A DNA stretch of 64,000 nt from Fibrobacter sp. (GTDB lineage: Bacteria; Fibrobacterota; Chitinivibrionia; Chitinivibrionales; Chitinispirillaceae), in assembly GCA_012515615.1 (NCBI GenBank), contig JAAYYB010000308.1, positions 7,761-71,760 of the forward strand, read 5' to 3'. This document shows, piece by piece, positions 1-64,000 of this stretch. Under the pieces are notes generated by a model. That model was not told where the DNA came from, did not search any database, and was given only the letters and a program-made list of their open reading frames with translations. Numbering within the stretch: position 1 is the stretch's first letter; each line of letters begins with the position of its first letter. Both the position numbers and the translations under genes were made by a program.

Positions 1-25
1 ACAGTAAACTATATGAGGCATCTGT

Positions 26-1057
26 ATGGGTTTTCCCTTTTTATCAAATGATTTAGGAATCGACCTTGGAACAGCCAATACACTTGTATACGCAAGGGGT
101 CGTGGTCTTCTTATCGATGAGCCGTCGGTAGTTGCTGTAGACAAGAACACCAGGAAAGTTGTGGCTATCGGTTTAGAAGCAAAGCGGATGCTGGGACGTA
201 CTCCGGGTGAGATCGAAGCGATTCGTCCGATGAAAGACGGTGTAATAGCGGATTTTGATCTTGTCGAGCAGATGTTGAAATATTTCATTCGTAAAGTACA
301 GAAATATCGTTTTTACTTTCGTCCAAGGGCGGTAATCGGTGTTCCTTCCGGTATAACTGAGGTGGAGAAGCGTGCAGTGCATGATTCTGCGGAAATGGCC
401 GGAGTCAGAGAGGTTCATCTGGTGGCTGAACCGATGGCATCTGCAATAGGTATGGGAATACCTGTAAATGAGCCTTCAGGTAACATGGTTATTGATATCG
501 GAGGAGGGACCGCGGAGATAGCGGTGCTTGCTCTTAACGGCATGGTTTGTGACATGTCTGTAAGGGTGGGTGGTGATGAGATGGATGATGCGATTGTATC
601 TTATCTGAAAAAGACATATAATCTGCTTGTTGGAGAGAGTACTGCGGAGCAGATCAAGATACAGATTGGGTCCGCTTTTCCTCTTGAGGAGGAGCTTGAG
701 ATGGAGGTTAAGGGAAGGGATCTGGTGGCCGGGATTCCAAAGACTCTGCGTATTACCTCCACAGAGATCCGTGATGCTCTCAATGAGCCGATCTCGACCA
801 TTATAGAAGGTGTGAAGCAGGCGCTGGAGCAGACTCCTCCGGAGCTGTCGGCAGATATACTTGATAAAGGAATAATCATGACCGGTGGATCTTCACTGCT
901 TCGGGGCCTTGATGAGAGGCTGAGGCAGGAGACCAATCTTCCGGTAAATGTGATAGACGAGCCATTGACATGTGTAGCCCGCGGTTCCCTGAAAATCATT
1001 GAAGATCTTGATAAATATTCACCTGTTCTGATGCCTGCCGGCAGAAGAAGCAGATAA
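26..1057 (+). CDS. mreB: Rod shape-determining actin homologue MreB
   Basis: 343-aa ORF with actin/Hsp70-fold motifs DLGIDLGTANT, VIDIGGGTAEIA and MTGGSSLLRGL. It is followed by mreC, mreD, PBP2 and rodA. Confidence 0.95.
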   Translation: MGFPFLSNDLGIDLGTANTLVYARGRGLLIDEPSVVAVDKNTRKVVAIGLEAKRMLGRTPGEIEAIRPMKDGVIADFDLVEQMLKYFIRKVQKYRFYFRPRAVIGVPSGITEVEKRAVHDSAEMAGVREVHLVAEPMASAIGMGIPVNEPSGNMVIDIGGGTAEIAVLALNGMVCDMSVRVGGDEMDDAIVSYLKKTYNLLVGESTAEQIKIQIGSAFPLEEELEMEVKGRDLVAGIPKTLRITSTEIRDALNEPISTIIEGVKQALEQTPPELSADILDKGIIMTGGSSLLRGLDERLRQETNLPVNVIDEPLTCVARGSLKIIEDLDKYSPVLMPAGRRSR

Positions 1058-1145
1058 CCGGGGAGAAGCGGCGATTGTGGTCCGGCGCGTCGGTGGAAAA
1101 CACTGACCGATAATAAAACTTTAACCGTTTAGTAAAGCGGCTCAG

Positions 1146-1979
1146 ATGCACTGGATTTTCGAATTTGTCGTAAAAAATCGCAGCATATGTTCTCTTGTGT
1201 TTACAATTGTCTTGAGCCTCTGGATGATTTCAGGGTCTCCGGAATTTCAGGCAAAAACCGCCCGTTTATTGACAGTCACTATCTTTTATCCGCTTCAGGT
1301 TACCTTCAACAACGCTACGCATATAAAAAACATTTTTTCTGAAAACAGACGTCTGAATCAGGAAGTTGCTACTCTGAACACTGAATTATCGAGGCTCAGG
1401 GAAATGGCGGCTGAAAATGAGCGTCTGAGGGGACTGATCGGACTTTCGAATGAATTTACATATTCACTGATTCCTGTCAGGGTCATAGCCCGCGATCCAT
1501 CTGCAGAAAGCAAGGGCATTGTGGTGAATGCCGGGCGCAGGGACGGGGTACAGATGTGGATGCCTCTGGTCGGGGAAAAGGGCATTGTGGGTAAGGTGAT
1601 ACAGGTGATGAACGGGGTGAGTATGGTGCAGCTTATAAAAGATCCTTCCAACCGCACCAGTATCATGAGCCGCAGGAGCAGAACTGTAAGTATTCTGGAA
1701 ACTGAAAACGGCAATAACTTTTTCTTCCGCTGTCGCAGTCATGAGGATGTACAGGTTGGAGATACAATCGTTACCTCAGGGCTGGGAGGGATTTATCCAA
1801 AAGGCCTGGATGTGGGACAGGTAAAGAGGATTACCGATTCTCTGAATCCGCTTTTCAAACGGGTGTGGGTCGAACTGTCTGTTGATTTTGATCATCTTGA
1901 AGAGTTATTTGTGATGCTTTTGTCACCACAGTGGCAGTCTTTCAGGGCGGAATTTGATTCCCTGGAATTTCCCAAGTGA
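1146..1979 (+). CDS. mreC: Rod shape-determining protein MreC
   Basis: 277 aa with an N-terminal TM segment, a coiled coil (LNTELSRLREMAAENERLRGL) and C-terminal beta domains. The position between mreB and mreD supports the call. Confidence 0.8.
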   Translation: MHWIFEFVVKNRSICSLVFTIVLSLWMISGSPEFQAKTARLLTVTIFYPLQVTFNNATHIKNIFSENRRLNQEVATLNTELSRLREMAAENERLRGLIGLSNEFTYSLIPVRVIARDPSAESKGIVVNAGRRDGVQMWMPLVGEKGIVGKVIQVMNGVSMVQLIKDPSNRTSIMSRRSRTVSILETENGNNFFFRCRSHEDVQVGDTIVTSGLGGIYPKGLDVGQVKRITDSLNPLFKRVWVELSVDFDHLEELFVMLLSPQWQSFRAEFDSLEFPK

Positions 1980-1995
1980 ACAAGAGGGTGTGAAG

Positions 1996-2496
1996 ATGGT
2001 GCTGAAAAATATTTTCAAGTGGGCCGGGCTGTTTGTTCTGGCATTTGTGCTTCAGACCACTCTTGTACCGTCAATTTCAATTTTTCAATTCAGGCCCGAC
2101 CTGCTGATGCTTGTACTGTTTGCGCTAGCATTAAAGGCAGGTGTAATACCGGCTGTTTATATCGGCTTTTTTCTGGGATTGGCTCAGGACCTTTATTCCC
2201 CGTCCATTCTTGGTCAGAATGCACTTTCAAAAACCATTGCCGGATTTTTTGCGGGTCTTTTCAATGAAAAGCTGGTTCGAATTGATCCGATTTTCAAGGC
2301 GGTTCTACTTTTGCTGATGTTTCTGCTCAATGATTCGGTTTATTTGATAGTGCAGATGGTGAAAACAGGCGGTTCTATGCAGGGGATAGGAATGGAGCTG
2401 ATAACCGCCACACTTCCGCGTGCCTTGTATTCACTTCTGCTGGGTATGATCCCTATTCTGTGGGAGAATTATTCTCAGGCTACAGTAAGACGGTAG
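1996..2496 (+). CDS. mreD: Rod shape-determining protein MreD (polytopic membrane protein)
   Basis: About 166 aa and very hydrophobic with several TM segments. The ATG at 1996 follows a purine-rich SD, whereas the ORF-track start at 1954 overlaps the mreC end. Synteny supports the call. Confidence 0.7.
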   Translation: MVLKNIFKWAGLFVLAFVLQTTLVPSISIFQFRPDLLMLVLFALALKAGVIPAVYIGFFLGLAQDLYSPSILGQNALSKTIAGFFAGLFNEKLVRIDPIFKAVLLLLMFLLNDSVYLIVQMVKTGGSMQGIGMELITATLPRALYSLLLGMIPILWENYSQATVRR

Positions 2497-2500
2497 ATGC

Positions 2501-4444
2501 ATGGCTTTTGGATCACAGATACAGGATGAGTTGCAGGCGCGGCATCAGAAAAGCTACATTCTGATGGGCGCAGTAAGCCTGCTTTTTCTTGTTCTTATTC
2601 TCAGGCTCATTTACATACAGATAATTCAGGCAGATCTTAACATACGGCTTTCAAAAGAGAATGCCATGCGCCTGAAGGTGATAGTGCCGCCCCGGGGGAG
2701 AATATTCGATCGTAATGGCGAGGTGCTTGCCCGCAACAGACCATCCTACTCTATCTGCGTACTTCCCTACAAAGTCAAAAACCGCAGTCATGTAATCAGT
2801 TCACTATGTATGATCAAAGATTCCCAGGGACTGGCTGTGTTTGACAGCTCAGAACTTGAAGTTAACATGAGAAAAGCGGGGAGCCGCCGCTTCGATGTCA
2901 CCCGTCTGAAGGAAGATGTACCGCTTGATCTGGTGAGTGTTGTTGAAGAGCACTCAATGGAACTTCCGGGTGTGATTGTGGAAATCGAATCAAGAAGAGA
3001 GTATACTCTGGGGCAGTCGGTGTTCCATGTTGTGGGCTATATGGGTGAAATCCCTGAAGAGGAATTCTCGACACTGAAGGACCAGGGCTACTATTACGGT
3101 GATCTTATCGGTAAATCGGGTGTGGAGCGGCAGTATGAAAGTGCTTTCAGGGGAACCTGCGGAAGAGAATACGTTGAAGTAAACGCATACGGAAAAAGCC
3201 TCGGTCCCATTCCCAATATTCCCAGAATTGAGCCGCAGTCAGGAAATGACATCTACTTGACTATAGATTCAAAACTGCAGCAGGTTGCCGATATTGCTTT
3301 TCCGGATTCCCTGAAAGGGGCTGTAGTTGCCCTTGACCCCCGCACCGGAGAAGTGCTTGTCATGTTCAGCAGCCCTTCAGTCGATCCTAACATCTTCTCC
3401 ATGGCAACATCACTTAGAAGCAGGAACTGGGTTTCGGTTGCTACCGATCCCAACCTTCCCCTCAATAACCGCGCCCTTTCAGGAACCTACACTCCAGGGT
3501 CCACATTCAAGCTGATAACCTGTGTGGCTGGTATGGAGAGCGGACTTCTGGCGCCCTCAGCATATATGCCGGTTTCCTGTAAAGGGGCTTATCGGATCGG
3601 TTCCCGTGTCGCTCACTGCTGGAAACTCAGTGGTCACGGTAGTCTTAACATGATAGGCGCAGTGCAGCACTCCTGTAATGTTTACTTTTATCAGGCGGGA
3701 TTGAAGCTTGGTGACGCTCCGATAAATAAGTATGCCAGGATGTTCGGTTTGGGGGGGGTGACTGGAATTGATCTGGCAGGCGAGCGTTCGGGCTGGTTGT
3801 CAGGTGAAGAGGAATACAACAGAAGATTCGCAAAACGGGGGTGGAAATGGACAAAGGGTCTGGTGCTTGATATGGCGATCGGCCAGACCCAGGTTATAAC
3901 GCCCATACAGTTGGCACTTATGGCAGGGGGGCTGGGAAACTCCCATTTTCTCTACAAGCCTTTCATAGTTAAAGAAGAAAAAGACCGGAACGGAAATGCT
4001 GTGGGCAGGCACAGCCCGGAAATTAAAAGCAGGCTCGATCTCAGGCAGGAAACCCGTACTGTAATACATGAGGCAATGGATGCGGTTGTCAAACCGGGTG
4101 GAACCGGCGGAAGGGCATCTGTTCCGGGTATCGATGTGGGGGGAAAGACCGGAAGCGCGGAAAACCCCCAGGGAGATAAAACCCATGCGCTCTTCATGGC
4201 TTGTGCGCCTGTAAAGGATCCGGTTATCTCAATTGCGGTTGTTGTAGAAAATGCAGGCGGTGGTGGCGCAATCGCCGCTCCAATTGCCGGAGAAATACTG
4301 AGGTATTTTTTTGCGGAAACCCAGGAGGGTAAAAAAGTGGTAAGTGATTTAGGGGTCGACAGTTTAACTGTGAAAAGACTCGATACCATGGTTGAGCCTT
4401 TAAGACAGCAGTTGAATGCTATTTCAGGACAGGAAAATCAATGA
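2501..4444 (+). CDS. mrdA: Penicillin-binding protein 2 (elongasome transpeptidase)
   Basis: 647 aa with an N-terminal TM anchor and the transpeptidase motifs STFK (GSTFKLIT), SxN (HSCNVYF) and KTG (GKTGSAE). It lies directly upstream of rodA. Confidence 0.9.
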   Translation: MAFGSQIQDELQARHQKSYILMGAVSLLFLVLILRLIYIQIIQADLNIRLSKENAMRLKVIVPPRGRIFDRNGEVLARNRPSYSICVLPYKVKNRSHVISSLCMIKDSQGLAVFDSSELEVNMRKAGSRRFDVTRLKEDVPLDLVSVVEEHSMELPGVIVEIESRREYTLGQSVFHVVGYMGEIPEEEFSTLKDQGYYYGDLIGKSGVERQYESAFRGTCGREYVEVNAYGKSLGPIPNIPRIEPQSGNDIYLTIDSKLQQVADIAFPDSLKGAVVALDPRTGEVLVMFSSPSVDPNIFSMATSLRSRNWVSVATDPNLPLNNRALSGTYTPGSTFKLITCVAGMESGLLAPSAYMPVSCKGAYRIGSRVAHCWKLSGHGSLNMIGAVQHSCNVYFYQAGLKLGDAPINKYARMFGLGGVTGIDLAGERSGWLSGEEEYNRRFAKRGWKWTKGLVLDMAIGQTQVITPIQLALMAGGLGNSHFLYKPFIVKEEKDRNGNAVGRHSPEIKSRLDLRQETRTVIHEAMDAVVKPGGTGGRASVPGIDVGGKTGSAENPQGDKTHALFMACAPVKDPVISIAVVVENAGGGGAIAAPIAGEILRYFFAETQEGKKVVSDLGVDSLTVKRLDTMVEPLRQQLNAISGQENQ

Positions 4445-5718
4445 GAGATTTTCAAAGAAAAGGGATGTTTGACTTTCCCCTGTTTTTCGCTGCGCTCGCG
4501 CTCTGGATCATAGGCATTTTCCTGATATACAGCGCTACCTATTTCCACGAAAGCGGACCTCTGGCAGGTTTATACAAGCAGCAGATAATCTGGGTTGCTA
4601 TGGCTCTGTTAATAATAATGGCCATAGTTTCTATCCCGGGGCGGGTATTTTATGGCTTTGCATACGTCTTCTATGGAATATCCATAGTGATACTTGTAAT
4701 GGCGCTGGTGATGGGGGTTTCTACAAAAGGTGCTGAGAGGTGGATAATAATTGCCGGTTTCAAGCTGCAGCCATCAGAATTCGCAAAAATCGGACTCCTC
4801 CTGGCTCTGGCGAGGTATCTTTCAGAAAAATCGGTAAGTCTGGAAAAGATTACTACATTTATTGTACCGGGGCTCCTTATTGGTTTGCCTTTTATACTGG
4901 TTATGAAGCAGCCGGATCTTGGGACCGCGGGTGTTTTCTGCGCCATGGCACTTCCCATGTTTTTCTGGGGCGGACTGACACTTCTGGAGATTTTTTACAT
5001 AGTTTCCCCCATATTCTCACTGGTTTTTTCGGCAATTCCGCTGATTTTCTCCTATGGCAGCGACCACGGCTGGGGAATTGTGGGCGCTATTCCGTGGGGA
5101 ACTTTTTTCCTGGCACTGTGTGCGATTCTTTACTTCGCCAGACCGTCAATGCTGATAATGATAGGTGTGGTGGTCTCAAGCCTCTTTACGGCCACGATTA
5201 CTACTGTAGTCTGGAACACTTTTCTTAAAGACTACCAGAAAATGCGCATAATTTCATTTATAAATCCTCAGGCCGATCCTTTCGGAGCCGGTTACCAGGT
5301 AATACAGTCTAAGGTTGCTGTGGGTTCCGGGCACCTTTTCGGCAAAGGCTTTCTTCAGGGCACCCAGACAAAGCTCTCCTATCTTCCTGAGCAGCATACG
5401 GATTTCATCTTTTCGGTTTTGGGTGAGCAGTTTGGAATCGTGGGGTGTGCTGTGGTAATAGTGCTGTTTCTTCTGCTTATCGTGCGTGGGCTAATAATCA
5501 CCCAGTCTTCCAGAAACCGATTCTATAACCTGGTGTGTGTGGGGTCGGTATCTATAATAGGATTTCATGTTTTTGTGAATACTGCTATGACTATTGGCAT
5601 GATGCCTGTAACTGGAATCCCACTGCCCTTTTTAAGTTACGGGGGATCATTTGTTCTCACTATGGCTATACTTTTGGGGCTGATGCTCAATACCAGGGTA
5701 TCTGATCAGAATTTCTGA
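4441..5718 (+). CDS. rodA: SEDS-family peptidoglycan polymerase RodA
   Basis: 425 aa polytopic membrane protein with FtsW/RodA/SpoVE signatures (PEQHTDFIFS, GIPLPFLSYGGS). Its start overlaps the mrdA stop as ATGA. Confidence 0.9.
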   Translation: MRDFQRKGMFDFPLFFAALALWIIGIFLIYSATYFHESGPLAGLYKQQIIWVAMALLIIMAIVSIPGRVFYGFAYVFYGISIVILVMALVMGVSTKGAERWIIIAGFKLQPSEFAKIGLLLALARYLSEKSVSLEKITTFIVPGLLIGLPFILVMKQPDLGTAGVFCAMALPMFFWGGLTLLEIFYIVSPIFSLVFSAIPLIFSYGSDHGWGIVGAIPWGTFFLALCAILYFARPSMLIMIGVVVSSLFTATITTVVWNTFLKDYQKMRIISFINPQADPFGAGYQVIQSKVAVGSGHLFGKGFLQGTQTKLSYLPEQHTDFIFSVLGEQFGIVGCAVVIVLFLLLIVRGLIITQSSRNRFYNLVCVGSVSIIGFHVFVNTAMTIGMMPVTGIPLPFLSYGGSFVLTMAILLGLMLNTRVSDQNF

Positions 5719-5731
5719 CCGGTTCGGGGTT

Positions 5732-5778
5732 GCTAAGGCTTTCATTATCTTGATTTTATTATCTTGTCGATAAGAATC
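5732..5778. repeat. Degenerate fragment of the 168-bp MITE
   Basis: It shares GCTAAGGCTTTCA and CTTGTCGATAAGA blocks with the central part of the full copies at 8256-8423 and 20797-20964. Confidence 0.4.
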
Positions 5779-5792
5779 TCCATCTTCCTGGA

Positions 5793-5901
5793 TTCACCCC
5801 GGAGGTGAATTAGTAGCTCTACAGATGCATTACACAAGTTAAGTTGCTATCTCACCCCAGAGGTGCCTTAATGTTTCTCACCTAAATCATCTCTGGGATG
5901 A
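5793..5901. repeat. REP-like hairpin cluster upstream of the RayT gene (3 units)
   Basis: The units are TTCACCCCGGAGGTGAA (5793), TCTCACCCCAGAGGTG (5850) and the variant TCATCTCTGGGATGA (5887), where both stem arms changed together. A GTAGCTCTAC motif lies at 5813-5822. Confidence 0.7.
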
Positions 5902-5967
5902 ATTGTCATGGTATTTGCTACTATTAATAGCCTTAAACCCGAGACCACCTTCAAAGGATTTTTTGGC

Positions 5968-6942
5968 ATGTGCACCCAACCCAGAATTGTTGTTCCTTAT
6001 GCCTACTACGAAGTTACATCCGGGTGTATCGAAGAGCTCTCCATCTTTAAAGATGAACAGATGAAAATCTATTTCCTTGAGCAGCTCGCTATATCTCTTA
6101 AAGCGTTCTCGTTTCGGTGTTTATCATGGTCGCTGATGGATGGCCACTATCACCTGGTTATCAAGTCCAGCGATGTCACAATCTCAAAATTCATGCAGCG
6201 GCTCAACTCGGTAATTGCCAAAAAGTACAATCAAAGCCATAAGCGCAGAGGAACAGTATTTTCCAAACGTTTTTCATCTGTGATAATGCAGAAGAGAAAG
6301 AATCTTAAAAATGTTATCCGTTATGTGCATCTGAACCCTGTAAGGAGCGGAGACTGCACACTGGAGGAGCTTGATCAGTATAAGTGGAGTGGACACAAGG
6401 CTTTAGTGAACAAACAAACAGATGGCATTCTTGATTTCTATGAGGTTTTCGATGAATTTGATACCACCGCAGACCCTGTAAAAGAGTACAGCTATTACGT
6501 CAAATCTGCAGATTCTGATTGCGATGATGATGAGATTATCAGTAAGGTCAGATCTGCGAATCTGGGCAGCTACAGTTTCTCAGATCCGACATCATGGGTT
6601 ATCGGAGATGAGAATTTTGTGAGAAAAGTTTTAGAGGAGAACAGAAACCGCCGGATCAGATTAGCACTCCATGTACTGGAAAATGTTACTATCGATACCT
6701 TAACGCAGAGGATATGTTCCTGCGCTGGCCTGAAAAAAGAGGATCTTCTCCATCCAGGACGGCTGAATGAGGTTTCTACCGGACGGCAACTGTTAGCTTC
6801 GGTCGGAGTCTGCCATTTCGGGTTTTCCAACATAGATCTGGCAGATTATCTGGGAGTAAGTGGTTCTGCAGTATCAAAGATGATCACAACAAGCAGCAGA
6901 ATAGTTGGACTGGATTTGCTCAAAGAGATGGTTTGTTCGTAA
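5968..6942 (+). CDS. IS200/IS605-type Y1 (HUH) transposase, RayT/REP-associated type, with a C-terminal DnaA-C-like HTH
   Basis: It has the HUH motif in DGHYHLVIK and the catalytic Tyr context IRYVHLNPVRSG. The N-terminal PRIVVPYAYYEVTSG is typical of the family. The C-terminus (LADYLGVSGSAVSKMI) resembles the DnaA domain IV fold. The ORF opens at 5908 and the ATG at 5968 is preferred. REP arrays flank the gene. Confidence 0.8.
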   Translation: MCTQPRIVVPYAYYEVTSGCIEELSIFKDEQMKIYFLEQLAISLKAFSFRCLSWSLMDGHYHLVIKSSDVTISKFMQRLNSVIAKKYNQSHKRRGTVFSKRFSSVIMQKRKNLKNVIRYVHLNPVRSGDCTLEELDQYKWSGHKALVNKQTDGILDFYEVFDEFDTTADPVKEYSYYVKSADSDCDDDEIISKVRSANLGSYSFSDPTSWVIGDENFVRKVLEENRNRRIRLALHVLENVTIDTLTQRICSCAGLKKEDLLHPGRLNEVSTGRQLLASVGVCHFGFSNIDLADYLGVSGSAVSKMITTSSRIVGLDLLKEMVCS

Positions 6943-7164
6943 ATAGGTGGCTCTACCAGGTCCCTCAGGTTTCATTAAACGAGATTTATCCTCTTTTCAA
7001 TTGCGCTTTCTTCAAGAGATATCCTTCATTCACAATTAATCTTCTTTGCTCTGCTGAAATTCCGATATACTAATGAAGGTTGAGATTTGTTGATCCTGTG
7101 TAGAGTTTGGTGTAAGGTCGCGGTCATCTTGAATTTAATGAGGTCAGAAGATATTACTGCTCTG

Positions 7165-7404
7165 TTTCATACCCCTGAGGTAACTTTGTGATTTTAAAGT
7201 GTTAAAGTCAATGTGTCTTACCCCCAGAATGACTTTTTGATTCAAACATGTTAAATCACAATCTCACCCCAGAGATGACTTATCGATTAAACGTGGTAAG
7301 TCAATGTTTCACCTCAGAGACTTCAAGTTACTGTCTCGCCCCAGGGTGATTAATCTTTTACCACGATTTAACCACGTTAAGTCACAGTTTCACCCCAAGG
7401 TGAC
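7165..7404. repeat. Tandem array of about 6 REP-like units (about 45-bp period)
   Basis: The unit consensus is about AACGTGTTAAGTCAC-N-T(T/C)TCACCCCAGAGGT(G/A)AC, with cores at 7165, 7215, 7262, 7307, 7334 and 7388. The core forms a short stem (CACC/GGTG or TACC/GGTA). Confidence 0.8.
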
Positions 7405-7451
7405 ACATAGACTCCTGCAGCTCAATATCACATTCTGGCCGCTGTGATGGA

Positions 7452-7483
7452 TAAAAAACGCCCGTTTTCTGGAAACGGGCGTC
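7452..7483 (-). terminator. Rho-independent terminator of the 7526-8119 gene
   Basis: The minus strand reads ACGCCCGTTTCCAGAAAACGGGCGT followed by TTTTTT. Confidence 0.7.
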
Positions 7484-7525
7484 GAAATTAAAATTCTTCT
7501 CTGCTTCTGAACAATAAATGGGGGT

Positions 7526-8119
7526 CTACTGATTGGAATCGATCTTTGCCTGTGCTCTCTGGGCACGTGCCAGTCCTTCTTTGGAGTATGCAAAAGCAGC
7601 CAGTTGAGTTTCCTCTGATCCTTCCTTGAGTATCTCCTCACCATAAAGAATCGTCATCTTGTATTCCCTCATGAGGAATCGTTTTGAATCTTTTTTCTCT
7701 CCCTCAATGTTAATAACGAGGGTCCCGTTTTCCCCATTTATCATCTGGACACGGCGCCCGTAATCGTAGATAAAATCGATGCTGTCGGAACTGATCATCC
7801 GTTCCCCGTTATCGTTATTGATCCACATAGTGGGAAGGCAGTCGACTTTACCCTTTGCGGAATACCCGTTTCCTTCCACGTAGCCACTGGAGAGAAACTG
7901 AAGGTTCATGGAGGCATCAATTTTCTGTTCCGACTCTCCGGGGAATTTTCTGTTTAATTTGCAATCAAAATTTCCCAGATAAACGACCCAGTACTTTGCC
8001 ATCCCGGTTTTTCCGGTGTTACTGAGGTAAAACATCTTTTTCTCAAGGATATTTCGACCATAACTGATTGAAACTGCTAAAAGAAGAAACGAAAAGACAG
8101 CTATACTGAACCTTCTCAT
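7526..8119 (-). CDS. Secreted hypothetical protein
   Basis: The ATG at 8119 is preceded by an AGGAGG SD. A signal peptide (MRRFSIAVFSFLLLAVSISYG) is present and a terminator lies downstream. No family was recognised. Confidence 0.6.
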   Translation of the reverse strand: MRRFSIAVFSFLLLAVSISYGRNILEKKMFYLSNTGKTGMAKYWVVYLGNFDCKLNRKFPGESEQKIDASMNLQFLSSGYVEGNGYSAKGKVDCLPTMWINNDNGERMISSDSIDFIYDYGRRVQMINGENGTLVINIEGEKKDSKRFLMREYKMTILYGEEILKEGSEETQLAAFAYSKEGLARAQRAQAKIDSNQ

Positions 8120-8255
8120 GGAGCCTCCTAAGAAATACATGAACAGATTATATACCACATTAATATAAGATTTTTTCCTGCCACATTGTAATACATTAGT
8201 AGCTCTATGGCCTGAACCGGTTTAGGGGGACGGACTACTTTTATAATTTTAGTTA

Positions 8256-8423
8256 AACCTGAAAGTCGCAGCTGGGGAGAACAAAAAACCGCAAGATGTT
8301 GAGATGATAAGGTTTGAAGTTATTGCAGGTCTTATCGACAAGGTGATAAGATCGAGATGCCTGAAAGTCTTGGCGCTCAACAGATTAGGTTTTTTTGTCT
8401 CATCCAACTGCGATTTTTAGGTT
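8256..8423. mobile_element. 168-bp MITE-like palindromic element, copy 1
   Basis: The termini are AACCTGAAAGTCGCAGCTGG...CAACTGCGATTTTTAGGTT. The sequence aligns end to end with the reverse complement of 20797-20964. The centre contains CTTATCGACAAGGTGATAAG. Confidence 0.75.
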
Positions 8424-8502
8424 ATTCACCTCAGAGGTAACTTTGGGACTCTCCACAGATCCATTAAACGTGTTAAATCACTCTTTCACCCCAGAGGTAA
8501 CT
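8424..8502. repeat. Two REP-like units
   Basis: ATTCACCTCAGAGGTAAC (8424) and TTAAATCACTCTTTCACCCCAGAGGTAAC (8473-8502) belong to the same family as the units around the RayT gene. Confidence 0.7.
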
Positions 8503-8527
8503 AAAGAGAAAAAAGTAGTCCGTCCCC

Positions 8528-9565
8528 TCAAGAGCTCTTATGCTTGAGGGGGATTTCACGCCACATTCCCGAATATGGGTCTTTTATCAGTTTGATATGC
8601 GGTGTCTCCCCGCCGTCAAAGATTGTGAGTTCTTTTTGGCCGATTATGGTCTTGCCGAAAAGTGTCAGCGTCTCTTTCCGTACCGCCCTGTACTGTATCA
8701 TCAGGAAGTTCTTTATTTTTTCGAAATCCTCTCTTGATTCATTAAAGGTGAAGAACAGTGTGCCGATGCCCTCTGCATTCAGTTTCTCATGAATTCTGAC
8801 CGGAAGCTGTTTTATCTGTCTCCATCGTTCATAGTTACTGCGGGAATAGATCGAATATTTATCTGTGAAAAGAACATAATAAAAAGAGGCTTCAGGGAAA
8901 ATCTGGCGCAGGGGAGTGAAAAGATTGTTGAGTAGATCATCACAATCGACATTGACCTTTTCAAGCTTACTCTCCAAAACCAGAATGTGGCGTTTTCCTG
9001 AAAAACGGTAGTCAAAAAAGCCGTCCAGCTCTTTTATGTTTTCGTAACCGTATTTTCCCTTGCCGGTACGCTTGAGAATGATCAGATTTGGGTACTGCTG
9101 AATTTTCAGCACATAATGACTTGTATGGGCAACTATGAAGTTGTTGCAGTTTCGGATATCGAAGTTCTGGTCGAAAATGCCACCTGTTTTTCCCTGCTTG
9201 CTCCAGTGTTTAAGAAAATATTTGGTTATTCTCCGGGATATCCGTTCCGCGATCTCCCCCAGTATGTTTCCTTCTGACTGCTGGTCAAAGGGGTAGGTGG
9301 TATTAAGCAGATCTGCCACCGTGAATACAGCATAGCTGCAGTCATTGATGATGTATTCAACTATGATTTTGTTGAAAGTGTCCCTGTTGTCATTAATCTG
9401 GTCGTTGAGGTTGTGAAGTTTATAGCTGCCTGTGATGCCGTGGTTTCTCTTTACGGAGTATATTGATTCGACCGTTGAGTCTGGTGTCCAGAGAACAGGA
9501 TGAAACTCGTGGAAGGGGTCAGGTGCGGCTTTGTTATGTGCCGGCAGGTTCATTTGAGAATTCAT
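8528..9565 (-). CDS. Orphan hypothetical protein with a possible PD-(D/E)xK nuclease motif
   Basis: 345 aa and visibly more AT-rich than its neighbours. The segment ELDGFFDYRFSGKRHILVLESKLEK fits a D...(D/E)xK nuclease core. It is flanked by repeats on one side. Function is not established. Confidence 0.55.
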   Translation of the reverse strand: MNSQMNLPAHNKAAPDPFHEFHPVLWTPDSTVESIYSVKRNHGITGSYKLHNLNDQINDNRDTFNKIIVEYIINDCSYAVFTVADLLNTTYPFDQQSEGNILGEIAERISRRITKYFLKHWSKQGKTGGIFDQNFDIRNCNNFIVAHTSHYVLKIQQYPNLIILKRTGKGKYGYENIKELDGFFDYRFSGKRHILVLESKLEKVNVDCDDLLNNLFTPLRQIFPEASFYYVLFTDKYSIYSRSNYERWRQIKQLPVRIHEKLNAEGIGTLFFTFNESREDFEKIKNFLMIQYRAVRKETLTLFGKTIIGQKELTIFDGGETPHIKLIKDPYSGMWREIPLKHKSS

Positions 9566-9855
9566 AATGTAAATATAGACTGGTGCGCTGAGGTTTTCCT
9601 ACTGCGTATTGTTTTTGAGAAAAGCCTGGAGTTGCTCTGAAACTGGCAAGATAAGTCAGGTACTATGGGAGAGTTGAATTATCAATCGTGTGTGTTCGCT
9701 TTTTTAGGAATGAAATGTATTAATAATGTATATTAGTATTCAGTAACAATCCCTGTATCGTTGCATTAGAATCCTCAGAATATGTATTTTTCAAAGGATT
9801 TACCCCGAAGGTTGCCAAGGCAGGGTTTCGAGACATTTTTCATTGGAAATTTTTT

Positions 9856-10269
9856 GTGAGTAATCAGAAACCGTTTCGGATATTGTTGGTCGATGATGAA
9901 CCCGGGATACGCAAAATTCTGAGGTTATTTCTGGAACTGGAAGGTTTCAGCGTTCTGGAAGCGATTACGGCCAATCAGGTGATCTCTGTAATAAGCAAAG
10001 AAAAACCACAGCTTGTAATCCTTGATGTTATCCTGTGTGGTCAGACCGGGTTTGATGTTTGTGAATGGATAAAAAATAATCCGGAAACAAAAGACATAAT
10101 TGTATTTCTGTTCACCGCTCTGAATCAGGATCATGATTATCATGAGGGGCAGAGGGTCGGGTGTGATCTGTATTTGACAAAGCCCCAGAATCCAAAAGAT
10201 ATAGTTGAGAAAGTAAATCAGTTTTTGAATAATAAGTATTATAACCAAACTAATCCCATAAACCAGTAG
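9856..10269 (+). CDS. Stand-alone CheY-like response regulator receiver protein
   Basis: 137 aa with a GTG start. It has the LLVDDEP acidic pocket, an LVILDV phospho-acceptor Asp context and a conserved Lys in LTKP. There is no output domain. Confidence 0.8.
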   Translation: MSNQKPFRILLVDDEPGIRKILRLFLELEGFSVLEAITANQVISVISKEKPQLVILDVILCGQTGFDVCEWIKNNPETKDIIVFLFTALNQDHDYHEGQRVGCDLYLTKPQNPKDIVEKVNQFLNNKYYNQTNPINQ

Positions 10270-10311
10270 ATACTGCGCTGGGCAAATTTCGGAAAGGATC
10301 TTGTCAGACCC

Positions 10312-11985
10312 ATGAAAAAAAACAGTCCTCTTGCGATACTGCTAACACTGGCGGTGGTTGGGATCACCGTCTATTTCCTGATCCCTACCTTTATATATTA
10401 TTCTAAAAGTCCACAGGCCCGGGAAACGTATCTCCATGATAATCCCCGGATCATGAAAAAAATCCTGAATCTCGGTCTTGACCTTCAGGGCGGTATGCGT
10501 CTTGTACTTGAAATCGACAGATCAAAACTGGAAAAAGGTCAGGATAAAGACGTGCTTGACCGGGCATATACCATTATTGAAAACAGAATCAATGCTCTTG
10601 GTGTTGCCGAGCCGACCATTCAGAAACAGGGAAAAGACAGGATCATCGTTGAACTGCCCGGGCTCAAAGATGAATCTTCTGCAAAGAGTGTTATTGGCCG
10701 GACTGCTCAGCTTGAGTTTAATCTCCTCAGAGAGCCCGCTCAGCTTGAGCACGCCATCAACCTGATCGACAATGTCATTGCAGGAAAGGCATCTAAAGAC
10801 ACTGCGGCAGCTTCTGACACAAGCGCCGCCGGCGAAAAAGAAAAGCAGAAGCTGGCAGAGCAGCTGTTTAAAGGCTCCGAGGCAGAGGACACATCGGAAG
10901 AAAAAGCACCGGAAAAAACAGCAGAAGCCCGTTCTTTTAAAGAACTGCTCGTTTCGCTTGGAGATCAGGTGGGAGTAAACATGGATAACGTTCCCAGAGT
11001 GAGTACGATACTGGCTCGTCAAGATGTCCGCCAGGTACTTGAGAGAGCCGGACTGGGGGGGAATTCGTTTCTGTGGTCACATGATACAACAAAGCTGGAA
11101 GGCGGATTTTACCGTGTTCTTTACTATGTAAAGAGCTCTCCTGAAATGCGCGGTGATCTCATTAAAGATGCGCGGGCATCGATCGACCAGAGTGGTTTCA
11201 GGGCCGGTGGTGCAAAGGTTGATCTGGAAATGAATGCCAAAGGCGCCCGCAGATTCTCATCTGTTACAGCAGCCAACGTCAATAAGTTCCTGGCCATCGT
11301 TCTTGACAGCACAGTCTATTCGGCACCAAGAATCATACAGAAGATTCCGCTTGGAAGAGCCGAGATAACAGGAAGCTTTACACTGGAAGAGGCTAAGAAT
11401 CTGGCGATCGTGCTGCGTGCCGGTGCGCTTCCTGCTCCGGTTAATATCATTGAAGAACGTATTGTCGGGCCGTCGCTTGGTCAGGACTCTATAGATAAAG
11501 GTATCATGGCCGCCATCATTGGCACAGCACTGGTTTTTGTGTTCATGCTGTTCTACTACAGACTCAGCGGTGTTATTGCTCTGATAGTCCTGATTCTTAA
11601 CATAGGGATAGTGCTTGCTGTCATGGCCGGAGTAAACGCCACTCTTACTCTCCCCGGTATCGCGGGTATAATCCTGCTTATCGGTATGGGTGTGGATGCC
11701 AACGTGATCATTTTTGAGCGTGTACGAGAGGAACTGGGGCTGGGCAAAACCGCAAAGAGTGCCATTGACGCAGGGTACTCCAATGCTTTTGTCACGATTA
11801 TGGATTCCAACCTTACTACTCTTATCACCGCGTTCATTCTGCTGTGGAAAGGTACTGGCCCCATCAGGGGATTTGCCATAACCCTTATTTTCGGTATTGT
11901 AGCATCACTGTTTACAGCGCTGTTTGTATCGCGTATAATGATGAACATGTTTTTCCAGAAAAGTAAAAACACATTGAGCATCTAA
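10312..11985 (+). CDS. secD: Protein translocase subunit SecD
   Basis: 557 aa with an N-terminal TM, the LGLDLQGGM motif, a large periplasmic domain and a C-terminal 5-TM bundle. It is followed by secF. Confidence 0.9.
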   Translation: MKKNSPLAILLTLAVVGITVYFLIPTFIYYSKSPQARETYLHDNPRIMKKILNLGLDLQGGMRLVLEIDRSKLEKGQDKDVLDRAYTIIENRINALGVAEPTIQKQGKDRIIVELPGLKDESSAKSVIGRTAQLEFNLLREPAQLEHAINLIDNVIAGKASKDTAAASDTSAAGEKEKQKLAEQLFKGSEAEDTSEEKAPEKTAEARSFKELLVSLGDQVGVNMDNVPRVSTILARQDVRQVLERAGLGGNSFLWSHDTTKLEGGFYRVLYYVKSSPEMRGDLIKDARASIDQSGFRAGGAKVDLEMNAKGARRFSSVTAANVNKFLAIVLDSTVYSAPRIIQKIPLGRAEITGSFTLEEAKNLAIVLRAGALPAPVNIIEERIVGPSLGQDSIDKGIMAAIIGTALVFVFMLFYYRLSGVIALIVLILNIGIVLAVMAGVNATLTLPGIAGIILLIGMGVDANVIIFERVREELGLGKTAKSAIDAGYSNAFVTIMDSNLTTLITAFILLWKGTGPIRGFAITLIFGIVASLFTALFVSRIMMNMFFQKSKNTLSI

Positions 11986-12010
11986 CTTTATTAATGGGGT
12001 CTTATTCGCT

Positions 12011-12928
12011 ATGGTTCAATTTTTCAAGAAAACAAACTTTAATTTCATCAAGTACAGTAAACTGGCTATAACTATTTCGATTGTATTTGTACTTGTAAGC
12101 ATTGCCTTCATTTTCGTTCACCGGGGATTGAATTTCTCGGTGGATTTTGCGGGCGGCACCCTTGTTCAGGTCAAATTCGATAAACCGGTGAAGGATGACC
12201 TGGGGAAGATACGTACTATTGTCAACAATCTGGGATTGGGATCACCCGAGGTAAAGACAATCGGAGTGGCAGCCAATAATGAGCTCCAGATCACCGTCGC
12301 AAAACAGGAGAATGAAGAAACCAATGTCGCAAATGTAATCCGCGATGCTTTCTCTAAAGACTATAAAGAGAATGGTTTTGAGATAAGACGTGTTGAAAGT
12401 GTCGGTCCTAAAATCGGGGGAGAACTGAAAAGAGATGCCCTCATTGCCACGATCCTTTCCCTGATAGCCATCCTGATATATGTAGGTTTCCGTTTTAACC
12501 TGCCCTTTGGAGTGGCATCGGTTGTTCCACTATTCCATGACGTGCTTATAACTGTGGGTGTATTCATCATTTTTGATCTGGAGATCTCCCTTACTTTTAT
12601 CGCAGCCATATTGACGATTGTGGGATATTCATTGAACGATACCATTGTTATCTTCGACAGAATAAGAGAGAATATGCGCGGCGGGCTCAGAGGAAGGAAT
12701 TTTGCCGAGCTGGTCAACAGCAGCATAAACCAGACTCTTTCCAGAACAGTCAATACCGCTATGACCACGTTCTTTGTGGTTGGTTCGCTCTATTTTCTTG
12801 GCAGTGAGGCAATAAAGGACTTTGCGCTTGCCATGATGGTGGGTGTTGTTGCTGGTACCTATTCTACTATCTACATCGCCAGCCCGATCCTCTTGTGGTG
12901 GAACAATAAAAAACCGATAGCAAAATAA
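12011..12928 (+). CDS. secF: Protein translocase subunit SecF
   Basis: 305 aa with the DFAGGT motif, a C-terminal TM bundle and the LNDTIVIFDRIREN signature. Confidence 0.9.
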   Translation: MVQFFKKTNFNFIKYSKLAITISIVFVLVSIAFIFVHRGLNFSVDFAGGTLVQVKFDKPVKDDLGKIRTIVNNLGLGSPEVKTIGVAANNELQITVAKQENEETNVANVIRDAFSKDYKENGFEIRRVESVGPKIGGELKRDALIATILSLIAILIYVGFRFNLPFGVASVVPLFHDVLITVGVFIIFDLEISLTFIAAILTIVGYSLNDTIVIFDRIRENMRGGLRGRNFAELVNSSINQTLSRTVNTAMTTFFVVGSLYFLGSEAIKDFALAMMVGVVAGTYSTIYIASPILLWWNNKKPIAK

Positions 12929-12940
12929 TCCGACTTTACT

Positions 12941-12970
12941 GCCTCCGGTCTTTCCGGAGGCATTTTATTT
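12941..12970 (+). terminator. Rho-independent terminator after secF
   Basis: GCCTCCGGTCTTTCCGGAGGC is followed by ATTTTATTT. Confidence 0.75.
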
Positions 12971-13010
12971 CTCTTCGAAGTAACTTTAAAAGCCCGGGCA
13001 GAGTTGATTT

Positions 13011-13679
13011 ATGAAAAGATGCCTCCGGTTTGCTTTGCCAACGATCCTTCTGATATGCGGTCTCTTCGGGCAGGTTGCGGCTCAGCAATGCGGTTTTACC
13101 CTTGCAAGGCTCAAATACGGCGGCGGCGGAGACTGGTACGCCAACCCCTCATCACTCCCCAACCTGATTAAAGCTGTAAAGCAGCGCACATTGATACCCG
13201 TTTGTGACACTGTAGCCGTAGTCAGCATAACCGATAAGGATCTTTTTCATCACCCTTTTCTTTACATGACCGGACATGGTGATATTCGATTGACAAACGC
13301 AGAAAAGATGCGGCTCCGCAAGTTTCTTATCGGGGGAGGATTTCTGTGGGCCGATGACAACTACGGTCTCGATCAGTCGCTGCGGCGTGAACTGGCCTCT
13401 ATTTTTCCTGAAAACCCTCTCACTGAACTTCCGTCCAGCCACCCCGTCTACACCAGCTTCTACAAACTTCCGGGGCTTCCCAAGATTCATGAACATGACA
13501 GCAAACCTGCACAGGGGATGGGTATCTTTTTTGAAGGGCGGATGGTGGTCTTTTATTCCTACAGCTCTGATATAGGAGACGGGATGGAGGATCTGCATGT
13601 GCATAATGACGGCCAGGAGCTTCATGAACTGGCTCTGAGAATGGGTGTAAATGTAATCTCATGGTTTTTTAATCCATGA
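13011..13679 (+). CDS. DUF4159-type secreted protein
   Basis: 222 aa with a signal peptide. The RLKYGGGGDWYANPSSLPNL and GGFLWADDNYG motifs are as I remember them for DUF4159. Confidence 0.65.
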   Translation: MKRCLRFALPTILLICGLFGQVAAQQCGFTLARLKYGGGGDWYANPSSLPNLIKAVKQRTLIPVCDTVAVVSITDKDLFHHPFLYMTGHGDIRLTNAEKMRLRKFLIGGGFLWADDNYGLDQSLRRELASIFPENPLTELPSSHPVYTSFYKLPGLPKIHEHDSKPAQGMGIFFEGRMVVFYSYSSDIGDGMEDLHVHNDGQELHELALRMGVNVISWFFNP

Positions 13680-16600
13680 TGCAGCAAAAAGTCAAAAAGT
13701 TTGTGGCCGGTGTGCGGAGAAGGACTGCCCTTAGAAGAGCCGCAGCGGGTGCCGCGCTTATCCTGACTGCTTTTTTACTCAGCTCAACCCTTCTTGATAT
13801 CTTCTTTGCAGCCTTTCCTCTTGTCTTTTTCCCTCTACTGCTGAACATTACTTTTGTGCTCGCTGTTCTGTGCACGGCTGCCTGGATTTTAGACTGCTTT
13901 ATTTTTCATTTTCCCGATCTTTATACAACCGCAGTTTCACTGGAGCGCGGCAGCGGTCAGCCTCATTCTTTACTTTCGATTTCCCTGGAGCTTGATAAAA
14001 ACGGACACCCCGGTCAGCTTGCCGGGCAGGTTCACAAGATTGCCGCTGAACAGTTGCCGCTGTTTAAAGAGAAGAAGGATAATGCCCTGAAACGAAACAT
14101 GCTGCTCTTTTCAGGCTCGCTTCTTATCTATGTTGCAATGCTTGCCGCAATTGAGCCCAATGTTTCTGCATACTGGCGGATGCCTCTCTCTTTTCTTAAC
14201 AAAGCAGATGCGGGTATTTCTCCGGGTTCAGTCAAAATAAAGATGAATGCATCAGTAGAGATGGCCTTGACACCGATTAAAACACATTTCCCGTCGTGCC
14301 GGATCCTTGTTTCAGATGCTGATGGCGGCATCAGTAAAAGCCGCTTTCTGCGCCCGGACAGCTCTGGCAACTTCGTTTTCAAAATAGACAGCGTAAAAGA
14401 ATCTTTCACCTACCGTTTTTTGTATGGGGGAAAGACCTTTGGTCCTGAATCTGTGTCGGTCATAGCTCCCCCTGTACTTTACAGCCTGCAGGTAATGCTT
14501 TCTCCTCCAGCCTACACCGGTCTCAAGCAGACAACACTTCCGGAGGGTCAGGGGGATTTTTCGGCTTACGCGGGAACAAAAGTCAAAATTGCTTTGGAGG
14601 CAGAAGGGCTGGCGGATGCATGGGTTGTACTTGATAGTGATTCTCTCAGGATGAGGGTAAAAGAAAACAGGGCAGAGTCGGAATTTACAGTATGGAAACA
14701 GTCGGAGTATACTATAGCCCTGAGAGATACCTACGGTCAGTTCAGCGATTCTCTTCCCTCTTTTGGGATAGGGGTAATTCCTGATGAGCCGCCTGTGGTG
14801 CATTTCCTCAAACCGGGTTTCAATAAAAACCTCTCACCGGCAATGGTTGAGACTCTCTGGGTAGAAGGTGTTGACGATCTGGGAATCAGAAGCACCGAAA
14901 TCATGTACTGTAAAGGCGGGGAGTGTCAGGATACAGTACTGAGGTGGGATATCTCTTCACCGGTGAAAGAACGTATAGTCAGAAAACAGGTGGTATGGAA
15001 TTTAAACCGTCTCTCCCTTTACCCCGGGGATACTCTTTTTTACTGGGCACGGGTGCGGGATTCAAAGCCATTTGCGCCGCTGCAGGTTGCTTTCAGCGAT
15101 ACTTTCTGGTTCAGGGTCCCGGGGTTTGAAGAGATTCATAGAAAGATTGTCGAACAGGAAAAGAGCGCGGAAAAGGCAATTGGGGAGGTCAGGGAAAAAC
15201 AGGACAAGCTGGAAGACATGCTTGATAATCTGGTAAAATCCGCAACCGGCAGTGAGGAGCTTACCTGGGATCAGAAACAGATATTGCAGGATGTAAAGGA
15301 AACGATCCGGGCTCAGGCCGATACCCTCCGTAAAGCCATAGAATCACTTCAGGACAATATTGAACGGCTCAAAAGTGAAGGACAAATGGGTGAAGAGATT
15401 ACCGGTAAGATGGAACAGATACAGAAATCTCTGAAAGAACTGGTGGACCTGTTTGGAGACAGCCTTCTGGCGAATCTGCAGAGTAAACAGGAGATCTCCT
15501 GGGATGAGATGAGGGAAGCCGTAAAGCAGGCCACAGAGATGCTTCCTGAGCTGAATGAAAGGCTCGATAACACGCTGCAGTTTCTTGAGCTGCTGAAAAA
15601 AGACAGGGAGATGGCCACTCTTGCAATGCAGGCTGAAAAACTGGCCGCAGAACAATCAGAATTGCAGCAAAACAGAGATAACAGCAACTCTCTTTCAGAG
15701 CAAAAAAGGCTTCTCGATCGCATTGAAAAGTATACCAAAGAGCTCTCCAATCCAGAGGAGAACGATCCGTTAATCACAGAATCTGCACAATCCGTTGATT
15801 CCCTGCGCAGGCAGATGAGCTCCCAGTCATCACAAAACCAGATGCCGTCATCAGAAAGCATGAACAGCATGAGCTCTTCGCTGCTTTCACTTTCACAAGA
15901 GCTTCGGGAGATGATGATTTCCGGCAGGAGCCAGCGCATGCAGGTTGAGATGGGTTTGATGCTTGATCTGGCCCGTGATGCTCTGAGCCTTGCAGAGTGG
16001 CAGAAATCTTTGAGAGAACAGATGCTGGAAGATGATGACAGGGTCAAGATTGCCAGATCGCAGCAGGCAATTAACGATGCCCTGACGAAACTGCATCCCA
16101 AAACAGACAGTCTACGAGCCATTCCGCCCTTTATGAAACAGGAGCTCCGGGAAAAACTTCTTTCTTCTCAGAGTGAATCGCAAACTGCTTTACAATCATT
16201 AGGAGAGTCAGGCAGTACAGAACCTATGCGTCAAAGCCAGAATTCTCTTAATGCCCTTGCTGAAACTATCCTGGGGGCAGTTTCCATGATGGAGGGGCAG
16301 CAGCAATCACAGGGGTCCTGCTCAGCAGGAGGGATGCTTGAGGGATTAAGGCAGCTTTCAGGAAGGCAGGCTGCAATAAACTCGGCAACATCAGAGCTGC
16401 TGCGGCAAATGATGTGTCAGAGGCCCGGCAGCGGAGAAGGCGCACAGGGAGGAGAGGGTTCCCGGGAGGCAAGACAGGAGGCTCAGGCTGCGCAGAAGGC
16501 GCTTGCTGAGGAACTGAAGAAACTGGCCGAAAAATTTGGAGACGGGGAAAGTGGAGCTATGAGCAAGAGGGTTGAGGAGCTGGAGAAGGAGGCCCGGAGA

Positions 16601-16915
16601 ATAGCGGAGATGCTGGAAAACCCCAGACAGGAGATTTCCGAACGTCAAGACCGGTTTCTCTCAAGAATGCTTCAGGCGGCTCTTTCGCTTAACCGCCAGG
16701 ATGAAGGCAAGGAGGAGCGCAAATCCAGAACGGCTGAGAATATCTTTACTGAAAATAAAAGTGTCAGGCCGGGAGAAATTCTTGATGATCCGGATACTTT
16801 CCATCTGATCAGGCGTAAAGCACTTCAGGGCAATTTCCCGGAAAGCTACAGACCGGCCGTGAAGGCATATTTTGATTCGCTGGGTATTATGTTTCTAAAC
16901 AAGGCCGCACCGTAA
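13676..16915 (+). CDS. Large membrane-anchored coiled-coil / low-complexity protein (family uncertain, possibly DUF4175-like)
   Basis: 1079 aa with N-terminal TM segments, a central beta-rich region, then long Q/E/S-rich coiled coils. Its start overlaps the DUF4159 gene stop (ATGA). Confidence 0.6.
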   Translation: MMQQKVKKFVAGVRRRTALRRAAAGAALILTAFLLSSTLLDIFFAAFPLVFFPLLLNITFVLAVLCTAAWILDCFIFHFPDLYTTAVSLERGSGQPHSLLSISLELDKNGHPGQLAGQVHKIAAEQLPLFKEKKDNALKRNMLLFSGSLLIYVAMLAAIEPNVSAYWRMPLSFLNKADAGISPGSVKIKMNASVEMALTPIKTHFPSCRILVSDADGGISKSRFLRPDSSGNFVFKIDSVKESFTYRFLYGGKTFGPESVSVIAPPVLYSLQVMLSPPAYTGLKQTTLPEGQGDFSAYAGTKVKIALEAEGLADAWVVLDSDSLRMRVKENRAESEFTVWKQSEYTIALRDTYGQFSDSLPSFGIGVIPDEPPVVHFLKPGFNKNLSPAMVETLWVEGVDDLGIRSTEIMYCKGGECQDTVLRWDISSPVKERIVRKQVVWNLNRLSLYPGDTLFYWARVRDSKPFAPLQVAFSDTFWFRVPGFEEIHRKIVEQEKSAEKAIGEVREKQDKLEDMLDNLVKSATGSEELTWDQKQILQDVKETIRAQADTLRKAIESLQDNIERLKSEGQMGEEITGKMEQIQKSLKELVDLFGDSLLANLQSKQEISWDEMREAVKQATEMLPELNERLDNTLQFLELLKKDREMATLAMQAEKLAAEQSELQQNRDNSNSLSEQKRLLDRIEKYTKELSNPEENDPLITESAQSVDSLRRQMSSQSSQNQMPSSESMNSMSSSLLSLSQELREMMISGRSQRMQVEMGLMLDLARDALSLAEWQKSLREQMLEDDDRVKIARSQQAINDALTKLHPKTDSLRAIPPFMKQELREKLLSSQSESQTALQSLGESGSTEPMRQSQNSLNALAETILGAVSMMEGQQQSQGSCSAGGMLEGLRQLSGRQAAINSATSELLRQMMCQRPGSGEGAQGGEGSREARQEAQAAQKALAEELKKLAEKFGDGESGAMSKRVEELEKEARRIAEMLENPRQEISERQDRFLSRMLQAALSLNRQDEGKEERKSRTAENIFTENKSVRPGEILDDPDTFHLIRRKALQGNFPESYRPAVKAYFDSLGIMFLNKAAP

Positions 16916-16919
16916 TACT

Positions 16920-17528
16920 TCAGAAGAAAATTCCCAGCCGTGCCATGTAGTTTGCAGGGTAATCTTTTCCAGATCTGTCAACTATGACATAGGCCTTTAC
17001 TTCCGCATTCAATTGCACATCAGAGGTACGGAAAAACTGAAAGCCGGCTGATCCCCCGAAACTAAGGCCGAAAAAATTATCACCACTGGCTCTGGTGTAT
17101 CCAAATCCCATATCCCCTCCTATAAACGGGGAGATATCGGAGGGAACAGGGTAGAGATTGGCTCCGATACTTATTCCCGCTAAAATACTATGATCAAAAT
17201 CTGTTGTAGCTTCAGTAAGCAGCTTTAAACCGGCATACCTGGCGACGTCCCAATAGCTTCCGCCGTAGAAATTGTAGGCCAGTCCTGCTGATTCTATGTT
17301 GTCGAGATTGGCCGGCCCGAAACCAAATGCGGTAAACCGGGTTGCCTTCTTTTTGGAAAGACCTGCGGGTTTACCACCGTTTGATGTATCGGCACCGCTG
17401 ATTGTGTCGGAGCTGTCCTGCTCATTTATGATTATGTCTACATCGCTGAGAAGTTCTTCTGTGGTGTCAGGATCACCTGCTGAGCAGAATGCGGCGGATA
17501 AAAATACCAGCATCAGGGCATAAAGCAT
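16920..17528 (-). CDS. Small outer-membrane beta-barrel protein
   Basis: 202 aa with a signal peptide (MLYALMLVFLSAAFCSAG), alternating Gly/aromatic beta-strand pattern and a C-terminal ...LGIFF beta-signal. Confidence 0.5.
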   Translation of the reverse strand: MLYALMLVFLSAAFCSAGDPDTTEELLSDVDIIINEQDSSDTISGADTSNGGKPAGLSKKKATRFTAFGFGPANLDNIESAGLAYNFYGGSYWDVARYAGLKLLTEATTDFDHSILAGISIGANLYPVPSDISPFIGGDMGFGYTRASGDNFFGLSFGGSAGFQFFRTSDVQLNAEVKAYVIVDRSGKDYPANYMARLGIFF

Positions 17529-18312
17529 CTTTGCCTCCTGGAAGGGTTTTCATTTAACCAGAATGCAAGATGAGGGCCAGTGATATTAGAGGAAGTATAG
17601 ATAAAAAGGGTAGTTCACTATTCTGAAATAACCAGCTTGTTAATGAGGTTGGTTACTCCGTTTGTGTATTCTGCGGCATTGCAGGAGGCTTAATAGGACT
17701 GGCCAGTCGTGTACCTTCCCATTTTAAACGTACCCGTGGCAATTAATAATTCGTAATTTACAGTTTATTTTTTTTTGGAAGAGGGTGCCCCCTCTTTTGC
17801 TCAAGCCCGTCGAAGACGCCGGTCTTGCGCTATCACCCCTTGTTGTCCGCCGGTTGCAAAGGCAGGCAATTTCATCACATTTTCAACCGCCCTTGCGGCC
17901 GCACTGACGAACTGTAGGTAGATTAAAACGGATTGTAGCCTGGAAGAATTCAAGCATATACTGGAGATTCACAAGTCGCATTCCTGCAGAGGTGTCCGGC
18001 GGACGTCTCTATAGTGGCAATTTCACCTGCATTCTTTTTATCAAATATCCTCTTTTTCCCAAGCTGCCATTGAAAGTTGATAGAAATGAGGCAAATTCCT
18101 GATCAGCCTGAAAGGCTGAATTAACCCGGCGAAGGGCCACCTGAAAAACGTCGCCCTGCTGCAAAAACGCCGGGGCGGCTTTATTTCTTTCTTCATTGGC
18201 TCTCCTCCAGCGGGAGACCATAGCGTCTATAGTGAAGAAGATTCCGCCCTCTTTCCGGCACACTAATTGCATCATTCATTCAAGACCGGCTCCCTAAAAC
18301 TTTAGGGGCGTC

Positions 18313-19269
18313 ATGTTTATTCCCGCAAATTCGTTATTCTTTCCCGCCCAAGGGGGGTTATCGATGACCGGAAGACTGCGGAGAAATCCGCTCTGCTTCT
18401 CTATTATCTCGATTCTAAAAGGCAGTAGATTCTTTTTTATTTCTGAAAAAAACAGTTCTCAATTTTTCCAAATCACCAGGGTTAAGCTTCTGCTTATTCT
18501 GTTTCTTTTTACTTTGACCCTGGGGGGAGCATGTAGAGGAATTCTCTACCTTTTTTTACAGGCCCGTAATTTAGTCTCTATACAGCTGGAAAACAGGAAA
18601 AGTAATCAGTTAAATATCTGCCAGAATCTTTTGAGCGGCTATCTCTGCGAGGTGTTGGAGAGCTTTGATTCACAGCCGGTAAAAGGCGGGGAAATTGAGG
18701 GAGGCTTAGGGTGCGGGGTGTACAAGGCCGGGCTGAGATCAGTTGATTATAATAATCTTTTGACCGGGAGTTTCAGTTCTTTCTTCAATCTTTCCTCCCT
18801 TAAGCTTCAGCCGGAAATACTGGATAGGCCTGTTTTTAGAGAAGATCAGATGCAGGGGCGGATCTCATTTCTTTGCCCTGTTGAGGGACAGATCACCTCC
18901 TATTTCGGTAATCGTACCGATCCTGTTTTCGAAGGGGCGGCACATCATAACGGGATAGATATTGCAGGCAGACTCTGGTCGCCTGTTTACTGTTCTTTTG
19001 CCGGCAGGGTGATATTTGCCGGAAACAGGTCAAGATGGGGGAATGTGGTCATAGTAGATCATGGAGAGAACGGCTACCAGACAATTTATGCCCATTTACA
19101 GAAGATCAGCACAAAAAAAGGGCATACGTTGTCTGCAGGGCAGGTGATTGGTTATCTGGGTAATACCGGAAAAAGTACAGGTCCTCACCTTCATTATGAG
19201 GTTCGTCAAATGGCAAAACCAATGGATCCGCTTCTTGTTCTTATCCCTTCAGATACAGTGGTCGATTGA
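18313..19269 (+). CDS. M23/LytM-family peptidoglycan endopeptidase (start uncertain)
   Basis: The C-terminal domain carries HHNGIDIAG and GNTGKSTGPHLHYEV zinc motifs. A TM segment (LLLILFLFTLTLGGA) is present. The true start may be the ATG near 18364. Confidence 0.8.
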   Translation: MFIPANSLFFPAQGGLSMTGRLRRNPLCFSIISILKGSRFFFISEKNSSQFFQITRVKLLLILFLFTLTLGGACRGILYLFLQARNLVSIQLENRKSNQLNICQNLLSGYLCEVLESFDSQPVKGGEIEGGLGCGVYKAGLRSVDYNNLLTGSFSSFFNLSSLKLQPEILDRPVFREDQMQGRISFLCPVEGQITSYFGNRTDPVFEGAAHHNGIDIAGRLWSPVYCSFAGRVIFAGNRSRWGNVVIVDHGENGYQTIYAHLQKISTKKGHTLSAGQVIGYLGNTGKSTGPHLHYEVRQMAKPMDPLLVLIPSDTVVD

Positions 19270-19324
19270 ATTTGACTTTTTTCCCTCCGTATGCTATTTT
19301 CAGTAGTTCATCCTTGAATTTTGT

Positions 19325-19398
19325 GGCAGCGTAGCTCAGACGGTTAGAGCAGTGGAATCATAATCCACGTGTCGGGGGTTCGATTCCCTCCGCTGCTA
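19325..19398 (+). tRNA. tRNA with CAT anticodon (elongator Met or lysidine-dependent Ile2)
   Basis: Manual cloverleaf: acceptor GGCAGCG/CGCTGCT (G1-U72 wobble), D arm GCTC-AGACGGTTA-GAGC, anticodon arm GTGGA-ATCATAA-TCCAC, T arm GGGGG-TTCGATT-CCCTC. No CCA is encoded. It is not initiator-like. Confidence 0.85.
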
Positions 19399-19420
19399 CT
19401 CCTCTTTCGCCCAGTAAATT

Positions 19421-20797
19421 ATGTCTCCCTCCGAAAAAGTTTTGTCATTCTGCAGTCGTTTTCTTCCCGAAAACTCATCGATACTTGCCGCTGTCAGTGG
19501 TGGAAGTGATTCTGTTGCAATGGTGTACCTGCTTAATGATCTTCGTGCCGAACTTAAGATCGCAAAACTGGCTGTAGCTCATGTCAATCACGGACTGCGT
19601 GGTGAGGAGTCCGATTGTGATGAGCAGTTTGTAAGGGAGATCGCAAAAGATCTGGGACTCTCATTTTTTGTAAAGCACCTCAGCGGCTGTAATATCAAAG
19701 ATCCTGGAGTGGAAAACTGGGCCCGGAGAGAGCGGTACCGTTTTTTTCATTCTGTGATGGAGAGTGGCGGATATGGCCTGGTTGCGACCGGGCATACTGC
19801 AGATGATCAGGCGGAGACTGTTCTCTTGAGGATGCTCAGGGGCAGTGGAATCAAGGGACTGCGCGGAATTCTCCCATGCAGGGAAGACGGGGTGATCAGG
19901 CCGCTTCTTTATATCAGAAAAGAGGAGCTTGTATCGTGGCTGACCAGGAATGGAAAATCCTTTCGCACAGACAGCACCAATAGTCAGACAATTTACCGCC
20001 GCAACAGTGTTCGTCATCAGCTGCTGCCTGCTTTGGGCAGGTATGTTCCGGAAGTAGTGGAGAATCTCTCCTCGATAGCATTGAGGGCTTTTGATTCCTG
20101 GAGTATTGTTTCTCCGGAGGTTGATAAGTGGATCGACAGTTCCGTAATCAATTTTCCGTTGCAATCATTTCTGCTGAAAAAATCGGGACTGATCGCCCGA
20201 AGCATAGCCGGTGAGGGGATAAAAGCCCTCTTTGAGCGCTGCGGCATCTCTGCCTCGAGGGTTCATGTGGAAAATGTTTTCATCAATGCACCTGCAAACG
20301 GCAAAGAGTTTCTACTTCCCGGGGGATGGCACTATTTCCCGAAGAAAAACGGGATTTTTTTTGTAAAAGAGAGAGTATCGGGTCATGGTTTCAGCTACGA
20401 GATTCCGGTTCCAGGCTCAGCAGATTTTCCTGATGTAAATATCGGGTTCAGTGTATCGGAAGAGGATGTTCCGTTTGAGAGGCCCGGAAGTGAAAACTGG
20501 ATTGTTTTTCTTGATAGAAAATGTTGCGAAAACATGCTTTTTTATCGTATGCTTATGCCGGACGACACTTTTCATCCGCTTGGATTTGGTAAAGAGGAGA
20601 ATGCCCTCAGGTATCTCAGCGGTAAAGGTGTTCCAAGACTGCTGGGGGAGAGGCTGGGAGTTATCACCGATCAGAGCAACAAGATTCTGTGGATTCCCGG
20701 TATACAGATCAATCATGAGAGCCGCATAACAGATATGACGCGGAGTATCTTGAGGATAGAGTCCAGAGTGGGTACCGATGCCCGAAGCTTTAATTAA
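19421..20797 (+). CDS. tilS: tRNA(Ile)-lysidine synthase TilS
   Basis: 458 aa with the PP-loop AVSGGSDSVAM and the HTADDQAETVLLR motif. Confidence 0.9.
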   Translation: MSPSEKVLSFCSRFLPENSSILAAVSGGSDSVAMVYLLNDLRAELKIAKLAVAHVNHGLRGEESDCDEQFVREIAKDLGLSFFVKHLSGCNIKDPGVENWARRERYRFFHSVMESGGYGLVATGHTADDQAETVLLRMLRGSGIKGLRGILPCREDGVIRPLLYIRKEELVSWLTRNGKSFRTDSTNSQTIYRRNSVRHQLLPALGRYVPEVVENLSSIALRAFDSWSIVSPEVDKWIDSSVINFPLQSFLLKKSGLIARSIAGEGIKALFERCGISASRVHVENVFINAPANGKEFLLPGGWHYFPKKNGIFFVKERVSGHGFSYEIPVPGSADFPDVNIGFSVSEEDVPFERPGSENWIVFLDRKCCENMLFYRMLMPDDTFHPLGFGKEENALRYLSGKGVPRLLGERLGVITDQSNKILWIPGIQINHESRITDMTRSILRIESRVGTDARSFN

Positions 20798-20964
20798 ACC
20801 TGAAAAGTGCAGCTGGATGAGGCAAAAAATCGCAATCTGTTGAGCGCTAAGGCTTTCAGGCATAGCGGGTCTTATCACCTTGTCGATAAGACCCGCGATG
20901 CCTTCAGTCTTATCATCTCAACACCTTACGGTTTTTTATTCTCCCCAACAGCGACTTTCAGGTT
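20797..20964. mobile_element. 168-bp MITE-like element, copy 2 (inverted relative to copy 1)
   Basis: AACCTGAAAAGTGCAGCTGG...CAACAGCGACTTTCAGGTT has the same length as copy 1. Its first base overlaps the tilS stop codon. Confidence 0.75.
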
Positions 20965-21191
20965 AAAAGATTGATTTAAACCGGGAAATCAGGTAAACAA
21001 AACCTGATCATGAGCGTAGTCAGATTAAATCTGAACGGCAGCATTTGCCGAAACGGGTGAAGTGCCCGGAAGTGAGATTTTCCCACAACGAAGATATTTT
21101 ATAACCGTATATAATGTATATTTATCCAAATATAGCTTTTAGTTGCAGCTGCATGCAGATGCATGTCAATGTGGACGGAAAGGAATAGCTT

Positions 21192-23267
21192 TTGGACGAG
21201 AAAAAGCAAAAGAGCGGAGAAAACCGCCCGGTATCTTCCCCTGGAAGGAAAAAGCAGAAGGAAAGTGAAGGGAAAAAGGGACCCGGCAAGGACCCGGGTA
21301 AGACTATTCTGATGTGGCTTGCTGTTGCAGTGGCCGTTGTGTTTGCGCTTCGTTCAATTGAGGGTTACAGCGTCAAAAAAGAGGCCAGGATCAGCTACAG
21401 CCAGTTCCAGGAGGTGCTTGCTAATCCTGAGGTAAAGATTGTAAATGCCAACATACTTCAGAAGGGGCTCAACAAGGCGGTCTTTGTCGGTGAATTATCT
21501 GAACCCTCATCGCTTGCCAAGGTTCCTTCAATAAAGAATGTTGCACCAAGCAAGTATTTCACTGTCAACCTTCCCTATATCGACAGCGAGATGATCTCCA
21601 AGTGGGAGAATGCGGGTTTTCAGTACACGTTCGAGCAGGACAAGGTCGACATGGGAGACATTCTCTTGAGTGCGCTTCCATGGGTGCTGATGATTCTGTT
21701 CTGGCTGTTTTTAAGTCGTCAGATGCAGGCAGGTCAGAAGGGAATATTTTCATTCGGGAAGAGTCGTGCCAAGCTCAACCCCATGGACCGTCCCCAGATA
21801 ACCTTCGCAGATGTTGCCGGTGTTGAGGAAGCCAAAATGGAGCTTCAGGAGATTATCGATTTTCTGAAGAATCCAAAGAAGTTCAAAAGGCTTGGCGGAA
21901 AAATACCAAAAGGCGTGCTGCTTCTGGGCCCGCCGGGAACCGGAAAAACTCTTCTTGCCAGGTGTGTGGCCGGTGAGGCGGGAGTACCGTTTCTTTCAAT
22001 GAGCGGCTCCGATTTTGTCGAGATGTTCGTCGGGGTCGGGGCATCCAGGGTTCGTGATCTGTTTGAGACGGCAAAGAGGAACTCTCCCTGCATCATCTTC
22101 ATAGATGAAATTGATGCTGTAGGGCGCCAGAGGGGTGCGGGGCTGGGCGGCGGTCATGATGAGCGGGAGCAGACACTCAACCAGATGCTTGTTGAGATGG
22201 ACGGCTTTGAAGTTAACTCCGGTGTTATTCTAATAGCCGCTACAAACAGGCCCGATGTACTTGACCCGGCGCTTCTCAGGCCTGGACGGTTTGACAGACA
22301 GATTGTGGTGGATGTGCCTGATGTAAAGGGCAGAGAGGGTATCCTCAAGGTGCATACTAAAAATATACCTATGGGTGCCGATGTTGTCCTGAACACAATT
22401 GCCCGGGGAACACCCGGTTTTGTTGGAGCCGACCTGGCGAACCTTGTCAATGAAGCGGCACTGATGGCTGCGAGGTTCGGGCAGGATACCGTCACCATGC
22501 TTGATTTTGAAGAAGCCAAAGACAAGGTAATGATGGGAGCGGAGAGAAAGAGCATGGTGCTTTCTGAAAAAGAAAAGCAGCTTACTGCCTATCACGAAGC
22601 GGGACACGCGATCTGTAATATTTATTGTAAAGAGGCTGATCCTCTCCATAAAGTTACTATCATCCCGCGTGGACGTGCGCTTGGGGTTACATTCTCACTT
22701 CCCGGGGAAGATAAGCACAGTTACTCTAAAGAGTATATACTGGACCGTATCTGCATAATGCTGGGCGGCAGGATGGCAGAGGAGATTATCTTCGGTAATC
22801 AGACAACCGGTGCAGCCAGTGATATAAAACAGGCCACCAGCCTGGTTCGTAAACTTATCTGTGATTACGGCATGACTGATGAGCTGGGTCCTATCAGCTA
22901 CGGTGAAAAAGACGAGCAGATTTTCCTTGGCCGTGAGATATCCCGTCACAGGGATTACTCCGACAAAACCGCGGAGGAGATCGACCGTCTGATGAGGGTA
23001 ATGATCGAAGAACAGGTGAAGAGGTCAAGGGATATTCTGACTGAACACCGTGATCAGCTCGATATGCTCGCCAATGCACTTCTGGAACATGAGCTTCTCG
23101 ATCGTGAAGAGATCCTGAAAGTGATTGCCGGCGATACGCTCCGTACCGTAAAAAAGACACGTTCTCTTCCTAGGAAGGCTTCAGAGGAACCCGTTAGCAC
23201 GGTTACTGTGGCGCCGGAGAGTGAGCCTGTGGAAGCCGGTCTTAACGCGGTGGAGAGCGGAAGCTGA
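21192..23267 (+). CDS. ftsH: ATP-dependent zinc metalloprotease FtsH
   Basis: 691 aa (TTG start in the track) with 2 TM segments, Walker A GPPGTGKT, Walker B IIFIDEID and the zinc motif HEAGHA. Confidence 0.95.
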
Positions 23268-23389
23268 GAGCGGGGTTCAGGGATCTGCTTAAACAGACAT
23301 TGTGACTAAAAAACAGAGGTAGGGACAGGTTAAAGCCAGTCTCTACCATTTGTTTTCTGGGGTGTATATTAACTGGCATTTAAAATATT

Positions 23390-24229
23390 ATGATTGAGCA
23401 GAACGCAATCAGAGTACCTTTTCGTTTGATGGGAGTGGTGAATGTCACTCCTGATTCTTTTTATGATGGTGGCCGGCACGTAACTGTCGATGCGGCCGTT
23501 GCTCATGCGCTTAAGCTTGCTTCACAGGGGGCGGATATTCTGGACATCGGCGGCGCATCAAGCCGTCCGGGAGCTGTGCCGGTTTCCCCTGAGGAGGAGA
23601 TACGCAGAATACTGCCTGTTGTTGAAAACGTCGCCAGGCAGTTCAGCGGACCGATAAGTGTCGATACCACATGGTCGAGTGTGGCTAAAGTCGCTTTGGA
23701 CGCCGGAGCATCGTGGATAAATGATATAAGTGCGGGCAGATTTGATCCGGGGATGGTCGGGCTGGCTGCAGAGCGCAAATGCATGGTTGTACTTATGCAC
23801 AGTCGGGGTACACCGGAGACGATGCAGATAAATCCGCACTATACCGATGTGGTGACAGAGGTTAAGCAGGAGTTGCTGGAGGCTTGTGGAAAATTTCTGC
23901 AGGGCGGGGTTTGCAGGGAAAATATTATACTTGATCCGGGAATCGGTTTCGCAAAGAACGCCGGGCATAATCTTGACCTGATCAGGGGTCTGGATCAGAT
24001 TGTGGAGCTTGGTTATCCTGTTTTACTGGCGACGTCCAGGAAAAAGTTTATTGGACTTATAACCGGCAGAGAGCCTCAGGAGCGGCTTTTTGGAACACTG
24101 GCCACCTTGGCGTCAGGTTTAATCAGGGGAGCGGGAATTTTCAGGGTTCATGATGTAGAGGAAGCGCGGGATTTTTTAAAAGTTTTCACGGTTATTGAAA
24201 AAGGCCTTCCGGTTGAGTACTTTTTATAG
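23390..24229 (+). CDS. folP: Dihydropteroate synthase
   Basis: 279 aa with the pterin-binding motifs DILDIGGASSRPG and SVDT. ftsH-folP synteny is common. Confidence 0.9.
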   Translation: MIEQNAIRVPFRLMGVVNVTPDSFYDGGRHVTVDAAVAHALKLASQGADILDIGGASSRPGAVPVSPEEEIRRILPVVENVARQFSGPISVDTTWSSVAKVALDAGASWINDISAGRFDPGMVGLAAERKCMVVLMHSRGTPETMQINPHYTDVVTEVKQELLEACGKFLQGGVCRENIILDPGIGFAKNAGHNLDLIRGLDQIVELGYPVLLATSRKKFIGLITGREPQERLFGTLATLASGLIRGAGIFRVHDVEEARDFLKVFTVIEKGLPVEYFL

Positions 24230-24261
24230 TAATATTTTATAACTTAAACTGTGATAATGGG

Positions 24262-25440
24262 TTGCGTGTCGTGCAGAAGCGCTTAAACAGAGATAACAAA
24301 AAGGGCAGGAAATGGGGAATACTGTTGTTGTTCCTGATTATTTTGTTATTTTTGATTTTCTGGTTTCTGCGCAGTCAGCCGCAGCCTCCTGTGGTTGAGG
24401 AAAAAATTGCACCTGAGGGATTTGCAGCGCAAGAGAAGATAGTTCCACCGGACACAGCAGATACTGTGAAGGACACTGTTTCCCAGAAAATGATGGAACC
24501 GGAGAAAAAGGCGGAACCTGAGAAAAAGAAGCCATCGAAAATCCAACCGTCGCCTCAGGTTGCTGAGCCCACAGATACAGTTGCAGAGGAGACAAAGGAA
24601 GATTCCTTAAAAGACAGTTCAATTCTGGTGATAAAAGCGCCTGATCCCTGTGAGATGGATACCGCCGAGTTGTGGGTGTATCCCGATCCTTCCGGAGGTC
24701 TTCACCGCAGAGCAGTCTCTGTTAAGTTTTTTTCAAACAAAAAAGGATCGGTTATCAGGTGGCGGTTCAGGAGTGAGACAGACTGGACCATATACAGAGG
24801 CGATCCTGTCAAGATAGCCAAAACAGACGCCTTGATTTATGAAGCAGAGGACACCTGCGGGAAGAAGATGGAGAAAAGAGAGGAATTTTACGAAATTGAG
24901 CAGGCAAAAATGAGCTCTGTATGTCCGCAGGGGATGGAGCACATAAAAGTTGGATCATCTCAGTTCTGCATTGACCAGTATGAGTGGCCCAACCGCAAAG
25001 GAGCAGTACCTCTGTCGTATATTTCTTTCTACCAGGCATCGGACTCCTGTTTCTCTGCCGGCAAGAGGCTCTGTACATCTGAGGAATGGTACCTTGCCTG
25101 TACCGGTCCCCATAGCTGGGCCTATCCCTATGGGCAGGCTTATGAGAGGTATGCCTGCGCAACTCACGATACGGCGATCTCAGCGTCCGGCAGCAGACCG
25201 GAGTGCAGGGGTTATTTCGGTGTCTATGACATGTCGGGGAGTTTATTGGAGTGGACAGATACCAGGGCCCTGGAGAATAAGAATTTTTACTATGTGCAGG
25301 GCGGTTTTCATATGAGTGGACAGAAGAGCGGCTGTTCCGACAGAAGGTACAGTTATTATCCGCAGAACAGGCACAACCCGGTGGGTTTCCGCTGCTGTTC
25401 TGATATCGGGCAGGAGCAGAAAGCTTCGGGGGGAAAATGA
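24262..25440 (+). CDS. FGE/SUMF1-domain protein (GldJ/GldK/PorK-like fold)
   Basis: 392 aa with an N-terminal TM and a Pro/Glu/Lys-rich linker. The C-terminal sulfatase-modifying-factor domain has the signatures CIDQYEWPN, GVYDMSGSLLEWT and GFRCC. It lies directly upstream of the SprA-like gene. Confidence 0.7.
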   Translation: MRVVQKRLNRDNKKGRKWGILLLFLIILLFLIFWFLRSQPQPPVVEEKIAPEGFAAQEKIVPPDTADTVKDTVSQKMMEPEKKAEPEKKKPSKIQPSPQVAEPTDTVAEETKEDSLKDSSILVIKAPDPCEMDTAELWVYPDPSGGLHRRAVSVKFFSNKKGSVIRWRFRSETDWTIYRGDPVKIAKTDALIYEAEDTCGKKMEKREEFYEIEQAKMSSVCPQGMEHIKVGSSQFCIDQYEWPNRKGAVPLSYISFYQASDSCFSAGKRLCTSEEWYLACTGPHSWAYPYGQAYERYACATHDTAISASGSRPECRGYFGVYDMSGSLLEWTDTRALENKNFYYVQGGFHMSGQKSGCSDRRYSYYPQNRHNPVGFRCCSDIGQEQKASGGK

Positions 25441-25451
25441 GATGATCCGCT

Positions 25452-28400
25452 TTGAAAATCAGGATCTGCTGCACATTGCCTCTACGGGGGAAAAAAAAGA
25501 GACAGGAAATCGTGACCGGATCCGCTAAACGATATTTCATATTCTTTCTGTTTTTTTCAGCCGCCTTTGGCTTAACAAACGCATACGGGCAGGGTCTTTG
25601 CTTTGAACAGCCCAGGATTGAGGGCTTCCATCCTCTTGATGAAGAAACGTACGCTTCATCACAGCTTGTTCAGAAAAATCCCGTCATGTTGAAGCTTAAC
25701 ACAACTATCTTCAAAGATACTTCGGCTATTGACTTTGAGAAACGTCAGATAACCTTCAGCCGCCGGGACTCTCTTGGCTACACGATCTGGGAATACCATT
25801 ATCCTGAGTTAAGCGACTATCTTGCATCCAGAAAGAACTTTATTCTTTTCCAGGGATGGTACAACACGCGCGCGGTGTCAAAGAAGCAGGAGGAGAAGTC
25901 AAAATCCCAGCTTATGAAGCTGCAATGGGAAATTCCGGTGCAGTACCCCTCCTGGGCCCAGAGGGTCCTGGGGAACGAACCCCCGAGACTCAGCATAGAC
26001 GGTAATCTTTCGATCACCATGGGCTTTGACCGTTCTACAGTTGTCGAATCAGAATATGACAAGGACCGTGCAACCAGTAACGGGCTGGTATTTGATGTTA
26101 TTTACAACTTCAGCATCATTGGAAGTGTCGGAAGGCTGATAAATATCAATATCAGGGGGGACAACCAGAACGATGTGTCACTTTCAGATAACCTGAAAAA
26201 TTTTAAAATAGAATACAAGGAATCCAAACCCGGTGAGCTGGAGGATGAGATTATCCAGGAGGTGATCGCCGGGTATACAGGTTTCCAGATGCCGGGGCAG
26301 GGCCTTGCAGGGTACTCGGAAAATCACGAAGGGTTGTTTGGGATAAAGGTGAAATCGAAGCTGGGACCGCTGACCCTTACAACTATCGCCAGCCATGAGC
26401 AGGGTGAGACCGCGAAGCTTAGTGTGTCAAGTAAATCGGGCAGTGATGAGTATCCTCTGGCAGAGGACAGGTTCCTTGAAAACAGGTTTTTCTTTCTGGA
26501 TAACATCTATAGAGCCGCCTATAACCGCAAGTACGGCAAGGGCGCTTCTAATCCCAAAGATCCCCCGGAGGTTACGAGGCTTGATGTGTGGCGCAGGGTG
26601 GAGCCGGAAAGAGAACAGGAAATCCTTAAGCAGGCAAACCGCAAGGTGCAGCTGGCCACAACAGACAGTATCATGCAGACGTACAAATATGAGCTGCTGA
26701 TTACTGATCGTCATTACAAGCTTAACAAAAAAGAGGGCTGGATCATGTTCTTTGATTCCACGGGGATCAGGGCCAATGATCATATAGCAATCTATCTCAG
26801 AACAAAAGATTCCGGTATAAACAGGGGTGACTCGATTGACACACTGCTGAATCTCTGGACCCTGAAGCCTGTCGCCAGTATCGATTCTGCAGGCGCGGAT
26901 CCGGAAAGATTTTATCTCATGTGGAGAAATGTCTATGAGCTTACGGCAAGTGACATGACCTCATTTTCTCTGAAGGTTTTCAGGATCCCTCCAGACGGGC
27001 AGGTTAAAGAAGAGGCTGGTAAAGAAGGAAACTATTCTGATATTCTGGGCCTGACGGAAAATGGAAGTGTTCTTTACAAGCGGCAGGAGATATTCGATAA
27101 AGAGAATGGCGTCATCATAATTCCTCCGTTTGATACATCATTCTCCGGCAACGAGCCCTTTAATAACAAAAAACTGGGCGAGTACCGTGATTCTGTGATT
27201 TACCGCTACAGCACCAGCACAAGGCCCGATGCATACAAACCGGGATTTGAAATAGTCATGTCCGGCTCCAAGAAACAGACTTCATTTGACTTGGGGTGGG
27301 GGGTGATGGAGGGGACAGAAAGAGTAATTGCCGATGGCAGAGAGCTGAAGAAAGACCGGGATTATTCAATCAATTATGAAATGGGGACCCTGGAACTTAC
27401 CTCCCCTAATGCCAGAACCGCAGAAAAGGTGGATATTGAGTATCAGAGAGAGGCGCTGTTTGTCCCGGATCGTAAAGTATTCCTGGGTGCGCATGGAGAA
27501 CTCAGGTTGCCATTGTTAAGTGATAAGTCGTTTATTGGAGCCAGCGTCCTTTTTCAGAATACAAGAATAAACGAGGATGTTCCGCGTCTGGAGCAGGAAC
27601 CTTACAGAAAGGTTCTCTTTGATGTCAACACGCGAATCGACCTGGAACCGGAATGGATGACAGATCTGGTTAACAGGTTGCCTCTTGTCAAGACAGACGC
27701 GCTGTCTTCCGTGCAGTTCGATTTTGAAGTGGCTCACAGCAGAATGAATCCAAATACCGAGAACGAAGCCTTTGTGGATGACTTTGAAGACAGCAAACAG
27801 CCCCTGTCGCTTGGTGGAAGTCATGAGAGCTGGTCGAAGGCAAGTCCTCCCTACGGTGCCGATTCACTTTATAATTATCCCCCGGCATGGGATTTCTACT
27901 GGTTCACCCCGCATTTAACGGATAAGAAACACAGGGTTCGTTCTGATTCAATCTGGTTTGATAAAGCTAAAGCAAGTGCCGGTGACCAGCAATACGAAAC
28001 TGTTATCCGTCTCCATGCCACACCGGCACCGGACACATCCGATGATGATGTGGTCAGAAGGTTCAGCAGGTCATGGGCGGGAATTATGACCTATATTTCA
28101 AGCGGATTCATGAATAAGGAAAAGGACCGCTACTTCGAATTTCTGATCAAGCAAGCAGGCGGATACAGGGAAAAGGGCAAGCTGATTATTCAAATGGGCG
28201 ATCTGCGGGAAGACGTGTCTTTAGACGGCGGTCCGCCTAATAAAATGGCTGATATGGAGGATACAAGGCCTATCTGGACAGATCAGGTGGTTGATACACT
28301 CGATCTGGGGTGGGACAGGAAGATAAACAAAGATGAATATTATCTCATACCGGGCCCTTCAGGCGGCTGGGATACTCTCTATTATGACAGTCTTAATTTT

Positions 28401-31400
28401 AAAGATCCTGCAAGAGATGACTACAAGGAATATTACGATCACCCGGAGAATTTCAGATACGCATGCGGGACCGAGAAGGATAACGAGTTGTCAAGCGAGG
28501 ATATCAACTTCGACGGATCGGTTCAGACACATACAACAGAGAGATATTTCCAGTTTACAATAGATTTGACCGATACAGCTGCTCCATACTTTGACAAGAC
28601 CGCCAAGCTTGACCCGAATGGAGGATGGAAAAAAGTACGTATCCCTCTCAAGGAGGTTCTGGCCGGCTATGGAAACATGCGTGACTCGATAAACAATCCC
28701 AAATGGTCCGAAATAAAATTTGTAAGGCTTATCTGGACCGATTTCGATTCCTCATCAGTTAAGGGACTCAAAACAGAAAAACAGTTGATTTTTACAGACA
28801 TGCAGTTTGTTGGAAATCAGTGGCAGCCCCTTTATGATTCGATCGGTACCAAAATAGAGGCAACATCGATTAATAACCAGGAAGATGCCGATTACAGAGC
28901 CAGTGTCAGAGGTAATCCGTTTCATTGGGAAAGAGATGATGTTACAGGTCTCTATGACCGGGAGAGCGCACTCCGGATCAATTTCAGAAATCTTGACGAA
29001 AACCAAACCGCTCTGATTACGCGTAATTTCAGCTATCAGAAACTGAACCTCTCATCATACAAGACTCTGAATCTGATGGTTTACGGGAAGAGTCCCTCAG
29101 GGAGCAAGACAGAAAATTCAGTGCTTTACGGAGGAAAAGTCGATTTCGTGTTGAGATTCGGCAGCGATGATTCCTGTTATTATGAGTATAGGAGCGATCT
29201 TAAATCGGGATGGAACAAAGTCGAAATCGATCTGCGTCTGATCGCGGACCTGAAGGATCGTTACATGATTGAGCACCCCGACTCGGCAATCCTTGTACAG
29301 CAATCTCCTTACGGAAACGGATTCCTGAGCGTTAAAGCTCCCAGAGGACGACAGCCTAATATTTCCAACATTTTCTGGATGGGAATAGGAGTGACACGTG
29401 AAGATAATACCAGTGCAGAGGACTCTCTCTCCTCAGGTGAACTCTGGGTCAATGATATGAAAGTCGAGGGTATCGGAAGGCTCAACGGCTGGGCGATGAG
29501 CACCAAACTGAATACAAAATGGGCCGATCTGCTGGAAATATCCGCAGATTTAAACTACGAGGATGGTGATTTCAGGAGAATGACCGAGAACACCCTGACC
29601 CCTGAGATCTCCTCTCTAAATGGTAATTTCAGCTCTACTGTGTGGTTCGATAAATTTCTTCCCTCAGAATGGGGCGTATCACTTCCTGTGGGAGGATCGG
29701 TTTACGGTTCCATAAGTCGCCCTCAACTTAAAAACAATACCGATGTTTTCCTTACCGAGAACGGGCGCTCTGATAATCTCAGAGATATGGCTTCCGACCT
29801 GGGAAATAAGATCTTTAGGCGCGATGAAAATTCGGATATAACCAAAGCCGAACACTATGAGACCAGAAACACAAGAGAGAGGGTCTATGCCAACTACAGT
29901 AAGAACACTGAATCAGAAAATCCGTTGGTCAATTTGACAGCTGATAGAATTGACGCACAGTTTGAGTACAGCCAGTCAAATGAACAGGCTCTGCAGGGAC
30001 CAGCGGTCAATAGTGACAGCGATTATGTCAGAAGCACAATCAGTGAGTCTTACACCGGTAAACTCAAATACAATCTTACTCCGACCAATCCGCCAGAATG
30101 GACAAAATGGAAACCATTGGGGGAAAAAACACCGAGCTGGGTTCCAAAACCGCTGAAAAACTATGAATTCTCCCTGCTGCCTTCACGCATAGAGTTCGAC
30201 ATTGCAGATCTGAGATACGGTACCGATTACATGAAGGACACCCGCCTTTCAACTTCCAGTACTATCCGAACCTTTGATCTTCGCCATGGCTTTGCCCTCG
30301 ATTACTCACCCATAGCTCCGCTGATCGACCTGACATACACAATCGGTATTAACAGGGATATGTTCAAGGATGCCAAAACGGATACGACTTCAGAGAATTA
30401 TGATTACCATTTCGGATTCCATGAGGACTCTGTTTTCAGTAAAAGAATGTTACTATGGGGTGAAAAGAACCGCTCGCAGCATGCAAGCATGAAACTGAAT
30501 CCGCAGATTTTTGATTGGCTCTCTACATCCGGAGAGTACTCAGCAGATTACAATTCCGATATGGTGACAAGGAGCAACGACAGCCTCGAATACATTACTG
30601 CGGGAGTAAGGACGAATCTCTCCGTAAATGCAAGCTTCAATTTAGATGTTCTTTTAAAAGAGCTGGCTGATGCTACTGCCAAGGCCAGAATAGGCTCCAT
30701 TTTTGAGAAGCTTGACAAGGGTGTCGACGGGATCGGGTTCCGGCAGATCACATTCAGTTATACAAACGGAGCGGATCTGAAGAATAATTATATGGGATCT
30801 CTTCTTATCGGTAAAGAGAGCCGCATCGATTTTCTGAGGTATCAATTAGGATTGAGCGGTATAGATGAAAAGAGTTTCTTTTCAGGAGAGATGAATAACA
30901 GAGCTCTTGGGGGTATGTATTCCAGATATGATATCGACAAGAGCGAATTATATGAAAATGATTACCGTACTGTAGATCAGAGATGGAGCCTCTCTTCGGG
31001 ACTTGATCTGAAAGTTCCTTTTGAAATCAGCTTCAGTCCGATATCTTTTAGCTGGGGGAAAAACTACAGAGTTGTTCCTGACACCTCTAAAAAGGAACGC
31101 TCCCATACTTTGCCCGAGTTCTCGGTTGGTTCAAGGACACCCGCACTGATGAAAATTGAATTGGTCAGCAGTGCGCTGCAAAGCCTGAACTTAAATTCCA
31201 CTTTCAATTACCGGAAAAGTTACAAATACTCAGGATTGATGGGATCGGATACTACCCGCAAATTTGACTGGGCACCCCTGGTTTCTCTTTCGGGAACTGT
31301 TAAAAAGTGGCCGATAAATTTCAACTATAACTGTACCTATTCAAAAGAGGTTACCAAAGCACCTACTGAAAAACCCGATTCAATAGCAACTCCCCGGGAT

Positions 31401-31727
31401 GCCACCTCACAGGGGCATACACTGGACATCACCTATCAAATTGAACAGAACAGCCGCCTTTCGGAAATAAGGCTTTTGACCTGGGTAATTCCGGTTACAG
31501 GAAGGACAACCGTGGGGTTTAAATGGGCATACAGTACACGCGAGGAGTATACTACTGAGGTAAAAACCGTCGATGAGATGAATCTTTCCATCATGCCTCA
31601 TCTCTCATATATATTTACCGATAATGTTACCGGTCGGGCAGAGTATATTTATGGTAAACGCAGGACCAGCGGCAGTCAAACTACTTACGATAATAAATTC
31701 AGCTTAATTGTAGACATTCAGTTCTAA
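25452..31727 (+). CDS. sprA: SprA-like type IX secretion translocon (giant outer-membrane beta-barrel)
   Basis: About 2090 aa. The N-terminal region matches my memory of the SprA pattern (...EDEIIQEVIAGYTGFQMP...GLFGIKVKSKLGPLTLTTIASHEQGE...NRFFFLD). It is beta-rich throughout and ends in ...VDIQF. The true start is probably the GTG at 25512, which gives a signal peptide. Confidence 0.7.
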   Translation: MKIRICCTLPLRGKKKRQEIVTGSAKRYFIFFLFFSAAFGLTNAYGQGLCFEQPRIEGFHPLDEETYASSQLVQKNPVMLKLNTTIFKDTSAIDFEKRQITFSRRDSLGYTIWEYHYPELSDYLASRKNFILFQGWYNTRAVSKKQEEKSKSQLMKLQWEIPVQYPSWAQRVLGNEPPRLSIDGNLSITMGFDRSTVVESEYDKDRATSNGLVFDVIYNFSIIGSVGRLININIRGDNQNDVSLSDNLKNFKIEYKESKPGELEDEIIQEVIAGYTGFQMPGQGLAGYSENHEGLFGIKVKSKLGPLTLTTIASHEQGETAKLSVSSKSGSDEYPLAEDRFLENRFFFLDNIYRAAYNRKYGKGASNPKDPPEVTRLDVWRRVEPEREQEILKQANRKVQLATTDSIMQTYKYELLITDRHYKLNKKEGWIMFFDSTGIRANDHIAIYLRTKDSGINRGDSIDTLLNLWTLKPVASIDSAGADPERFYLMWRNVYELTASDMTSFSLKVFRIPPDGQVKEEAGKEGNYSDILGLTENGSVLYKRQEIFDKENGVIIIPPFDTSFSGNEPFNNKKLGEYRDSVIYRYSTSTRPDAYKPGFEIVMSGSKKQTSFDLGWGVMEGTERVIADGRELKKDRDYSINYEMGTLELTSPNARTAEKVDIEYQREALFVPDRKVFLGAHGELRLPLLSDKSFIGASVLFQNTRINEDVPRLEQEPYRKVLFDVNTRIDLEPEWMTDLVNRLPLVKTDALSSVQFDFEVAHSRMNPNTENEAFVDDFEDSKQPLSLGGSHESWSKASPPYGADSLYNYPPAWDFYWFTPHLTDKKHRVRSDSIWFDKAKASAGDQQYETVIRLHATPAPDTSDDDVVRRFSRSWAGIMTYISSGFMNKEKDRYFEFLIKQAGGYREKGKLIIQMGDLREDVSLDGGPPNKMADMEDTRPIWTDQVVDTLDLGWDRKINKDEYYLIPGPSGGWDTLYYDSLNFKDPARDDYKEYYDHPENFRYACGTEKDNELSSEDINFDGSVQTHTTERYFQFTIDLTDTAAPYFDKTAKLDPNGGWKKVRIPLKEVLAGYGNMRDSINNPKWSEIKFVRLIWTDFDSSSVKGLKTEKQLIFTDMQFVGNQWQPLYDSIGTKIEATSINNQEDADYRASVRGNPFHWERDDVTGLYDRESALRINFRNLDENQTALITRNFSYQKLNLSSYKTLNLMVYGKSPSGSKTENSVLYGGKVDFVLRFGSDDSCYYEYRSDLKSGWNKVEIDLRLIADLKDRYMIEHPDSAILVQQSPYGNGFLSVKAPRGRQPNISNIFWMGIGVTREDNTSAEDSLSSGELWVNDMKVEGIGRLNGWAMSTKLNTKWADLLEISADLNYEDGDFRRMTENTLTPEISSLNGNFSSTVWFDKFLPSEWGVSLPVGGSVYGSISRPQLKNNTDVFLTENGRSDNLRDMASDLGNKIFRRDENSDITKAEHYETRNTRERVYANYSKNTESENPLVNLTADRIDAQFEYSQSNEQALQGPAVNSDSDYVRSTISESYTGKLKYNLTPTNPPEWTKWKPLGEKTPSWVPKPLKNYEFSLLPSRIEFDIADLRYGTDYMKDTRLSTSSTIRTFDLRHGFALDYSPIAPLIDLTYTIGINRDMFKDAKTDTTSENYDYHFGFHEDSVFSKRMLLWGEKNRSQHASMKLNPQIFDWLSTSGEYSADYNSDMVTRSNDSLEYITAGVRTNLSVNASFNLDVLLKELADATAKARIGSIFEKLDKGVDGIGFRQITFSYTNGADLKNNYMGSLLIGKESRIDFLRYQLGLSGIDEKSFFSGEMNNRALGGMYSRYDIDKSELYENDYRTVDQRWSLSSGLDLKVPFEISFSPISFSWGKNYRVVPDTSKKERSHTLPEFSVGSRTPALMKIELVSSALQSLNLNSTFNYRKSYKYSGLMGSDTTRKFDWAPLVSLSGTVKKWPINFNYNCTYSKEVTKAPTEKPDSIATPRDATSQGHTLDITYQIEQNSRLSEIRLLTWVIPVTGRTTVGFKWAYSTREEYTTEVKTVDEMNLSIMPHLSYIFTDNVTGRAEYIYGKRRTSGSQTTYDNKFSLIVDIQF

Positions 31728-31739
31728 ATTGGAAAAGAT

Positions 31740-33272
31740 ATGACCAAAAAAATACTATTTAATGCAACACCTACAGAAAAACGGGCGGCACTGCTTGAGA
31801 ATGATAAAGTAGTCGAGCTGGTTGTGGAACGCCCCGACCACTTTCGACTTGTCGGCAATATCTATCGTGGCAAGGTTACTTCGATACTGCCCGGTATTCA
31901 AGCCGCCTTTATTGATATCGGCCTCGATAAATGTGCTTTCCTCCATGCCACCGATGTGGACCCGTCGCTTCTTCTTGACGCCGGTGACGAGCTGATGGAA
32001 CGTTATACCGGGTATGACTCTTCAAAGCGCAGAAGGATCGCACGCATCCCGATCGAAAAGGTTTTGACTGTCGGCCAGGAGATTCTCGTTCAGGTCACAA
32101 AAGAGCCAATAAGCACCAAAGGCCCCAAGGTTACGACCCAGATAAGTCTGGCAGGACGATTTCTGGTGCTGGTACCTGATACAGACTTTATCGGCGTATC
32201 AAAGAAAACCAGTGATATTAAAAAACGCGCCAGACTCAAAAAGCTGATCTCCCAGATCAAGCCCAGAGGTGTCGGGTTTATAGTGCGCACCATAGGACTT
32301 CAGGTATCGGAGACAGAGTTTGTCAAAGAGATCCATATGCTTATTGATGCCTGGAAACAAGCCCAGGAGGAAGCTCTCAGCGGAAGTGGACCTAAGCTTG
32401 TTTACATGGAACTGGGGATCACAACCCAGGTTATCAGAGATCTTTTTTCAGAGAATGTCACAGAGGTTTACGCGGATCAGGACGATGATTACCAGGAGAT
32501 ATTAAATTACCTGAAAGTGCTCTCACCCGATCTCTGCAAAAGAGTGATCCGTTACGATGAGAAAGTCCCTCTTTTTGACAGATTTAACATTGAAAAGGAT
32601 CTTGACAGGCTTCTTAAACGCAAGGTCTGGCTGAGAAGCGGCGGCTATATTCTCATCGATAGAACAGAGGCTCTGGTAGCCATTGACGTAAATACCGGAA
32701 GGAATGTCGGAAAATCAAACCTTGAAGAGACAATCTTCAAAACCAATCTCGATGCTGCGGCAGAGATATGTCGTCAATTGCGACTCAGGGATATCGGTGG
32801 ACTCATTGTAGTGGACTTTATCGATATGAGAAGCGCGGATAACCGCCGTAAAATCGAGAATGCTATGCGTAAGGCAATGGAACTTGATCCCACTGCCGCA
32901 TCAATGACCGGATTGTCCAAATTCGGATTGATGGAGATAACAAGGAAAAGAGTAAGACCCGAATTGCAGGAGTTCTTTACAAACGTATGCCCTGTGTGTG
33001 AAGGACTGGGCTGGGTATTTTCACCCGAAACTGTTATTTCCAGAATCGATCGGGATCTTAAGAGATCAGATTTCCATGCTCCCAGTGTAAAGCTCTCTGT
33101 TCATCCTGCAGTTTCTGCATATATGCTCAAAGATGGAGAGCAGATGAAAAGAAGGCTGGAAAAGGAACACAAGTACCAGCTCATGATCGAAACTGATGAA
33201 GAACTCGATCAGGATGAATACAACATCGTTCCTGATAAAAGGGCAAATAGAAAAGAAGAACAGAGGGATTGA
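31740..33272 (+). CDS. rng: Rne/Rng-family ribonuclease (RNase G)
   Basis: 510 aa with the S1 domain GNIYRGKVTSILPGIQAAFIDIG and the catalytic region AIDVNTG. Confidence 0.9.
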   Translation: MTKKILFNATPTEKRAALLENDKVVELVVERPDHFRLVGNIYRGKVTSILPGIQAAFIDIGLDKCAFLHATDVDPSLLLDAGDELMERYTGYDSSKRRRIARIPIEKVLTVGQEILVQVTKEPISTKGPKVTTQISLAGRFLVLVPDTDFIGVSKKTSDIKKRARLKKLISQIKPRGVGFIVRTIGLQVSETEFVKEIHMLIDAWKQAQEEALSGSGPKLVYMELGITTQVIRDLFSENVTEVYADQDDDYQEILNYLKVLSPDLCKRVIRYDEKVPLFDRFNIEKDLDRLLKRKVWLRSGGYILIDRTEALVAIDVNTGRNVGKSNLEETIFKTNLDAAAEICRQLRLRDIGGLIVVDFIDMRSADNRRKIENAMRKAMELDPTAASMTGLSKFGLMEITRKRVRPELQEFFTNVCPVCEGLGWVFSPETVISRIDRDLKRSDFHAPSVKLSVHPAVSAYMLKDGEQMKRRLEKEHKYQLMIETDEELDQDEYNIVPDKRANRKEEQRD

Positions 33273-33424
33273 TTCTTACCCTGAACCGGATTACTTGCTT
33301 TTTCGTTTCGGGATTATTATATTTAAAAATCTTTTCTCTGAAACCTGAGGTCTTATTGACCCGGGTTTGAAAATCGGATAATAAATTTTTAAGATAAACT
33401 GGCATATTCAGGTCAGGAGACAAT

Positions 33425-33736
33425 ATGTATTCCATTATTGAACAAGGTGGTACCCAGTTCAAAGTAAAGCAGGGTGCTACAATTCGGGTTCCTTTGATTG
33501 AGGCAGAGAAGGGTGCGGAAATTACCATCGACAAGGTTTTGCTTGCCGCTGATGGAGACAAGATAAAGATCGGAACACCTGTTGTTAAAGGTGCTTCAGT
33601 CGTGGCCAAGGTTGTTGATCATGCCAAGGCTAAAAAGGTGCTGGTAATCAAGAGAAAACGCAGGAAAGATTACCGCCGCAAAAATGGTCATCGTCAGCAG
33701 TATACGAAACTGGAAATAGTTTCGATCAATATTTGA
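33425..33736 (+). CDS. rplU: 50S ribosomal protein L21
   Basis: 103 aa, starting [14 protein letters not shown]. It is followed by rpmA. Confidence 0.95.
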
Positions 33737-33752
33737 ATCGGGGAGTTGAAAA

Positions 33753-34016
33753 ATGGCACATAAAAAAGGTGTAGGAAGCAGCCGTAACGGACGTGACAGC
33801 AATCCCAAGATGCTTGGAGTGAAAAGGTTCGGGGGCGAAGAGGTAAGTGCAGGAAGCATTATTGTTCGCCAGCGCGGAACTGTTGTCTATCCAGGTGTTA
33901 ACGTGGGACAGGGAAAAGATCATACTTTGTTTGCCAAAGTTGATGGTAAAGTGAAGTTTTCCTGGTTTGCAGGGAATAAAAAACGGGTTGATATAGAACC
34001 GGTTCCGCAAGCGTAA
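33753..34016 (+). CDS. rpmA: 50S ribosomal protein L27
   Basis: 87 aa with the [24 protein letters not shown] signature. Confidence 0.95.
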
Positions 34017-34040
34017 GCACAGCTAAAATTCGAGATTATA

Positions 34041-34088
34041 CGGAGTGGTTTCACCGGTTTTGCCGGTAAGATCACTCCGTTTTTTTTC
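34041..34088 (+). terminator. Rho-independent terminator after rpmA
   Basis: The long stem CGGAGTG...CACTCCG (with inner ACCGGTTTTGCCGGT) is followed by T8. Confidence 0.8.
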
Positions 34089-34108
34089 GACAGATATAAG
34101 TTTCCAGG

Positions 34109-34373
34109 CAGTTTAAGATATTGAATTTTGCCTTAAAATTGCAAATTGACCTTTATTTATGCGGGTTCCAGCCAAATTGAAGAGGTAAATCCAGTTTAAG
34201 ATTTTTTTGCCGAAAATGCCGCTATTTTGCCAGTTTTCCACTTAGTTTGAGAAATTAATTACTATTAATTAATTAGCAGGCGTAAGTCATAGTATTAAAA
34301 TGAGTTATGTAGGGTGCAGATTTCAGCAATTTCAGCGGAGGGTTGGCAAAGGGTTCGCAAAAGGGTTGGCAAA
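34109..34373. repeat. Direct repeats in the non-coding prophage end region (candidate transposase-binding sites)
   Basis: CAGTTTAAGAT occurs twice (34109, 34192). There are several TTTTGCC motifs, ATTTCAGC twice, and a triple GGGTT(G/C)GCAAA (34340-34373). Confidence 0.45.
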
Positions 34374-34569
34374 CTATTGTTGATTTGTCAATACTATATA
34401 ACTTATTGAAATACAGATACTTAGAAGTATATCGCAAAGAAACAACATAGAAAGCACGTTAATAAAGGTCAGCAAACAAAATTAGACAAATAAGAGACGA
34501 AAACTATAGAATTTGAATGGCCTTTAAAGAGCATGTAATAGAACATAAAAAGCATATTAAACAGCTCTC

Positions 34570-34947
34570 TCATTTCATTTTATCCAAGATGGTAAGGAGT
34601 GCGTCTTTTAAAGCCTCCCTGCAGCTCGTTGTGCCCTCTTTAGGCTTCCTCTGGTAGAGACTGGACCACCATTGCCGGACAACTTCCATCCGGCCGTTTT
34701 CACGCTCCCTGCTGGGCATTAAAAGCCAGCGGTTCCCTTTGGCCAGGTCTACTAACCCTTTTGAGATGTATTTGATGATTCCATTATTGCCGGTGGCGTT
34801 TCGTGCCTTCCAGAAAATGTCCAGGGTCTGATCCCAATCTCCGCCGCAGATCCTGCGGATACGCTGAACAAAAGACCAGGGAATTTCCTGGTCTTTTATG
34901 ATCAGTGTGTAACGCTTTTGCTCTACAGCAGGCCGATCTGGAAGCAT
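34570..34947 (-). CDS. Hypothetical protein (last gene of the left-end cassette)
   Basis: 125 aa. Its start overlaps the upstream stop. It lies in an AT-rich block and no family was recognised. Confidence 0.5.
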   Translation of the reverse strand: MLPDRPAVEQKRYTLIIKDQEIPWSFVQRIRRICGGDWDQTLDIFWKARNATGNNGIIKYISKGLVDLAKGNRWLLMPSRERENGRMEVVRQWWSSLYQRKPKEGTTSCREALKDALLTILDKMK

Positions 34948-35144
34948 TATATCCGCTGGCCTTCTGTTGAGGCTTGAGACTCCGCAATATACACATGCCC
35001 GTTCCGCTCGAAAATGAGACCAGCCTTTTTCATATCTTCACGCACACACGGTCCAATAGGCTCCCAATCTTCATCAAACTGATCAACCTTTGGACAACCC
35101 CCTGTGTTTGTAATGTATTCCAAATACCTCTGAAACATAGACAA
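34947..35144 (-). CDS. Hypothetical small protein
   Basis: 65 aa, tightly packed in the minus-strand cassette. Confidence 0.5.
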   Translation of the reverse strand: MSMFQRYLEYITNTGGCPKVDQFDEDWEPIGPCVREDMKKAGLIFERNGHVYIAESQASTEGQRI

Positions 35145-35180
35145 TCTCCTTTTGTTAATTTGTTAATAGGTGACCACAAT

Positions 35181-35411
35181 CTATCTCTTTATTCTTTCAG
35201 GTGGAACTTCTGGATGCGGTAGTTGAGGTCCAAAGTCAGCGATATCGGAAAGGTTTACAGATCCACAAGTAGAACTACTACTCAATTTCCAACCCTCCAT
35301 GCGGAAAAACGGCGCTTCTCCATACACATGAATTATCATATCGTACCACTTAAATTGTTGCCCACTTCTTGCCCAGTAATAGCCGGGTGTCTGTGGTAAA
35401 TTCTGATACAC
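35181..35411 (-). CDS. Hypothetical small phage protein
   Basis: 76 aa. The PGYYWAR...W...I.HV.G pattern is common in small phage ORFs. It abuts the stop of the upstream gene. Confidence 0.5.
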   Translation of the reverse strand: MYQNLPQTPGYYWARSGQQFKWYDMIIHVYGEAPFFRMEGWKLSSSSTCGSVNLSDIADFGPQLPHPEVPPERIKR

Positions 35412-35930
35412 TTATACCTCCTTTTTGAGATTTCTTCTTTCAGCTTTTATTTTGTTTACAAGCCTAAAACACCGTTCAGAGTCATTAAACAAAGACAGGT
35501 ATTGACAAATTGTACACCGATATTGTTGAAGAGAAAATACAGGAGCTTTCTTCGATGCTTTCAGAATTTGATATCGAATGGCTTCGGCAGTATTATCGCA
35601 AAAAAGGACACGATGCCTGGGCTGAGTGGTTTTTTCACAATAAAAAGGAGATTGAGGATTTTGTATTAAGCTTGCCAGCAAACCGAGCATCTCGAAAAAA
35701 GTGGCGTAATCCGACTTTACGACGGCAATTGATATTTTTTGGCGTATACGTATTGAAGCGAGCAATTCCGCTTTTAAACGCATACTCCACACTGGATCAG
35801 TTTCGAAATTGTCTAATGCTTCCCAAATGTGAGCTGCTCTGGACGATCTACCGACTTTCGTACAACGATTATGTGACTTATGTGGAGTATTGGTGGATTG
35901 ATGATGATTCCCCTTTTGATTAGACTTCAT
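35412..35930 (-). CDS. Hypothetical protein (a long antisense ORF is also open at 35510-35923)
   Basis: 172 aa. The minus strand is preferred because of stop/start abutment with the next gene, but the strand assignment is not secure. Confidence 0.45.
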   Translation of the reverse strand: MKSNQKGNHHQSTNTPHKSHNRCTKVGRSSRAAHIWEALDNFETDPVWSMRLKAELLASIRIRQKISIAVVKSDYATFFEMLGLLASLIQNPQSPFYCEKTTQPRHRVLFCDNTAEAIRYQILKASKKAPVFSLQQYRCTICQYLSLFNDSERCFRLVNKIKAERRNLKKEV

Positions 35931-35947
35931 AACCCTGCCGCCCCCCT

Positions 35948-36163
35948 CTACCAGTAAATGGCTCTTAAGATGTTTTCTTTTCGGACTTCTGATATAGAAG
36001 CACTGGTGAGAAAAACCTCCGGTTTTTTGCCGAGGGCTTCGGTTACTGCTTTAAGTACAGCTGCCTGCAGCTGCGGATTCTCCTGAGACAAGGCGTTTTC
36101 AGATGGCGTGCCAGTATCTGAACTGTCAGGCAGACTGATCATGCAAAGCCAGTAGCGTTTCAT
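35948..36163 (-). CDS. Hypothetical small protein
   Basis: 71 aa, in series with the minus-strand lysis/late-early operon. Confidence 0.4.
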   Translation of the reverse strand: MKRYWLCMISLPDSSDTGTPSENALSQENPQLQAAVLKAVTEALGKKPEVFLTSASISEVRKENILRAIYW

Positions 36164-36166
36164 GTT

Positions 36167-36352
36167 TTATCTCTTCTGTTTTTGTGCTTTTGCTCGGCGG
36201 GATTTACGCCGTGCCTGCTCTATTGAGAAGGAGTCCATCTTATCATTGCTGTAATACCTGGTTCTGCGATAATGCACTCTCACCCCTTCCTGGAAGAGTG
36301 CCATCGCCGCTATATCAGCAATTCTACCGGGTTTGCCCAGCCATAGAGACAC
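36167..36352 (-). CDS. Hypothetical small basic protein
   Basis: 61 aa with an Arg/Lys-rich C-terminus. Confidence 0.4.
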   Translation of the reverse strand: MSLWLGKPGRIADIAAMALFQEGVRVHYRRTRYYSNDKMDSFSIEQARRKSRRAKAQKQKR

Positions 36353-36398
36353 CCCCCCTTTTAATTAGATCCCATTCCTCTTTTGTCGGATTCATTTC

Positions 36399-36611
36399 TT
36401 AAAACCTCTTTTCAGGGAGAAGCTTTAAAGTCATGATACCAGTAAGGGGGTCAATGGAACGAACAAGAAACTTACTGTTTTTGATTTGCACCTGTTCGCC
36501 TTCACTGAAAATTTTATCAAGCCGGTTGGGAAGGCCTTCTCCAGCTGCCTTAAGCTGCTCTGCAAGAAACCCTGGTGTTACTTCTTCAAAACGACCATTT
36601 CCGTTATCCAT
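36399..36611 (-). CDS. Hypothetical small protein
   Basis: 70 aa, downstream of the lipase gene. Confidence 0.45.
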   Translation of the reverse strand: MDNGNGRFEEVTPGFLAEQLKAAGEGLPNRLDKIFSEGEQVQIKNSKFLVRSIDPLTGIMTLKLLPEKRF

Positions 36612-36639
36612 AACCTTCTCCTCTGTGTCAATTGCGTGA

Positions 36640-37419
36640 TTAAATGGTTACTCTTGCCAGGACGGTTTTCATTTCGTCGGCGCCATCCAGATCGCCGCGG
36701 GCTTCGCAGTACTTCAGCAGGCCCTTTGTATAGCTTGAATATGCGTGATCCAGTATTTTTGTGACCCTGAAGAGCTTGCGCCACAGCGGTACAGCCATGT
36801 GAAAGAGTTTTCCGCAGTGACGGAAGCCAAGCCAGGAGGGAGGCAGTGTTGTTACTATATCGTAGCCGTTTACAACGCGGCTGTGATTGACTGGTAAAAG
36901 GTCCACCTCATCCCGGTATTTTTTTGTTCCCTGGGCAGGGGCACCGAAAGAAACACAGGAGACCGGCAGTTTGCGGTTTTTAGCCAGGTGACGGGCACAG
37001 AGTGTGGCAAGGGCACCGCCCCTGGAATGCCCGGTTATGAATACAGGTACCGGGCACCTGCTGAAATCGCCGTTAAGCCGGAAACTACCCCGGAAGTATC
37101 TGTCAATTTCTGTCTTGAAGCTTTCAAATGCGTCCCAGAAGCCGTCGTGGATATATCCCCGGGCGTTCTGGTTCTCGCATTCAAGCGGCCAGGGATCGAA
37201 GTTTCTCAGCCATGCCTCAAAGCCGTCGGTACCTCTGAAAGCGATGACTACACGGTTCCCGCCTTCGCAGATATAGCCGAAATCGGTATTGTTCCGCATG
37301 AGGGTAATCATGGGGATGACGGGTTGTTCCATGGAGAGGAGGACCCGCCGGATAAGGTACTCATCATTGTCGTGGGAGCAAAGCTCCGCATATCTCCAGA
37401 GGTCAGTAATGACATTCAT
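36640..37419 (-). CDS. Class-3 lipase / alpha-beta hydrolase (phage lysis-associated esterase candidate)
   Basis: 259 aa with the nucleophile elbow ITGHSRGGALA, downstream Asp (NGYDIV) and His (LDHAYSSY) candidates. Its start overlaps the amidase stop (ATGA). Confidence 0.7.
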   Translation of the reverse strand: MNVITDLWRYAELCSHDNDEYLIRRVLLSMEQPVIPMITLMRNNTDFGYICEGGNRVVIAFRGTDGFEAWLRNFDPWPLECENQNARGYIHDGFWDAFESFKTEIDRYFRGSFRLNGDFSRCPVPVFITGHSRGGALATLCARHLAKNRKLPVSCVSFGAPAQGTKKYRDEVDLLPVNHSRVVNGYDIVTTLPPSWLGFRHCGKLFHMAVPLWRKLFRVTKILDHAYSSYTKGLLKYCEARGDLDGADEMKTVLARVTI

Positions 37420-37967
37420 TTTCCACTTCCTTTGCCGGTCTGTTTGTAAACGAATTCCCGGATTCCCTGAACAACAGCAAACGCGATGTTGAACTGGTGT
37501 CCCTCATTGAGAAGAAGGGCTTCGTCGATGGTATTACTGAGGAAGCCGCATTCGACCACGACCACAGGGAAGCCTGTATCTGTCAATATTTTCAGCCTTG
37601 CGGAGTGAGGGTCCCGCGCCCGGGTGAGATTGAGGCCGAGTGCACGGTCAATACATGCGGCCAGTTCTTTACCTTTTGCACTTGATGGATGATGGATCAC
37701 GTGAAAGCCGATCGCATTTTCATTGCTGCAGATGTCAGCGTGAATCTCCACACCCAGATTACAGGCTTTTGTGGCGATTATGCGGTAGTCCCAGCCGCCT
37801 GCAGCTATAATATGATCAAGACCCAGAAGCTTCAGCAGCATGGAGATTTTACCTGTGATACCGGCCGTAACGGCCGCTTCTACGGTGTGGAGCCGGTCAC
37901 CCGGCCCTGTCGGGTCTATTGCCCCGCTGTCTTTTCCGACATGCCCGGGGAAGAGTGCGATCAGCAT
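37416..37967 (-). CDS. N-acetylmuramoyl-L-alanine amidase (Amidase_3-type endolysin)
   Basis: 183 aa with the motifs PGHVGKDSGA, EIHAD and VVVECGFLSN. Confidence 0.8.
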   Translation of the reverse strand: MLIALFPGHVGKDSGAIDPTGPGDRLHTVEAAVTAGITGKISMLLKLLGLDHIIAAGGWDYRIIATKACNLGVEIHADICSNENAIGFHVIHHPSSAKGKELAACIDRALGLNLTRARDPHSARLKILTDTGFPVVVVECGFLSNTIDEALLLNEGHQFNIAFAVVQGIREFVYKQTGKGSGK

Positions 37968-37969
37968 GG

Positions 37970-38203
37970 TTATTCTCCTTTCTCGCGCAGTCTCTTTAAT
38001 TTTAAACGGGCGGTTCTACGCTCACCTGCGGTTGGCGCAGACACGGCTTTGTTTTTCTGCTTCCGGATTTCGCTTTTTCTTTTACGTTTTGCTATACACG
38101 CGGGATGCTGACAATTGGCGCCGGAGCACCCCGACCACGGGCGGATATCAATTTCCGGATTAAACTGCACTTTGGGGTAATGTGATATGCTCGACATGGC
38201 CAT
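37970..38203 (-). CDS. Small basic protein upstream of the endolysin
   Basis: 77 aa counted from the ATG at 38203, which has a GAGGAG SD. The C-terminus is Lys/Arg-rich. The ORF-track start at 38296 would read through the palindrome. Confidence 0.45.
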   Translation of the reverse strand: MAMSSISHYPKVQFNPEIDIRPWSGCSGANCQHPACIAKRKRKSEIRKQKNKAVSAPTAGERRTARLKLKRLREKGE

Positions 38204-38225
38204 GACTATTCTCCTCAACTGTTTG

Positions 38226-38249
38226 AGAGACGCCCGGCCGGGCGTCTCT
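38226..38249. repeat. GC palindrome family, copy 1 (perfect, intergenic)
   Basis: AGAGACGCCCGGCCGGGCGTCTCT. The minus strand is preceded by CGTAG. It lies between the stop at 38263 and the SD of the 38203 gene. Confidence 0.9.
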
Positions 38250-38262
38250 ACGTTAAAACAAT

Positions 38263-38478
38263 CTAACCGACATACCGGTGCAGTTTTTTGTCCCACACCC
38301 TGCCCCTGCAGGCTTTCCCCTCGCGGGAGAAACCACTGTCAAGCTCAACCGGCACCGGTGCCCATGTACCGCAGATATTGCACAGGTCCCCGCGCCTGTA
38401 ACAAGAACCGCATTGGGGACACGGGTGACCCGATGTCTGCCGGATGGAAATTGAATTATCACTGTTTGATGGTTCCAT
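38263..38478 (-). CDS. Small zinc-ribbon protein (Com-like in size and Cys pattern)
   Basis: 71 aa with CPQCG...CNICG. It fills the gap between Mor and the next gene. Confidence 0.4.
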   Translation of the reverse strand: MEPSNSDNSISIRQTSGHPCPQCGSCYRRGDLCNICGTWAPVPVELDSGFSREGKACRGRVWDKKLHRYVG

Positions 38479-38779
38479 TTTTCTTGTGCTGAGCTATGAT
38501 TTCTAAAACTCGACGCTGAGATAAACCACACTGACGAACTATTCGCTTGACTGTAGAAAACTTCCCATCGTAATTAGCGATTATAAACTTTGAGACTGAT
38601 ATAGACTTTTTATATTTAGGCACAATCAGAGTTGTCCCTTCAAAATTCTTCATCAAATCAACAGCGGTTTTAACGCCCAATATCTCCGCGACCATCCGCA
38701 TGTCGCTGTTCGGCATGTCGTCAATCTTCATCTCATTCCAATCAGGTGCAGACGGCAGTTTAGTTTTCGAAGCATTCAT
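38459..38779 (-). CDS. mor: Mor-family middle/late transcription activator
   Basis: MVAEILGVKTAVDLMKNFEGTTLIVPKYKK...IIANYDGKFSTVKRIVRQCGLSQRRVLEII parallels Mu Mor (..HLGGGQVYIPRG...WNDFNGRNVSELTTRYGVTFNTVYKAI). The ATG at 38779 has a GGGAG SD. Confidence 0.75.
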   Translation of the reverse strand: MNASKTKLPSAPDWNEMKIDDMPNSDMRMVAEILGVKTAVDLMKNFEGTTLIVPKYKKSISVSKFIIANYDGKFSTVKRIVRQCGLSQRRVLEIIAQHKKNGTIKQ

Positions 38780-38795
38780 AGAGAAACTCCCGAGA

Positions 38796-39119
38796 TTAAT
38801 TGTGAACAATTGCGGCGCCGCTTGTAAGCAGAAACCGCCTCTTATCATCTATACTTTCAACCACGCATACCGGCATATCGGACCAGATCGTGGAATCAAA
38901 GAAAAGAATTTTTACCCTGATTACTTTACCGGCACTTCTGACAGAGATTTCCTCCCCGGGCAGACCGTATTCCAGCTTCCCCAGTTCAATCAACAGGAAC
39001 TGGCTGTCAAGTACCAGCTGGTGATGCGTGTTCAGGTGATACTGCGCCAGCCTGGCTGTCGATTTTATAAGATCCAGGAGCCAGGCCTTTTTTTCGGAAG
39101 GGGAGGTCAGTGAGTGCAC
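38796..39119 (-). CDS. Hypothetical early protein
   Basis: 107 aa with a GTG start preceded by an AGGAGG SD, which is itself preceded by the ATGGAC/GTCCAT repeat array. Confidence 0.45.
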   Translation of the reverse strand: MHSLTSPSEKKAWLLDLIKSTARLAQYHLNTHHQLVLDSQFLLIELGKLEYGLPGEEISVRSAGKVIRVKILFFDSTIWSDMPVCVVESIDDKRRFLLTSGAAIVHN

Positions 39120-39442
39120 GGGGCCTCCTGAGGGGGGACATGGACTGAATGGACGGAATGGACGGAATGGACGCCGGAGACATCAGAGACAATGGCGGTT
39201 ATGGTTTTTTGACCCTGCGCGGATCTGTGTTTGTCGATTACAGCTATGATGCTGTCCCATTCCGACTGCAGAAAGTGGCCCTTAAGAGAATCATAAGAAG
39301 ACAGACCGACGCGCCTGTCTATCGGGTTGGAACTTGTCATGAGATAGACAAGAAGAGCCAGGTCCATATACCTGTAGTGGTTCCAGTGCCAGGCCTGCTT
39401 TGCGGGGTATCCGCCGATTGTGAGATTCATATTATTATTCAT
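39107..39442 (-). CDS. Hypothetical early protein (C-terminus runs through the 9-bp repeats)
   Basis: 111 aa. The SVHSVHSVHSVH tail is the translation of the repeat array. Confidence 0.4.
   Translation of the reverse strand: MNNNMNLTIGGYPAKQAWHWNHYRYMDLALLVYLMTSSNPIDRRVGLSSYDSLKGHFLQSEWDSIIAVIDKHRSAQGQKTITAIVSDVSGVHSVHSVHSVHVPPQEAPCTH
39139..39174 (+). repeat. ATGGACNNN tandem array (4 units, 9-bp period)
   Basis: ATGGACTGA ATGGACGGA ATGGACGGA ATGGACGCC. Confidence 0.9.
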
Positions 39443-39451
39443 TTAAAGTGC

Positions 39452-40069
39452 CTATAAATACTTTGTAAAGTCTGTTTCAATGGTCAGATCCGGCATGATG
39501 AAGGTCTCGTTCATGCAGGCTCCGACACGGTTGATTTTCAGAGAGAACCGTTCGCTCATTGCTTTAATATCCCTGTCTATTTGGGCAACAAGACTACCAG
39601 GGAGAGTTTTCCCGCCTCCCCGATGGTCCTCATTTATGGTAAGTCCGGAAAAACCTTTGCTGTAGAGCCGGTCGATCAAGGCGGGCTGCAGTCTGTGTGC
39701 CATTACTCCACCGTAAACCTTCGTTTTACAATGTAATGCGGATGGTATTTCATACAGGCTGTCGTGAATGGATAAAACGATAGATGAAAACTGCCCTGCA
39801 GCCGGAGAGTCGAGAATACCGGAGTTAGAGGTGGCTAAATGTACCTGGTCGAAAATTGCCCGGGCGGCGCCTGTTATCATAAAGAAGAGCGGGTGCAATG
39901 TAGGCTCGCCGCCGGTGAGCATAACCGCACTGTGCCCGTCAATCCGCATGCTCCTGAGAACCGAGAGAATTCTAACCAGACTGTCAGATTCTCTGAAATC
40001 TCTGAGTTTACTGGTGATGCAGTACGGACAGTCGTTGTAGCATTTTGCTGTCAATATGTATTTCAGCAC
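39452..40069 (-). CDS. Small radical-SAM enzyme
   Basis: 205 aa with the CX3CX2C cluster KCYNDCPYC at residues 10-17 and the SAM-binding-type motif MLTGGEPTLHP. It is embedded in the Mu-type early operon next to Gam. Confidence 0.75.
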   Translation of the reverse strand: MLKYILTAKCYNDCPYCITSKLRDFRESDSLVRILSVLRSMRIDGHSAVMLTGGEPTLHPLFFMITGAARAIFDQVHLATSNSGILDSPAAGQFSSIVLSIHDSLYEIPSALHCKTKVYGGVMAHRLQPALIDRLYSKGFSGLTINEDHRGGGKTLPGSLVAQIDRDIKAMSERFSLKINRVGACMNETFIMPDLTIETDFTKYL

Positions 40070-40596
40070 TTTTCCTCCCCGACCGTTTCCGCCTCTTCAG
40101 CCTTGAGGAGAGCCTTCACCAGTTTGTCAACAGAACTGTCGGTTGCCTTTATAACAACCTGATCGCCGGTTTCAGATACAGAGACGCCCAGCCATTTGAG
40201 TTCCTGAACAGAGAGGTTTTCAAGAGCGCCCTTGACCGGTTTCTCGGTGGTTTTGACAAGAGTATCGAACTGGTCCGGAAAGTGTTTGCGGATGAGTTTC
40301 ACCACCTGGGCGTCATCATCCCACTCGATAGCCCCTTTACCTTTCTGGAAACCGACCTTTATACCATGAAAGACAACCGTTCTGGGTTTTACAAACAGAT
40401 CGGCCGAGTCCTCAACTGCAGAGTGAAGGAAGCTCCGTTTCTGGGAGACCGCGGCCACCGCTTTTTTGATGCCTGGAAGGAGCCTTCTTTTAGCCGCCTC
40501 TATTTCATCGTTGAGGTTCTGAACTCTCTCGACCAGAACATTTCTGGCATCGGAGAAATCTTTTGTCAATGCTTCAATTTCGGAAAGTGTGAACAT
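40063..40596 (-). CDS. gam: Gam-like host-nuclease inhibitor protein
   Basis: 177 aa with an N-terminal coiled coil, then KPRTVVFHGIKVGFQKGKGAIEW...VVKLIRKHF, matching the Mu Gam layout. Confidence 0.6.
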   Translation of the reverse strand: MFTLSEIEALTKDFSDARNVLVERVQNLNDEIEAAKRRLLPGIKKAVAAVSQKRSFLHSAVEDSADLFVKPRTVVFHGIKVGFQKGKGAIEWDDDAQVVKLIRKHFPDQFDTLVKTTEKPVKGALENLSVQELKWLGVSVSETGDQVVIKATDSSVDKLVKALLKAEEAETVGEEKC

Positions 40597-41096
40597 CAGG
40601 AATTCTCCTTATGTAATTGTGAACGTTTCATGCTCTCAATAGCTGTCTTGATTTTGCGGACATGCAGGGGTTCCAGCCATTCAGGTTTTGACACTCCTGT
40701 TATCCTGGTGATGAATTTCTCATAGGCATAATGCCTGGAGCGCGGATCGGGAGCGAATGACACATCCGCCCACATCGCTTCAAGCATCCGGAGCTGAGCG
40801 GGAGAGGCCATCCCGGGGCGTTTGCCGAGATCGTCATATTTTTTGGGCCGGCAGGAAGAGAGAGGCGCCCGGCCAGGCGCCTCTACGGATCTGTGCACGC
40901 CGGCGGCGGTGGCCATTTCGGAAAGGCGGCGGATCAGCTCGTTTGCCTTCTGGAAGGTCAGCTTTTTGGATGATGGACGGACATTGACAGGGAAGGTCCC
41001 GAAGGACGCAATCATTGCCCTGTAGTCATCATCGGGGATCCTCAGGAGATGAGCCAGTGTATGTATGCGTTTAACCTGTGAGGGTTGTGCATTCAT
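40596..41096 (-). CDS. gemA: GemA/gp16-like protein (DUF1018)
   Basis: It has two repeats of the I/L-H-x-L...DD-YR / QLRMLEAMW type, joined by a linker that carries a GC palindrome copy. Confidence 0.65.
   Translation of the reverse strand: MNAQPSQVKRIHTLAHLLRIPDDDYRAMIASFGTFPVNVRPSSKKLTFQKANELIRRLSEMATAAGVHRSVEAPGRAPLSSCRPKKYDDLGKRPGMASPAQLRMLEAMWADVSFAPDPRSRHYAYEKFITRITGVSKPEWLEPLHVRKIKTAIESMKRSQLHKENS
40861..40884. repeat. GC palindrome family, copy 2 (in the GemA-like CDS)
   Basis: AGAGGCGCCCGGCCAGGCGCCTCT followed by ACGGA. Translated as SVEAPGRAPLSS. Confidence 0.85.
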
Positions 41097-41236
41097 GGCC
41101 TGGACCCCCTGATCCAGATTTCTTTTCCGGTTCTGGTTTTTTTGATCTGTCCACAGGCAATCAGGCGCTTACGCTTGTGATCGTAAAGCCTTTTTGCCTG
41201 GGCAGTGCGGGGATCGATATCGTTTGAAATGATCAT
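41092..41236 (-). CDS. Possible 47-aa ORF between MuB and GemA
   Basis: It has an ATG with a GAGG SD 11 nt after the MuB stop, and its stop overlaps the GemA start (ATGA). It is below the ORF-track size cut-off. Confidence 0.3.
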
Positions 41237-41246
41237 GTTTACCGCC

Positions 41247-42134
41247 TCAGATAATGAGTGATTTTGACGATTCCAGGACTATATCGGGAGTGATTGCACA
41301 GTTATTGATTTCCGCGACACGCTGCGACCTGCGGATCAGTTTTGACAGGACGCGAGTATTACTGTTTGACGCTTCGTGGAAGGTCCTATGGATTCCGTTA
41401 CTCCCGGGAAGAAGCGATGAAACGATCTGTTCCGTATCGACAGATGTCAGCGGCTGCAGGTTCGCGGCGATACCGATACGGGAGTAGATCTGCGCGAACT
41501 CGCCTTTTTTACCACGCAGGTTCGATATGAGCCGTCTCATACCGCAGAACAGGATACCGACACCGGCCTTATCGTGAACGCGTCTTATCAACTCAAGGGC
41601 CCGCAGGGGAAGGTTTTCCGCTTCATCTATTATGATGAGACGGCCGGAATTCTCCATCCTTTTTACGATATCGGTAAACAGGTCGTGAAGCCGCCCGCGG
41701 CCATCACCGATCCCCGATCTCTGATGGAGTTCCGAGAACAGATCCTTGGCGGTATACCCGGCATCGGCCTCGATGAGAATCGTATCACTGTTACGCCTGG
41801 CGTATTCCTTGACAGCCTCGGTTTTTCCGAGTCCGGCATCACCGTAAGCGGCACCCATCTCTCCGTCAAGGTGACAGATCCGCGCAGTCTCGAAGACTTT
41901 TCTGGCTACAGATGTCATTATGAATTTCACCTTAAGCCTCGGAGCCTGTTTCCGTTCCTGCCACCGTTCCAGCAGCTGCTTAACGGACGCATCCATTTTT
42001 GCTTTATCGCCTCTGAATGTGTCGCTCAGATATTGACTGATATAGCCCGGAGAAATCCCCAGAGCTCTTGACACTGCGCTCTGCGGTGTTCCTGTTGAAT
42101 CGAGGTACTGTCTTAACTCATTTCTTACACTCAT
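41247..42134 (-). CDS. MuB-like AAA+ transposition ATPase
   Basis: 295 aa with an N-terminal HTH (QSAVSRALGISPGYISQY), Walker A GDAGLGKT and Walker B LIIIDEAENL. It lies immediately downstream of the transposase. Confidence 0.8.
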   Translation of the reverse strand: MSVRNELRQYLDSTGTPQSAVSRALGISPGYISQYLSDTFRGDKAKMDASVKQLLERWQERKQAPRLKVKFIMTSVARKVFETARICHLDGEMGAAYGDAGLGKTEAVKEYARRNSDTILIEADAGYTAKDLFSELHQRSGIGDGRGRLHDLFTDIVKRMENSGRLIIIDEAENLPLRALELIRRVHDKAGVGILFCGMRRLISNLRGKKGEFAQIYSRIGIAANLQPLTSVDTEQIVSSLLPGSNGIHRTFHEASNSNTRVLSKLIRRSQRVAEINNCAITPDIVLESSKSLII

Positions 42135-42159
42135 ACATTCCTCCCGTTGAATGTTGAAG

Positions 42160-44166
42160 TTAACCCATTACGTCTTCTTTAGACGGTATATCTGACTCGA
42201 AAAGGTAAATTTCAGCCTTGCGGCGTTCCGGCGGCTGAAAAGATGACAGATCAGCGGTGTGTTCAGCCTGCATTTCACGATCTTTCTTTATTGCCTGGTC
42301 GATAAGAGTGTTCTGCACATGCAGAATTTTTGGTGAGGGGTCGATGTCCACCGCGAAGGCATCGGTACCGGTTTTCAGGTGAAAGAGCCGCTCCTGTGGT
42401 GTGGGCGCCTGTGAGACACTGGCGTAAGCCCGGGTGATTTTTCTGTCGCGGTTTTTGGCAGCCAGAGCGTCACGCAATTCTGATTTTTCGATTTCTGTTT
42501 CTGCTAACGCTGGAGCTACAAATTCGGCGATCCGCGCCTTTCCCAGGAGCTCATCTGTTCTGGCGTCATGAACCCAGGCCCGGGCATAGTCCTGCAGATC
42601 CCTGCGCAGATAAACTTTGACACCTTTCACTCCGGACATCCATTCAGCCCAGTATGTAACCTGCAGTTCGCTGTCTCTTATGCCGTTGCGGCCGATTGTT
42701 ACGATCCCGGATGTTCTCATGCAGAACAGACGCAGGCTGTCTTTGTCAACAAACCGTTTTTCCTTGAACTCTTCAGCCCAGGCTTCATCCGGAGAGCGCC
42801 CCTGGAGGTTTTTCCCCTTTGACACCATCCTGTTCCGTATTGTACGGATATAGCTATCAAAGAGAACGTCGAATTCATTGAAGGTGAGGATCTTTCCACT
42901 TTTGATCTCATCAGCCAGTATCTCCGGCCGCTCGGTCACATCACCGCCGCGATAACCAACCATGTGCTTCGAGAACAATTCTTTATTTTTCAGAAAATCC
43001 CGCTCGATCGGTTTGGTCTGGGCGTTATACGGCTGGGCAAAACGCGGAGAAACACCGATAACATGCAGCATGCCATTGGCCTTGACCTCATCGACTGTGA
43101 CTTTGACACGTCGAACGCGGCCACCGGCGAAATCGCGGCAGCGGTAGTCTTTTCCGTTGTCAAGAAGCACTTTCTGCGGTAAGCCGTGCTCCAGCGCAGC
43201 TAAATAAAAGGAGTAGAAAATGTGATCACTGTTTGGAGCCTCTGCATGCACATACCATCCGAGCCATTTCCCTGTTTTAAAGTCTCGCCAGGCAGTTACC
43301 CAGGGAAAACACGCTTTTCCATCAGGGAGCATCACGGCAACATCGATCTGAGCATGGTCTGAAACCCATACAGCGCCCGCAGCTACATGCGCGTAGTCAC
43401 GGTCTACATAGGGTGCATATTTACGGTTGTGGGATGCGGCGCCGTAGCGAGCGTAGTGCTGAGCCTGTTCCGGGACTTCGTTATCGATCCACCGCAGGAA
43501 CGCTTTCACGCCAGGGAAATTGTCTTTTGTAATTGACGGATCAAGAGAGCGGGCATAGCCGAGTGTATAATACCAGCAGCTCTGAGCGGAGGGCGCTCCC
43601 TCTTTGAGGTAAACGGCCTTGTAGTACTCGCCCCATTCTTTTTTGACAGAACTGACGCCCTTGTTTTTACCATACTGAGCCAGGAGGCCGGAGATGCCGT
43701 GTTTTTTGTAGGTTTTACGGGCACCGGTGAGACAGGGGTAGGATGTCTGCAGGTCCGGAGTGTTTTCGTGCTCTTTATTCCATTGTATAAGGAAGTTGCG
43801 GAGCGCGCTTCCTTTGAGACCCTCTGTAGCCCTGAAGAGTGTCAGGTATTTATCGGCGCGCTTGCGTGCCCATTCGGGCGCGCGGGCATAAAGCTCGGCT
43901 TCAACCTCGGTTTCATCACAGTTTAAAAGCTCGTTATCCTGGCTTTGAAACTTGCTTGAAAAGTATTTCGCCCGGGTTTCCGGCGGGAGCGAAGAGAGGT
44001 TTATCTGGTACTGCTCTCCACCGGCTCCCTTTACAAGACGGGCATCATAGCGGCCGCTCTTGCAGTGATAGCAGACAGTACGGGACGGCAAACCGGTAAG
44101 ACCGGCAACCTCCCTGACTGTCAGCCAGGTGTCGTTTTGTGTGGAAAGGGAATTGTTGAGAAACAT
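42160..44166 (-). CDS. MuA-like DDE transposase
   Basis: 668 aa with an N-terminal HTH (WLTVREVAGLTGLPSRTV) and an rve-type core carrying Asp in VWVSDHAQIDV and LLDNGKDYR and Glu in KPIERDF. Confidence 0.85.
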   Translation of the reverse strand: MFLNNSLSTQNDTWLTVREVAGLTGLPSRTVCYHCKSGRYDARLVKGAGGEQYQINLSSLPPETRAKYFSSKFQSQDNELLNCDETEVEAELYARAPEWARKRADKYLTLFRATEGLKGSALRNFLIQWNKEHENTPDLQTSYPCLTGARKTYKKHGISGLLAQYGKNKGVSSVKKEWGEYYKAVYLKEGAPSAQSCWYYTLGYARSLDPSITKDNFPGVKAFLRWIDNEVPEQAQHYARYGAASHNRKYAPYVDRDYAHVAAGAVWVSDHAQIDVAVMLPDGKACFPWVTAWRDFKTGKWLGWYVHAEAPNSDHIFYSFYLAALEHGLPQKVLLDNGKDYRCRDFAGGRVRRVKVTVDEVKANGMLHVIGVSPRFAQPYNAQTKPIERDFLKNKELFSKHMVGYRGGDVTERPEILADEIKSGKILTFNEFDVLFDSYIRTIRNRMVSKGKNLQGRSPDEAWAEEFKEKRFVDKDSLRLFCMRTSGIVTIGRNGIRDSELQVTYWAEWMSGVKGVKVYLRRDLQDYARAWVHDARTDELLGKARIAEFVAPALAETEIEKSELRDALAAKNRDRKITRAYASVSQAPTPQERLFHLKTGTDAFAVDIDPSPKILHVQNTLIDQAIKKDREMQAEHTADLSSFQPPERRKAEIYLFESDIPSKEDVMG

Positions 44167-44196
44167 GAGCGCTCCGTGAAAAGAAAATTCTGTTTA

Positions 44197-44222
44197 ATGG
44201 ACAGAAATGGACTGACATGGAC
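44197..44222 (+). repeat. ATGGAC tandem array (3 units, 10-bp period) upstream of the transposase gene
   Basis: ATGGACAGAA ATGGACTGAC ATGGAC, 30-55 nt upstream of the MuA start. Confidence 0.85.
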
Positions 44223-44273
44223 GTATACTGACGAATGAGACTATTTTCTGCAGCAAAGATGATAGTGACAGTT

Positions 44274-44474
44274 TCATTTATTCCTCCTCAAAGATCCGCT
44301 GGATTCTTTCGGACCCAGCTTTTTGTTGTATTCTACTTCCGCCTGAATCTCCAGCATGACCATCTCGAATTGACAGGCACACAGGAACTCGGCGAGAGCG
44401 TCGTTGTCCCAGCGGCCCGTGGCGCGGGTCACTGTGCTTTTGAGCATTTCGAGATTACAGGTGTAGATTTCCAT
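44274..44474 (-). CDS. Hypothetical early protein
   Basis: 66 aa, between the Ner-like gene and the transposase. Confidence 0.4.
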   Translation of the reverse strand: MEIYTCNLEMLKSTVTRATGRWDNDALAEFLCACQFEMVMLEIQAEVEYNKKLGPKESSGSLRRNK

Positions 44475-44477
44475 GGT

Positions 44478-44690
44478 TTATACCTGTTCTGCTGTTATTG
44501 TCAACCTGAGTTCTATCGGGTCTGATTCACAGAATGAGTATGAGTGGCCGTCTTCGCGACACTGCCTGCAGATCTCCAGCACACTCTCGCGGGACTGATC
44601 GGCATTAAGGTCGAGAGAAAACGGATTCTCCAGGAGACGCTGAACACTGGTACAGGCGGAGATCCAGATTGAAGTTGTTCTGGTTGTCAT
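44478..44690 (-). CDS. Hypothetical early protein
   Basis: 70 aa, Cys-containing (CRQCREDGH). Confidence 0.4.
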   Translation of the reverse strand: MTTRTTSIWISACTSVQRLLENPFSLDLNADQSRESVLEICRQCREDGHSYSFCESDPIELRLTITAEQV

Positions 44691-44836
44691 TGTTTCCTCC
44701 AGCGGCCTTTCAGCTCCTGCAGCCTTTTTTTATTTTTCCGTGTTTGTAAATAAACGAACACAGACCAGACCACAGCCAGCACTACAAAAACCATGTTGGC
44801 GATAGAGATGATCTCCGGCACGTCGAGGCAAATCAT
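44687..44836 (-). CDS. Small single-TM protein
   Basis: The ATG at 44836 has an AAGGAG SD. It has the TM IISIANMVFVVLAVVWSVFVYL followed by a basic tail. The track start at 44875 is a TTG. Confidence 0.35.
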   Translation of the reverse strand: MICLDVPEIISIANMVFVVLAVVWSVFVYLQTRKNKKRLQELKGRWRKQ

Positions 44837-44838
44837 GT

Positions 44839-44991
44839 TTACCTGCTCCTTTTTGCAATGAACACATTGCTCCAATCCAGAACCTTTTCGCGTGCCAGGG
44901 CTTTACACTCTTCAGCGGATGCTGCCTGGGTTCCATCGATCCAGTTTTTCTCGTTACTGAAGGGCCTGCAACTGTAATAGGCCTGATACAT
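44839..44991 (-). CDS. Possible 50-aa ORF
   Basis: MYQAYYSCRPF... . It fills the gap after the structured element and is below the track cut-off. Confidence 0.3.
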   Translation of the reverse strand: MYQAYYSCRPFSNEKNWIDGTQAASAEECKALAREKVLDWSNVFIAKRSR

Positions 44992-45014
44992 ATTTATCCC
45001 CTTCCTTTGAAGTG

Positions 45015-45083
45015 AAAAGCCCGGCCGCTTTCGCGGGAAGGAATAACCGCTTCGGGCCTTGCGGACACCTCTCGACCGGGCTT
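45015..45083 (-). terminator. Long GC-rich stem followed by a U-tract between the Ner-like gene and the downstream early genes (attenuator/terminator candidate)
   Basis: The minus strand reads AAGCCCGG...CCGGGCTT closing a roughly 60-nt structure, followed by TTTCACTT. Confidence 0.35.
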
Positions 45084-45160
45084 GGAAACTGTGGTATACT
45101 TATAAGAAGTTGAAAAGTTCTTATTTCCTGTTGTTGCCATATTTATTTTGTAACAGTGAT

Positions 45161-45376
45161 TTATGCGGCCTTAGTAAACTCGTCCAACCGATCTTTGATC
45201 TTGTGCAGGTTAGATGAGATATACTGATCAACCCGTTTCCGCATTGGCTCTGACGTGTAGCCGCACAAAAAACGGGAGACTGCCATGGGTGACACACCGT
45301 TCCGCCGGGCAAAATCTGCCTGGCTTTCACTATTAACTTCTAAACAAAGGCGGAAGAGCGATTTGCGTAGATCCAT
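45161..45376 (-). CDS. Ner/Cro-like HTH regulator
   Basis: 71 aa with the HTH SQADFARRNGVSPMAVSRFL. It is the first gene of the early operon, divergent from the repressor. Confidence 0.65.
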   Translation of the reverse strand: MDLRKSLFRLCLEVNSESQADFARRNGVSPMAVSRFLCGYTSEPMRKRVDQYISSNLHKIKDRLDEFTKAA

Positions 45377-45461
45377 ATTTCTTCTCCATGAAGAATAAAT
45401 AACTTCAAATTGTTGTTATGATGTAAATATATCATCACTATGAAGAAAAAGCAACATAAAA

Positions 45462-45881
45462 ATGTTACTTGAAGAACTTTCATTCGAAAAAGTTTTTAAA
45501 AGGCTGAAAGACGTGCTAAGTATTATCAGGGATTCTGATATGGCACGTGCTATAGGGACTCAGCCTAATAAATTTGGTATGTGGAAATCACGTAATTTTT
45601 TACCACTGGAATTAATTAACGAGGTTTGTAAGAATAATAGAATTTCCATCAATTATGTTCTTTATGGACAGGGGCCGCAAAAAATACCAGACTCAGATAG
45701 TTCACCACTTTCACTTGAGGAGAAAGTGGAATTATTCACAGTGCAGAAAAAATTACTGCAATTATTCGTCGAGAAAAGTGAACAATTGAGGGCTGCGCTG
45801 CCACCAATATCTGACAAACTACAAGCTGAAATGAATTTATTAAAACGTGCTGCAGAATTGCTTGAAAAGAATTTATCTTAA
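45462..45881 (+). CDS. CI-type phage repressor (Phage_CI_repr-like N-terminal domain)
   Basis: 139 aa. FKRLKDVL...MARAIGTQPNKFGMWKSRNFLPLELINEVCKNNRISINYVLYGQG matches the CI-repressor HTH pattern. It is divergent from the ner-A-B genes. Confidence 0.75.
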   Translation: MLLEELSFEKVFKRLKDVLSIIRDSDMARAIGTQPNKFGMWKSRNFLPLELINEVCKNNRISINYVLYGQGPQKIPDSDSSPLSLEEKVELFTVQKKLLQLFVEKSEQLRAALPPISDKLQAEMNLLKRAAELLEKNLS

Positions 45882-45913
45882 TAGTGATGTAATTACACTA
45901 ACAAAGGGGGTTT

Positions 45914-46474
45914 TTGATGCTCAGGAAAATAATTCTTACATTTGCCACCCTCACAATCACAGCTTCCGCACAAACTGAGCAAGCAATAGAGATGATATAC
46001 CCAACTGCAGGCGCAGCATTCAACCTCTATGACACAATACTAATCAGATGGACTGGCTATGTTGTAAACAGTGAAAATTTGCGAACTGCATTGTATTTAT
46101 CTGTTGATGGTGGCAAAACCTACCCGCATTTTTTGGCAATATGTTCCGGTGGTTACGATACTGCCTTTTACAAATATGCACTTACTCCAAGAATTGGCAT
46201 GGAAAAGATTGACAGTTTGGTATCTAATAACTGCCGTATTCTTGCTCAATATTACATCAGTGGCCAAATAGATTTTATCCTGGGCGGTGATACTTCCGAA
46301 GTCTTCTCTATTCTCCCTGCCACTACAGCCGCCCGGCGCCCTGCAGCTATTACAAACAGAACCAGTATTGTGCCCACTACCACCTCCTCCTTTACCCTCT
46401 CCGGCCGTCTCCTCCCTGCCTGCACTGCCTCATCTGTGCGGCTCCGCGACCACGGATTTATCAGATTACGCTGA
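45914..46474 (+). CDS. Secreted moron protein (Ig-like/Kre9-KNH-like N-terminal pattern)
   Basis: 186 aa with a signal peptide (MMLRKIILTFATLTITASA) and a P..G..F...D.I.IRW pattern. It is downstream of the repressor on the lysogen-expressed strand. Confidence 0.55.
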   Translation: MMLRKIILTFATLTITASAQTEQAIEMIYPTAGAAFNLYDTILIRWTGYVVNSENLRTALYLSVDGGKTYPHFLAICSGGYDTAFYKYALTPRIGMEKIDSLVSNNCRILAQYYISGQIDFILGGDTSEVFSILPATTAARRPAAITNRTSIVPTTTSSFTLSGRLLPACTASSVRLRDHGFIRLR

Positions 46475-46487
46475 TTTCACAGATTAG
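46452..46487 (+). repeat. NCNGATTNN tandem array (4 units, 9 bp)
   Basis: ACGGATTTA TCAGATTAC GCTGATTTC ACAGATTAG. It shares the 13-mer GATTACGCTGATT with 47026-47074. Confidence 0.75.
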
Positions 46488-46495
46488 AAGATAAG

Positions 46496-46530
46496 GCCCG
46501 GACTCCGAGAGGGGGTCCGGGTTTACTTTC
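46496..46530 (+). terminator. Rho-independent terminator after the repressor-moron unit
   Basis: CCCGGAC-TCCGAGAGGG-GTCCGGG followed by TTTACTTT. Confidence 0.6.
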
Positions 46531-46553
46531 ACTTTCACAATTAGGAGGCGGTT

Positions 46554-46748
46554 ATGCAGAGAGAAGAATTAGTAATGACGATAGCAAGGGACCTTTTCAG
46601 CCATGTTAAAATGCCTGGTGACCGCAGGGATGACACAGACCAAAAGACTAACGATCAAATTAAAAACATTTGTAAGTTTTACAAAAAAATGGTTGAAGAG
46701 GTCGGAGTAGTTTACGATGAGATCACTCGCACACCGGACCATACTTAA
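46554..46748 (+). CDS. Hypothetical small protein
   Basis: 64 aa with a strong AGGAGG SD. It is convergent with 46723-46914 and overlaps its 3' end. Confidence 0.45.
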   Translation: MQREELVMTIARDLFSHVKMPGDRRDDTDQKTNDQIKNICKFYKKMVEEVGVVYDEITRTPDHT

Positions 46749-46914
46749 TTGTAACCCTGAGACCTGGAATAGCGAGCTGGCACCCTGTTTCTAAAGCAGC
46801 CATTGCGTCATTCAAGGGGCCGGGTTTATCGTTAATGTCAGGAAAGTTTTTGAGAATAAAATCAGAGATTTCACGGGTTACCCGCTGGTGTTTCTGAACA
46901 TTGGTTTCTGCCAT
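46723..46914 (-). CDS. Hypothetical small protein
   Basis: 63 aa counted from the ATG at 46914, which has an AAGGAG SD. It contains an ...AMAALETGCQLAI helix similar to that of the 47055 gene. Confidence 0.45.
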   Translation of the reverse strand: MAETNVQKHQRVTREISDFILKNFPDINDKPGPLNDAMAALETGCQLAIPGLRVTIKYGPVCE

Positions 46915-46950
46915 TAGATACTCCTTTTGCACCACGACAAATGGTTTATT

Positions 46951-46980
46951 AGAAAAGCCCGGAACGAAAATGCTCCGGGC
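46951..46980 (-). terminator. Rho-independent terminator/attenuator after the gene downstream of G
   Basis: The minus strand reads GCCCGGAGCATTTTCGTTCCGGGC followed by TTTTCT. Confidence 0.55.
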
Positions 46981-47025
46981 CAGAATGTTCTTATTCTGGA
47001 ATTACCTGAGATGTCAAAGACCTAC

Positions 47026-47074
47026 CGCGGATTAGTTACCGCAGATTGAGCGGATTACGCTGATTGCGCGGATT
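47026..47074 (+). repeat. CGCGGATTA-type tandem array (5 units)
   Basis: CGCGGATTA..CGCAGATTG AGCGGATTA CGCTGATTG CGCGGATTC. It overlaps the 3' end of the 47055-47339 ORF. Confidence 0.75.
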
Positions 47075-47339
47075 CCTGAGCTGCGGGTTTATCAAACTTT
47101 GAAACGCCATCACCTGCGTACTGTATTACTTTCCCCAGCCTCATCCTTGCATCTTCGAGATGTCTGAGTGCCAGGTCCATATTGGAAAACATCTCACTAT
47201 GCTGACCCGGAAATGCCTCTTTGTTATCGAGTTCAACATGATGGCATTGCAGATCCCTGCGGATCGCAGTCACCATATTGCCGCACTGTTCGCGCAGCGA
47301 GTCGCAGATTTGTGTAATAGTTTTCGGATGCATAAACAT
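47055..47339 (-). CDS. Hypothetical small protein immediately downstream of G
   Basis: 94 aa with the ...DLALRHLEDARMRLGKVIQ helix motif seen in many small phage proteins. Confidence 0.5.
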   Translation of the reverse strand: MFMHPKTITQICDSLREQCGNMVTAIRRDLQCHHVELDNKEAFPGQHSEMFSNMDLALRHLEDARMRLGKVIQYAGDGVSKFDKPAAQESAQSA

Positions 47340-47351
47340 CTCCTTTGTTTG

Positions 47352-47975
47352 CTATCTAAAATTGTCGCCCTGAGATAGAATCAGGTACCTTTTTACCGAG
47401 TCGTTAATTTCCTCTTTAGCATCAACGGTGAGCACCATGAAGGGCCTGGGAGGGAGGCTGATTTCGTGTGCTTTTGCCGTGTAGTCGCGCTCGACAACAC
47501 GTTTGTGATGAGCCTTTGCAAAGACAGATAAATTGAGCAGCCGTCCGCTCTCACCCTGCCGCAGGAGCACGCCGTAGCGGTCGGTGCGCAGCCTGGCAAC
47601 GCCTTTACGGGCAGGAATCTTTATCGGGTTATTTCCGGTACCGAAGTTCTGCGCGGCCGCATAAGCTTTGTTTGTGGTTACCTTCGCGCTCTCCTTATCG
47701 TAGTCGGAAGCCAGGGACGCGGCCAGTTCGCCTCTTTGCTGGAGGATCTTGCCGGGCCAGTAACCTTTGCGTTCCCGTTCCTTGATCGTTCGTTTCTTCA
47801 GTTTCGGCCAGGGATCGGGACGTCCCTCCTGTTCGAAATTCTCCTCAACGCAGTCGAGCATGATCCCGGAGATCCGCCGCATGACAGGGGTCATGTCCTC
47901 GACGCGGGAAACGAGCTCCCGGAGACCATCCATGATTTCCTGGTCGTTCTGGGTAATGAAAATTGGATCGCTCAT
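47352..47975 (-). CDS. Virion morphogenesis protein (Mu gpG family)
   Basis: 207 aa. MRRISGIMLDCVEENFEQEGRPDPWPKLKKRTIKERERKG...ILQQRGELAASL fits the gpG/Phage_tail_S pattern. Confidence 0.8.
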   Translation of the reverse strand: MSDPIFITQNDQEIMDGLRELVSRVEDMTPVMRRISGIMLDCVEENFEQEGRPDPWPKLKKRTIKERERKGYWPGKILQQRGELAASLASDYDKESAKVTTNKAYAAAQNFGTGNNPIKIPARKGVARLRTDRYGVLLRQGESGRLLNLSVFAKAHHKRVVERDYTAKAHEISLPPRPFMVLTVDAKEEINDSVKRYLILSQGDNFR

Positions 47976-47993
47976 TGCAGCTCCAGGGAGAGT

Positions 47994-48026
47994 ATGGACG
48001 GAATGGACTGTATGGACGGAATGGAC
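47994..48026 (+). repeat. ATGGACNNN tandem array (4 units, 9 bp)
   Basis: ATGGACGGA ATGGACTGT ATGGACGGA ATGGAC. It lies between the G start and the -35 of the 48042 promoter. Confidence 0.9.
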
Positions 48027-48041
48027 AACAGATGAGAATAT

Positions 48042-48070
48042 TTGACAAACTGCTTAAAATTTCGTATTAT
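48042..48070 (+). promoter_or_regulatory. Near-consensus sigma-70-type promoter
   Basis: TTGACA (48042-48047), an exactly 17-nt spacer, then TATTAT (48065-48070). GGAAAGGAG SD and the ATG at 48091 follow. Confidence 0.6.
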
Positions 48071-48090
48071 ATGGGAAAGGAGTGAAAGGT

Positions 48091-48288
48091 ATGACAGATA
48101 CGACAGAGAAACTGGAACAGGCTGTGCAGGAGTACATGAAACAGCATCCCAACGCTGACAGCCCGCTGTGCCTTCTTGCGGATCTTGGAGACGAAGGTCT
48201 CTTGAAAGTTTTGAAAAAGGCCAACGGCCGGGAGATAGTGTTTGAAGACACTGACGGCCTCGATGAAATAAAGTGGAAGTTTCTTTAA
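48091..48288 (+). CDS. Small acidic protein, oriented against the flanking MuF and G genes
   Basis: 65 aa (MTDTTEKLEQAVQEYMKQHP...), rich in D/E, with its own promoter and SD. The track start is the GTG at 48082. Its stop overlaps the MuF stop region. Confidence 0.55.
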   Translation: MTDTTEKLEQAVQEYMKQHPNADSPLCLLADLGDEGLLKVLKKANGREIVFEDTDGLDEIKWKFL

Positions 48289-49778
48289 TCACCGAAAACC
48301 TCCTTCCCGTAAGTTCGCATCGCCTTTGCCGTTTGAGGAAGCATCTTCTCCAGGAACGGATTCCCTCTGAAATACAGTTCCAGCGTGTGTGAATGAAATT
48401 CATGCCTGGGATTGTCTGCGCTTTTGCGCCAGTAACTTTTCGTGTGGCCATCACCGTATTTCCCGCTGCTCAGACTGCACACAGTATCACTGAATGACAG
48501 ATACATCTTGTGGGCATCAGTTTCAGGGGCTTTGAGATTGAGAGAATCGAGCATCTCTCTGCGGTGCTGGAAGTAATTCCCGGGCAGCAGCTTTTCCCTG
48601 ACGCTCTTGTCGAGCGCACCGAGCTCCGAAACGGCTGTATCCCAGACCTTGTTGAATTTCGAGAGCAGCTCCGGTGTTTTCAGGACATTCTTTTCAAAGA
48701 ACGCATGAGCGTATTCGTGAATGGTTGTCCACTCCTTCACGAATCCGGACCTGGTTGACCTGAATCCCAGGTGAACAGTATCTGATGCCGGGCGGTAGAA
48801 AGATCTGGAATCCCTGCCCTTTACAAAAGGAACCTTGCGTTCCATCCTGTCCCAGAATGAATCCGGCAGAACATCTTTACCCACTTCCTTTTCGAGGTTA
48901 TCCGGAATAAAGACACTTTTAAGCGGAGCCTTTTTCCCCAGGTCTTTTTTTACTGCCGCGGCAATATCGCTGTCGTATTTCGACCAGTCGGGCTGCCATT
49001 TGGCTTTCCCCGGGTTATAGTTCCATCCGGGGTCCGGAGCAATTTTTTTACCGGTGGCCGGATCGGTGTAGACTGTAACCTCTTCCATAAGGCCGGTAGT
49101 CTTTGACACCAGGCGATCCTCTTTTGAGAGGGTGCCGCCTGAAGAGACGCCCGGCCGGGGGTCTGTACTTGACAGAGTAAGAGAGCGGTCCTGAAGGTTT
49201 CTGCTGTTAAGAGAACGGACACGGCACCGGCAGTTGAATGCCAGGGGCGGATAGAAAGAATCCCAGAAAGGATCGTTTATGGGAAACACCTTTCCGTTAA
49301 GCGCAGCGTGCTGGGGGCGTGTCCGGGAGTCGAGCACGGCCACATACTGAAGGTACGGGCGGTCGGAGGCGTTATCAACCTGATCTTTCCACCGTCCGGC
49401 CATATACGCTGACTGCATGTTTGTGCGGTAGATGGTTTTAAGCCTTGACACAGAGCCGAGCTGCACCGCGGTTGCCTGCCCGGATTGATCCCCGAGCCAC
49501 TGCTTCCCCCACCATCCCATTGCTTTCAGGCGCGGTTCCAGTTCTTTACGGAACTGCTCGAATGTGAGTCCCTCATTGAGTGCCTTGTCAACAGCCCTGC
49601 GGATCTCAGTAAGGATATCGGCTCTCGCCGCTTTAGCGACCGTAAACGCATGCGCGTGGGCCTCCTGCCAGGTATCGTACCAGTTCCAGGAGATTGCATA
49701 CCCCTTGGAGCGGAAATAATCCACAGCCTGGTGAGGAGGGAGACCGATAGCGAATGAGAGATCGACAGGTGATGACAT
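48285..49778 (-). CDS. MuF/SPP1-gp7-family head morphogenesis protein with a C-terminal HExxH extension
   Basis: 497 aa. The MuF core has YRTNMQSAYMAGRW...RTRPQHAALNGKVF...FNCRCRV. The roughly 190-aa extension contains TIHEYAHAFF. Confidence 0.85.
   Translation of the reverse strand: MSSPVDLSFAIGLPPHQAVDYFRSKGYAISWNWYDTWQEAHAHAFTVAKAARADILTEIRRAVDKALNEGLTFEQFRKELEPRLKAMGWWGKQWLGDQSGQATAVQLGSVSRLKTIYRTNMQSAYMAGRWKDQVDNASDRPYLQYVAVLDSRTRPQHAALNGKVFPINDPFWDSFYPPLAFNCRCRVRSLNSRNLQDRSLTLSSTDPRPGVSSGGTLSKEDRLVSKTTGLMEEVTVYTDPATGKKIAPDPGWNYNPGKAKWQPDWSKYDSDIAAAVKKDLGKKAPLKSVFIPDNLEKEVGKDVLPDSFWDRMERKVPFVKGRDSRSFYRPASDTVHLGFRSTRSGFVKEWTTIHEYAHAFFEKNVLKTPELLSKFNKVWDTAVSELGALDKSVREKLLPGNYFQHRREMLDSLNLKAPETDAHKMYLSFSDTVCSLSSGKYGDGHTKSYWRKSADNPRHEFHSHTLELYFRGNPFLEKMLPQTAKAMRTYGKEVFGD
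49143..49168. repeat. GC palindrome family, copy 3 (decayed, in the MuF CDS)
   Basis: AGAGACGCCCGGCCGGGGGTCTGTAC. It is read in a different frame (TDPRPGVSS) and sits at the core/extension junction. Confidence 0.7.
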
Positions 49779-49785
49779 TTTTCCG

Positions 49786-51294
49786 TTACTGCTTTCCGTT
49801 CAGGCGTCCCCAGATTTCACTGACAAATTTTGCCCTTGCGAGCATGGTCACCATCTGCTCGTCATCCATGTCGGGATACTGTGACACGAGATGCCGTTTG
49901 ACATCGTCGACTGATTTTCCTTTCGCAAAGAGAGAAATGACGGGTTTAAGGAGGCCCTCGGCCTGGTTCTGCAGGTCGGGGTCGGGGATGTCGGAGATTG
50001 CCTGATCGAGGAGATCCTGATCGGGGAATCGGCCGGAACCGGATGATAGAGACGCCCGGCCGGGCGTCTCTACGGAATGGGCGGGGGCGGCGAATTGGGA
50101 ATCGGGCGCCGGCGGATTGGATGTATCAATATCGCCGTCTTCGAAATTATAGGCGCGTTTGTAATATTCAGGTGTAAATTTGAGGCCGGTATCTGACAAG
50201 ATTTTGTCACGCTCGGCAAGGTCCTTATCGACGTCTTCTTCTTCCCACATTGACCAGACGGGACGGGCGCCCTGGAAGTTGAGGTCCCAGATCCAGGTGA
50301 TAAGCTGATTTACAGTGTTTTCAACGATTCTTTTATCGGCGTTTACGATGTCTTTACGCACCTGTATTGCGGCATCCTCACCGCCCAGTTTTCCGGCGGT
50401 GCTTGTCACCGCACCTTCATGGCCGAGCTGGACAATAGAGACCTCTTCCTTGCAGAACCGCAGGAGCCGCTCGTAAATATCTGCACTTGCGCCTTTTCCT
50501 TCTGATTCCAGAAGTTCAACTGAGGAATCGTTGGGTATGACCGCGATGGCATCCTGGATCATCTTTTCGAGACCATCGAGCAGCAGATCCTGTTCATCAT
50601 CGGAGGCAGAACGCGGGGTCTTCCCAACCGCAAAGGGCATCCCGTATTTCTCTGAAAATGTCACCCAGAATTTCAGTCCGCCTTTCTTAAATGTAGTGGG
50701 CCAGAAACAGGCGCTGAGGTCCGGAAAACCGTAAGGGTTCCTGTAGGTTGCCTCCTGGCGCGGGTTGAGAAATTTCTTATCCGGGAGTTCCTCTCCGGTC
50801 AAGCTTCCAGGCACGCGGAGACGGAGCGTATTCTCCTGGTCGTAGCAGAACCATTCCTGGGGTTTGCCGGTGATACGTGCGGGCAGAATCATGTTCCCCA
50901 CACGTTCCCAGATTATTTCGAGCACGGCGTACCCGAACTGTCCGGCATCGAGGATTTCCCCGATCAGAGTATGCAGGTCAAGATTGTCAAACAGGGAAAC
51001 GAGTTCCTTTGTCTGACGGCTGCGGGATTTTCCGCGGTCGATACCGGACTCAAGCTGCAGTACTCCTGATTTGCGATTGCGGATACATCCGCGCAGATGC
51101 GGATCAGTCTGCAGTTCCCGGTAGACATCGATGTCTTTCCCCATTCTTTTAAGAACAGGGTCGGGGTTAGGGAGATACATCCCGGACCAGAGAAAATCCA
51201 TCCTGCGGCGGGTGGCTATTTCGGCGGAGAGATTTTTCGTTATCGGGACGAAAGTGCTGTTATCGAGCCAGAGACCTTTTTGATTCATGGTCAA
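49786..51294 (-). CDS. Portal protein (Mu gp29 / DUF935 type)
   Basis: 502 aa. The position between terminase and MuF and the overall pattern fit DUF935 portals. Confidence 0.8.
   Translation of the reverse strand: MTMNQKGLWLDNSTFVPITKNLSAEIATRRRMDFLWSGMYLPNPDPVLKRMGKDIDVYRELQTDPHLRGCIRNRKSGVLQLESGIDRGKSRSRQTKELVSLFDNLDLHTLIGEILDAGQFGYAVLEIIWERVGNMILPARITGKPQEWFCYDQENTLRLRVPGSLTGEELPDKKFLNPRQEATYRNPYGFPDLSACFWPTTFKKGGLKFWVTFSEKYGMPFAVGKTPRSASDDEQDLLLDGLEKMIQDAIAVIPNDSSVELLESEGKGASADIYERLLRFCKEEVSIVQLGHEGAVTSTAGKLGGEDAAIQVRKDIVNADKRIVENTVNQLITWIWDLNFQGARPVWSMWEEEDVDKDLAERDKILSDTGLKFTPEYYKRAYNFEDGDIDTSNPPAPDSQFAAPAHSVETPGRASLSSGSGRFPDQDLLDQAISDIPDPDLQNQAEGLLKPVISLFAKGKSVDDVKRHLVSQYPDMDDEQMVTMLARAKFVSEIWGRLNGKQ
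50048..50076. repeat. GC palindrome family, copy 4 (perfect, in the portal CDS)
   Basis: AGAGACGCCCGGCCGGGCGTCTCT followed by ACGGA. Translated as SVETPGRASLSS. Confidence 0.9.
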
Positions 51295-52871
51295 TATCCT
51301 TTAATAATGGAAACACGGTTCTTGCGCGGGCGGCTTTTTACCCGCACCGGTCCGGCGTTTGATTTTGCTGCCATCTCTGCCAGGCAGTAGGCCCACCAGT
51401 GATCGGCGTGCCCTGTCGCATCGGTGGCATCGGCATCGTAGCGGTTATTCCCCCCCACAACCATTTTTCGTATTGAATGGAAAGAGTCCCTGATTGTCTG
51501 GTCCGGAGGAATACGGGAGCGGCGGTCTTCGAGCGCGTTTTTGCCATCAACGGCCAGTTCCTCTTTTGTCGCAGAGGTGAAATTCACACCCTCTGTCATG
51601 TACTCCCCGTACTTCTCCTGAGCCTGTTCGACAAGTGGTATTCCCATTCCTGTCCGGTCAATGCACACCCGTCTCATCCGTTTCAGTTTCATAACTCTGT
51701 CAAGGTACTCCATCTGAATTTTGAACCGAGTATTTGAGAATGCTTTGACATGGCGTGTGTAACGTACATCACCAAGTTTCTGCACAATCCAGAGAACAGA
51801 AAAGTGCCTCGTTCTGGCGATATCCCATCCGGCGTACAGGTCACCTTCCTGGAGCATGTTGAGCTGCTCCAGAGTCATGAGAAGATTTTCCGATTCGGCA
51901 AGGTAGATCATTTCGTAGGGGACAAACGCAGTCGCGGCATCGACGGCAATACAGCAGTACTCCTCATTCCAGACATCCTCGCTGCGGCAGTCCTCGTATT
52001 CCCTGAGAAGCCATTCGACCCGTTCATCTTCGGAGAGTGCTTTCCCGCAGATCTTGTCCGCGACGCCATCAATGACGGCATCGAAGATCGTAACGGTATG
52101 CAGAGACCAGCTTACCTTCCCAGCTTTTGCATCCTGGACAAACCGGTAGTACAGGCACTGCTGGCCGTGATGAGTTGAAAGGATACGAATCGGGTAGCCC
52201 CACATGGCTGAAGGCTTAGCGGCTTTCCACATCCCAGCCTGGTCATCATGCCACGCGAATTCATCGAGGACCACTTTCCCGCCCTTGGAGCGGAAGCGTT
52301 TGGGGTTGCTTGTCAGAGCATAGATTTTGCCACCGTTTGAGAACTCAATTCCCAGGGCGGTAATTTTCTTGTCGGAATCCAGGACAACTTCACCGAGAGC
52401 CTTTGCCCCGATGTTAAACATCTTTGCCCACTGGCCGCAGTAGTCTATATATTCTTTTGCCGCGGATTCATCAGCGGATGTAAAGTACACTTTCCGCACG
52501 GGTCTTCCGGGCGTGTATTCCTTCTTAAGAACTATATCGCGTACATCTTCGAAGGACTGAACATAGGTCGCACCGATACGGCGGGATTTTTCCCAGACCT
52601 TGATTCGGGAGTCATCGGCGAGCCATCGGAGCTGGTAGCCGAGAAAGTATTTGTCTGCTTTTTGGGAGGCGTGAGACGCCCGGCCGGATGAGAGAGACGC
52701 CCGGCCGGATGAGAGAGGCGCCCGGCCGGGCGCCTCTACGGAATTGCGGATCCCGGAAATGCGTTTTGCGGAGGCGCGCAGCGCAAGGCGGAATTCCTGG
52801 CGCCTGTCGGAAGCCGGAGACGTCCCGTCGGGTGTCTGTACGGTTGAGAGTTCAGTCGCTGTCGCTGTCAT
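51291..52871 (-). CDS. Terminase large subunit (Mu gp28-like)
   Basis: 526 aa, upstream of the portal with an overlapping stop/start. It has an N-terminal ATPase region (KSRRIGATYV) and a C-terminal nuclease-like region. Confidence 0.75.
   Translation of the reverse strand: MTATATELSTVQTPDGTSPASDRRQEFRLALRASAKRISGIRNSVEAPGRAPLSSGRASLSSGRASHASQKADKYFLGYQLRWLADDSRIKVWEKSRRIGATYVQSFEDVRDIVLKKEYTPGRPVRKVYFTSADESAAKEYIDYCGQWAKMFNIGAKALGEVVLDSDKKITALGIEFSNGGKIYALTSNPKRFRSKGGKVVLDEFAWHDDQAGMWKAAKPSAMWGYPIRILSTHHGQQCLYYRFVQDAKAGKVSWSLHTVTIFDAVIDGVADKICGKALSEDERVEWLLREYEDCRSEDVWNEEYCCIAVDAATAFVPYEMIYLAESENLLMTLEQLNMLQEGDLYAGWDIARTRHFSVLWIVQKLGDVRYTRHVKAFSNTRFKIQMEYLDRVMKLKRMRRVCIDRTGMGIPLVEQAQEKYGEYMTEGVNFTSATKEELAVDGKNALEDRRSRIPPDQTIRDSFHSIRKMVVGGNNRYDADATDATGHADHWWAYCLAEMAAKSNAGPVRVKSRPRKNRVSIIKGY
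52672..52742. repeat. GC palindrome family, copy 5, with a 21-bp tandem triplication of the left arm
   Basis: GAGACGCCCGGCCGG ATGAGAGAGACGCCCGGCCGG ATGAGAGAGGCGCCCGGCCGGGCGCCTCT ACGGA. Translated as SVEAPGRAPLSSGRASLSSGRAS. Confidence 0.9.
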
Positions 52872-53302
52872 CCGGGAATACCCAGTACGTCACGCTGTAT
52901 GAGTTTAACAATATCTTCGGGAACTGTCCCGGAAGATCCTGCCGGCTTTTCCGCGTTTTTAACCGCGTCCTCGTAATCTTTTACTTTTGCGATATTGGGA
53001 AGCAGTTTTCCCAGGGTGAAATATCTTCCCGGGCTGACAGGTTTTCCTGCGAGCTCATCCTCTTTTATTGACCTCATGAGCCATCGGGTGAACTCATAGA
53101 GTTCCTCATGAAAAGCGGTACGGGATGCCCGGTACTGGGAGCGCAGAGTATCCCAGTCGTTTCCCTCTTTATGAGCCTCTTCTTTCCAGTTGCGAATGGT
53201 TCTTTCTCCGCATTTGAGGCGTGAGGCGATCTCGCCTATCGTGCACTGTTCATGCGTAAAGAGTCTCTGAGCTTCCGCATAGAGGGCGTCTTTTTTAGCC
53301 AT
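52868..53302 (-). CDS. Terminase small subunit candidate (DUF1804 / Mu gp27-like)
   Basis: MAKKDALYAEAQRLF..CTIGEIASRLKCGERTIRNWKEEA has an HTH. The ATG at 53302 is preferred. Its stop overlaps the terminase large subunit start. Confidence 0.65.
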   Translation of the reverse strand: MAKKDALYAEAQRLFTHEQCTIGEIASRLKCGERTIRNWKEEAHKEGNDWDTLRSQYRASRTAFHEELYEFTRWLMRSIKEDELAGKPVSPGRYFTLGKLLPNIAKVKDYEDAVKNAEKPAGSSGTVPEDIVKLIQRDVLGIPG

Positions 53303-53555
53303 TGAGGTCTTTCTCCAGCCTGTCAATAGTCTCTTTACGTTTCCGCATTTCCACCCAGAGATTGTACAGACGGTCCATCGCTGCTTTCGCCTGGTCAACT
53401 GACAAATCGGTAATGTCGGAAATGTATGGATTGAGGAAATTTCTCACGACAGTTTCATTGGCGTGAGCTTCGAGCTGCTCCGCATTGAATTTCTGTTTCA
53501 GTTCCGCGAGCTGACCCTTGAAGACGGCAAGTTCGTGGTTGAATTCCGGAGTCAT
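53295..53555 (-). CDS. Hypothetical coiled-coil protein
   Basis: 86 aa, in series in the packaging operon. Confidence 0.4.
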   Translation of the reverse strand: MTPEFNHELAVFKGQLAELKQKFNAEQLEAHANETVVRNFLNPYISDITDLSVDQAKAAMDRLYNLWVEMRKRKETIDRLEKDLNG

Positions 53556-53869
53556 GATTTGTTGTCCTTCCGCATGAGGGGACAGAAGAGGTTGTTATCG
53601 ATTTTGGTAGAGAGGGAGGAGATAGCGCCTGCAACGTAGTCGTTACTTTCGATAAGCTGCTTGAGCAGCTCAAAATTCTGCTGTTCCCTTTTTGACTGTT
53701 CGTCAAGAATTGATTTCTGTGATGTGAGCAGGTCCACATAGCGCTGATCGTGAGTCTTGAATATCTGCAGACAAAAGCGAAGAGTGATCAGCCATATCAC
53801 GAATACCAGTGCCGAGAACCCTACCATCTTTGTCAGCTCCGGTATAATCTCCAATGTAATTCCGTCCAA
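53552..53869 (-). CDS. Membrane-anchored coiled-coil protein (first gene of the packaging operon)
   Basis: 105 aa with the TM VGFSALVFVIWLITLRFCL followed by a coiled coil. Confidence 0.45.
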   Translation of the reverse strand: MDGITLEIIPELTKMVGFSALVFVIWLITLRFCLQIFKTHDQRYVDLLTSQKSILDEQSKREQQNFELLKQLIESNDYVAGAISSLSTKIDNNLFCPLMRKDNKS

Positions 53870-53925
53870 ATGCCGCCCCCTTGTTCAAGGATATTTTTTA
53901 ATCTGCTTTTCGTTTCCGGTTTTAC

Positions 53926-53951
53926 GCGGGAGGGCGCCGTTACCCTCCCGC
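53926..53951. other. Strong GC hairpin in the divergent late control region
   Basis: GCGGGAGGG-CGCCGTTA-CCCTCCCGC. There is no flanking T-tract. Confidence 0.4.
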
Positions 53952-54090
53952 CAGCCCATTTATCATCATTCTTAACACCTGCATCAGATATTCATGACCA
54001 CCTCCTTATCGTTCGGCAAACACAGTTACCATTGGTTCGCACTTCGTGTAAAACAAGCTACCCAGATTATAAATGGTGAAATAGTATAAA

Positions 54091-54140
54091 GTCTTGTGCG
54101 GTTCCGCACTGCGATATCGCACTGCGGAACCGCACAAGAC
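54091..54140. promoter_or_regulatory. 50-bp near-perfect palindrome (24/25 arms, no spacer) between the divergent late operons
   Basis: GTCTTGTGCGGTTCCGCACTGCGAT|ATCGCACTGCGGAACCGCACAAGAC. Confidence 0.5.
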
Positions 54141-54317
54141 ATTGCAGTAATAATGTTGTAAATTATCCTCATGAGTAAAAAGAGCCCGAAAGGGACATTG
54201 AAATCAGTCTGCAGAGCGGCATCGGTTGCCGGGGCGGTGTGCCTGGTGTCGGGTTTACAACCGGTACCAGCAGAGTACAAGACACCGGGTTTGAGAGATA
54301 GTCGGGGGCGGACCGGT

Positions 54318-54332
54318 ATGGACAAAATGGAA
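54318..54332 (+). repeat. ATGGAC/ATGGAA pair (9-bp period) upstream of the protease/scaffold gene
   Basis: ATGGACAAA ATGGAA, about 70-85 nt upstream of the ATG at 54401. Confidence 0.6.
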
Positions 54333-54400
54333 GAGTGTGCCGAGCGTGTGGAGACTGTATGCATTCGTAAACATGTAAAGTTGACAAGAAGGGGGAAGAA

Positions 54401-55540
54401 ATGATAAGGACAATTCCGGAGAGCGGATGGATACCGGTCTTTACAGCAGGGGAACATACAGACATGTTCAGTCGTAAACGAAACTGGACGGAGTCGGACC
54501 TTGACACAATAATCAAAAATTCGGACCCTGCGATAAACGATGCGCCGGCAGTTTTCGGACACCCCGAAATGTCAAGTCCGAGGTACGGGACGGTATCGGA
54601 GCTCAAACGGTTCGGTAAACTCCTTTGTGTAAAGTTCAAGGACGTTGCCGCTGACTTTGCGGATGCAGTGAACAAAAAGCTGTACCCGGACCGGTCGGTA
54701 GGAATAGACAAAAACATGAGATTGACACATGTGGGTTTTCTGGGAGCTCATGCACCGGCGATAGAGGGACTCCCCCCGGCCACATTCGCCGCCCCTGACC
54801 AGGAGACATCGGTTTACCAGTTCGCGGCCCCTGAAATGAATCTTATCAGCAGAATATTCCGCCGCCTCAGAGACTTCTTCATTGAAAAGTACGATACCGA
54901 TACCGCAGACAAGTTTATCTCCCAGTGGGATCTTGACTATCTGAACGAACTCAACAATTCATCAAACGAAACAGTGTCTGCGTTCGCAGACGGAAATGAG
55001 GAGGGTAATATGGATATTGTCCAGTTGCAGGCAAAACTGGCTGAGAAGGAGACTCAACTGGCTCAGTTTGCCGCTGAGAAGACATCACAGTCCCAGGAGA
55101 TTACAACCCTGAAGGCTGAAATCGAAAACCTGAAAGGGCAGCTCGGCATCCAGCTTTTCGCCTCCCGTAAAAAGGATTTCGAGACATTCGTTGACGGGCT
55201 GATAGACGGGGGGAAAGTGGCGCCGGCTATCAGGGGGGATCTGGTTGACTGCCTGGAGATCATGCACGGTGCAGGAGAGTACAAGTTCGCAAGCGCGGGC
55301 GAGAACACAAAGAAGCCGGCAGTTGAAGTTTTCAAAACTGTCCTTTCATCATTTCCCAAACAGGTCACTTTCGGGGAGCACGCGACAAAAGGCAAACAGT
55401 CCGCAGGTACATCGGAGATTGAAATGCAGTTCGGAGCATCGGTGGACCCTGACCGCATGCAGATCCACACCAGGGCAGTGGAGATTCAGACAGCGGAAAA
55501 AATCTCCTACGAAGACGCTCTGAAAAAAGCGATGAAATAG
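54401..55540 (+). CDS. Prohead protease/scaffold protein (Mu gpI/Z-like layout)
   Basis: 379 aa. The N-terminal domain (GWIPVFTAGEH...PAVFGHPE...HVGFLGAHAPAIEGL) is followed by a coiled-coil scaffold-like C-terminal half. It lies immediately upstream of the capsid gene. Confidence 0.6.
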   Translation: MIRTIPESGWIPVFTAGEHTDMFSRKRNWTESDLDTIIKNSDPAINDAPAVFGHPEMSSPRYGTVSELKRFGKLLCVKFKDVAADFADAVNKKLYPDRSVGIDKNMRLTHVGFLGAHAPAIEGLPPATFAAPDQETSVYQFAAPEMNLISRIFRRLRDFFIEKYDTDTADKFISQWDLDYLNELNNSSNETVSAFADGNEEGNMDIVQLQAKLAEKETQLAQFAAEKTSQSQEITTLKAEIENLKGQLGIQLFASRKKDFETFVDGLIDGGKVAPAIRGDLVDCLEIMHGAGEYKFASAGENTKKPAVEVFKTVLSSFPKQVTFGEHATKGKQSAGTSEIEMQFGASVDPDRMQIHTRAVEIQTAEKISYEDALKKAMK

Positions 55541-55615
55541 GAAAATCAGGAAACAGCAGGCAGAACCGGAAAAATTAACAAACAATAACACGACACTATC
55601 AGGAGGAAAATTCGA

Positions 55616-56551
55616 ATGGGAGACAGGTTAAACAATATCAGAGTGATAGACCCGGTACTTACCACTATCGCGCTGGGGTATTCAAACGCGGATGCGGTTG
55701 GAGACTTTCTGGCGCCCTATGTGCCGGTTGCCCTTGAGTCAGGGAAGATTCCCTCTTTCGGTAAAGAGGCGTTCAAACTTTACAATACGACAAGGGCAAT
55801 CAGGGCGGCATCAAACCGGATGAATCCGGAGGGGATTCAAATGATCCCGTATGCAATCGAAGAACACGATTTGGAATACCCTATTGACTACAGGGAAGAT
55901 ACTGAATCGATGTTCAATATGCAGAAGCTCGGTACCAGGACATTGCAGGGGATCTTCGCTGTTGAACGCGAGAAGCAGATCGCGGATATCGCCCAGGCTG
56001 CGGCAACCTACGGTGACGGGAATAAAGTGAAGCTGACCGGAAATGATAAGTGGTCGGATTACACACCCGGGCACAGCAACCCTAACGTTGATGTCGATGC
56101 AGGCCGCGAAGCGGTAAGGGCCAGAACAGGTAAATACCCGAATGTAGGTGTTATCGGACCGACCGCTTTCTCAAAAGCAAAGAGACACCCGGAAGTGCTC
56201 GCCCGTTTCCAATTCACTGGAAAGATTACTGTCACGGCTGCAATGCTGGCAGAGCTGTGGGAGATCGATCACCTGTATGTGGGCAAGATGGTTTATGCGG
56301 ATGACGCAGATGTATTCCATGATATCTGGGCTGACAACGTGGTACTTGGCTATGTGCCGCAGACCAGCTCTACGGACCGTGATGTTTACGAGCCGTCGTT
56401 TGCTTACACAATCCGCAAAAAGAGCCTGCCACAGGTTGATGTAAGAACTGAAAACGGGGGAAAGCTCATATTGGTCCGCAATACAGACTGTTTTGCGGCG
56501 AAGGTTCTTGGAGCCGATGCAGGGTATCTGATTGAGGATACCAACGCCTAA
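55616..56551 (+). CDS. Major capsid protein (family not resolved)
   Basis: 311 aa. The position after the protease/scaffold gene and the size are typical of HK97-fold/E-like capsid proteins. Confidence 0.7.
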   Translation: MGDRLNNIRVIDPVLTTIALGYSNADAVGDFLAPYVPVALESGKIPSFGKEAFKLYNTTRAIRAASNRMNPEGIQMIPYAIEEHDLEYPIDYREDTESMFNMQKLGTRTLQGIFAVEREKQIADIAQAAATYGDGNKVKLTGNDKWSDYTPGHSNPNVDVDAGREAVRARTGKYPNVGVIGPTAFSKAKRHPEVLARFQFTGKITVTAAMLAELWEIDHLYVGKMVYADDADVFHDIWADNVVLGYVPQTSSTDRDVYEPSFAYTIRKKSLPQVDVRTENGGKLILVRNTDCFAAKVLGADAGYLIEDTNA

Positions 56552-56590
56552 CCGCGGATAGATCCGGATACCGCGGATAACGCGGGATCC
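56552..56590 (+). repeat. CGCGGATA-type tandem array (4 units, about 10 bp)
   Basis: CCGCGGATA GATCCGGATA CCGCGGATAA CGCGGGATCC, directly after the capsid stop. Confidence 0.7.
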
Positions 56591-56594
56591 GGAA

Positions 56595-56618
56595 ATGGAC
56601 TGTATGGACAGAATGGAC
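56595..56618 (+). repeat. ATGGACNNN tandem array (3 units, 9 bp)
   Basis: ATGGACTGT ATGGACAGA ATGGAC, immediately 5' of the AAGGAGG SD of the 56631 gene. Confidence 0.9.
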
Positions 56619-56630
56619 AAAGGAGGTGGT

Positions 56631-56873
56631 ATGAAGTTTACAGTTAAGGGGACAACGATCCGGTACAACGGGAAGGATTACCGGCCCGGGTCGGTAATCA
56701 ATATGACAGAGGATACTGCGAAGGATAACGAGCGGTACCTCGATCCACTTCCGCCTGAACCGGCCAGCGAAGAGAAGAAGAAGGCGGAAGCGCAGGAGGG
56801 TATTCCCGAGGATAATGATACACTGCCGCCTGAGTCGAAAGGCGGGAAAAAGAAGAAAGGGGACGAGAAGTAA
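56631..56873 (+). CDS. Hypothetical head-associated protein with a Lys/Glu-rich tail
   Basis: 80 aa counted from the ATG at 56631, which has a strong SD. The track start at 56595 would translate the repeats. Confidence 0.5.
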   Translation: MKFTVKGTTIRYNGKDYRPGSVINMTEDTAKDNERYLDPLPPEPASEEKKKAEAQEGIPEDNDTLPPESKGGKKKKGDEK

Positions 56874-57364
56874 TGAAGTCATCAAATCCTACCGGAACAT
56901 GCAGTATACCCGCCCTGGTCGATCTCGACAGATTCCTGTTTGTCGGGCTTGACGGAGGGCTGTGTCAAGCGGGAGCGAAGGCTCTCGGGGTGTGCGCGGC
57001 CGATACCGGCCAGGGTAAACAGGCACCTGTTGACATTTCAGGCATTCTGGTTGTGAGATCAGGCCCGACCCCGTTTGCCCCTGGCACACCTATGATGAGT
57101 GATCATCAGGGTTTGGCAATCCCGGCGATTCCTGTCGCAGTTGGTGCGACAGTCGATACAACTGTTGGTGTGACCACGTCTCTGGCAGAGGGGACCGAAC
57201 CGGTCACTTCTGATGCGGCAACTCCAACAGTGACATCAACGGCAACTGCGGAAAGTACCGCCGATGCTACTCTTGCCGGGTCTGTTCTTCCAGAGCAAGT
57301 AAACGGGTGGGCTCTGGACGGATCGACAGGATTAGGATGCCTGGTCAGGATCCTGCGGGCTTAA
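56873..57364 (+). CDS. DUF2190-like head decoration/cement protein candidate
   Basis: 163 aa. The LFVGLDGGLCQAGAKALGVCAADTGQGKQAPVDISGILVVRSG pattern is typical of DUF2190. It lies downstream of the capsid gene. Confidence 0.55.
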   Translation: MKSSNPTGTCSIPALVDLDRFLFVGLDGGLCQAGAKALGVCAADTGQGKQAPVDISGILVVRSGPTPFAPGTPMMSDHQGLAIPAIPVAVGATVDTTVGVTTSLAEGTEPVTSDAATPTVTSTATAESTADATLAGSVLPEQVNGWALDGSTGLGCLVRILRA

Positions 57365-57381
57365 CCAGAGGAACTATACAG

Positions 57382-57819
57382 ATGGCTTATTGCACTTATG
57401 GCGACCTGCTTGATACGATGTCTGAAGTGTCAATTGCACAATTGACCGATGACACTGGGGTAAATCAGATTGACATGGAAAAAGTGAATAAAGCTCTCGG
57501 TGATGCGGGGGAGCTGGTTGACAGCTACCTGAAAGGGAGGTACAACCTCCCTTTAATTCAAGTGCCGACTATGGTCTGCAGGCTGGCTGCTACCATAGCT
57601 CGGTACTTCCTGTATTCGCGGCGTCCCGAGCAGGAAGTACCAAAGACTGTAGAGAAGACATACGAGGATGCGGTGAAGAGCCTGGAATTAGTAAGAGACG
57701 GAAAGATCAATATCGGAATCAAAGAGGCTTCTGGTGCACAACCTGAACCAGGCAAATACAAAGTTTCAAAAGCAAATGAGGATAGGCTATTCCCCAGGGA
57801 TGTGCTTGATAGGTATTAA
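57382..57819 (+). CDS. Head-tail connector protein (Mu gp36 / DUF1320)
   Basis: MAYCTYGDLLD...IAQLTDD...ALGDAGELVDSYLKGRYNLPL...ATIARYFLY matches the gp36 family pattern. Confidence 0.75.
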   Translation: MAYCTYGDLLDTMSEVSIAQLTDDTGVNQIDMEKVNKALGDAGELVDSYLKGRYNLPLIQVPTMVCRLAATIARYFLYSRRPEQEVPKTVEKTYEDAVKSLELVRDGKINIGIKEASGAQPEPGKYKVSKANEDRLFPRDVLDRY

Positions 57820-58008
57820 TACTATGAACGCAGAGAGAGAGGCAACCACACAGGCGATTGAGGGGATACACGTCTGGCAGACGCGTGTACCCGGCGCAAC
57901 AAGGTTAACCTTGGTTACAACACTCAGACTGTCTGCTCTGTGGCTTCTCGTTAGTAGAGAGAGCGGGGCTGCCTTTCCCGGCCCCGCTATTTTTAAAGGC
58001 AGGTAAAA

Positions 58009-58506
58009 GTGGGTTTAACTGACCTTGAAACACAGATCGTTGACCGGTTAAAGAGCCGGTTGACAAATATTCAGGTGGAGCCGTACCCGGATCGTCCGGC
58101 TGAGTACAAGCTGCTGCACCCCACCGGGGCGGTTCTGGTGCACTATCAAGGGTCAAGGTACGGGAAGCGCCGGGCTACAGATGCTGTTGTCCAGGAGCGG
58201 CGCCTTGAGTTCGGTATTACGGTGATGGCCCGTCATTTACGAGTGCACACAGGCGCATACGCGATACTCGATTCTGTGTGTGCTATCCTGACCGGATGGA
58301 AACCCGCAGGGTACGGGAAAGTATACCCGCTCTCAGACGGCTTTTTATCGGAGGATACGGGGATCTGGCAGTATCAGATGTCGTTTGCGGTCGATTCGGT
58401 GAATGTGGAGATCGCCGAGGAGGAGCAGAAGGTTCTGCTTACAAAACTGACCTTTACAAATCCGGAATACGGAGATTTTGACGCTGTAAACAAGGAGGGT
58501 GAATGA
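58009..58506 (+). CDS. Gp37/Gp68-family head-tail protein
   Basis: 165 aa with a GTG start. LETQIVDRLKSRL...PTGAVLVHYQGS fits the family as I remember it. Confidence 0.55.
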   Translation: MGLTDLETQIVDRLKSRLTNIQVEPYPDRPAEYKLLHPTGAVLVHYQGSRYGKRRATDAVVQERRLEFGITVMARHLRVHTGAYAILDSVCAILTGWKPAGYGKVYPLSDGFLSEDTGIWQYQMSFAVDSVNVEIAEEEQKVLLTKLTFTNPEYGDFDAVNKEGE

Positions 58507-58784
58507 AATATATCTATCGTGGTCCAGTTTCCGGTGTTACCCTGAAAACGTCCCGGGGAAAACTGGAGAAAAAGCTTTTTCCCGGGCGCGAGGTGGATCT
58601 TCCACCGGAGCACCCGCATGTGAGAGTGATGGAGGCCCGGGGACACCTGGTGCAAGTGTACGAGGGTACGATTGCACGAGGGTACGAGGGTACGAGGGAT
58701 GAGGGACGAGTGGAGAATGAGTCGCGGCAGGAGGCAGGTTCCGGCCGTGTAAAGAAAGAGAAATCGAAGGGAGGCACTGATTGA
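58503..58784 (+). CDS. Hypothetical protein upstream of the sheath gene
   Basis: 93 aa, translationally coupled at both ends (ATGA and TTGA overlaps). The C-terminal part is encoded by 8-bp repeats. Confidence 0.5.
   Translation: MKYIYRGPVSGVTLKTSRGKLEKKLFPGREVDLPPEHPHVRVMEARGHLVQVYEGTIARGYEGTRDEGRVENESRQEAGSGRVKKEKSKGGTD
58659..58710 (+). repeat. (T)ACGAGGG tandem array (about 6 units, 8-bp period)
   Basis: TACGAGGG TACGATTG CACGAGGG TACGAGGG TACGAGGG ATGAGGG ACGAG. Confidence 0.85.
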
Positions 58785-60250
58785 GCGCAGCATATCTTCA
58801 TGGAGTAGAAACAGTCGAGGTACAGAAAGGGGCGCGGTCGATACAGACAGTAAAGACCGCGATTATAGGTCTGGTAGGGACTGCGCCGATATTCGAGCTG
58901 GCAGCCGCTTACCAGTCAATCAACAAACCGGTATTGTGCCTGGGCGACAGAGACGCCGTTCAGAATTTTGGAACCGCCCGCGAAGGCTACACGATTCCGC
59001 AGGCACTTGATGCTATTCTCTCCAAGGGTGCCGGAACCGTAGTGGTCATAAACGTGTTTGACCCGTCAACACACAAGACCGATGTTGCCGCACCAGGTGA
59101 GGCCCACACATTCCCGAACAGCGATACGGATCTCAGTATCGATCTGGGCCATGAGGGCCTGAGCGGTGTAGTTGTAAAGAATTCCGACGATACGGTAACA
59201 TATCAGCTCACCACTGACTACACGGTAGACGCTGTCAACGGGACAATTACCCGGGTGACAACCGGCGCAATCGCCAAGAACGGAGCTGTGAAGGTTACCT
59301 ATTCCTACGCAGACCCGAGCGCAGTGGAGGCATCGGATATTATCGGCACAGTCGATGAATCCGGGAACCGCACCGGTCTCAAGGCGCTGCGCGACACGTT
59401 TTCACTCTACGGGTTCAACCCGAAGATCATAATTGCTCCAGGGTTTTCATCGACGGACAGCGTTGTTGTCGAGATGGAAGCTATCGCCGAGAAGCTCCGC
59501 GCTGTCGCACTTATCGACGCGCCTGCATCGACGACTTTTTCCGAGGCGATAGAGGGCCGGGGTCCGGAGGGAACAATCAATTTCGAATATGCCGGCGGGA
59601 GACTCATACTCCTTTACCCTCATGTAAAGGTATATGATCCAGTAACCGACTCTATTGTGCTTGAGCCGTACTCGCAGCATTATGCGGGTCTGATGGCTGA
59701 CAACGATATCCAGAGGGGATACCACTGGTCACCGTCAAGTAAGAAAATTTCCGGCATTGTCGGTATGGAGCTTCCGCTGACAGCCGGCATCAATGATTCA
59801 TCCAGCGAGGTGAACGCGCTTAACGCGGCGGGAATTGTCACTATATTCAATTCTTTCGGTACCGGTTATCTTGCCTTCGGCAACCGCACGGCCGCATACC
59901 CGACAGACACTCACCCCAGAACATTTATCCCGGTGCTCAGAACCGCGGATGTGATCCATGAAAGTATCGAATACGCGATGCTTCAGTTTATCGACTGGCC
60001 GATTGACCAGGCGTTTATAGATTCGGTCATTGAGTCTGTAAACGCATTCCTGCGGACACTGATCGGCCGGAAGGCAATTCACGATGGATCGTGCACCTAT
60101 GATCCAAATGACAATCCCGTGACAGAACTGGCGGCAGGACACATAGTGTTCGGTTATGATTTCATGCCTCCGCCGCCTGCAGAGCGGATAACATTCAAGA
60201 GTTTCATCGATATCAACATGCTCAAATCGCTCTCTGGAGGTAACGCATGA
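58781..60250 (+). CDS. Contractile tail sheath protein
   Basis: 489 aa with a TTG start. The N-terminal AAYLHGVETVEV...TAIIGLVGTAP is typical of P2 FI / Mu gpL sheaths. It is followed by the tube gene. Confidence 0.85.
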   Translation: MSAAYLHGVETVEVQKGARSIQTVKTAIIGLVGTAPIFELAAAYQSINKPVLCLGDRDAVQNFGTAREGYTIPQALDAILSKGAGTVVVINVFDPSTHKTDVAAPGEAHTFPNSDTDLSIDLGHEGLSGVVVKNSDDTVTYQLTTDYTVDAVNGTITRVTTGAIAKNGAVKVTYSYADPSAVEASDIIGTVDESGNRTGLKALRDTFSLYGFNPKIIIAPGFSSTDSVVVEMEAIAEKLRAVALIDAPASTTFSEAIEGRGPEGTINFEYAGGRLILLYPHVKVYDPVTDSIVLEPYSQHYAGLMADNDIQRGYHWSPSSKKISGIVGMELPLTAGINDSSSEVNALNAAGIVTIFNSFGTGYLAFGNRTAAYPTDTHPRTFIPVLRTADVIHESIEYAMLQFIDWPIDQAFIDSVIESVNAFLRTLIGRKAIHDGSCTYDPNDNPVTELAAGHIVFGYDFMPPPPAERITFKSFIDINMLKSLSGGNA

Positions 60251-60762
60251 GTATTGAGATAAACAGGGTTACAAACGCCAATGTCTACATTGACGGTACC
60301 AGTCTTCTCGGGAAGGTTGACGAAGTCACCCTTCCTGAGATCAAGCCGCTCATGAGTGAGCACAAGGCATTGGGCATGATCGCCAAGATCGAGCTGCCAT
60401 CAGGCATTGACAAGCTGGAAGCAAAGTTCAAGTTCAACAGCTTCTACCCGTCGGTCATGATGTCGATCGCAAACCCGTACTCTGTCCGCAAGGTCATGGT
60501 GCGGGCATCGGCGGAGACCTACACCGGCATGGGGAAAATTTCGGAGGTTCCGGTAGTGTGCCACATGTCCGGAACTTTCAAGAAGATCCCGATGGGAGGT
60601 TTCAAGCAGGCTGAAAATGTCGAGCTTGAGACAGAGATGAACTGCCTTTACGCCAAGATGATGATCAGGGGTGTCACGATATTTGAGCTTGACACAATGG
60701 CCAATATATTCAAGGTGGCCGGGGCCGATATTCTGGCAATGTACAGGCTGAATATAGGGTAA
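60247..60762 (+). CDS. Tail tube protein (P2 FII / Mu gpM type)
   Basis: 171 aa. NRVTNANVYIDGTSLLGKVDEVTLPEIK is the typical N-terminus. Confidence 0.85.
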   Translation: MSIEINRVTNANVYIDGTSLLGKVDEVTLPEIKPLMSEHKALGMIAKIELPSGIDKLEAKFKFNSFYPSVMMSIANPYSVRKVMVRASAETYTGMGKISEVPVVCHMSGTFKKIPMGGFKQAENVELETEMNCLYAKMMIRGVTIFELDTMANIFKVAGADILAMYRLNIG

Positions 60763-60764
60763 GA

Positions 60765-60780
60765 ACGAGGGTACGAGAGT
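60765..60780 (+). repeat. ACGAGGGT ACGAGAGT (2 units) just after the tube stop
   Basis: It belongs to the same 8-mer family as 58659-58710. Confidence 0.6.
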
Positions 60781-60877
60781 GCCCCTCAAATAGATAAAAA
60801 CAACCCGCCATTCCTCTCCCCTTCCTCGCGGTCTGCGGGGTCGGGAAGGGACTGGCAAATAAGAAGAGAGGATCAAG

Positions 60878-61159
60878 ATGGATAAGACAGAAAAGGACCT
60901 GCTCCCCGCAGGCAGAGAGGTACCGCTTCCCAGCGGAAAGACAGCACATTTCATCAATGGTAAAGGGCAGCATCTGATGAACGCGATGAAAATCGCGGGA
61001 GACAACCAGAACCTCCTGCCGTTTGCACTTATCGCTGAGCTGGCCACTATTGACGGTCAGGCAATAGTGGCAGAGGAAATATCTGAGATGGATCTGCCGG
61101 ATGTTGTTCAGCTGATGAAGGAGGTTTCCCCTTTGTTAGGTGCAGTCCCCAGCAAATAA
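60878..61159 (+). CDS. Tail assembly chaperone (P2 gpE-like, 0-frame product)
   Basis: 93 aa, between the tube and tape-measure genes. Confidence 0.65.
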   Translation: MDKTEKDLLPAGREVPLPSGKTAHFINGKGQHLMNAMKIAGDNQNLLPFALIAELATIDGQAIVAEEISEMDLPDVVQLMKEVSPLLGAVPSK

Positions 61160-61287
61160 TCAACCTGAGTAATACAACAGGCTGGGGATACTGGGATATC
61201 TGTCAGATGCCGATCGGGGATCTTCCGTACTGGATCGAGCAGACAAACAAATACAACAAGATGGTGAACGAGTCTTTCGAGGCATAG
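60878..61287 (+). CDS. Predicted -1 frameshift chaperone product (gpE+E'-like)
   Basis: The -1 frame is open from 61087 to the TAG at 61285-61287, which abuts the tape-measure ATG. The extension ...GYWDICQMPIGDLPYWIEQTNKYNK resembles the P2 E' segment. Confidence 0.5.
61129..61135 (+). promoter_or_regulatory. Candidate -1 slippery heptamer C_CCT_TTG
   Basis: It has the X_XXY_YYZ pattern in the correct 0-frame phasing (tcC CCT TTG), 24 nt before the 0-frame stop. Confidence 0.45.
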
Positions 61288-63315
61288 ATGAGCGATCAGT
61301 CATTAGAACTGGCCCTTATAATAAAGGCTATAAATGAGGCCACCGCTCCCCTGTTGACTGTTCAGAGGCAGGTTGCGGAGCTCAACGCCGCCGGCAAGAA
61401 GGTGACTGCGTTTGCCCGGATCCAGAATGATATCAAGGGGATCTCGAAACAGATGGCGATTGTGCGGCACGAGGCCCGCCGGTTCGCTCTGATCGGTGGA
61501 CTTGTCGCCGGGCTCGGTGGCTGGTTTGTAAAGGATCAGCTTGTAGGGACTGCCGCTCAGTTCGAGCAGTTCAGCGCAGTACTCGAGTCTGTAGAGGGAT
61601 CGGCATACGGCGCCAGGCACGCGCTCAACTGGGTTTCAAAATTCGCCATGGATACACCGCTTGAGCTGAGCGGTGTCATGTCCGCTTTTGTACGGCTGAG
61701 GTCATTCGGCCTGAACCCCTACGACGGGACTCTTCAGGCGATAGCAGACGCAAACGCCAGGCTGGGCGGTACACAGGAATCACTGATGGGGATCTCTCTT
61801 GCAATGGGGCAGGCCTGGACCCGCACGAAGCTTCAGGGGCAGGATATTCTTCAGATGATAGAGCGAGGGGTGCCGGTATGGGATCTTCTGTCAAAGGCAA
61901 CGGGAAAGTCTATTCCGGTGCTTCAGAAGATGTCGGAGAAGGGGCTGCTCGGCCGTGATGTCATGAGGCTCATGATTACCGAAATGGGAAAGTGGGCCGG
62001 CGGAGCTTCAGCGCGGCAGATGACAACATGGAACGGCATGATCAGTAACCTGGGAGACAACTGGACCCAGTTTAAAATGTTGGTCATGGATGCCGGCGCA
62101 TTTGAATTCATGAAAGGCAAGCTCTCTGAGATTCTGAAAAATGTCAATGCCATGGCCGAATCAGGAAAGATGAAGGAATACGCGGAGGTAATATCATCTC
62201 ACCTGGTGAAAGCGTTAAAAACCGCCTGGGAAGTTCTTCAGTGGATCTACAAGGCCGGTATGGCTGTGTACAAGGTTCTTGGTATGATTGCCTGGGCAGT
62301 CGGGGGCTGGGGCAACCTGATAAAGATTGCGGCCGCACTGATGATGACCAGGATGGTTATTGCCCTGGCTAAGACATCGTGGGGCTTTGTCAAGCTGGCA
62401 TTTCATATCCTGGGAGCTACAGTTGAAACATACCGCTTTATAGCCAGCGGTAAACTCCTGGCACTTCTTCAGGGCAAGTGGGCCGCATTCGGAAAATTCA
62501 TGTCGTGGCAGTTGTTCAGAATACAGTATTACCTGGTGATAGCCGGAGGCGCAATGAAGTCTTTTGCGCTGACAGCGGCAACAAGGCTGGTCAGCGCTCT
62601 TTCGGTCGCATCCAAAGCTGTCTGGGGCTTTACGACAGCACTTCTGGCGAACCCTGTCACCTGGGTTGTAATCGGAATCGCGGCGCTTGCAGGAGCCGTT
62701 TACCTGATAATAAAGAACTGGGAGAAAGTGAAATCTTTTTTTGCTTCACTGGGGGCATGGTTTGCGGGCCACTGGCAGAAACTCCTTAAAATATTTCTTC
62801 TTCTGAACCCTTTCACCGCTATACTGGTCGGGATGAACGCGTTCCTCAAAAAGTTTACAGGGATGAACCTGTTTCAGGCCGGAGCGAAGATTATCTCTAC
62901 CCTGGTAAACGGCATAAAGAGCATGGCCGCTTCACCGGTAGAGACCCTGAAGAAAATTGTACAGAAAATGCGGAATCTGCTTCCGTTCTCTCCTGCAAAG
63001 GAAGGCCCTTTCAGGGATCTTCATAAGATAAAGCTGATAGAAACACTGACAGCATCAATTACACCGGCACCGATGGTAAAGGCGCTTGCAGGGGTTATGC
63101 AGAAGGCAAGGAGCACTGTTGTGACAGGGCCCGGGAGGCGGCAGGGTGAAGCGGACAGGCACGGAATAGCACTGACATACGCGCCTGTGGTGAATATCAA
63201 TGGAGGCGGTCAGGGAATTCAAAGCAGCTTCGAGCAGATGCTTAACGAGCACAAGAGGCAGATTGTACAGATTATCGAGTCAGCATCGATGAGAAAGGCG
63301 CGGGTGGCGTTCTGA
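61288..63315 (+). CDS. Tail tape measure protein
   Basis: 675 aa with an N-terminal helical TMP core and long hydrophobic Gly/Ala-rich central segments. Its position after the chaperone frameshift supports the call. Confidence 0.85.
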   Translation: MSDQSLELALIIKAINEATAPLLTVQRQVAELNAAGKKVTAFARIQNDIKGISKQMAIVRHEARRFALIGGLVAGLGGWFVKDQLVGTAAQFEQFSAVLESVEGSAYGARHALNWVSKFAMDTPLELSGVMSAFVRLRSFGLNPYDGTLQAIADANARLGGTQESLMGISLAMGQAWTRTKLQGQDILQMIERGVPVWDLLSKATGKSIPVLQKMSEKGLLGRDVMRLMITEMGKWAGGASARQMTTWNGMISNLGDNWTQFKMLVMDAGAFEFMKGKLSEILKNVNAMAESGKMKEYAEVISSHLVKALKTAWEVLQWIYKAGMAVYKVLGMIAWAVGGWGNLIKIAAALMMTRMVIALAKTSWGFVKLAFHILGATVETYRFIASGKLLALLQGKWAAFGKFMSWQLFRIQYYLVIAGGAMKSFALTAATRLVSALSVASKAVWGFTTALLANPVTWVVIGIAALAGAVYLIIKNWEKVKSFFASLGAWFAGHWQKLLKIFLLLNPFTAILVGMNAFLKKFTGMNLFQAGAKIISTLVNGIKSMAASPVETLKKIVQKMRNLLPFSPAKEGPFRDLHKIKLIETLTASITPAPMVKALAGVMQKARSTVVTGPGRRQGEADRHGIALTYAPVVNINGGGQGIQSSFEQMLNEHKRQIVQIIESASMRKARVAF

Positions 63316-63845
63316 TGTACGCTCAGCTTGGCAGTGTGACTTTTGAACTGAAGTCTGTAAACGGCATGGAGATGTCGAGGGCGTACAATTATGCCGAGCA
63401 TGAGATTATTAACGGCAAACCGGTGCTTCAGTTCACAGGAGAGGGTCTGGAGCAGCTTACTCTTGGAATAGAGCTGCACTGGGCTTTTTGTGAGCCATCG
63501 GTTGAGATTAAGAGGCTTCATGTACAGGCAGAAAGTCATGAGATCCTTCCGATGACATTTGCATCGGGAGAGCACGCCGGGAATTACGTACTATGCAATA
63601 TCCAGCAGACAGTGACCCAGACCGATTCCGAGGGCCGGCTGGTGTTTGCGGCGGTGATCCTGACACTGAAGGAGTGTCCTGAGAAAATCACGATCCAGAA
63701 GGAGATAAAAAAGCAGATGGAGAACGCCCCCGGGATTGCATCGGGACTCGCTCCGGTATCGGCCCGCTCTGTACCGACATCGGCGGCCGGTTTTCCCAGG
63801 ACAAATTATCTTGCGATTGTCAGACAGGCAGCGATAGCGGAATAA
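63315..63845 (+). CDS. P2 gpU-like tail protein
   Basis: 176 aa. MYAQLGSVTFEL...YNYAEHEIINGKPVLQFTGEGLEQLTLGIEL follows the gpU pattern. Confidence 0.75.
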   Translation: MYAQLGSVTFELKSVNGMEMSRAYNYAEHEIINGKPVLQFTGEGLEQLTLGIELHWAFCEPSVEIKRLHVQAESHEILPMTFASGEHAGNYVLCNIQQTVTQTDSEGRLVFAAVILTLKECPEKITIQKEIKKQMENAPGIASGLAPVSARSVPTSAAGFPRTNYLAIVRQAAIAE

Positions 63846-63848
63846 ACG

Positions 63849-64000
63849 ATGGCTGAGAGTCAGTATATAGAGCATGTAACCAGTGATGGAGAGCGGTGGG
63901 ATACAATAGCCTGGAAGTATTACGGAGATGTTTCTAAAATGGGAATAATCATAAAAGCAAACCCGTATGTGCCGATTCAACCGATATTTCCAGCCGGTTT
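63849..64000 (+). CDS. P2 gpX-like tail protein (truncated by the window end)
   Basis: ...GERWDTIAWKYYGD...IIKANP resembles the LysM-like tail protein X N-terminus. Confidence 0.65.
   Translation, partial: MAESQYIEHVTSDGERWDTIAWKYYGDVSKMGIIIKANPYVPIQPIFPAG

Follow-up and report, generated by a model that had tools for sequence, protein, structure and literature searches.

The prophage of the analyzed stretch carries five copies of a short hairpin, probably a GTAG-tagged, REP-like selfish element that was kept only at permissive linker sites. All five copies are located in a Mu-like (BcepMu-like) prophage, and the host part of about 34 kb contains none.

The copies were located by a pattern search with AGAG[AG]CGCCCGGCC[AG]GGCG[CT]CTCT, allowing up to two mismatches, which returned five sites in the window, i.e. 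the whole 64-kb stretch of DNA that was analyzed. The same search gave no match in 100 dinucleotide-preserving shuffles. Over the 64 kb, a core search with up to three mismatches produced no sixth hairpin copy, a half-site search nothing beyond the five known copies, and a general scan for perfect hairpins with GTAG no further site. The copies all have the same polarity and lie on the sense strand of co-directional genes. A first-pass annotation of this DNA had reported five copies in one orientation, all in the prophage, and had not seen the motif by eye in the host part; these searches bear out both statements.

The copies at 38226-38249 and 50048-50071 are, as described earlier, identical perfect palindromes (AGAGACGCCCGGCCGGGCGTCTCT). 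The copy at 52714-52737 reads AGAGGCGCCCGGCCGGGCGCCTCT, in which a left-arm A>G is paired with a right-arm T>C. The copy at 40861-40884, which had been equated with the 52714 copy, shares its G/C type and has one additional change (CCAGG). The copy at 49143-49166 shows two mismatches to the pattern. On the plus strand ACG directly follows each copy and the minus strand reads CGT-AGAG, with AGT-ACAG at the foot of the decayed MuF copy; these flanks match the CGTAG and AGTAC noted before. Three copies share 36 nt, including 3-7 nt outside the palindrome (TCC-GT...CTCT-MTCWTCC). This sharing beyond the palindrome fits recombinational copying between phage genes as well as it fits transposition.

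Table 1. Hairpin copies and the prophage genes that carry them, in window coordinates.
Feature	Coordinates	Strand	Description
Intergenic copy	38226..38252	-	CGT + AGAGACGCCCGGCCGGGCGTCTCT, perfect 24-nt palindrome
GemA-like gene	40596..41096	-	Pfam PF06252, E = 2e-11; hosts GemA copy
GemA copy	40861..40887	-	G/C type; sense-strand C>T gives G.U pair
MuF-like head morphogenesis gene	48285..49778	-	Pfam PF04233, E = 3e-27; hosts MuF copy
MuF copy	49143..49169	-	Decayed, AGT + ACAGACCCCCGGCCGGGCGTCTCT
Mu-type portal gene	49786..51294	-	Pfam PF06074, E = 4e-89; hosts portal copy
Portal copy	50048..50074	-	Perfect copy, C-terminal region after Portal_Mu domain
Large terminase gene	51291..52871	-	Pfam PF03237 and PF17289 (Terminase_6N/6C); hosts terminase copy
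Terminase composite copy	52673..52740	-	In N-terminal extension of large terminase

Translation of the host genes (Table 1) agreed with the earlier description of three copies in one frame, the MuF copy in another, and the 38226 copy between a stop codon and a Shine-Dalgarno sequence. The GemA copy is translated as SVEAPGRAPLSS, the portal copy as SVETPGRASLSS, and the terminase copy as SVEAPGRAPLSS followed by GRASLSSGRAS (whole composite SVEAPGRAPLSSGRASLSSGRAS), while the MuF copy is read in the other frame as STDPRPGV(SS). The 38226 copy begins 1 nt past the TAA that ends the small upstream gene, ahead of the Shine-Dalgarno sequence of the next gene in the lysis region. An NCBI protein named as coming from a Fibrobacter sp. 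MAG matches the window portal at 100% identity.

The proposed location of the coding copies in linker or terminal regions is supported by Pfam domain bounds and homologue alignments. In MuF the element occupies residues ~204-212, just beyond the Phage_Mu_F domain (residues 58-187); in the portal protein it occupies residues ~414-425, with the Portal_Mu domain at residues 56-383; and in the terminase it occupies residues ~45-70, with the N domain beginning at residue 95. The alignment with homologues that the first-pass annotation had suggested revealed a clean 8-aa (24-nt) insertion in MuF relative to 13 distant homologues, and placed the GemA copy within a linker whose length varies. Eleven distant portal homologues lack the portal segment, and so do the 86%-identical portals of L102 and L123, two related prophages from independent samples that are only 1-6% diverged; both of these portals are 10 aa shorter.

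The MuF and GemA sites are occupied in both relatives, with an identical MuF copy and a perfect version of the hairpin at the GemA site. The third shared site is the terminase in L102 and the intergenic site in L123, where the same copy as at 38226 occurs in the same place, giving four of the five sites shared overall. A target-site duplication or precise empty site was not found for any window copy. Judged from these comparisons the copies are mostly inherited and not fresh, so that any recent insertion that the first-pass annotation might imply is not supported. Because four of the five sites are conserved in relatives, current mobility is not demonstrated by the window copies.

The terminase site has a composite structure. 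Behind one full hairpin of the G/C type (52714-52737, with the CGT tag) stand two additional right halves, an in-frame tandem expansion of the 21-nt unit CCGGCCGGGCGYCTCTCTCAT, for which TRF gave a period of 21, 2.7 copies and 97% matches at 52673-52729. In L102 the terminase carries just one copy, and this site is 42 nt shorter than in the window.

As RNA the four intact copies fold with about -20 to -24 kcal/mol. No shuffle folded as well as the A-type copies at 38226 and 50048 (z about -4; for 38226, -20.4 kcal/mol and z = -3.9), and 4 of 200 shuffles folded as well as the GemA copy (z -2.3). The terminase copy was folded only as an 81-nt composite with its repeats (-45 kcal/mol, z -5.3). 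The hairpin of the MuF copy was no more stable than shuffles, in line with its earlier classification as decayed. The A>G/T>C change had been interpreted as compensatory. Pairing is indeed kept, but this is weaker evidence of structural selection than was assumed, since conversion within the palindrome can also yield such a change.

The window element is the apex variant CCGGCCGG of a 28-nt hairpin superfamily, GTAGAGACGC-N8-GCGTCTCTAC, whose stem spans 12 bp and shows covariation of its inner pairs. The outer stem GTAGAGACGC does not vary between phyla or phages, in contrast to the apex; of 26 distinct apexes, 24 have Watson-Crick pairs at the inner positions 11/18 and 12/17, where 3-4 pair types occur. 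The flanks of superfamily copies are unrelated and the unit therefore ends at GTAG and CTAC. The exact 28-mer GTAGAGACGCCCGGCCGGGCGTCTCTAC was found with unrelated flanks in MAGs or genomes labelled Chloroflexus, Patescibacteria, Desulfatiglans, Fibrobacteraceae, Moduliflexus and CSSED10-310, and in 20 metagenome contigs; most of these sites are between housekeeping genes. This exact apex is scarce (17 REP-like stretches among 185,579 genomes). The superfamily as such occurs in bacteria of several phyla, mostly between genes.

A search of related phages had also been recommended, and the superfamily proved common in viral contigs, especially in Mu-type head genes. IMG/VR yielded about 100 viral stretches with 126 matches, nearly all exactly 28 nt. 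Long ORFs hold 20 of 113 copies, exclusively in the two stop-free frames; among these ORFs are Mu-type portals, a tape-measure protein, capsid fusions, a MuF-like protein and one with the copy in an integrase linker. Between phages of 90-95% identity, an indel of 56 nt was seen that contains a 28-mer. In the L197 portal, six tandem 42-nt units accompany a hairpin extended by two further right halves, as in the window terminase copy. The hairpin family is widespread and apparently undescribed.

In the reading that we favor, the hairpin would be a tiny non-coding selfish palindromic DNA with a 10-12-bp G+C-rich stem and a 4-nt loop, its core being 24 nt long, or 28 nt including both GTAG/CTAC ends. 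Copies would have entered a BcepMu-like transposable prophage of a Fibrobacter lineage some time ago, and most would now be inherited with the phage. The survivors would be harmless insertions, one right after a stop codon and four in flexible linker or terminal segments. The palindrome has two stop-free frames (VE.PGRA.L or RDARPGVS); read in these, the four coding copies would add 8-12 residues rich in Pro, Gly and Ser. The paired A>G/T>C change may stem from palindrome-internal conversion, the in-frame 21-nt triplication in the terminase from slippage on the repeated half, and the MuF copy from decay; loss or gain of the portal copy may have accompanied recombination patches. Spread would most likely have occurred in trans by a HUH/Y1 transposase recognizing the folded single-stranded hairpin and its GTAG foot, with hairpin-driven template switching or ectopic conversion as the alternative. 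The in-trans HUH/Y1 transposase route is established for REPs and for IS200/IS605 ends. REP/RAYT systems were reportedly treated by Nunvar in 2010 and by Ton-Hoang and Messing in 2012.

The RayT-like gene at 5968-6942, the only Y1 gene found in the window, had been put forward as the link to such a transposase. This link is not supported, as the repeat that flanks the gene, about 45 nt long (TCTCACCCCAGAG), is unrelated to the hairpin. A single-sequence phmmer search, which a divergent Y1/HUH could escape, found no homologue of this Y1 protein near about 160 related hairpin loci (~1.4 Mb), and no Y1/HUH gene was found among the part of the prophage ORFs screened with Pfam and PHROGs.

The copies could instead be selected as functional cis-acting phage signals, with their coding positions a tolerated by-product, but we consider this unlikely. 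In the early and late transcripts they might act as RNA hairpins that influence stability or processing, or that make translation pause where protein domains meet. Alternatively, a conserved protein of the phage or the host might bind them as DNA or RNA. The common polarity of all five copies on the sense strand is consistent with such a role, and the invariant outer stem with its variable apex suggests sequence-specific recognition. The two single-arm variants (in the GemA copy of the window and the terminase copy of L102) allow a G.U pair on the sense strand but not on the other, and unrelated Mu-type phages again have independent hairpin variants in the C-terminal region of the portal and where portal and MuF meet. 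The conservation of four of the five sites in L102 and L123 says little, because these are only 1-6% diverged. The loss of the MuF stem, unchanged in the relatives, argues against a signal, although at ~99% overall identity it is weak either way. The portal copy is dispensable in two close relatives, positions vary between phages, tandem amplification occurs inside ORFs, and the same 28-mers lie between unrelated bacterial housekeeping genes. None of the hairpins has a terminator tail, and the 38226 copy has no T tract and is not terminator-like.

It is quite improbable that the copies spread in the phage simply by recombination, gene conversion or template switching between short homologous linkers, with no transposase involved and with the palindrome mainly promoting slippage and the mosaic junctions by which phage modules are shuffled. 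Such exchange would accommodate the unit of 36 nt, longer than the palindrome, in three copies, and the half-element tandem repeats in the window terminase, L011 and L197 and beside several viral copies. The portal copy borders a divergent mosaic patch (~50000-50835), where identity to L102 changes from ~40-55% to >90% within ~60 nt; however, of the four mosaic boundaries seen against L102 only this one falls on an element. In the comparison with L123, a gene indel of 222 nt begins 6-8 nt from the intergenic copy, but it is bounded by repeated SD-like sequences that alone explain it. Furthermore, exchange within one phage cannot account for the occurrence of identical 28-mers in several phyla, where their flanks are unrelated.

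Selection for the peptide SVE[TA]PGRA[SP]LSS, as a protease site or flexible linker of virion and DNA-handling proteins with incidental palindromy, is close to refuted: the same 12-residue segment does recur in one frame in three proteins, in linkers or termini, but the paired arm changes alter it (T>A, S>P) and keep base pairing, and distant homologues lack the segment instead of encoding it by the other codons expected of a protein motif. Since the element is read in two frames, is untranslated in its intergenic copy, and lies as a 28-mer between housekeeping genes of other phyla, the sequences indicate that the conserved unit is the nucleic-acid hairpin and not a peptide, as the first-pass annotation had concluded.

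That annotation had recognized REP architecture in GTAG plus a GC-rich hairpin, and in-frame REP/RPE insertions are indeed documented (PMC3733652). REPs of the GTAG super-family (Di Nocera et al. 2013, PMC3733652) are likewise short GC-rich hairpins with GTAG at the foot; they have stems of 6-13 bp, subfamilies defined by complementary stem changes, occasional G-T pairs, singletons right after stops, a minority of intragenic copies that add short peptides, and families common to evolutionarily distant organisms. In contrast to these, the 28-nt form pairs the whole GTAG with CTAC, so that a perfect palindrome is tagged on both strands, and the superfamily has a fixed length of 28 nt with an invariant 10-bp outer stem across phyla. 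The window apex has a low copy number, whereas classical REPs reach hundreds per genome. For the hairpin no REPtron, meaning a RAYT gene with the same repeat on its flanks, was found, and there are no inverted dimers (REPIN/BIME). Abundant GTAG REP families of S. maltophilia and P. syringae are reported to be confined to core-genome regions (PMC3733652), unlike the prophage-confined window copies and a superfamily common in phage contigs.

Rickettsia palindromic elements (RPE-1 and the short RPE-4/RPE-6) are also in-frame, translated palindromic selfish DNA at permissive sites. Their sequence is unrelated, RPE-1 measures ~100-150 bp, the short RPEs are CGTC-tagged (PMC3733652) where the window hairpin is GTAG-tagged, and RPEs occur only in Rickettsia chromosomes, not in phages. 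IS200/IS605 MITEs and palindrome-associated elements resemble the hairpin in being non-autonomous and mobilized in trans, with terminal or subterminal hairpins, but MITEs exceed 50-100 nt compared to 24-28 nt, and no target duplication, internal sequence or cognate IS was found for the hairpin. The SDR of filamentous cyanobacteria, reportedly described by Elhai et al. in 2008 (Genome Res 18:1484) as 21-27 nt long, proposed to be mobile and present in hairpin contexts, are similarly very small, dispersed and hairpin-associated; SDR are not known to be associated with phages. The commonest superfamily member, GTAGAGACGCGATTAATCGCGTCTCTAC, is presumably one known from cyanobacterial genomes, and a related superfamily variant was found on a cyanobacterial plasmid.

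A degenerate search of the window with AGAGRCGCC-N6-GGCGYCTCT, allowing up to two mismatches, returned exactly five matches, at 38226, 40861, 49143, 50048 and 52714, and none in 100 dinucleotide-preserving shuffles. No extra copies were recovered from the window by a core search with three mismatches, by a search with the right half, or by a generic scan for perfect hairpins preceded by GTAG. The ca. 34 kb of host sequence and the remaining prophage are therefore free of copies, which bears out the first-pass annotation, where five copies had been placed in the prophage and none in the host part. The copies are singletons of one polarity spaced 0.9-8.3 kb apart, and the sole clustering is a tandem half-repeat in the terminase gene. 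Three of them have 36 nt in common, short flanks included, which could reflect a preferred target or the copying of sequence from one phage gene to another. The 3' flanks of the five copies read CAAACAG, CTCTTCC, TCAGGCG, ATCATCC and CTCATCC. Direct repeats around the copies were not seen. Rfam and ARAGORN searches of the window reported a tRNA-Met at 19325 and nothing else.

The copies at 38226 and 50048 are identical, perfect palindromes of 24 nt with a stem of 10-12 bp and a loop of 4 nt. Those at 40861 and 52714 carry an A>G change paired with a T>C change, the 40861 copy having one change more, and the copy at 49143 in the MuF gene is decayed. On the minus strand CGT precedes each copy (AGT in the decayed one), giving (C)GTAGAG...; a GTAG tag at the hairpin end is thus read as (C)GTAG-AG... 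in four of the five, the decayed copy having GTAC. RNA folding gave about -20 to -24 kcal/mol for the four intact copies. No shuffle folded as stably as the A-type copies at 38226 and 50048 (z about -4), four of 200 shuffles folded as well as the GemA copy (z -2.3), and the MuF copy could not be distinguished from its shuffles. The terminase copy was folded solely together with its repeats, and this 81-nt composite reached -45 kcal/mol (z -5.3). The paired A>G and T>C changes had been taken as compensatory; the pairing itself holds, but it need not mean selection on structure, because a change can become fixed in both arms when a mismatch in an extruded hairpin is repaired. A role as intrinsic terminator was ruled out, since there is no T tract and none of the five sites was called terminator-like.

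Four of the five copies are intragenic, and their host genes are listed in the table. The fifth, at 38226, begins 1 base past a TAA stop, upstream of the lysis genes. The prophage is of the transposable, BcepMu-like type, with MuA, MuB, Gam, a Mor-like activator, an amidase, gpG, a sheath protein and a tape-measure protein among its other genes; its portal protein matches, at 100% identity, an NCBI protein labelled as coming from a Fibrobacter sp. MAG. The GemA copy is translated as SVEAPGRAPLSS, the portal copy as SVETPGRASLSS and the terminase copy as SVEAPGRAPLSS-GRASLSS-GRAS, while the MuF copy is read in another frame as STDPRPGVSS.

Prophage genes of the window that contain a hairpin copy
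Gene	Coordinates	Strand	Pfam match	Element residues
GemA	40596-41096	minus	PF06252	about 71-82
MuF	48285-49778	minus	PF04233, domain 58-187	about 204-212
Mu-type portal	49786-51294	minus	PF06074, domain 56-383	about 414-425
Large terminase	51291-52871	minus	N domain from residue 95	about 45-70

Alignment of the host proteins with homologues revealed additional segments in MuF and the portal. In MuF exactly 8 residues (STDPRPGV, 24 nt) are added in the window and a close relative compared with 13 distant IMG/VR homologues, and the surroundings of this insertion are otherwise well aligned. In the portal, 11 distant homologues lack the segment, the gap being 10-12 residues long. The GemA element lies within a linker that varies in length among 14 homologues, which were obtained from a large protein search (no GemA relatives were found in IMG/VR). 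The N-terminal extension of the terminase could not be aligned with distant homologues. The MuF indel, the portal gap and the variable GemA linker agree with the earlier proposal that the copies sit in linker or terminal regions.

Two related prophages from independent samples, L102 (a Logan assembly of SRR7082981) and L123 (JGI sample 3300064362), align colinearly with the window, their identity to it being about 90-99%. The decayed MuF copy is common to all three. The GemA copy is perfect in L102 and L123, and a C>T change in the window produces a G.U pair on the sense strand. Furthermore, the intergenic copy is also found in L123 and the terminase copy in L102. Since these sites are shared, most of the window copies are inherited with the phage. 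The terminase gene of the window is 42 nt longer than that of L102 due to two additional right halves (TRF: period 21, 2.7 copies, 97% matches), and the portals of L102 and L123 are without the element and 10 residues shorter. A precise empty site was not found for any window copy.

Comparison with these prophages also brought out differences elsewhere. Patches in MuA (42367-43552) and portal (50000-50835) show 56-85% identity to L102 with sharp edges, the genes being otherwise 97-100% identical, which indicates mosaic recombination within essential genes. A 205-aa radical SAM gene at 39452-40069, weakly QueE-like by PHROGs, separates the Gam-like gene from the following early gene; as it is missing from L102 and L123, it is a lineage-specific moron. 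L123 is also without the very basic 77-aa ORF at 37970-38203, which is flanked by the intergenic hairpin and the amidase gene, and two similar SD-like sequences, GAGGAGAATAGTCATG and AGGAGAATAACCATG, occur at the ends of the indel around this ORF.

The exact core was found in 45 stretches when 185,579 species were searched with one genome each. About 17 of these combine a low- or medium-GC context with the GTAG tag; around half of the 17 show the full 28-nt palindrome GTAGAGACGCCCGGCCGGGCGTCTCTAC, and the others have a one-sided or variant tag. The remaining stretches resemble chance GC-rich palindromes of high-GC genomes. The taxon labels of the tagged stretches, which are those of the MAG records, include CSSED10-310 (7 contigs), Desulfatiglans (3 MAGs), Fibrobacteraceae, Chloroflexus, Patescibacteria, Moduliflexus and others. 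The sole Fibrobacterota match to the exact pattern among the GTDB species genomes was a Fibrobacteraceae MAG (L011), with no other Fibrobacter record. In JGI metagenomes 20 contigs contained the exact core, mostly as the full 28-mer. Flanks of the exact-core matches are unrelated, and most sites are between, or at the ends of, housekeeping genes such as those for LeuRS, Mur ligases and MacB/FtsX. A second near-copy was present in 3 of 37 stretches, suggesting tens, not hundreds, of copies per genome. The exact apex variant had no match in IMG/VR or cultured phage records, and among plasmids only a related cyanobacterial variant matched. In the CSSED10-310 MAG (L005, L015, L024, L029, L031, L039, L041) the hairpin is part of a longer conserved unit of ~50 nt, CCAAAAACAAATGTAGAGACGCCCGGCCGGGCGTCTCAAAGGTCAATGG, which occurs on at least seven contigs and has a one-sided tag like the prophage copies.

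Relaxing the apex in the search showed the window element to be one variant of GTAGAGACGC-N8-GCGTCTCTAC, a superfamily that we define by invariant 10-nt outer arms and an 8-nt apex with covarying outer two pairs, 28 nt in total. The window copies agree at 26 of the 28 positions, with apex CCGGCCGG and the terminal AC absent; the full 28-mer with this apex is present in other genomes. IMG/VR yielded 126 matches in 100 stretches, almost all exactly 28 nt long, and the commonest apexes were GATTAATC, AAAATCTT, AAAATATT and ACGGCCGT. Further apexes occur in related forms, one of them on a cyanobacterial plasmid. Genomes rich in hairpins include CSSED10-310, the Desulfatiglans MAGs and Allocoleopsis PCC 7113. 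Pairs 11/18 and 12/17 are Watson-Crick in 24 of 26 distinct apexes, with three to four pair types, and the two innermost positions are unconstrained. This pattern of covariation around free innermost positions makes the structure a 12-bp stem with a 4-nt loop. Since copies with the same apex have unrelated flanks, GTAG and CTAC are the boundaries of the unit. Full-text searches, which cover the text but not the figures of papers, found for the sequence and its halves no paper or unrelated primers only, and the sequence is not present in the supplements of PMC3733652. The commonest cyanobacterial variant may have been described earlier.

Of 113 superfamily copies, 20 were well within long ORFs. 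Their reading frames were VET...ASL in 15 cases and RDA...VST in five, the frame with the TAG stop never being used. Products of these ORFs include two Mu-type portals, a MuF-like protein, two capsid fusion proteins, a tape-measure protein and an integrase, where the hairpin lies in the inter-domain linker. As in the window, the viral portals have the hairpin after the Portal_Mu domain and the MuF-like protein has it right after the MuF domain. The largest protein cluster near superfamily hairpins was the Mu-type portal/MuF pair, at 19 of 98 loci; this raw count is no more than suggestive of enrichment. In the viral locus L197 the portal gene contains six tandem 42-nt units, each composed of a 28-mer and 14 nt, and a second site combines one full hairpin with two additional right halves at an 18-nt period, the same architecture as the terminase copy of the window. 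Relatives of the L197 portal that might show empty sites of intragenic 28-mers were sought in IMG/VR and the protein collection, and none was closer than 66% identity. Between two genes, a 56-nt indel with a 28-mer separates phages that are 90-95% identical. Another viral locus with a 28-nt hairpin, L188 from IMG/VR, has a 939-codon open frame (8639-11455) joining Portal_Mu, Phage_Mu_F and a PBECR2 nuclease-like domain; the frame represents either a fusion of portal and MuF or read-through.

The window and superfamily comparisons establish that the unit is a DNA/RNA hairpin, which behaves as an insertion at permissive sites, in stop-free frames only, and is inherited with the phage. They likewise establish that it varies by half-unit tandem expansion, by decay and by presence or absence.

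The usual view of REPs places them in the bacterial core genome and away from newly acquired DNA, and how they spread is still debated. GTAG-tagged REPs are described from more than 80 species in 8 phyla, with stems of 6-13 bp, complementary stem variants and G-T pairs; copies occur directly after stop codons and a minority is intragenic (PMC3733652). In the abundant families examined, those of S. maltophilia and P. syringae, they are confined to core-genome regions (PMC3733652). The window copies are likewise short, palindromic, GC-rich stem-loops within the 20-40 bp size of such REPs. The REP tag is described as unpaired, whereas in the window its AG is part of the stem, and all four bases of the tag are paired with CTAC in the 28-nt form. 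Unlike the high-copy, dispersed and mainly extragenic REPs, the element has no copy in 34 kb of host DNA and is intragenic in four of five cases, and the window copies, as singletons of one polarity, do not form inverted pairs (REPIN/BIME). The doubly tagged perfect 28-mer, the outer stem that is invariant across phyla and the association with phage genes also differ from GTAG REPs. With Rickettsia RPEs the element shares in-frame insertion at permissive ORF sites, as found in the 8-aa indel of MuF and the ~10-12-aa indel of the portal. Its window unit of 24-28 nt is GTAG-tagged and occurs in another organism group, in contrast to the about 100-150 bp of RPE-1 and the CGTC tag of short RPEs (PMC3733652). 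A MITE would be above about 50 bp, with terminal inverted repeats, a target-site duplication and a related autonomous IS; the element is 24-28 nt long, and no target-site duplication or related IS was found.

The RayT-type gene at 5968-6942 had been put forward as possibly linked to the hairpins. Its product has a Y1_Tnp domain (Pfam PF01797, E = 1.6e-9) and is IS200-like/RayT-like with a C-terminal extension. A genome would have its REPtron at one locus, where the same REPs flank the RAYT gene; no such arrangement was seen in the window or the loci examined. The flanks of the Y1 gene (5780-5900 and 7160-7400) instead contain direct and inverted copies of a ~45-nt repeat (GTTAAGT...TCTCACCCCAGAGRTG) that includes TCTCACCCCAGAG and is unrelated to the GTAG hairpins. 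RAYT genes are described with either the same REPs or unrelated TIRs on their two sides (PMC3733652), and because of its unrelated repeats the gene resembles the latter group. No homologue of the Y1 protein was encoded near related hairpins in 65 genome or metagenome loci and 98 viral loci, in a single-sequence phmmer search that divergent Y1/HUH proteins would escape, and the screened prophage ORFs included no Y1 or HUH gene. The proposed link is thus left without support in these loci; the results do not refute a RAYT model as such. For the first-pass annotation as a whole, the observation stands and so does the interpretation as nucleic-acid insertion, while the connection to the Y1 gene is not supported.

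We infer that the element is selfish DNA of the GTAG-REP kind. It could spread with the help of a single-strand transposase that is specific for the hairpin and acts in trans, or new copies might arise when the hairpin drives template switching or conversion. A functional hairpin acting in cis would fit the invariant stem, the one polarity of the copies, the G.U variants on the sense strand and the recurrence in the portal-MuF region, but is at odds with a portal copy that is dispensable, a MuF copy that has decayed and the intergenic copies in bacteria. Recombination alone is another conceivable means of spread; the portal copy is at the end of the divergent patch at about 50000-50835, where identity to L102 goes from ~40-55% to >90%, but only one of the four mosaic boundaries seen coincided with an element. 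No homologue in the MuF, portal and GemA alignments encodes the peptide with different codons, so that the check proposed for a protein motif came out negative, the claim of a conserved nucleic acid rather than peptide is upheld, and a peptide motif is essentially excluded.

Several other candidates were discarded. A sequencing or assembly artefact was ruled out by the in-frame copies, the variants and the occurrence in independent samples, and a CRISPR repeat by the irregular spacing. A recombinase site such as dif was rejected because several co-oriented perfect palindromes in essential genes would be unstable. Spillover of a host REP family into the prophage was dismissed given the lack of copies in 34 kb of host DNA and the single Fibrobacteraceae MAG among Fibrobacter genome matches.

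Beyond selfish DNA of the REP kind, a bolder and rather improbable reading is that GTAGAGACGC-N8-GCGTCTCTAC represents a separate class of ultra-small elements, mobile or functional, that is associated with phages. Its invariant stem would be recognised by a conserved protein other than a classical RAYT, it would travel across phyla with transposable (Mu-like) and other phages, and it would prefer, or be recruited to, portal, MuF and terminase linkers, where tandem amplification would create new disordered protein segments. If true, this would make it the smallest known element spreading across phyla and a direct source of coding novelty in phage head genes.

Three aspects go beyond the usual picture of REPs: a hairpin family is concentrated in a prophage, unrelated phages have independent apex variants recurring in the same linkers of their Mu-type portal, MuF, capsid and terminase genes, and an identical outer stem is found in bacteria labelled as several phyla. 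Should this be borne out, phages would be targets and possible vehicles of the smallest class of mobile DNA, and hairpins would repeatedly supply virion proteins with linker peptides and in-frame tandem repeats. The superfamily provides a concrete, searchable sequence model toward the responsible enzyme, and the part meriting follow-up is this phage-centred 28-nt superfamily with its repeated in-frame colonisation of Mu-type head genes. In practice, gene calling, repeat detection and recombination analysis of phage genomes can all be led astray by hairpins of this kind.

The window also contains other repeats. Arrays of 3-4 GTCCAT motifs with a 9-10-nt period occur in minus-strand sense at 39140-39173, 44196-44222 and 47994-48026 (TCCGTCCAT) and on the plus strand at 56594-56619 (ATGGACNGA). 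They are located 15-50 nt upstream of four starts, those at 39119, of MuA (44166), of gpG (47975) and of the plus-strand gene after the capsid gene, and could be a common regulatory or operator-like phage element. One array is translated as HSVHSVHSV at the C-terminus of ORF 39107-39442. A tandem repeat of AGGGTTGGCAAA (three copies, 11-12-nt period) at 34339-34373 is near ~34.06-34.1 kb, where both the L123 similarity and the L123 contig stop, and could mark transposase-binding repeats at the prophage end. A 56-nt near-perfect palindrome at 54088-54143, AAAGTCTTGTGCGGTTCCGCACTGCGATATCGCACTGCGGAACCGCACAAGACATT, lies in the intergenic region from which the leftward terminase/portal operon and the rightward head/tail operon diverge. 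It is conserved in L102 and is likely an operator or bidirectional promoter element.

Follow-up and report, generated by a model that had tools for sequence, protein, structure and literature searches.

Our analysis showed that, in a Mu-like prophage from a member of the Fibrobacterota, five gene junctions bear arrays of the hexamer ATGGAC with a period of 9-10 bases, always on the + strand. The arrays lie in the stretch of 64,000 nucleotides that we analysed (hereafter the window). They keep their phase, their hexamers and a middle spacer G, they are conserved in relatives, and their placement is independent of gene orientation. We tentatively propose that they are iteron-like clusters of putative protein-binding sites on double-stranded DNA, which would make up a dispersed network of operators or roadblocks.

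Arrays and their neighbourhood in the prophage

The five arrays are:

39140-39172, + strand: four ATGGAC units with a 9-bp period and spacers TGA, GGA and GGA
44197-44222, + strand: three exact ATGGAC units with a 10-bp period, followed in phase by two degenerate units, ACTGAC and GAGAC (to 44245)
47994-48026, + strand: four ATGGAC units with a 9-bp period and spacers GGA, TGT and GGA
54318-54332, + strand: ATGGAC AAA ATGGAA, one exact unit and one 5/6 unit, a weak member
56595-56618, + strand: three ATGGAC units with a 9-bp period and spacers TGT and AGA

A preliminary description of this DNA had reported arrays at these five junctions, all on the + strand regardless of gene orientation. We located every one of them. 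The arrays of 4, 3 (with 2 further degenerate), 4 and 3 units are solid, the one at 54318 is weak, and Tandem Repeats Finder independently picked up four of the five. The common strand also stood, although 5/5 by itself gives only P = 1/16. Relative to the adjacent genes, two arrays are in sense (54318 and 56595) and three in antisense.

The first array is trailed in phase by degenerate GGAGAC and AGAGAC units, to about 39190, and lies 20 nt 5' of the GTG of a 107-aa gene on the - strand, which is followed by a Mor-like gene. On the - strand, it falls within the 3' tail of ORF 39107-39442 and reads VHSVHSVHSVH there. The 44197 array is 31 nt 5' of the ATG (44166, - strand) of the Mu-type transposase gene (42160-44166), and a - strand ORF of 27 codons, which has GAGGAGG as its ribosome-binding site, runs through it, as read from the sequence. 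The 47994 array is 19 nt 5' of the ATG of gpG (47352-47975, start at 47975, - strand), and the weak array is 69 nt 5' of the protease/scaffold ATG (gene at 54401, + strand). The last one follows the capsid gene and abuts the ribosome-binding site AAAGGAGG of an 80-aa gene (56631-56873, + strand), leaving 13 nt to the start codon.

A two-unit pattern with at most two mismatches matched 16 times in the window, against 5.3 +/- 2.1 in shuffled sequences, and 0/100 shuffles reached 16. By our own arithmetic, an exact three-unit array is expected about 2e-6 times per 64 kb. The count of the hexamer per strand, which the preliminary description had proposed as a check, revealed no over-representation in the whole window (27 observed vs 32.5 expected). 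Outside the arrays the hexamer is nearly strand-balanced (7 on + vs 5 on -), and the + strand bias thus comes from the arrays alone. The host DNA, a small sample of 34.3 kb, has four ATGGAC and one GTCCAT. In the three arrays with a 9-bp period, none of the 11 hexamers varies and the middle spacer base is always G, the six deviations all falling on spacer positions 1 and 3 (P ~3e-5 by our own arithmetic, with an ascertainment caveat). Arrays at different sites of the window have 15-mers in common, such as ATGGACGGAATGGAC and ATGGACTGTATGGAC. The arrays occupy only the left and middle of the prophage, with no further array in the 3.2-3.7 kb to the right of the window.

Three other elements lie close to the arrays:

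48042-48070, + strand: sigma-70-like promoter, TTGACA-17-TATTAT, matching 11/12 positions of the consensus, better than any other site in 19.5 kb
48091-48288, + strand: 65-aa ORF behind the 48042 promoter-like site, both of them embedded in antisense within the terminase-to-gpG block
56563-56591, + strand: stable hairpin CCGGAT-a-CCGCG-gataa-CGCGG-g-ATCCGG, immediately downstream of the capsid stop codon and shortly ahead of the 56595 array

In a scan for the sigma-70-type consensus, which leaves aside the promoter type of the Fibrobacterota host itself, only the array at 47994-48026 adjoins a strong site: 16 bp separate it from the -35 of the promoter-like site at 48042, which lies downstream. 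Four of the five arrays sit 13-31 nt from a start codon within operons, away from recognisable promoters. The 65-aa ORF was called by gene callers in two relatives (L121 and L122) and had no family match. Compared with BcepMu, the terminase-to-gpG block is in inverted orientation, yet its array is on the + strand like the rest. No ATGGAC array is present at 45377-45461, where the CI-like repressor gene (45462-45881) is separated from the early operon by DNA that repeats ATGAAGAA instead. The hairpin accounts for a fold z-score of -3.2, whereas the 56595 array does not, and no RNA structure is predicted for the arrays (z ~0). Tandem Repeats Finder lists this hairpin as a 9-bp CGCGGATAA repeat.

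Conservation and distribution in other genomes

The preliminary description had suggested looking at the syntenic junctions of related prophages, and near-identical relatives (L121-L125, L547 and L548) do carry the arrays there. Units are gained or lost and spacers turn over, while the hexamers remain intact. The 39140 array has four units in L122 and L124 and three in L121, an in-frame indel. The 44197 array is kept in L122-L125, and in L121 its third unit is split by an insertion of ~160 bp without loss of the phage; its spacer is GTAT in the window and CTGC in relatives with otherwise identical flanks. The 47994 array is identical in L121 and L122, and shows no internal variant in contigs of four metagenome runs, where the flanks vary. 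In a more divergent relative the array is retained and the flanks differ. L547 and L548 retain the arrays at 54318 and 56595; gene callers erroneously place the start of a 92-aa ORF there at the first ATGGAC of the 56595 array. Mosaic breakpoints among the window, L121 and L122 fall away from the arrays, with the exception of one insertion.

A distant Mu-type phage contig, IMGVR_UViG_3300037608_000093 (L012/L552/L566), whose MuF is ~35% identical, carries ATGGAC arrays in the same phase, including one of three units (L012 3143-3166) 31 nt 5' of a Mu-like protease gene. All four of its non-coding arrays are on one strand (L012 3143, L552 2502 and 6165, L566 1420); the TerL-portal-MuF block is opposite to that strand and the protease-capsid and transposase blocks are on it. 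Considered jointly with the window, strand constancy has P ~1/128 by our own arithmetic, assuming that the loci of one contig are given in contig orientation. Other phage contigs with several co-oriented arrays are L065/L082/L250 (five arrays), L207 (three), L020 (two) and L233 (two).

Elsewhere both orientations occur, as local convergent pairs, in L040, L117, L046 and many metagenome loci, and 21 of 23 such pairs have the order ATGGAC...GUCCAU (a 21:2 bias). Among ~70 solo arrays from viral and metagenome loci, 20 are sense and 19 antisense to co-directional flanking genes, according to crude gene calls. Relative to the late operon, arrays are sense in L207 and L040, and antisense to the whole operon in L250. 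The argument of the preliminary description that the arrays are not a simple sense RNA leader is supported by these counts, by those of the window, by the lack of predicted RNA structure and by the distant Mu-type contig, which repeats the pattern.

The arrays are also present in phages with a lambda-type portal or a gpA-type terminase, including non-transposable ones, and in bacterial intergenic DNA beside housekeeping genes. They span unrelated phages and bacterial chromosomes of very different G+C, and are absent from 80 distant MuA relatives and from BcepMu. The spacers of 29 non-coding-looking arrays of other contigs are biased to G (62%), G (59%) and non-C. In many phage contigs the array merges into the ribosome-binding site, as in L097 (ATGGAC-GGGGAGAGG-tt-ATG) and similarly in L040, L207 and at 56595 in the window. 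Metatranscriptome contigs, too sparse to show transcript ends, have the array alone in common, with unrelated flanks.

Phased arrays are common in viral contigs even for arbitrary hexamers: two controls gave 54 and at least 119 loci at 9 bp, and 53 and 61 loci at 10 bp. There is no excess of ATGGAC among arrays with a 10-bp period (27 vs 40 and 55 for control hexamers). Four-unit arrays with at least three different spacers, on the other hand, number ~15 for ATGGAC vs 3 and 0 for the two controls. The excess of ATGGAC is limited to the 9-bp, variable-spacer form.

Protein-binding sites and competing explanations

If the arrays are protein-binding sites, one subunit would contact each ATGGAC(nG) unit of duplex DNA in a sequence-specific manner, and adjacent subunits would bind cooperatively with a rise of 9-10 bp. 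The resulting network over five junctions may tune or silence key lytic functions: the transposase, the Mor-like activator operon, gpG with the embedded promoter of the 65-aa gene, the protease/scaffold gene and the post-capsid genes. We infer the binding, the nature of the binder and the effect on transcription from several traits of the arrays. Their orientation is free relative to genes, which fits recognition on duplex DNA. The frequency of phased arrays with divergent spacers for other hexamers is expected if these are cognate sites of diverse DNA-binding proteins. The invariant hexamer and middle G, the spacer bias in other contigs, the turnover that spares the hexamers and the replicate in the distant Mu-type phage all count in the same direction, as do the proximity of the 47994 array to the strongest promoter-like site of the region and the lack of RNA structure or of an Rfam family (a cmscan of 34000-64000 against Rfam 15 at E <= 5 gave three chance-level matches, none at an array).

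Several observations count against protein-binding sites. No candidate binder emerged: searches of Pfam and PHROGs, which often miss such proteins, found no RHH, AbrB, ParR-like or other suitable family among the small ORFs of the window, and we found no small protein common to the array-bearing contigs. The repressor/early-operon region is free of arrays, and most arrays are away from recognisable promoters. The breadth over unrelated phages and chromosomes is hard to reconcile with one phage-encoded protein. The 9-bp period is off the helical repeat, which would force bound subunits into a spiral. Finally, the excess over controls is only partial, given its absence at the 10-bp period.

Action at the RNA level, with an effect set by the strand transcribed, seems unlikely. 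Leftward transcripts, (GUCCAUYCC)n, would be C-rich, G-poor and unstructured, and might work as rut-like Rho-loading attenuators before the transposase, the Mor operon and gpG, and kill antisense transcripts in the capsid-tail operon. Rightward ones would be purine-rich (AUGGACGGR)n leaders abutting the ribosome-binding site, a single-stranded platform for a TRAP- or HutP-like regulator or for ribosomes. This fits the short distance of the arrays to start codons, their merging into ribosome-binding sites, the predicted lack of structure of their RNA, and the GGR spacer consensus, which makes one strand purine-rich and the other C/U-rich; by our own count, the three - strand RNAs have clearly more C than G. 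Short - strand ORFs also cross the antisense arrays and terminate close to, or at, the following start, and the 47994 and 54318 ORFs, like an upstream ORF in L040, end in ATGA overlaps. Yet sense and antisense placements are equally frequent, which means that selection cannot be acting on any single RNA motif, and a rut site or a Shine-Dalgarno-like leader needs no exact conservation of the hexamer. The absence of an Rfam match and the strong preference for the convergent order are further difficulties: in that order the C-rich arm could pair with the already-made G-rich arm.

The arrays might instead be minisatellite-like repeats without regulatory role, produced and kept uniform by replication slippage or gene conversion in the only places that tolerate them (intergenic gaps, dispensable ORF tails), and incidentally giving short homologies for gene-module exchange. 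We find this quite unlikely. It would explain why unit number varies (3 vs 4), why the insertion in L121 did not cost the phage, why the same 15-mers recur at different array sites, why tandem arrays are common for arbitrary hexamers, why BcepMu and the 80 MuA relatives manage without arrays, and why metatranscriptome contigs have nothing else in common. But variation is restricted to 2/9 positions, and four-unit arrays with variable spacers exceed the controls. Nor are minisatellites easily reconciled with the same hexamer and phase at an analogous junction of a phage with ~35% protein identity, with breakpoints that avoid the arrays, one insertion excepted, or with the order bias of convergent pairs.

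The preliminary description had seen in strand constancy a genome-polar DNA signal, linked, among other options, to transposition or packaging polarity. Such a signal, read from the DNA by machinery travelling the length of the genome, could be a Chi-like recombination site, a polar barrier to replication or transcription, or a packaging or ejection cue, and the constancy would itself be the selected property. All five window arrays share a strand over gene blocks in both directions, including the terminase-to-gpG block inverted relative to BcepMu, and the four non-coding arrays of the independent Mu-type contig and the other co-oriented contigs agree. This part of the earlier argument is nonetheless very unlikely to hold. 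It depends on the assumed contig orientation of the loci; arrays often form local convergent pairs, their orientation to the late operon varies among phages, and they occur in phages with other portals and terminases, in non-transposable phages and in chromosomal intergenic DNA, while being absent from BcepMu and the 80 MuA relatives. They are found only in the left and middle of the prophage, and the flanking host DNA lacks the enrichment or skew of the hexamer expected of a host Chi site.

Coding repeats, either MD(x) N-terminal extensions on the + strand or VHS or SIP repeat tails on the - strand, are hardly credible: gene callers do begin the 92-aa ORF in the 56595 array and run ORFs of 104 to 112 aa through the 39140 array, and the L121 indel is in frame, but a 10-bp array is incapable of encoding a repeat, spacers include stop codons (TGA in the window, TAA and TAG elsewhere), a canonical ribosome-binding site lies downstream of the 56595 array, and the peptides change with orientation and frame.

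Comparison with known systems

We found no paper describing such arrays, and several known systems resemble them in part. Chi differs in that ATGGAC is not over-represented in the window, and the small host sample has four copies vs one of its complement. Rut sites such as lambda tR1 have no conserved word and no strict period. The leftward transcripts of three arrays are similarly unstructured, C-rich and G-poor, at gene junctions of an early operon, but the arrays are only 25-50 nt long and 2/5 are purine-rich in the local mRNA. TRAP targets are (G/U)AG-N2-3 repeats and HutP targets UAG-N4 repeats, in 3-11 copies and in sense RNA only; they combine a short conserved word with spacers that are constant in length but not in sequence, and many overlap or adjoin the ribosome-binding site. 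The arrays share the conserved word, the fixed spacer length and, often, the location, but only those at 54318 and 56595 are in sense near a ribosome-binding site, and half of all arrays are antisense.

The heptad operators of omega (RHH) in pSM19035-type plasmids and the iteron centromeres of ParR, ParG and TubR consist of 2-10 contiguous short repeats, direct or inverted, with a phase off the helical repeat. They occur at several loci per replicon, where a small dimeric protein binds cooperatively and winds round the DNA in a spiral. The omega unit is 7 bp without spacer, at promoters or centromeres of plasmids. The window arrays are alike in having 3-4 units in 9- or 10-bp phase at five loci, with convergent pairs in other contigs, and unlike in that one array only stands beside a promoter-like site and the prophage has no identifiable RHH-type or other candidate protein.

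Cluster K mycobacteriophages have conserved repeats, SAS and ESAS, just 5' of the start codons of certain genes, with an unknown function; SAS consists of one motif, to which ESAS adds a 17-bp inverted repeat with a spacer, and nearly all are in one orientation, with co-directional genes (PMC3203893). The window arrays are likewise repeated sequences just upstream of the starts of some genes, but they are tandem phased hexamers and 3/5 are antisense to the gene they precede. In Cluster A mycobacteriophages (L5, Bxb1), stoperators are asymmetric short sites scattered across the phage genome, for the most part in small intergenic gaps within operons, where the immunity repressor binds and stops elongating RNA polymerase (PMC9283540; PMC6550527). 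They are single 13-bp sites, predominantly in one orientation relative to transcription, with the repressor also binding the early lytic promoter region (PMC9283540; PMC6550527). The window has tandem hexamer arrays instead, with none in the repressor/early-promoter region, and these hold one DNA strand whatever the direction of the genes (2 sense and 3 antisense, 20/19 elsewhere). Like stoperators, they are asymmetric sites at junctions, five of them dispersed over 39.1-56.6 kb.

Organization of the prophage and its arrays

The element in the window is, by gene content, a BcepMu-like transposable prophage, and its host is a Fibrobacterota (Fibrobacter/Chitinispirillales-like) bacterium of digester or wastewater metagenomes.

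Genes and end repeats of the prophage
34339-34373, host/prophage boundary at one prophage end: three repeats (GGGTTGGCAAA; GGGTT(G/C)GCAAA), 11-12 bp apart, conserved at the ends of the close relatives L121 and L122; probably transposase end-binding sites
Left of the Mor-like region: lysis genes (amidase and lipase)
38459-38848, minus strand: Mor-like gene
40063-40596, minus strand: Gam-like gene
40596-41096, minus strand: GemA
41247-42134, minus strand: MuB-like ATPase
42160-44166, minus strand: Mu-type transposase
45462-45881, plus strand: CI-like repressor
53.4 to 47.35 kb, minus strand: DUF1804 small terminase, TerL, Mu portal, MuF and gpG
From 54.4 kb, plus strand: protease/scaffold, capsid and P2-like tail genes

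The block from the small terminase to gpG (47000-54300) is inverted relative to the gene order of BcepMu (L253), which places gpG far from the protease gene and makes the two late blocks divergent. A near-perfect 50-bp palindrome lies in this divergent region, between the terminase block (minus) and the protease-capsid block (plus), at 54090-54140 (GTCTTGTGCGGTTCCGCACTGCGAT followed by ATCGCACTGCGGAACCGCACAAGAC), and likely serves either to bind the late (Mor-like) activator or for control in both directions. In the early operon, a 205-aa ORF (39452-40069) has a radical SAM match that is confined to the N-terminal half of the domain. The ORF is missing in three close relatives (L121, L122 and L124) and in some metatranscriptome contigs, where 39437 is joined to 40062, and is a recent insertion or a moron.

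The preliminary description placed ATGGAC arrays at five gene junctions of this prophage, all on the plus strand. The observation is real: it was confirmed by reading all sites in the sequence, and only the member at 54318 is weak.

ATGGAC arrays of the window and the genes that follow them
39140-39172, plus strand: four units, 9-bp period; 20 nt upstream of a 107-aa gene, itself ahead of the Mor-like gene
44197-44222, plus strand: three units, 10-bp period, then ACTGAC and GAGAC in phase; 31 nt upstream of the transposase
47994-48026, plus strand: four units; 19 nt upstream of gpG
54318-54332, plus strand: ATGGAC-AAA-ATGGAA, the weak member; 69 nt upstream of the protease
56595-56618, plus strand: three units; 13 nt upstream of the gene after the capsid gene

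Four of the five arrays are reported by Tandem Repeats Finder, and a two-unit pattern with at most two mismatches matches 16 times in the window, against 5.3 +/- 2.1 in shuffled sequences (none of 100 shuffles reached 16). Simple over-representation of the hexamer, which had been raised together with a count per strand, does not hold in the window, where 27 copies on both strands compare with 32.5 expected. Hexamers outside the arrays number 7 on plus and 5 on minus (4 and 1 in the host part of the window), and the strand bias is thus a property of the arrays only. The six deviations from ATGGACGGA in the three 9-bp arrays all fall at spacer positions 1 and 3, with a P of ~3e-5 by our own estimate that is inflated by ascertainment, since the hexamers served to recognise the arrays. 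As anticipated, the repeats mislead gene callers, creating false MD... starts and also VHS... tails. A minus-strand ORF (47972-48454) crosses the 47994 array, and its end overlaps the start of gpG in the sequence ATGA. The 15-mer of the weak 54318 site (ATGGACAAAATGGAA) recurs exactly at 30098-30112, within the host SprA (T9SS) gene, probably by coincidence.

The 47994 array also lies 16 bp upstream of the -35 element of a strong sigma-70-like site (TTGACA-17-TATTAT), the best in 19.5 kb. This site and a 65-aa acidic ORF without a family match occupy 48042-48288 on the plus strand, within the minus-strand late block at the MuF-gpG junction, and are kept in L121 and L122. Judging from the sequence, the predicted promoter drives this ORF, and the pair resemble a moron (an accessory gene with its own transcription). 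The plus strand also has a second repeated word, (C)GCGGAT, at 47024-47075 and at 56553-56590, of which the latter is in fact a stable hairpin directly after the capsid stop. An 8-bp repeat (GTACGAGG) in about seven copies occupies 58658-58710, inside a 93-aa ORF right before the tail sheath gene, and 2.7 copies of a 21-bp repeat occur at 52673-52729, close to where the large terminase gene starts.

Turnover in close relatives and strand constancy in a distant phage

Arrays at syntenic junctions of related prophages, which had been proposed as a check, were found in L121 (MuA 96% identical), L122-L125 (84%) and L547/L548. This conservation alone says little, because close relatives are almost identical around the arrays. 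The changes that do occur are informative. The 107-aa junction has three units in L121 against four in the window, and at the transposase junction of L121 an insertion of ~160 bp (9799-9966, corresponding to window 44200/44201), interrupts the third ATGGAC unit; a promoter-like stretch of the TTGACA type lies within the insertion. One spacer reads GTAT in the window and CTGC in relatives, with identical surrounding sequence and both flanking hexamers kept. Among contigs of four metagenome runs, the 47994 array shows substitutions in its flanks and none inside, and in one variant of the 107-aa junction, which is more divergent, the flanks have changed and the array is kept. We looked for recombination breakpoints at the arrays and saw none. 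Annotated phages gave no megablast match for 38-58 kb of the window. The closest cultured relatives are BcepMu and phiE255 (portal ~52% identical); ATGGAC arrays are absent from BcepMu and from 80 distant MuA relatives in GTDB genomes, and a peptide-pattern search for MuA in IMG/VR gave no match.

The claim that arrays follow the DNA strand rather than the genes finds its best support in a contig retrieved by a scan for 10-bp arrays, IMGVR_UViG_3300037608_000093 (loci L012, L552 and L566; G+C ~0.46). This is a Mu-type phage with a 904-aa Mu transposase, Mu portal, MuF, Mu-like protease I and capsid protein, distant from the window prophage (MuF ~35% and portal ~24% identical), and its late blocks are likewise divergent (L012/L552). 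Its non-coding arrays (L012 3143, L552 2502, L552 6165 and L566 1420) share one strand, to which the TerL-portal-MuF block is opposite, the protease-capsid and transposase blocks being on the array strand. One array lies 31 nt upstream of the protease gene, a junction as in the window, and another, antisense, between TerL and portal, comparable with the MuF/gpG array of the window. The joint P of one-strand arrays in the two phages is ~1/128, on the assumption that the loci cut from one contig all keep its orientation. Strand constancy is reproducible in one independent phage.

Distribution of the arrays in other phages and bacteria

Exact scans covered three-unit and four-unit patterns in IMG/VR, and the four-unit pattern with NGN spacers in JGI metagenomes. 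They returned many (ATGGAC-N3)n arrays, most of which are repeats in coding sequence (collagen-like GPD, or acidic MDD). A subset is clearly non-coding, with differing spacers, stop codons among the spacers and intergenic positions. Several array-bearing phage contigs have Mu-like head genes (L020, L040, L057, L207/L219, L233 and L235), and there the arrays often run straight into a ribosome-binding site. A phage with a lambda-type portal and an S49 protease (L065/L082/L250) has five arrays, all antisense to late genes. In bacterial metagenome loci, intergenic arrays adjoin housekeeping genes (MatE, Lgt, Protochlamydia-type outer membrane protein, HEAT-repeat and Gfo/Idh/MocA genes); these loci encode no relative of the phage proteins of the window. 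Solo arrays between two co-directional genes are sense in 20 cases and antisense in 19, by crude ORF-based gene calls. One type I-E-like CRISPR spacer (L001 4876-4908; repeat GTATTCCCCACGCACGTGGGGGTGAACCG) consists of exactly four ATGGAC-N3 units.

Local inverted pairs (n=23) have the order ATGGAC(n)-loop-GTCCAT(n) in 21 cases. Spacer complementarity within pairs is only 45%: the hexamers are kept, not a perfect hairpin. Such convergent pairs are frequent among the arrays of metagenome contigs (e.g., L262, L275, L283, L285, L339, L347 and L354) and lie in bacterial intergenic DNA, some of which belongs to Chlamydiae-like and probably to Planctomycetes-like genomes.

Candidate readings and known systems

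The arrays are unexplained by any family tested: Rfam gave no family match, capsid-downstream elements included, and a full-text literature search returned nothing relevant on the hexamer or on nonamer or 9-bp repeats. Tentatively, and with less than even confidence, we favor recognition on duplex DNA by a cooperatively binding protein. This would fit better than a single RNA motif because the arrays combine a strict word and a fixed phase with partly free spacers, a drifting copy number and freedom of orientation relative to genes. It has its weaknesses. No candidate binder was found among the ORFs of the window or shared by array-bearing loci, whose all-against-all BLAST and phmmer comparison returned only head genes, the remaining clusters being translated repeats or abundant paralogues (Gfo/Idh/MocA oxidoreductases, tape-measure proteins). 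The motif is also absent from the repressor/early-promoter region, and most arrays adjoin ribosome-binding sites, not promoters.

The main rival, an RNA effect dependent on the strand transcribed, is possible if somewhat unlikely. Leftward transcripts would carry C-rich, G-poor, unstructured GUCCAUYCC repeats, rut-like, ahead of the transposase, the Mor operon and gpG, and rightward transcripts purine-rich leaders. Folding predicts the arrays to be unstructured (z -0.4 to +0.5), the sole significant fold being the CCGGAT/CCGCG hairpin that follows the stop codon of the capsid gene (z = -3.2). Some ends of low-depth, undirected metatranscriptome contigs fall at arrays, and are likely assembly breaks.

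A minisatellite with no regulatory function is rather unlikely.

The background of similar repeats in viral contigs is high. Two permuted hexamers of the same composition (AGTGAC and GATGCA), put through the same scans, gave 54 and at least 119 loci at 9 bp, and 53 and 61 at 10 bp against 28 for ATGGAC; phased hexamer repeats are thus common in viral contigs for any word. Diverged spacers and recurrence within a phage family are also seen in some control arrays. The excess of ATGGAC is limited to 9-bp arrays of at least four units with several different spacers (~15, against 3 and 0 for the controls); spacers are heterogeneous in 42/81 ATGGAC arrays, against 12/49 and 19/113 control arrays. 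We conclude that phage genomes generally contain arrays built in this way, which is what sites cognate to DNA-binding proteins would lead one to expect. The idea that ATGGAC arrays are universal and special is weakened by the arbitrary hexamers, which give as many arrays or more, especially at the 10-bp period; we conclude that ATGGAC-N3 is one recurrent array type, not a unique universal signal.

A truly genome-polar DNA signal is quite improbable. All array copies of a Mu-like phage would then be kept on one strand, whatever the gene direction, to be read as a polar barrier or as a Chi-like, replication or packaging cue, and the chromosomal convergent pairs (ATGGAC...GTCCAT) would be two-sided traps. 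It is equally doubtful that (ATGGAC-N3)n arrays are an undescribed, widespread class of strand-specific signal, read by a machine travelling the genome one way.

Coding repeats are unlikely. The antisense arrays might be sense to hidden plus-strand ORFs; few substitutions, synonymous or non-synonymous, separate the close relatives, and true antisense cases occur in L250 and L552. DnaA boxes, sigma-54 or sigma-70 hexamers, CsrA GGA sites, G-quadruplexes and type IIL/BREX sites are poor fits, by reasoning only.

In practice, the arrays can break short-read assemblies, and if they prove functionless they will stand as a warning that phased short repeats have a high background in viral metagenomes. 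They offer a compact, testable handle in 33-bp elements ahead of the transposase, head genes and late activator. Dispersed sites for genome-wide phage control include the conserved inverted repeats of phiC31, and the arrays putatively belong with such dispersed repeated regulatory sites of temperate phages. If so, the tandem phased hexamers of Mu-like Fibrobacterota phages would give such a network a new layout, in which the sites keep to one DNA strand regardless of gene direction. The word also occurs in other phages and between genes of bacteria. Among the closest working analogies are the omega-heptad and ParR iteron arrays. Equally close are the stoperators of phage L5, dispersed repeated sites of the kind that give some temperate phages genome-wide control (PMC9283540; PMC6550527).

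Follow-up and report, generated by a model that had tools for sequence, protein, structure and literature searches.

What does a lone radical-SAM (rSAM) gene contribute to a Mu-like prophage? The window analyzed here (a 64,000-nucleotide stretch of Fibrobacter sp. contig JAAYYB010000308.1) carries such a gene on its minus strand at 39452–40069; the open reading frame list gives it a GTG start, a TAG stop and a length of 205 aa, and its N-terminus, MLK(H/Y), is common to its homologues. It lies in a Mu-type, co-directional early operon that encodes MuA transposase, MuB ATPase, GemA, Gam and a Mor-like activator, as judged by PHROG matches (310, E=2e-91; 296, E=7e-79; 286, 491 and 836) and Pfam matches (DDE_2, Mu-transpos_C, AAA_22 and GemA). 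An earlier reading of the letters and translations (hereafter the sequence-only reading) had put the gene in a Mu-type early operon beside Gam, and the searches agree: Gam (40063–40596; PHROG 491, E=3e-14; Pfam Gam 28.2 bits against a cut-off of 28.3) is upstream, and downstream are two ORFs that match no family (39107–39442 and 38796–39119), followed by the Mor-like activator (38459–38848; PHROG 836, E=1e-9). A Shine-Dalgarno sequence read from the DNA, GGAGG (40074–40078, minus strand), lies 4 nt 5′ of the rSAM GTG, which overlaps with the Gam stop codon (40063–40065). This GGAGG belongs to the 3′-terminal part of the Gam gene, an arrangement that indicates coupling of rSAM translation to the early operon, and we conclude from these signals that the rSAM gene is predicted to be translated from that operon, coupled to Gam. 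Promoter-like and terminator-like sites in 38000–41300 are no commoner than in shuffles, so that a cassette with its own promoter or terminator finds no signal above shuffled sequence, and the GC content of the gene (48.4%, against 49–54% in neighboring genes) bears no compositional mark of recent transfer. The remainder of the visible prophage is made up of structural genes; the prophage continues beyond the window end (64000), and the gene content given here is that of its visible part. Only housekeeping families are found in the host flank among the matches listed (25 of 152); MreB, PBP2, RodA, SecDF, FtsH and RNase G are encoded there, as is L27, which was read from the ORF translation.

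Is the protein a genuine rSAM enzyme? It matches PF04055 with E=3.1e-9 and 37.7 bits, above the gathering score of 29.5, and no other domain was found in it with Pfam. The canonical CX3CX2C motif (C10-Y-N-D-C14-P-Y16-C17, 40019–40042, minus strand; residues 9–17 read KCYNDCPYC in the translation) is conserved in an alignment of 63 relatives that share 25–48% identity (C10 in 62/63, C14 in 63/63, C17 in 62/63 and Y16 in 61/63), and C10, C14 and C17 are, by this sequence criterion, the predicted ligands of a [4Fe-4S] cluster. The SAM-binding GGE motif (M50-L-T-G-G-E-P-T-L-H-P60, 39890–39922, minus strand) stands at the end of strand β2; its G53, G54 and E55 are invariant, and T52 and P56 are at least 90% conserved. 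An AlphaFold2 model of the protein (pLDDT 90.2, pTM 0.88), in which strands and helices alternate, is a partial (β/α)6 barrel with a short C-terminal β-hairpin, and it locates the GGEP, T80/N82 and S100 motifs at the usual SAM-binding strand ends. The description of a minimal single-domain rSAM enzyme given by the sequence-only reading thus holds, and the cysteine triad, whose loss from close homologues would have told against it, is kept.

Other conserved residues are particular to these proteins. K3 in strand β1 (40061–40063, minus strand) is K in 61 and R in 2 of the 63 sequences; H102 (39764–39766, minus strand), for which we infer a functional role, is present in 63/63 as part of a family-specific S100-x-H102 motif after strand β4 (S100 in 59/63); and C185 (39515–39517, minus strand), in an INRxGxC motif after the last strand, is present in 62/63 and is the sole conserved cysteine outside the cluster motif. 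Family-specific residues continue through the C-terminal half (H102, Y119, E147, N180, C185 and P193), whose tail, PDL...F..YL, is likewise conserved, and the C-terminal halves of ten family members gave nothing meaningful in Pfam even at E≤10. The truncated copy at locus L005 has lost C185. One family member, P0082, has a Cys-rich, zinc-ribbon-like C-terminal tail, a single case that is uninformative on domain fusions.

The relatives form a family of about 75–100 clusters, with 74 representatives at E<1e-30, and nearly all of its proteins are 190–220 aa long. It was met in metagenomes only, and every informative context is phage: nine loci are Mu-like early operons with MuA and MuB nearby, and 13 are other phages with replication or early genes. 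A tblastn search of the 50,697 phage records of INPHARED gave no match to the protein, the family has no PHROG of its own (its PHROG matches are partial only), and we found no description of it in full-text literature searches. The family is thus previously undescribed and phage-only, and the protein of the window is almost certainly a genuine rSAM enzyme belonging to it. The sequencing runs that contain the phage come from anaerobic digester, sludge and manure samples, habitats that fit an oxygen-labile enzyme.

How tightly is the gene bound to its phage? The sequence-only reading regarded its position as a variable accessory slot, and public runs bear this out, since the phage coexists in near-identical forms that carry or lack the gene. 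The gene-less form, seen in nine runs (X17, X13, X3, X4, X5, X10, X11, X12 and X14), lacks exactly the rSAM gene: its contigs join 39437 to 40062, or 39434 to 40059 (junction reconstructed), which defines a 624-nt cassette at 39438–40061 (minus strand) with a 4-nt microhomology, TGAA on the coding strand, at its bounds. The rSAM-bearing form was found in 3 of the 12 runs compared (X1, X2 and X9) and, by word index, in X23–X26; the gene is indexed in only seven runs and its flanks in more than 20, and it is missing from most close relatives of the window phage. No RNA run was found that contains the gene, and the one metatranscriptome with the phage has the gene-less form. From the existence of near-identical phages without exactly this gene, we consider it very probable that it is a stand-alone, dispensable accessory cassette. 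In being a single early gene that is sporadic in close relatives, partnerless and gained or lost as a precise cassette, it resembles T3 SAM lyase, Ocr-type anti-restriction genes and anti-CRISPR cassettes; the likeness is one of functional analogy only, as their folds and chemistry are unrelated to those of the phage rSAM protein. The comparison with T3 SAM lyase extends to an option that the sequence-only reading had raised, that the enzyme is a SAM sink whose uncoupled reductive cleavage of SAM starves SAM-dependent restriction or BREX systems. A gene that is early, stand-alone and dispensable, and whose SAM site appears intact in sequence, would suit such a role, but uncoupled SAM cleavage by rSAM enzymes is slow and uses up reductant, and the strong conservation of the family-specific C-terminal half speaks for a pocket shaped to a definite substrate, something for which a SAM sink would have no use; we consider this reading very improbable.

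Which kind of rSAM enzyme is it? The sequence-only reading had assigned it to the size class of QueE or the glycyl-radical activases; the size is indeed similar, and the class itself does not stand. As QueE it scores 15.7 bits against a cut-off of 260 (TIGR03963), and PDB QueE 5tgs is reached by profile search at just E=0.005; as an NrdG-type activase it scores 22.7 bits against 131.15 (TIGR02495), over residues 7–59 only; and neither class appears in the Foldseek top 50. Its cluster motif begins at residue 10 and so leaves no space for the N-terminal GxGxR or QGEG strand typical of the QueE/activase clade. The weak matches to PHROG 2076 “QueE-like” (E=7e-5) and NrdG2 (E=5e-5), and the PF13353 match precomputed for some family members, are what these identities have in their favor besides size. 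T4 NrdG and phage QueE (PHROG 2076) are likewise small, phage-encoded and dependent on anaerobic conditions, but they belong to another clade of the superfamily, and the partner genes that define them are absent here. That the window holds no such partners had been remarked before, and the Pfam scans concur: there is no queC, queD, folE, dpdA/tgt, nrdD or pfl among the listed matches of the visible prophage ORFs (single scans covered the ORFs of the early operon and, of the six morphogenesis genes at 47352–53398, four; the other phage ORFs were scanned as a pool), nor among the Pfam-labeled genes of the Mu-like loci. Among the matches listed (25 of 32) for 123 neighbors in eight non-Mu loci there was likewise no QueE, NrdD or PFL partner family, none was recurrent in the clustered neighborhoods, and no family locus contains a glycyl-radical enzyme gene. 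A host-encoded glycyl-radical target is possible, and the partners might be encoded by the host or by the portion of the phage beyond the window, but a QueE or activase identity is already largely refuted, and we give it hardly any credence.

The placement that emerges instead, from sequence profiles and the structure model, is that the protein belongs to the MoaA/viperin/twitch-SPASM branch. It falls below every curated cut-off of the specific families tried, PF04055 alone being passed. Foldseek against the PDB gave 47 matches at E≤1e-3; the 50 listed matches comprise 49 radical SAM enzymes and one Dehalococcoides Elp3 entry, and are led by SkfB, viperin, PqqE, SuiB and MoaA with query-normalized TM-scores of 0.67–0.75. 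Profile searches of the PDB returned AbmM (3e-10), SkfB (1e-9), a viperin-like enzyme (3e-8) and MoaA (4e-7), all confined to profile positions 3–101. These are the profile and structure comparisons for which the sequence-only reading had called, and they yielded no confident activase match. Within this branch the family has lost all accessory domains, and is without an RNA- or peptide-recognition domain, an auxiliary cluster or a viperin-type C-terminal extension.

The viperins and pVips (RSAD2 family; 5vsl, 6q2p and 9dfn) have the N-terminal cluster motif, the GGE motif and the core partial barrel in common with the phage protein (Foldseek E=1.6e-7, TM about 0.7 query-normalized; profile E=3e-8), and both are single-cluster, stand-alone enzymes from phage–host conflict settings. 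In the profile alignment K3 stands opposite the Asn of NYFFTRKC in strand β1 of the viperin-like enzyme 9dfn, a position that presumably contacts the nucleotide in viperin and MoaA. Could the protein then be a viperin-like weapon, which converts an NTP into a chain-terminating or toxic analogue directed at the host or a competing phage, or which defends the lysogen? Viperins make up five of the ten top PDB fold matches, and the PADLOC pVip models (E=4e-7 and 4e-6) and the NCBIfam prokaryotic viperin NF038283 (E=5e-5) also respond. However, the PADLOC matches cover the N-terminal half only (positions 3–107 of 257–262), NF038283 gives 22.6 bits where 180 are required, and the similarity stops at about residue 100, that is, within the generic part of the fold; the phage protein is about 60–100 residues shorter than viperin and has no C-terminal extension. 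This gene does not reside in a host defense island; it is encoded by the phage and coupled to a lytic early operon that is repressed in the lysogen, and a promoter-like signal belonging to the gene itself does not rise above chance. Mu depends on host RNA polymerase, and this phage presumably does too, as no transcription enzyme is seen in the visible prophage, so a chain terminator would harm the phage itself. For these reasons we regard a viperin-like weapon as quite improbable.

MoaA (GTP 3′,8-cyclase; 1tv7 and 2fb2) lies in the same superfamily branch (profile E=4e-7, TM 0.64–0.71), and the protein has strand-end motifs that we take to be MoaA-like, namely TTxN after β3, SxH/D after β4 and xINE after β6. 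It differs in having 205 aa against about 330, and C185 alone in place of the C-terminal three-Cys auxiliary cluster; MoaA TIGR02666 scores 22.8 bits against a cut-off of 284. It is by the C-terminal extension in viperin and the auxiliary cluster in MoaA that nucleotide is bound there, and both are absent from the phage family.

The remaining members of the branch, the twitch/SPASM maturases, provide the best Foldseek E-value (SkfB 6efn, 1.2e-7) and the best TM-score (SuiB 5v1q, 0.75), along with PqqE 6c8v, and the one-Cys C-terminal β-hairpin may, we infer, be a vestige of a twitch domain. Their presence raises the question of whether the enzyme acts on a protein or peptide, either through a lidless open barrel as in the glycyl-radical activases, placing a radical or modification on a folded protein of host or phage, or by RiPP-like maturation of a small neighboring peptide. 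The very small size of the protein leaves the lateral opening of the barrel uncovered, as is the rule for activases; the epimerase YydG was also matched by profile search, and the single conserved extra cysteine, C185, is like the H-donor Cys that radical epimerases carry. The adjoining 111-aa ORF ends in an (HSV)n repeat that brings to mind the HxS-repeat substrate in the HxsB/C rSAM defense system (PMC13128918). On the other hand, the protein has no RRE and none of the SPASM or twitch auxiliary-cluster cysteines, no precursor peptide or other small ORF is conserved beside family members, and the loci, as described above, offer no glycyl-radical enzyme. The (HSV)n tail is unique to the window, with no His-tripeptide repeat within 3 kb of any other member, and it stems from a 9-bp DNA repeat that is met again at 47994, with related arrays, partly outside ORFs, at 44196 and 56594. 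Membership of the HXS defense system itself was rejected, as HxsC TIGR03977 scores 20.3 bits against 267.9 and no His-Xaa-Ser repeat substrate is conserved. Taken together, a protein- or peptide-directed enzyme seems unlikely.

Do the genes around family members name a partner or a process? With ORFs called greedily by length and clustered by BLASTP at E≤1e-5 or 1e-4, a crude procedure, no neighbor cluster was common to all loci (18, and then 34 loci with the gene called). The sequence-only reading had suggested that the gene might travel with the 39107–39442 and 38796–39119 ORFs, and this found no support: neither has a homologue in 18 related loci (phmmer E<0.01), and both are singletons in the clustering of 34. 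The rSAM gene is placed differently among the early operons of transposable phages, Gam adjoining it in two of nine Mu-like phages, which is about the chance expectation, and it occurs in replication or early modules of unrelated phages. In 6 of the 13 non-Mu loci (L009, L010, L051, L052, L055 and L057) an ATP-dependent ligase lies at most seven genes from it, adjacent or one ORF off in four of the six; these ligases form two unrelated clusters, and the six loci perhaps represent three or four independent lineages. A gene for the RNA-repair nucleotidyltransferase RlaP, which adds nucleotides to damaged RNA 3′ ends (PMC12776372), adjoins the rSAM gene in two non-Mu loci (L015 and L051). HAD_SAK_2 was found twice in L009. 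The association with ligases may merely reflect that both are early genes.

What, then, is the substrate? Our best guess, offered with low confidence, is that the protein works early and by itself, with a nucleotide or nucleic acid as its substrate, and possibly serves counter-defense. To our knowledge, those relatives that do without a peptide-recognition domain (MoaA, viperin, AbmM and BlsE) all act on nucleotides or nucleosides, and the alignment of K3 with the β1 Asn of the viperin-like enzyme hints in the same direction. Against this, the conserved basic residues that could bind phosphate number only about four, the protein has no nucleic-acid-binding domain, and its best PDB folds include the peptide maturases SkfB, SuiB and PqqE; the family, at a mean pI of 6.8, is also not a generally basic one. 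A nucleotide or nucleic-acid substrate is thus plausible but rather doubtful. The explanation that accounts best for the gene overall, a phage rSAM cassette with nucleotide-type chemistry, falls a little short of being probable in our estimation.

If the nucleotide-directed reading is right, the enzyme might operate as follows. After infection or induction under anoxic conditions, host Fe-S assembly and flavodoxin or ferredoxin would charge and reduce the protein, which would cleave SAM to a 5′-deoxyadenosyl radical and take a hydrogen atom from a substrate already supplied by the host cell. That substrate would be phosphate-bearing and nucleotide-type, either a nucleotide in free form or one situated at an end or lesion of a nucleic acid, and could be held by the family-specific K3, H102, Y119, N146/E147, R150, N180/R181 and D194, with C185 as a likely H-atom donor or thiyl partner. 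The gene would then act as a conditional fitness or counter-defense factor in early nucleic-acid transactions.

Radical-SAM enzymes perform chemistry beyond that of any other enzyme class, and on the host side they already take part in phage–host conflict, as viperins and HxsB/C maturases; full-text literature searches found no characterized stand-alone phage rSAM enzyme with a takeover or counter-defense role. It is distinctly unlikely that this family is the first phage rSAM counter-defense or repair enzyme, a stand-alone early one applying 5′-deoxyadenosyl radical chemistry to a nucleotide, an immune signal or a damaged DNA or RNA end. If it were, its function would be tied in non-Mu phages to the adjacent ligase and RlaP end-healing genes, and it would give phages of anaerobes an escape from nuclease- or nucleotide-based host defense. 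The family is tractable, being a single gene of about 200 aa confined to phages of anaerobic habitats, and its natural presence/absence polymorphism in the window phage supplies ready-made isogenic comparisons. Even with a mundane function, these proteins would be among the smallest complete rSAM cores of the MoaA/viperin/twitch branch and a useful scaffold for minimal enzymology.

The radical-SAM (rSAM) gene of the Mu-like prophage (39452–40069, minus strand) encodes a 205-aa protein from a GTG start that lies 4 nt downstream of a Shine-Dalgarno sequence, GGAGG (40074–40078, minus strand), and overlaps the upstream gene's stop codon; such spacing and overlap, the usual sign of coupling, indicate that its translation is coupled to that of the upstream gene. 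Both motifs named in the sequence-only reading are present, KCYNDCPYC at residues 9–17 and MLTGGEPTLHP at residues 50–60, and a Pfam scan matched PF04055 (Radical_SAM) to residues 4–83 (E = 3.1e-9), which exceeds the gathering score. The early-operon order proposed there is also borne out by Pfam and PHROG scans: MuA (42160–44166), MuB (41247–42134), GemA (40596–41096) and Gam (40063–40596), the last upstream of the rSAM gene, then downstream of it two ORFs without a family match (111 aa, 39107–39442, and 107 aa, 38796–39119) and a Mor-like activator (38459–38848), after which an amidase endolysin and, directly after it, a class-3 lipase (36640–37419; PF01764, E = 2e-26) complete the listed surroundings. 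Terminase, portal, MuF, gpG and head/tail genes make up the remainder of the visible prophage, and to its left lies host DNA with housekeeping genes (MreB, PBP2, RodA, SecDF, FtsH and RNase G among the first 25 of 152 matched families, and L27 read from its ORF translation). The partner genes queC/D, nrdD and pfl, reported missing by the earlier reading, were indeed not found in the visible prophage scans or among those first 25 host-flank families. GC content does not set the rSAM gene apart from its neighbours, and promoter-like or terminator-like signals in the cassette do not rise above chance.

Public sequencing runs whose contigs were aligned to this region show that the gene is a presence/absence cassette. 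Nine of them, sampled from anaerobic digesters, sludge, manure and wastewater (one is a metatranscriptome), contain a 95–99% identical phage in which 39437 is joined to 40062 (equivalently 39434 to 40059), a join that omits 624 nt, exactly the rSAM gene, and has a 4-nt microhomology (TGAA) at its junction. Since several such contigs are 9–30 kb long, the join is not a unitig artefact. The gene-containing form is present in three of the 12 runs aligned (X1, X2 and X9), and among indexed runs the gene was found in 7 and its flanks in more than 20. At the reconstructed junction of the gene-less form, initiation from the rSAM Shine-Dalgarno and GTG would give a 111-aa ORF beginning MLNNNMNL; in the window that GTG is taken by the rSAM gene, and the displaced 111-aa ORF starts at an ATG just past the rSAM stop. 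Because no other change accompanies its presence or absence, the gene is evidently self-sufficient and the lytic cycle can do without it, which fits a factor that confers conditional fitness or counter-defence.

Several other features of this prophage were recorded. A 24-nt GC-rich palindrome, AGAGRCGCCCGGCCRGGCGYCTCT, has five copies against none expected, all in the prophage (38226–38249, 40861–40884, 49143–49166, 50048–50071 and 52714–52737) and all inside minus-strand ORFs (a 108-aa ORF, GemA, MuF, portal and TerL); four of the five share a frame, encoding VE(T/A)PGRA(S/P)L, and TerL additionally contains a 21-nt tandem array of this palindrome (52673–52729). Its likeness to the Rickettsia palindromic elements suggests a short palindromic unit that has inserted in frame. 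The prophage also has a 9-bp tandem repeat, ATGGACGGA, in about 3.7 copies near gene junctions at 39140–39173 and 47994–48026, with related arrays at 44196–44222 and 56594–56619; the array at 39140 is what gives the 111-aa ORF its (HSV)n tail. Copy number is not constant among runs, X3 and X4 carrying 9 nt more, and the array may serve to bind proteins and not to shape a peptide. In X4 and X12, 200 nt within the Mor-like gene (38529–38730) are replaced by 200 unrelated nucleotides, which points to mosaic exchange inside the activator gene. The gene order from 34100 to 64000 is unusual for a Mu-like phage: a TerS-like/TerL/portal/MuF/gpG operon (53398 to 47352, minus) is upstream of the early operon (45376 to 34570) and shares its orientation, a CI-like repressor (45462–45881, plus) lies between the two, and head/tail genes diverge from 54401 on the plus strand. 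Two other family loci, L001 and L003, share this order. The left prophage end is likely at 34095–34400, just past host rpmA (33753–34016) and a terminator-like hairpin; related contigs part from the window at 34193 (X3 and X4) or begin at 34095 (X11), and CAGTTTAAGAT, at 34109 and again at 34192, and AGGGTTGGCAA, with three copies within 34339–34373, are candidate transposase-binding repeats.

A word-indexed search found 18 relatives of the protein. Among 1.84 billion representatives, 74 matched the family profile at E < 1e-30, and almost all of these are 190–220 aa long; the remaining matches are fragments and large multi-domain proteins, with similarity mainly over the first ~100 profile positions. 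All members share an N-terminal MLK(H/Y), most end in (F/Y)L, and the hosts identified are Ignavibacteriota and Bacteroidota MAGs. In an alignment of 63 sequences (25–48% identical to the window protein) C14, G53, G54, E55, H102, G142 and P193 are invariant, and K3, T7, C10, Y16, C17, T52, P56, F73, T80, S100, Y119, G139, E147, N180, C185 and L195 are at least 90% conserved. The Cys triad and the SAM motif are thus under selection rather than chance matches; the C-terminal half has conserved residues of its own. The copy in L005 (10001–10528), a Mu-like prophage beside arginine-biosynthesis genes in a 188-kb contig, ends at 175 aa and is probably decaying, judging from its loss of C185 and the PDL motif.

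Where does this family belong in the superfamily? Every NCBIfam model scored far below its cut-off, the best being NirJ (26 bits against 515); QueE (15.7 against 260), NrdG2 (22.7 against 131), viperin (22.6 against 180) and MoaA (22.8 against 284) were rejected as full family matches. The AlphaFold2 model is confident (pLDDT 90.2, pTM 0.88): helices alternate with seven strands, and the chain closes with a short C-terminal hairpin. Its leading Foldseek matches in the PDB are SkfB, viperins, PqqE, SuiB and MoaA (query-normalised TM 0.67–0.75). The family profile matched AbmM, SkfB, viperin-like enzymes, tetraether synthase and MoaA among PDB sequences through profile positions 3–101 only, PADLOC pVip models match the N-terminal half only, and the C-terminal halves of ten members matched no Pfam family even at E ≤ 10. 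From these scores and the predicted fold, the family is a reduced offshoot of the MoaA/viperin/twitch-SPASM branch that keeps the core barrel and has shed that branch's auxiliary-cluster, RRE and C-terminal extension modules. The likeness to the QueE or activase class noted earlier holds for size but not for membership, neither being among the first 50 Foldseek PDB matches, and an enzyme of that class with a distant partner is the least probable reading we considered. A viperin-like weapon is somewhat less improbable than that, yet still improbable.

Contexts were compared at 34 loci taken from the encoding contigs, IMG/VR, GTDB genomes and JGI metagenomes, with ORFs clustered after crude gene calling. 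Every informative locus is phage-like. MuA and MuB are present at nine (the window, L001, L003, L005, L006, L012/L048, L023, L024 and L025), and a tenth, L056, has the same GemA-side early-operon synteny on a locus that ends short of MuA/MuB. The rSAM gene is co-directional with the early operon in all nine, and its position differs: before the transposase (L001, L003, L005 and L012), between MuB and Gam (L023), after Gam (the window), or after GemA and Mor (L006, L024 and L025). Gam adjoins it in two of the nine, about the chance expectation; clustering gave no neighbour common to all loci, and the co-occurrence with the 111-aa and 107-aa ORFs that had been raised was not seen, neither having a homologue in the first 18 family loci. 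A homologue of the class-3 lipase (8396–9181 in L003) lies immediately upstream of that phage's rSAM gene, and no further family locus has one. Another 13 non-redundant loci belong to non-Mu phages, some on contigs of 100–200 kb, and there the neighbours are replication and nucleotide genes: RecT, a DnaB-like helicase, thymidylate kinase, exonuclease, an HD domain and DNA methylase. Six of these 13 have an ATP-dependent ligase no more than seven genes away (adjacent or one ORF away in L009, L052, L055 and L057), the ligases forming two BLAST-unrelated clusters, both Pfam DNA_ligase_A_M; L009 also has two HAD_SAK_2 genes, and an RlaP nucleotidyltransferase directly adjoins the rSAM gene in L015 and L051. 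RlaP adds nucleotides at damaged RNA 3′ ends in tRNA repair (PMC12776372), and RNA ligases accompany it in jumbo phages (PMC7824862). Guilt by association thus points, with moderate force, to transactions at nucleic-acid ends; the signal is weakened in that all are early genes, the six ligase loci are perhaps three to four independent lineages and gene calling was crude. In L014 (13071–16856), a 149-kb IMG/VR contig, vWA-like and adenylosuccinate-synthetase-like genes lie 3–5 kb downstream of the mini-rSAM gene, the latter (Pfam E = 6e-45, assigned to L014 from sequence) possibly PurZ-type, followed farther on by two small ORFs, a second, MoaA-like 320-aa rSAM and a GGDEF-like ORF.

The cluster and SAM sites are intact, the minimal barrel is complete and the C-terminal half is family-specific and conserved, in a gene that is coupled to the early operon, stand-alone, optional and from an anaerobic habitat. 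Host Fe-S assembly and reductases would charge the enzyme, whose 5′-deoxyadenosyl radical would take a hydrogen atom from a substrate that any host cell already contains, held at the strand ends bearing K3, H102, Y119, N146/E147, R150, N180/R181 and D194, and C185, the single conserved extra cysteine, would be the H-atom donor or thiyl partner. The substrate is, tentatively, phosphate-bearing and nucleotide-type, either a free molecule or one located at the end or a lesion of a nucleic acid. This is favoured because the relatives without a peptide-recognition domain (MoaA, viperin, AbmM and BlsE) all act on nucleotides or nucleosides, because the family profile against PDB places the nearly invariant K3 opposite the Asn on strand beta1 of a viperin-like enzyme, a position that contacts the nucleotide in viperin (N77) and MoaA (R17), and because of the ligase and RlaP neighbours. 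Against it, the C-terminal modules that clamp the nucleotide in viperin and MoaA are absent, conserved basic residues are few, mean family pI is 6.8 and peptide maturases are among the top fold matches; the main alternative, a protein or peptide substrate, is rather unlikely, and its HXS/RiPP version was tested and found unsupported. A SAM sink would suit the intact SAM site, but the conserved, family-specific C-terminal half speaks for a defined substrate pocket; we consider it very improbable.

The superfamily is already known, but the mini-rSAM family itself is new to the databases and literature searched, being without a description in Pfam (beyond the generic domain), NCBIfam, PHROGs, PADLOC, INPHARED phage records or that literature. 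Uncharacterised rSAM families are common, which tempers its interest; nonetheless, its phage restriction, lack of a partner, very small size, ligase/RlaP neighbours and natural presence/absence polymorphism together make it a good, tractable candidate.
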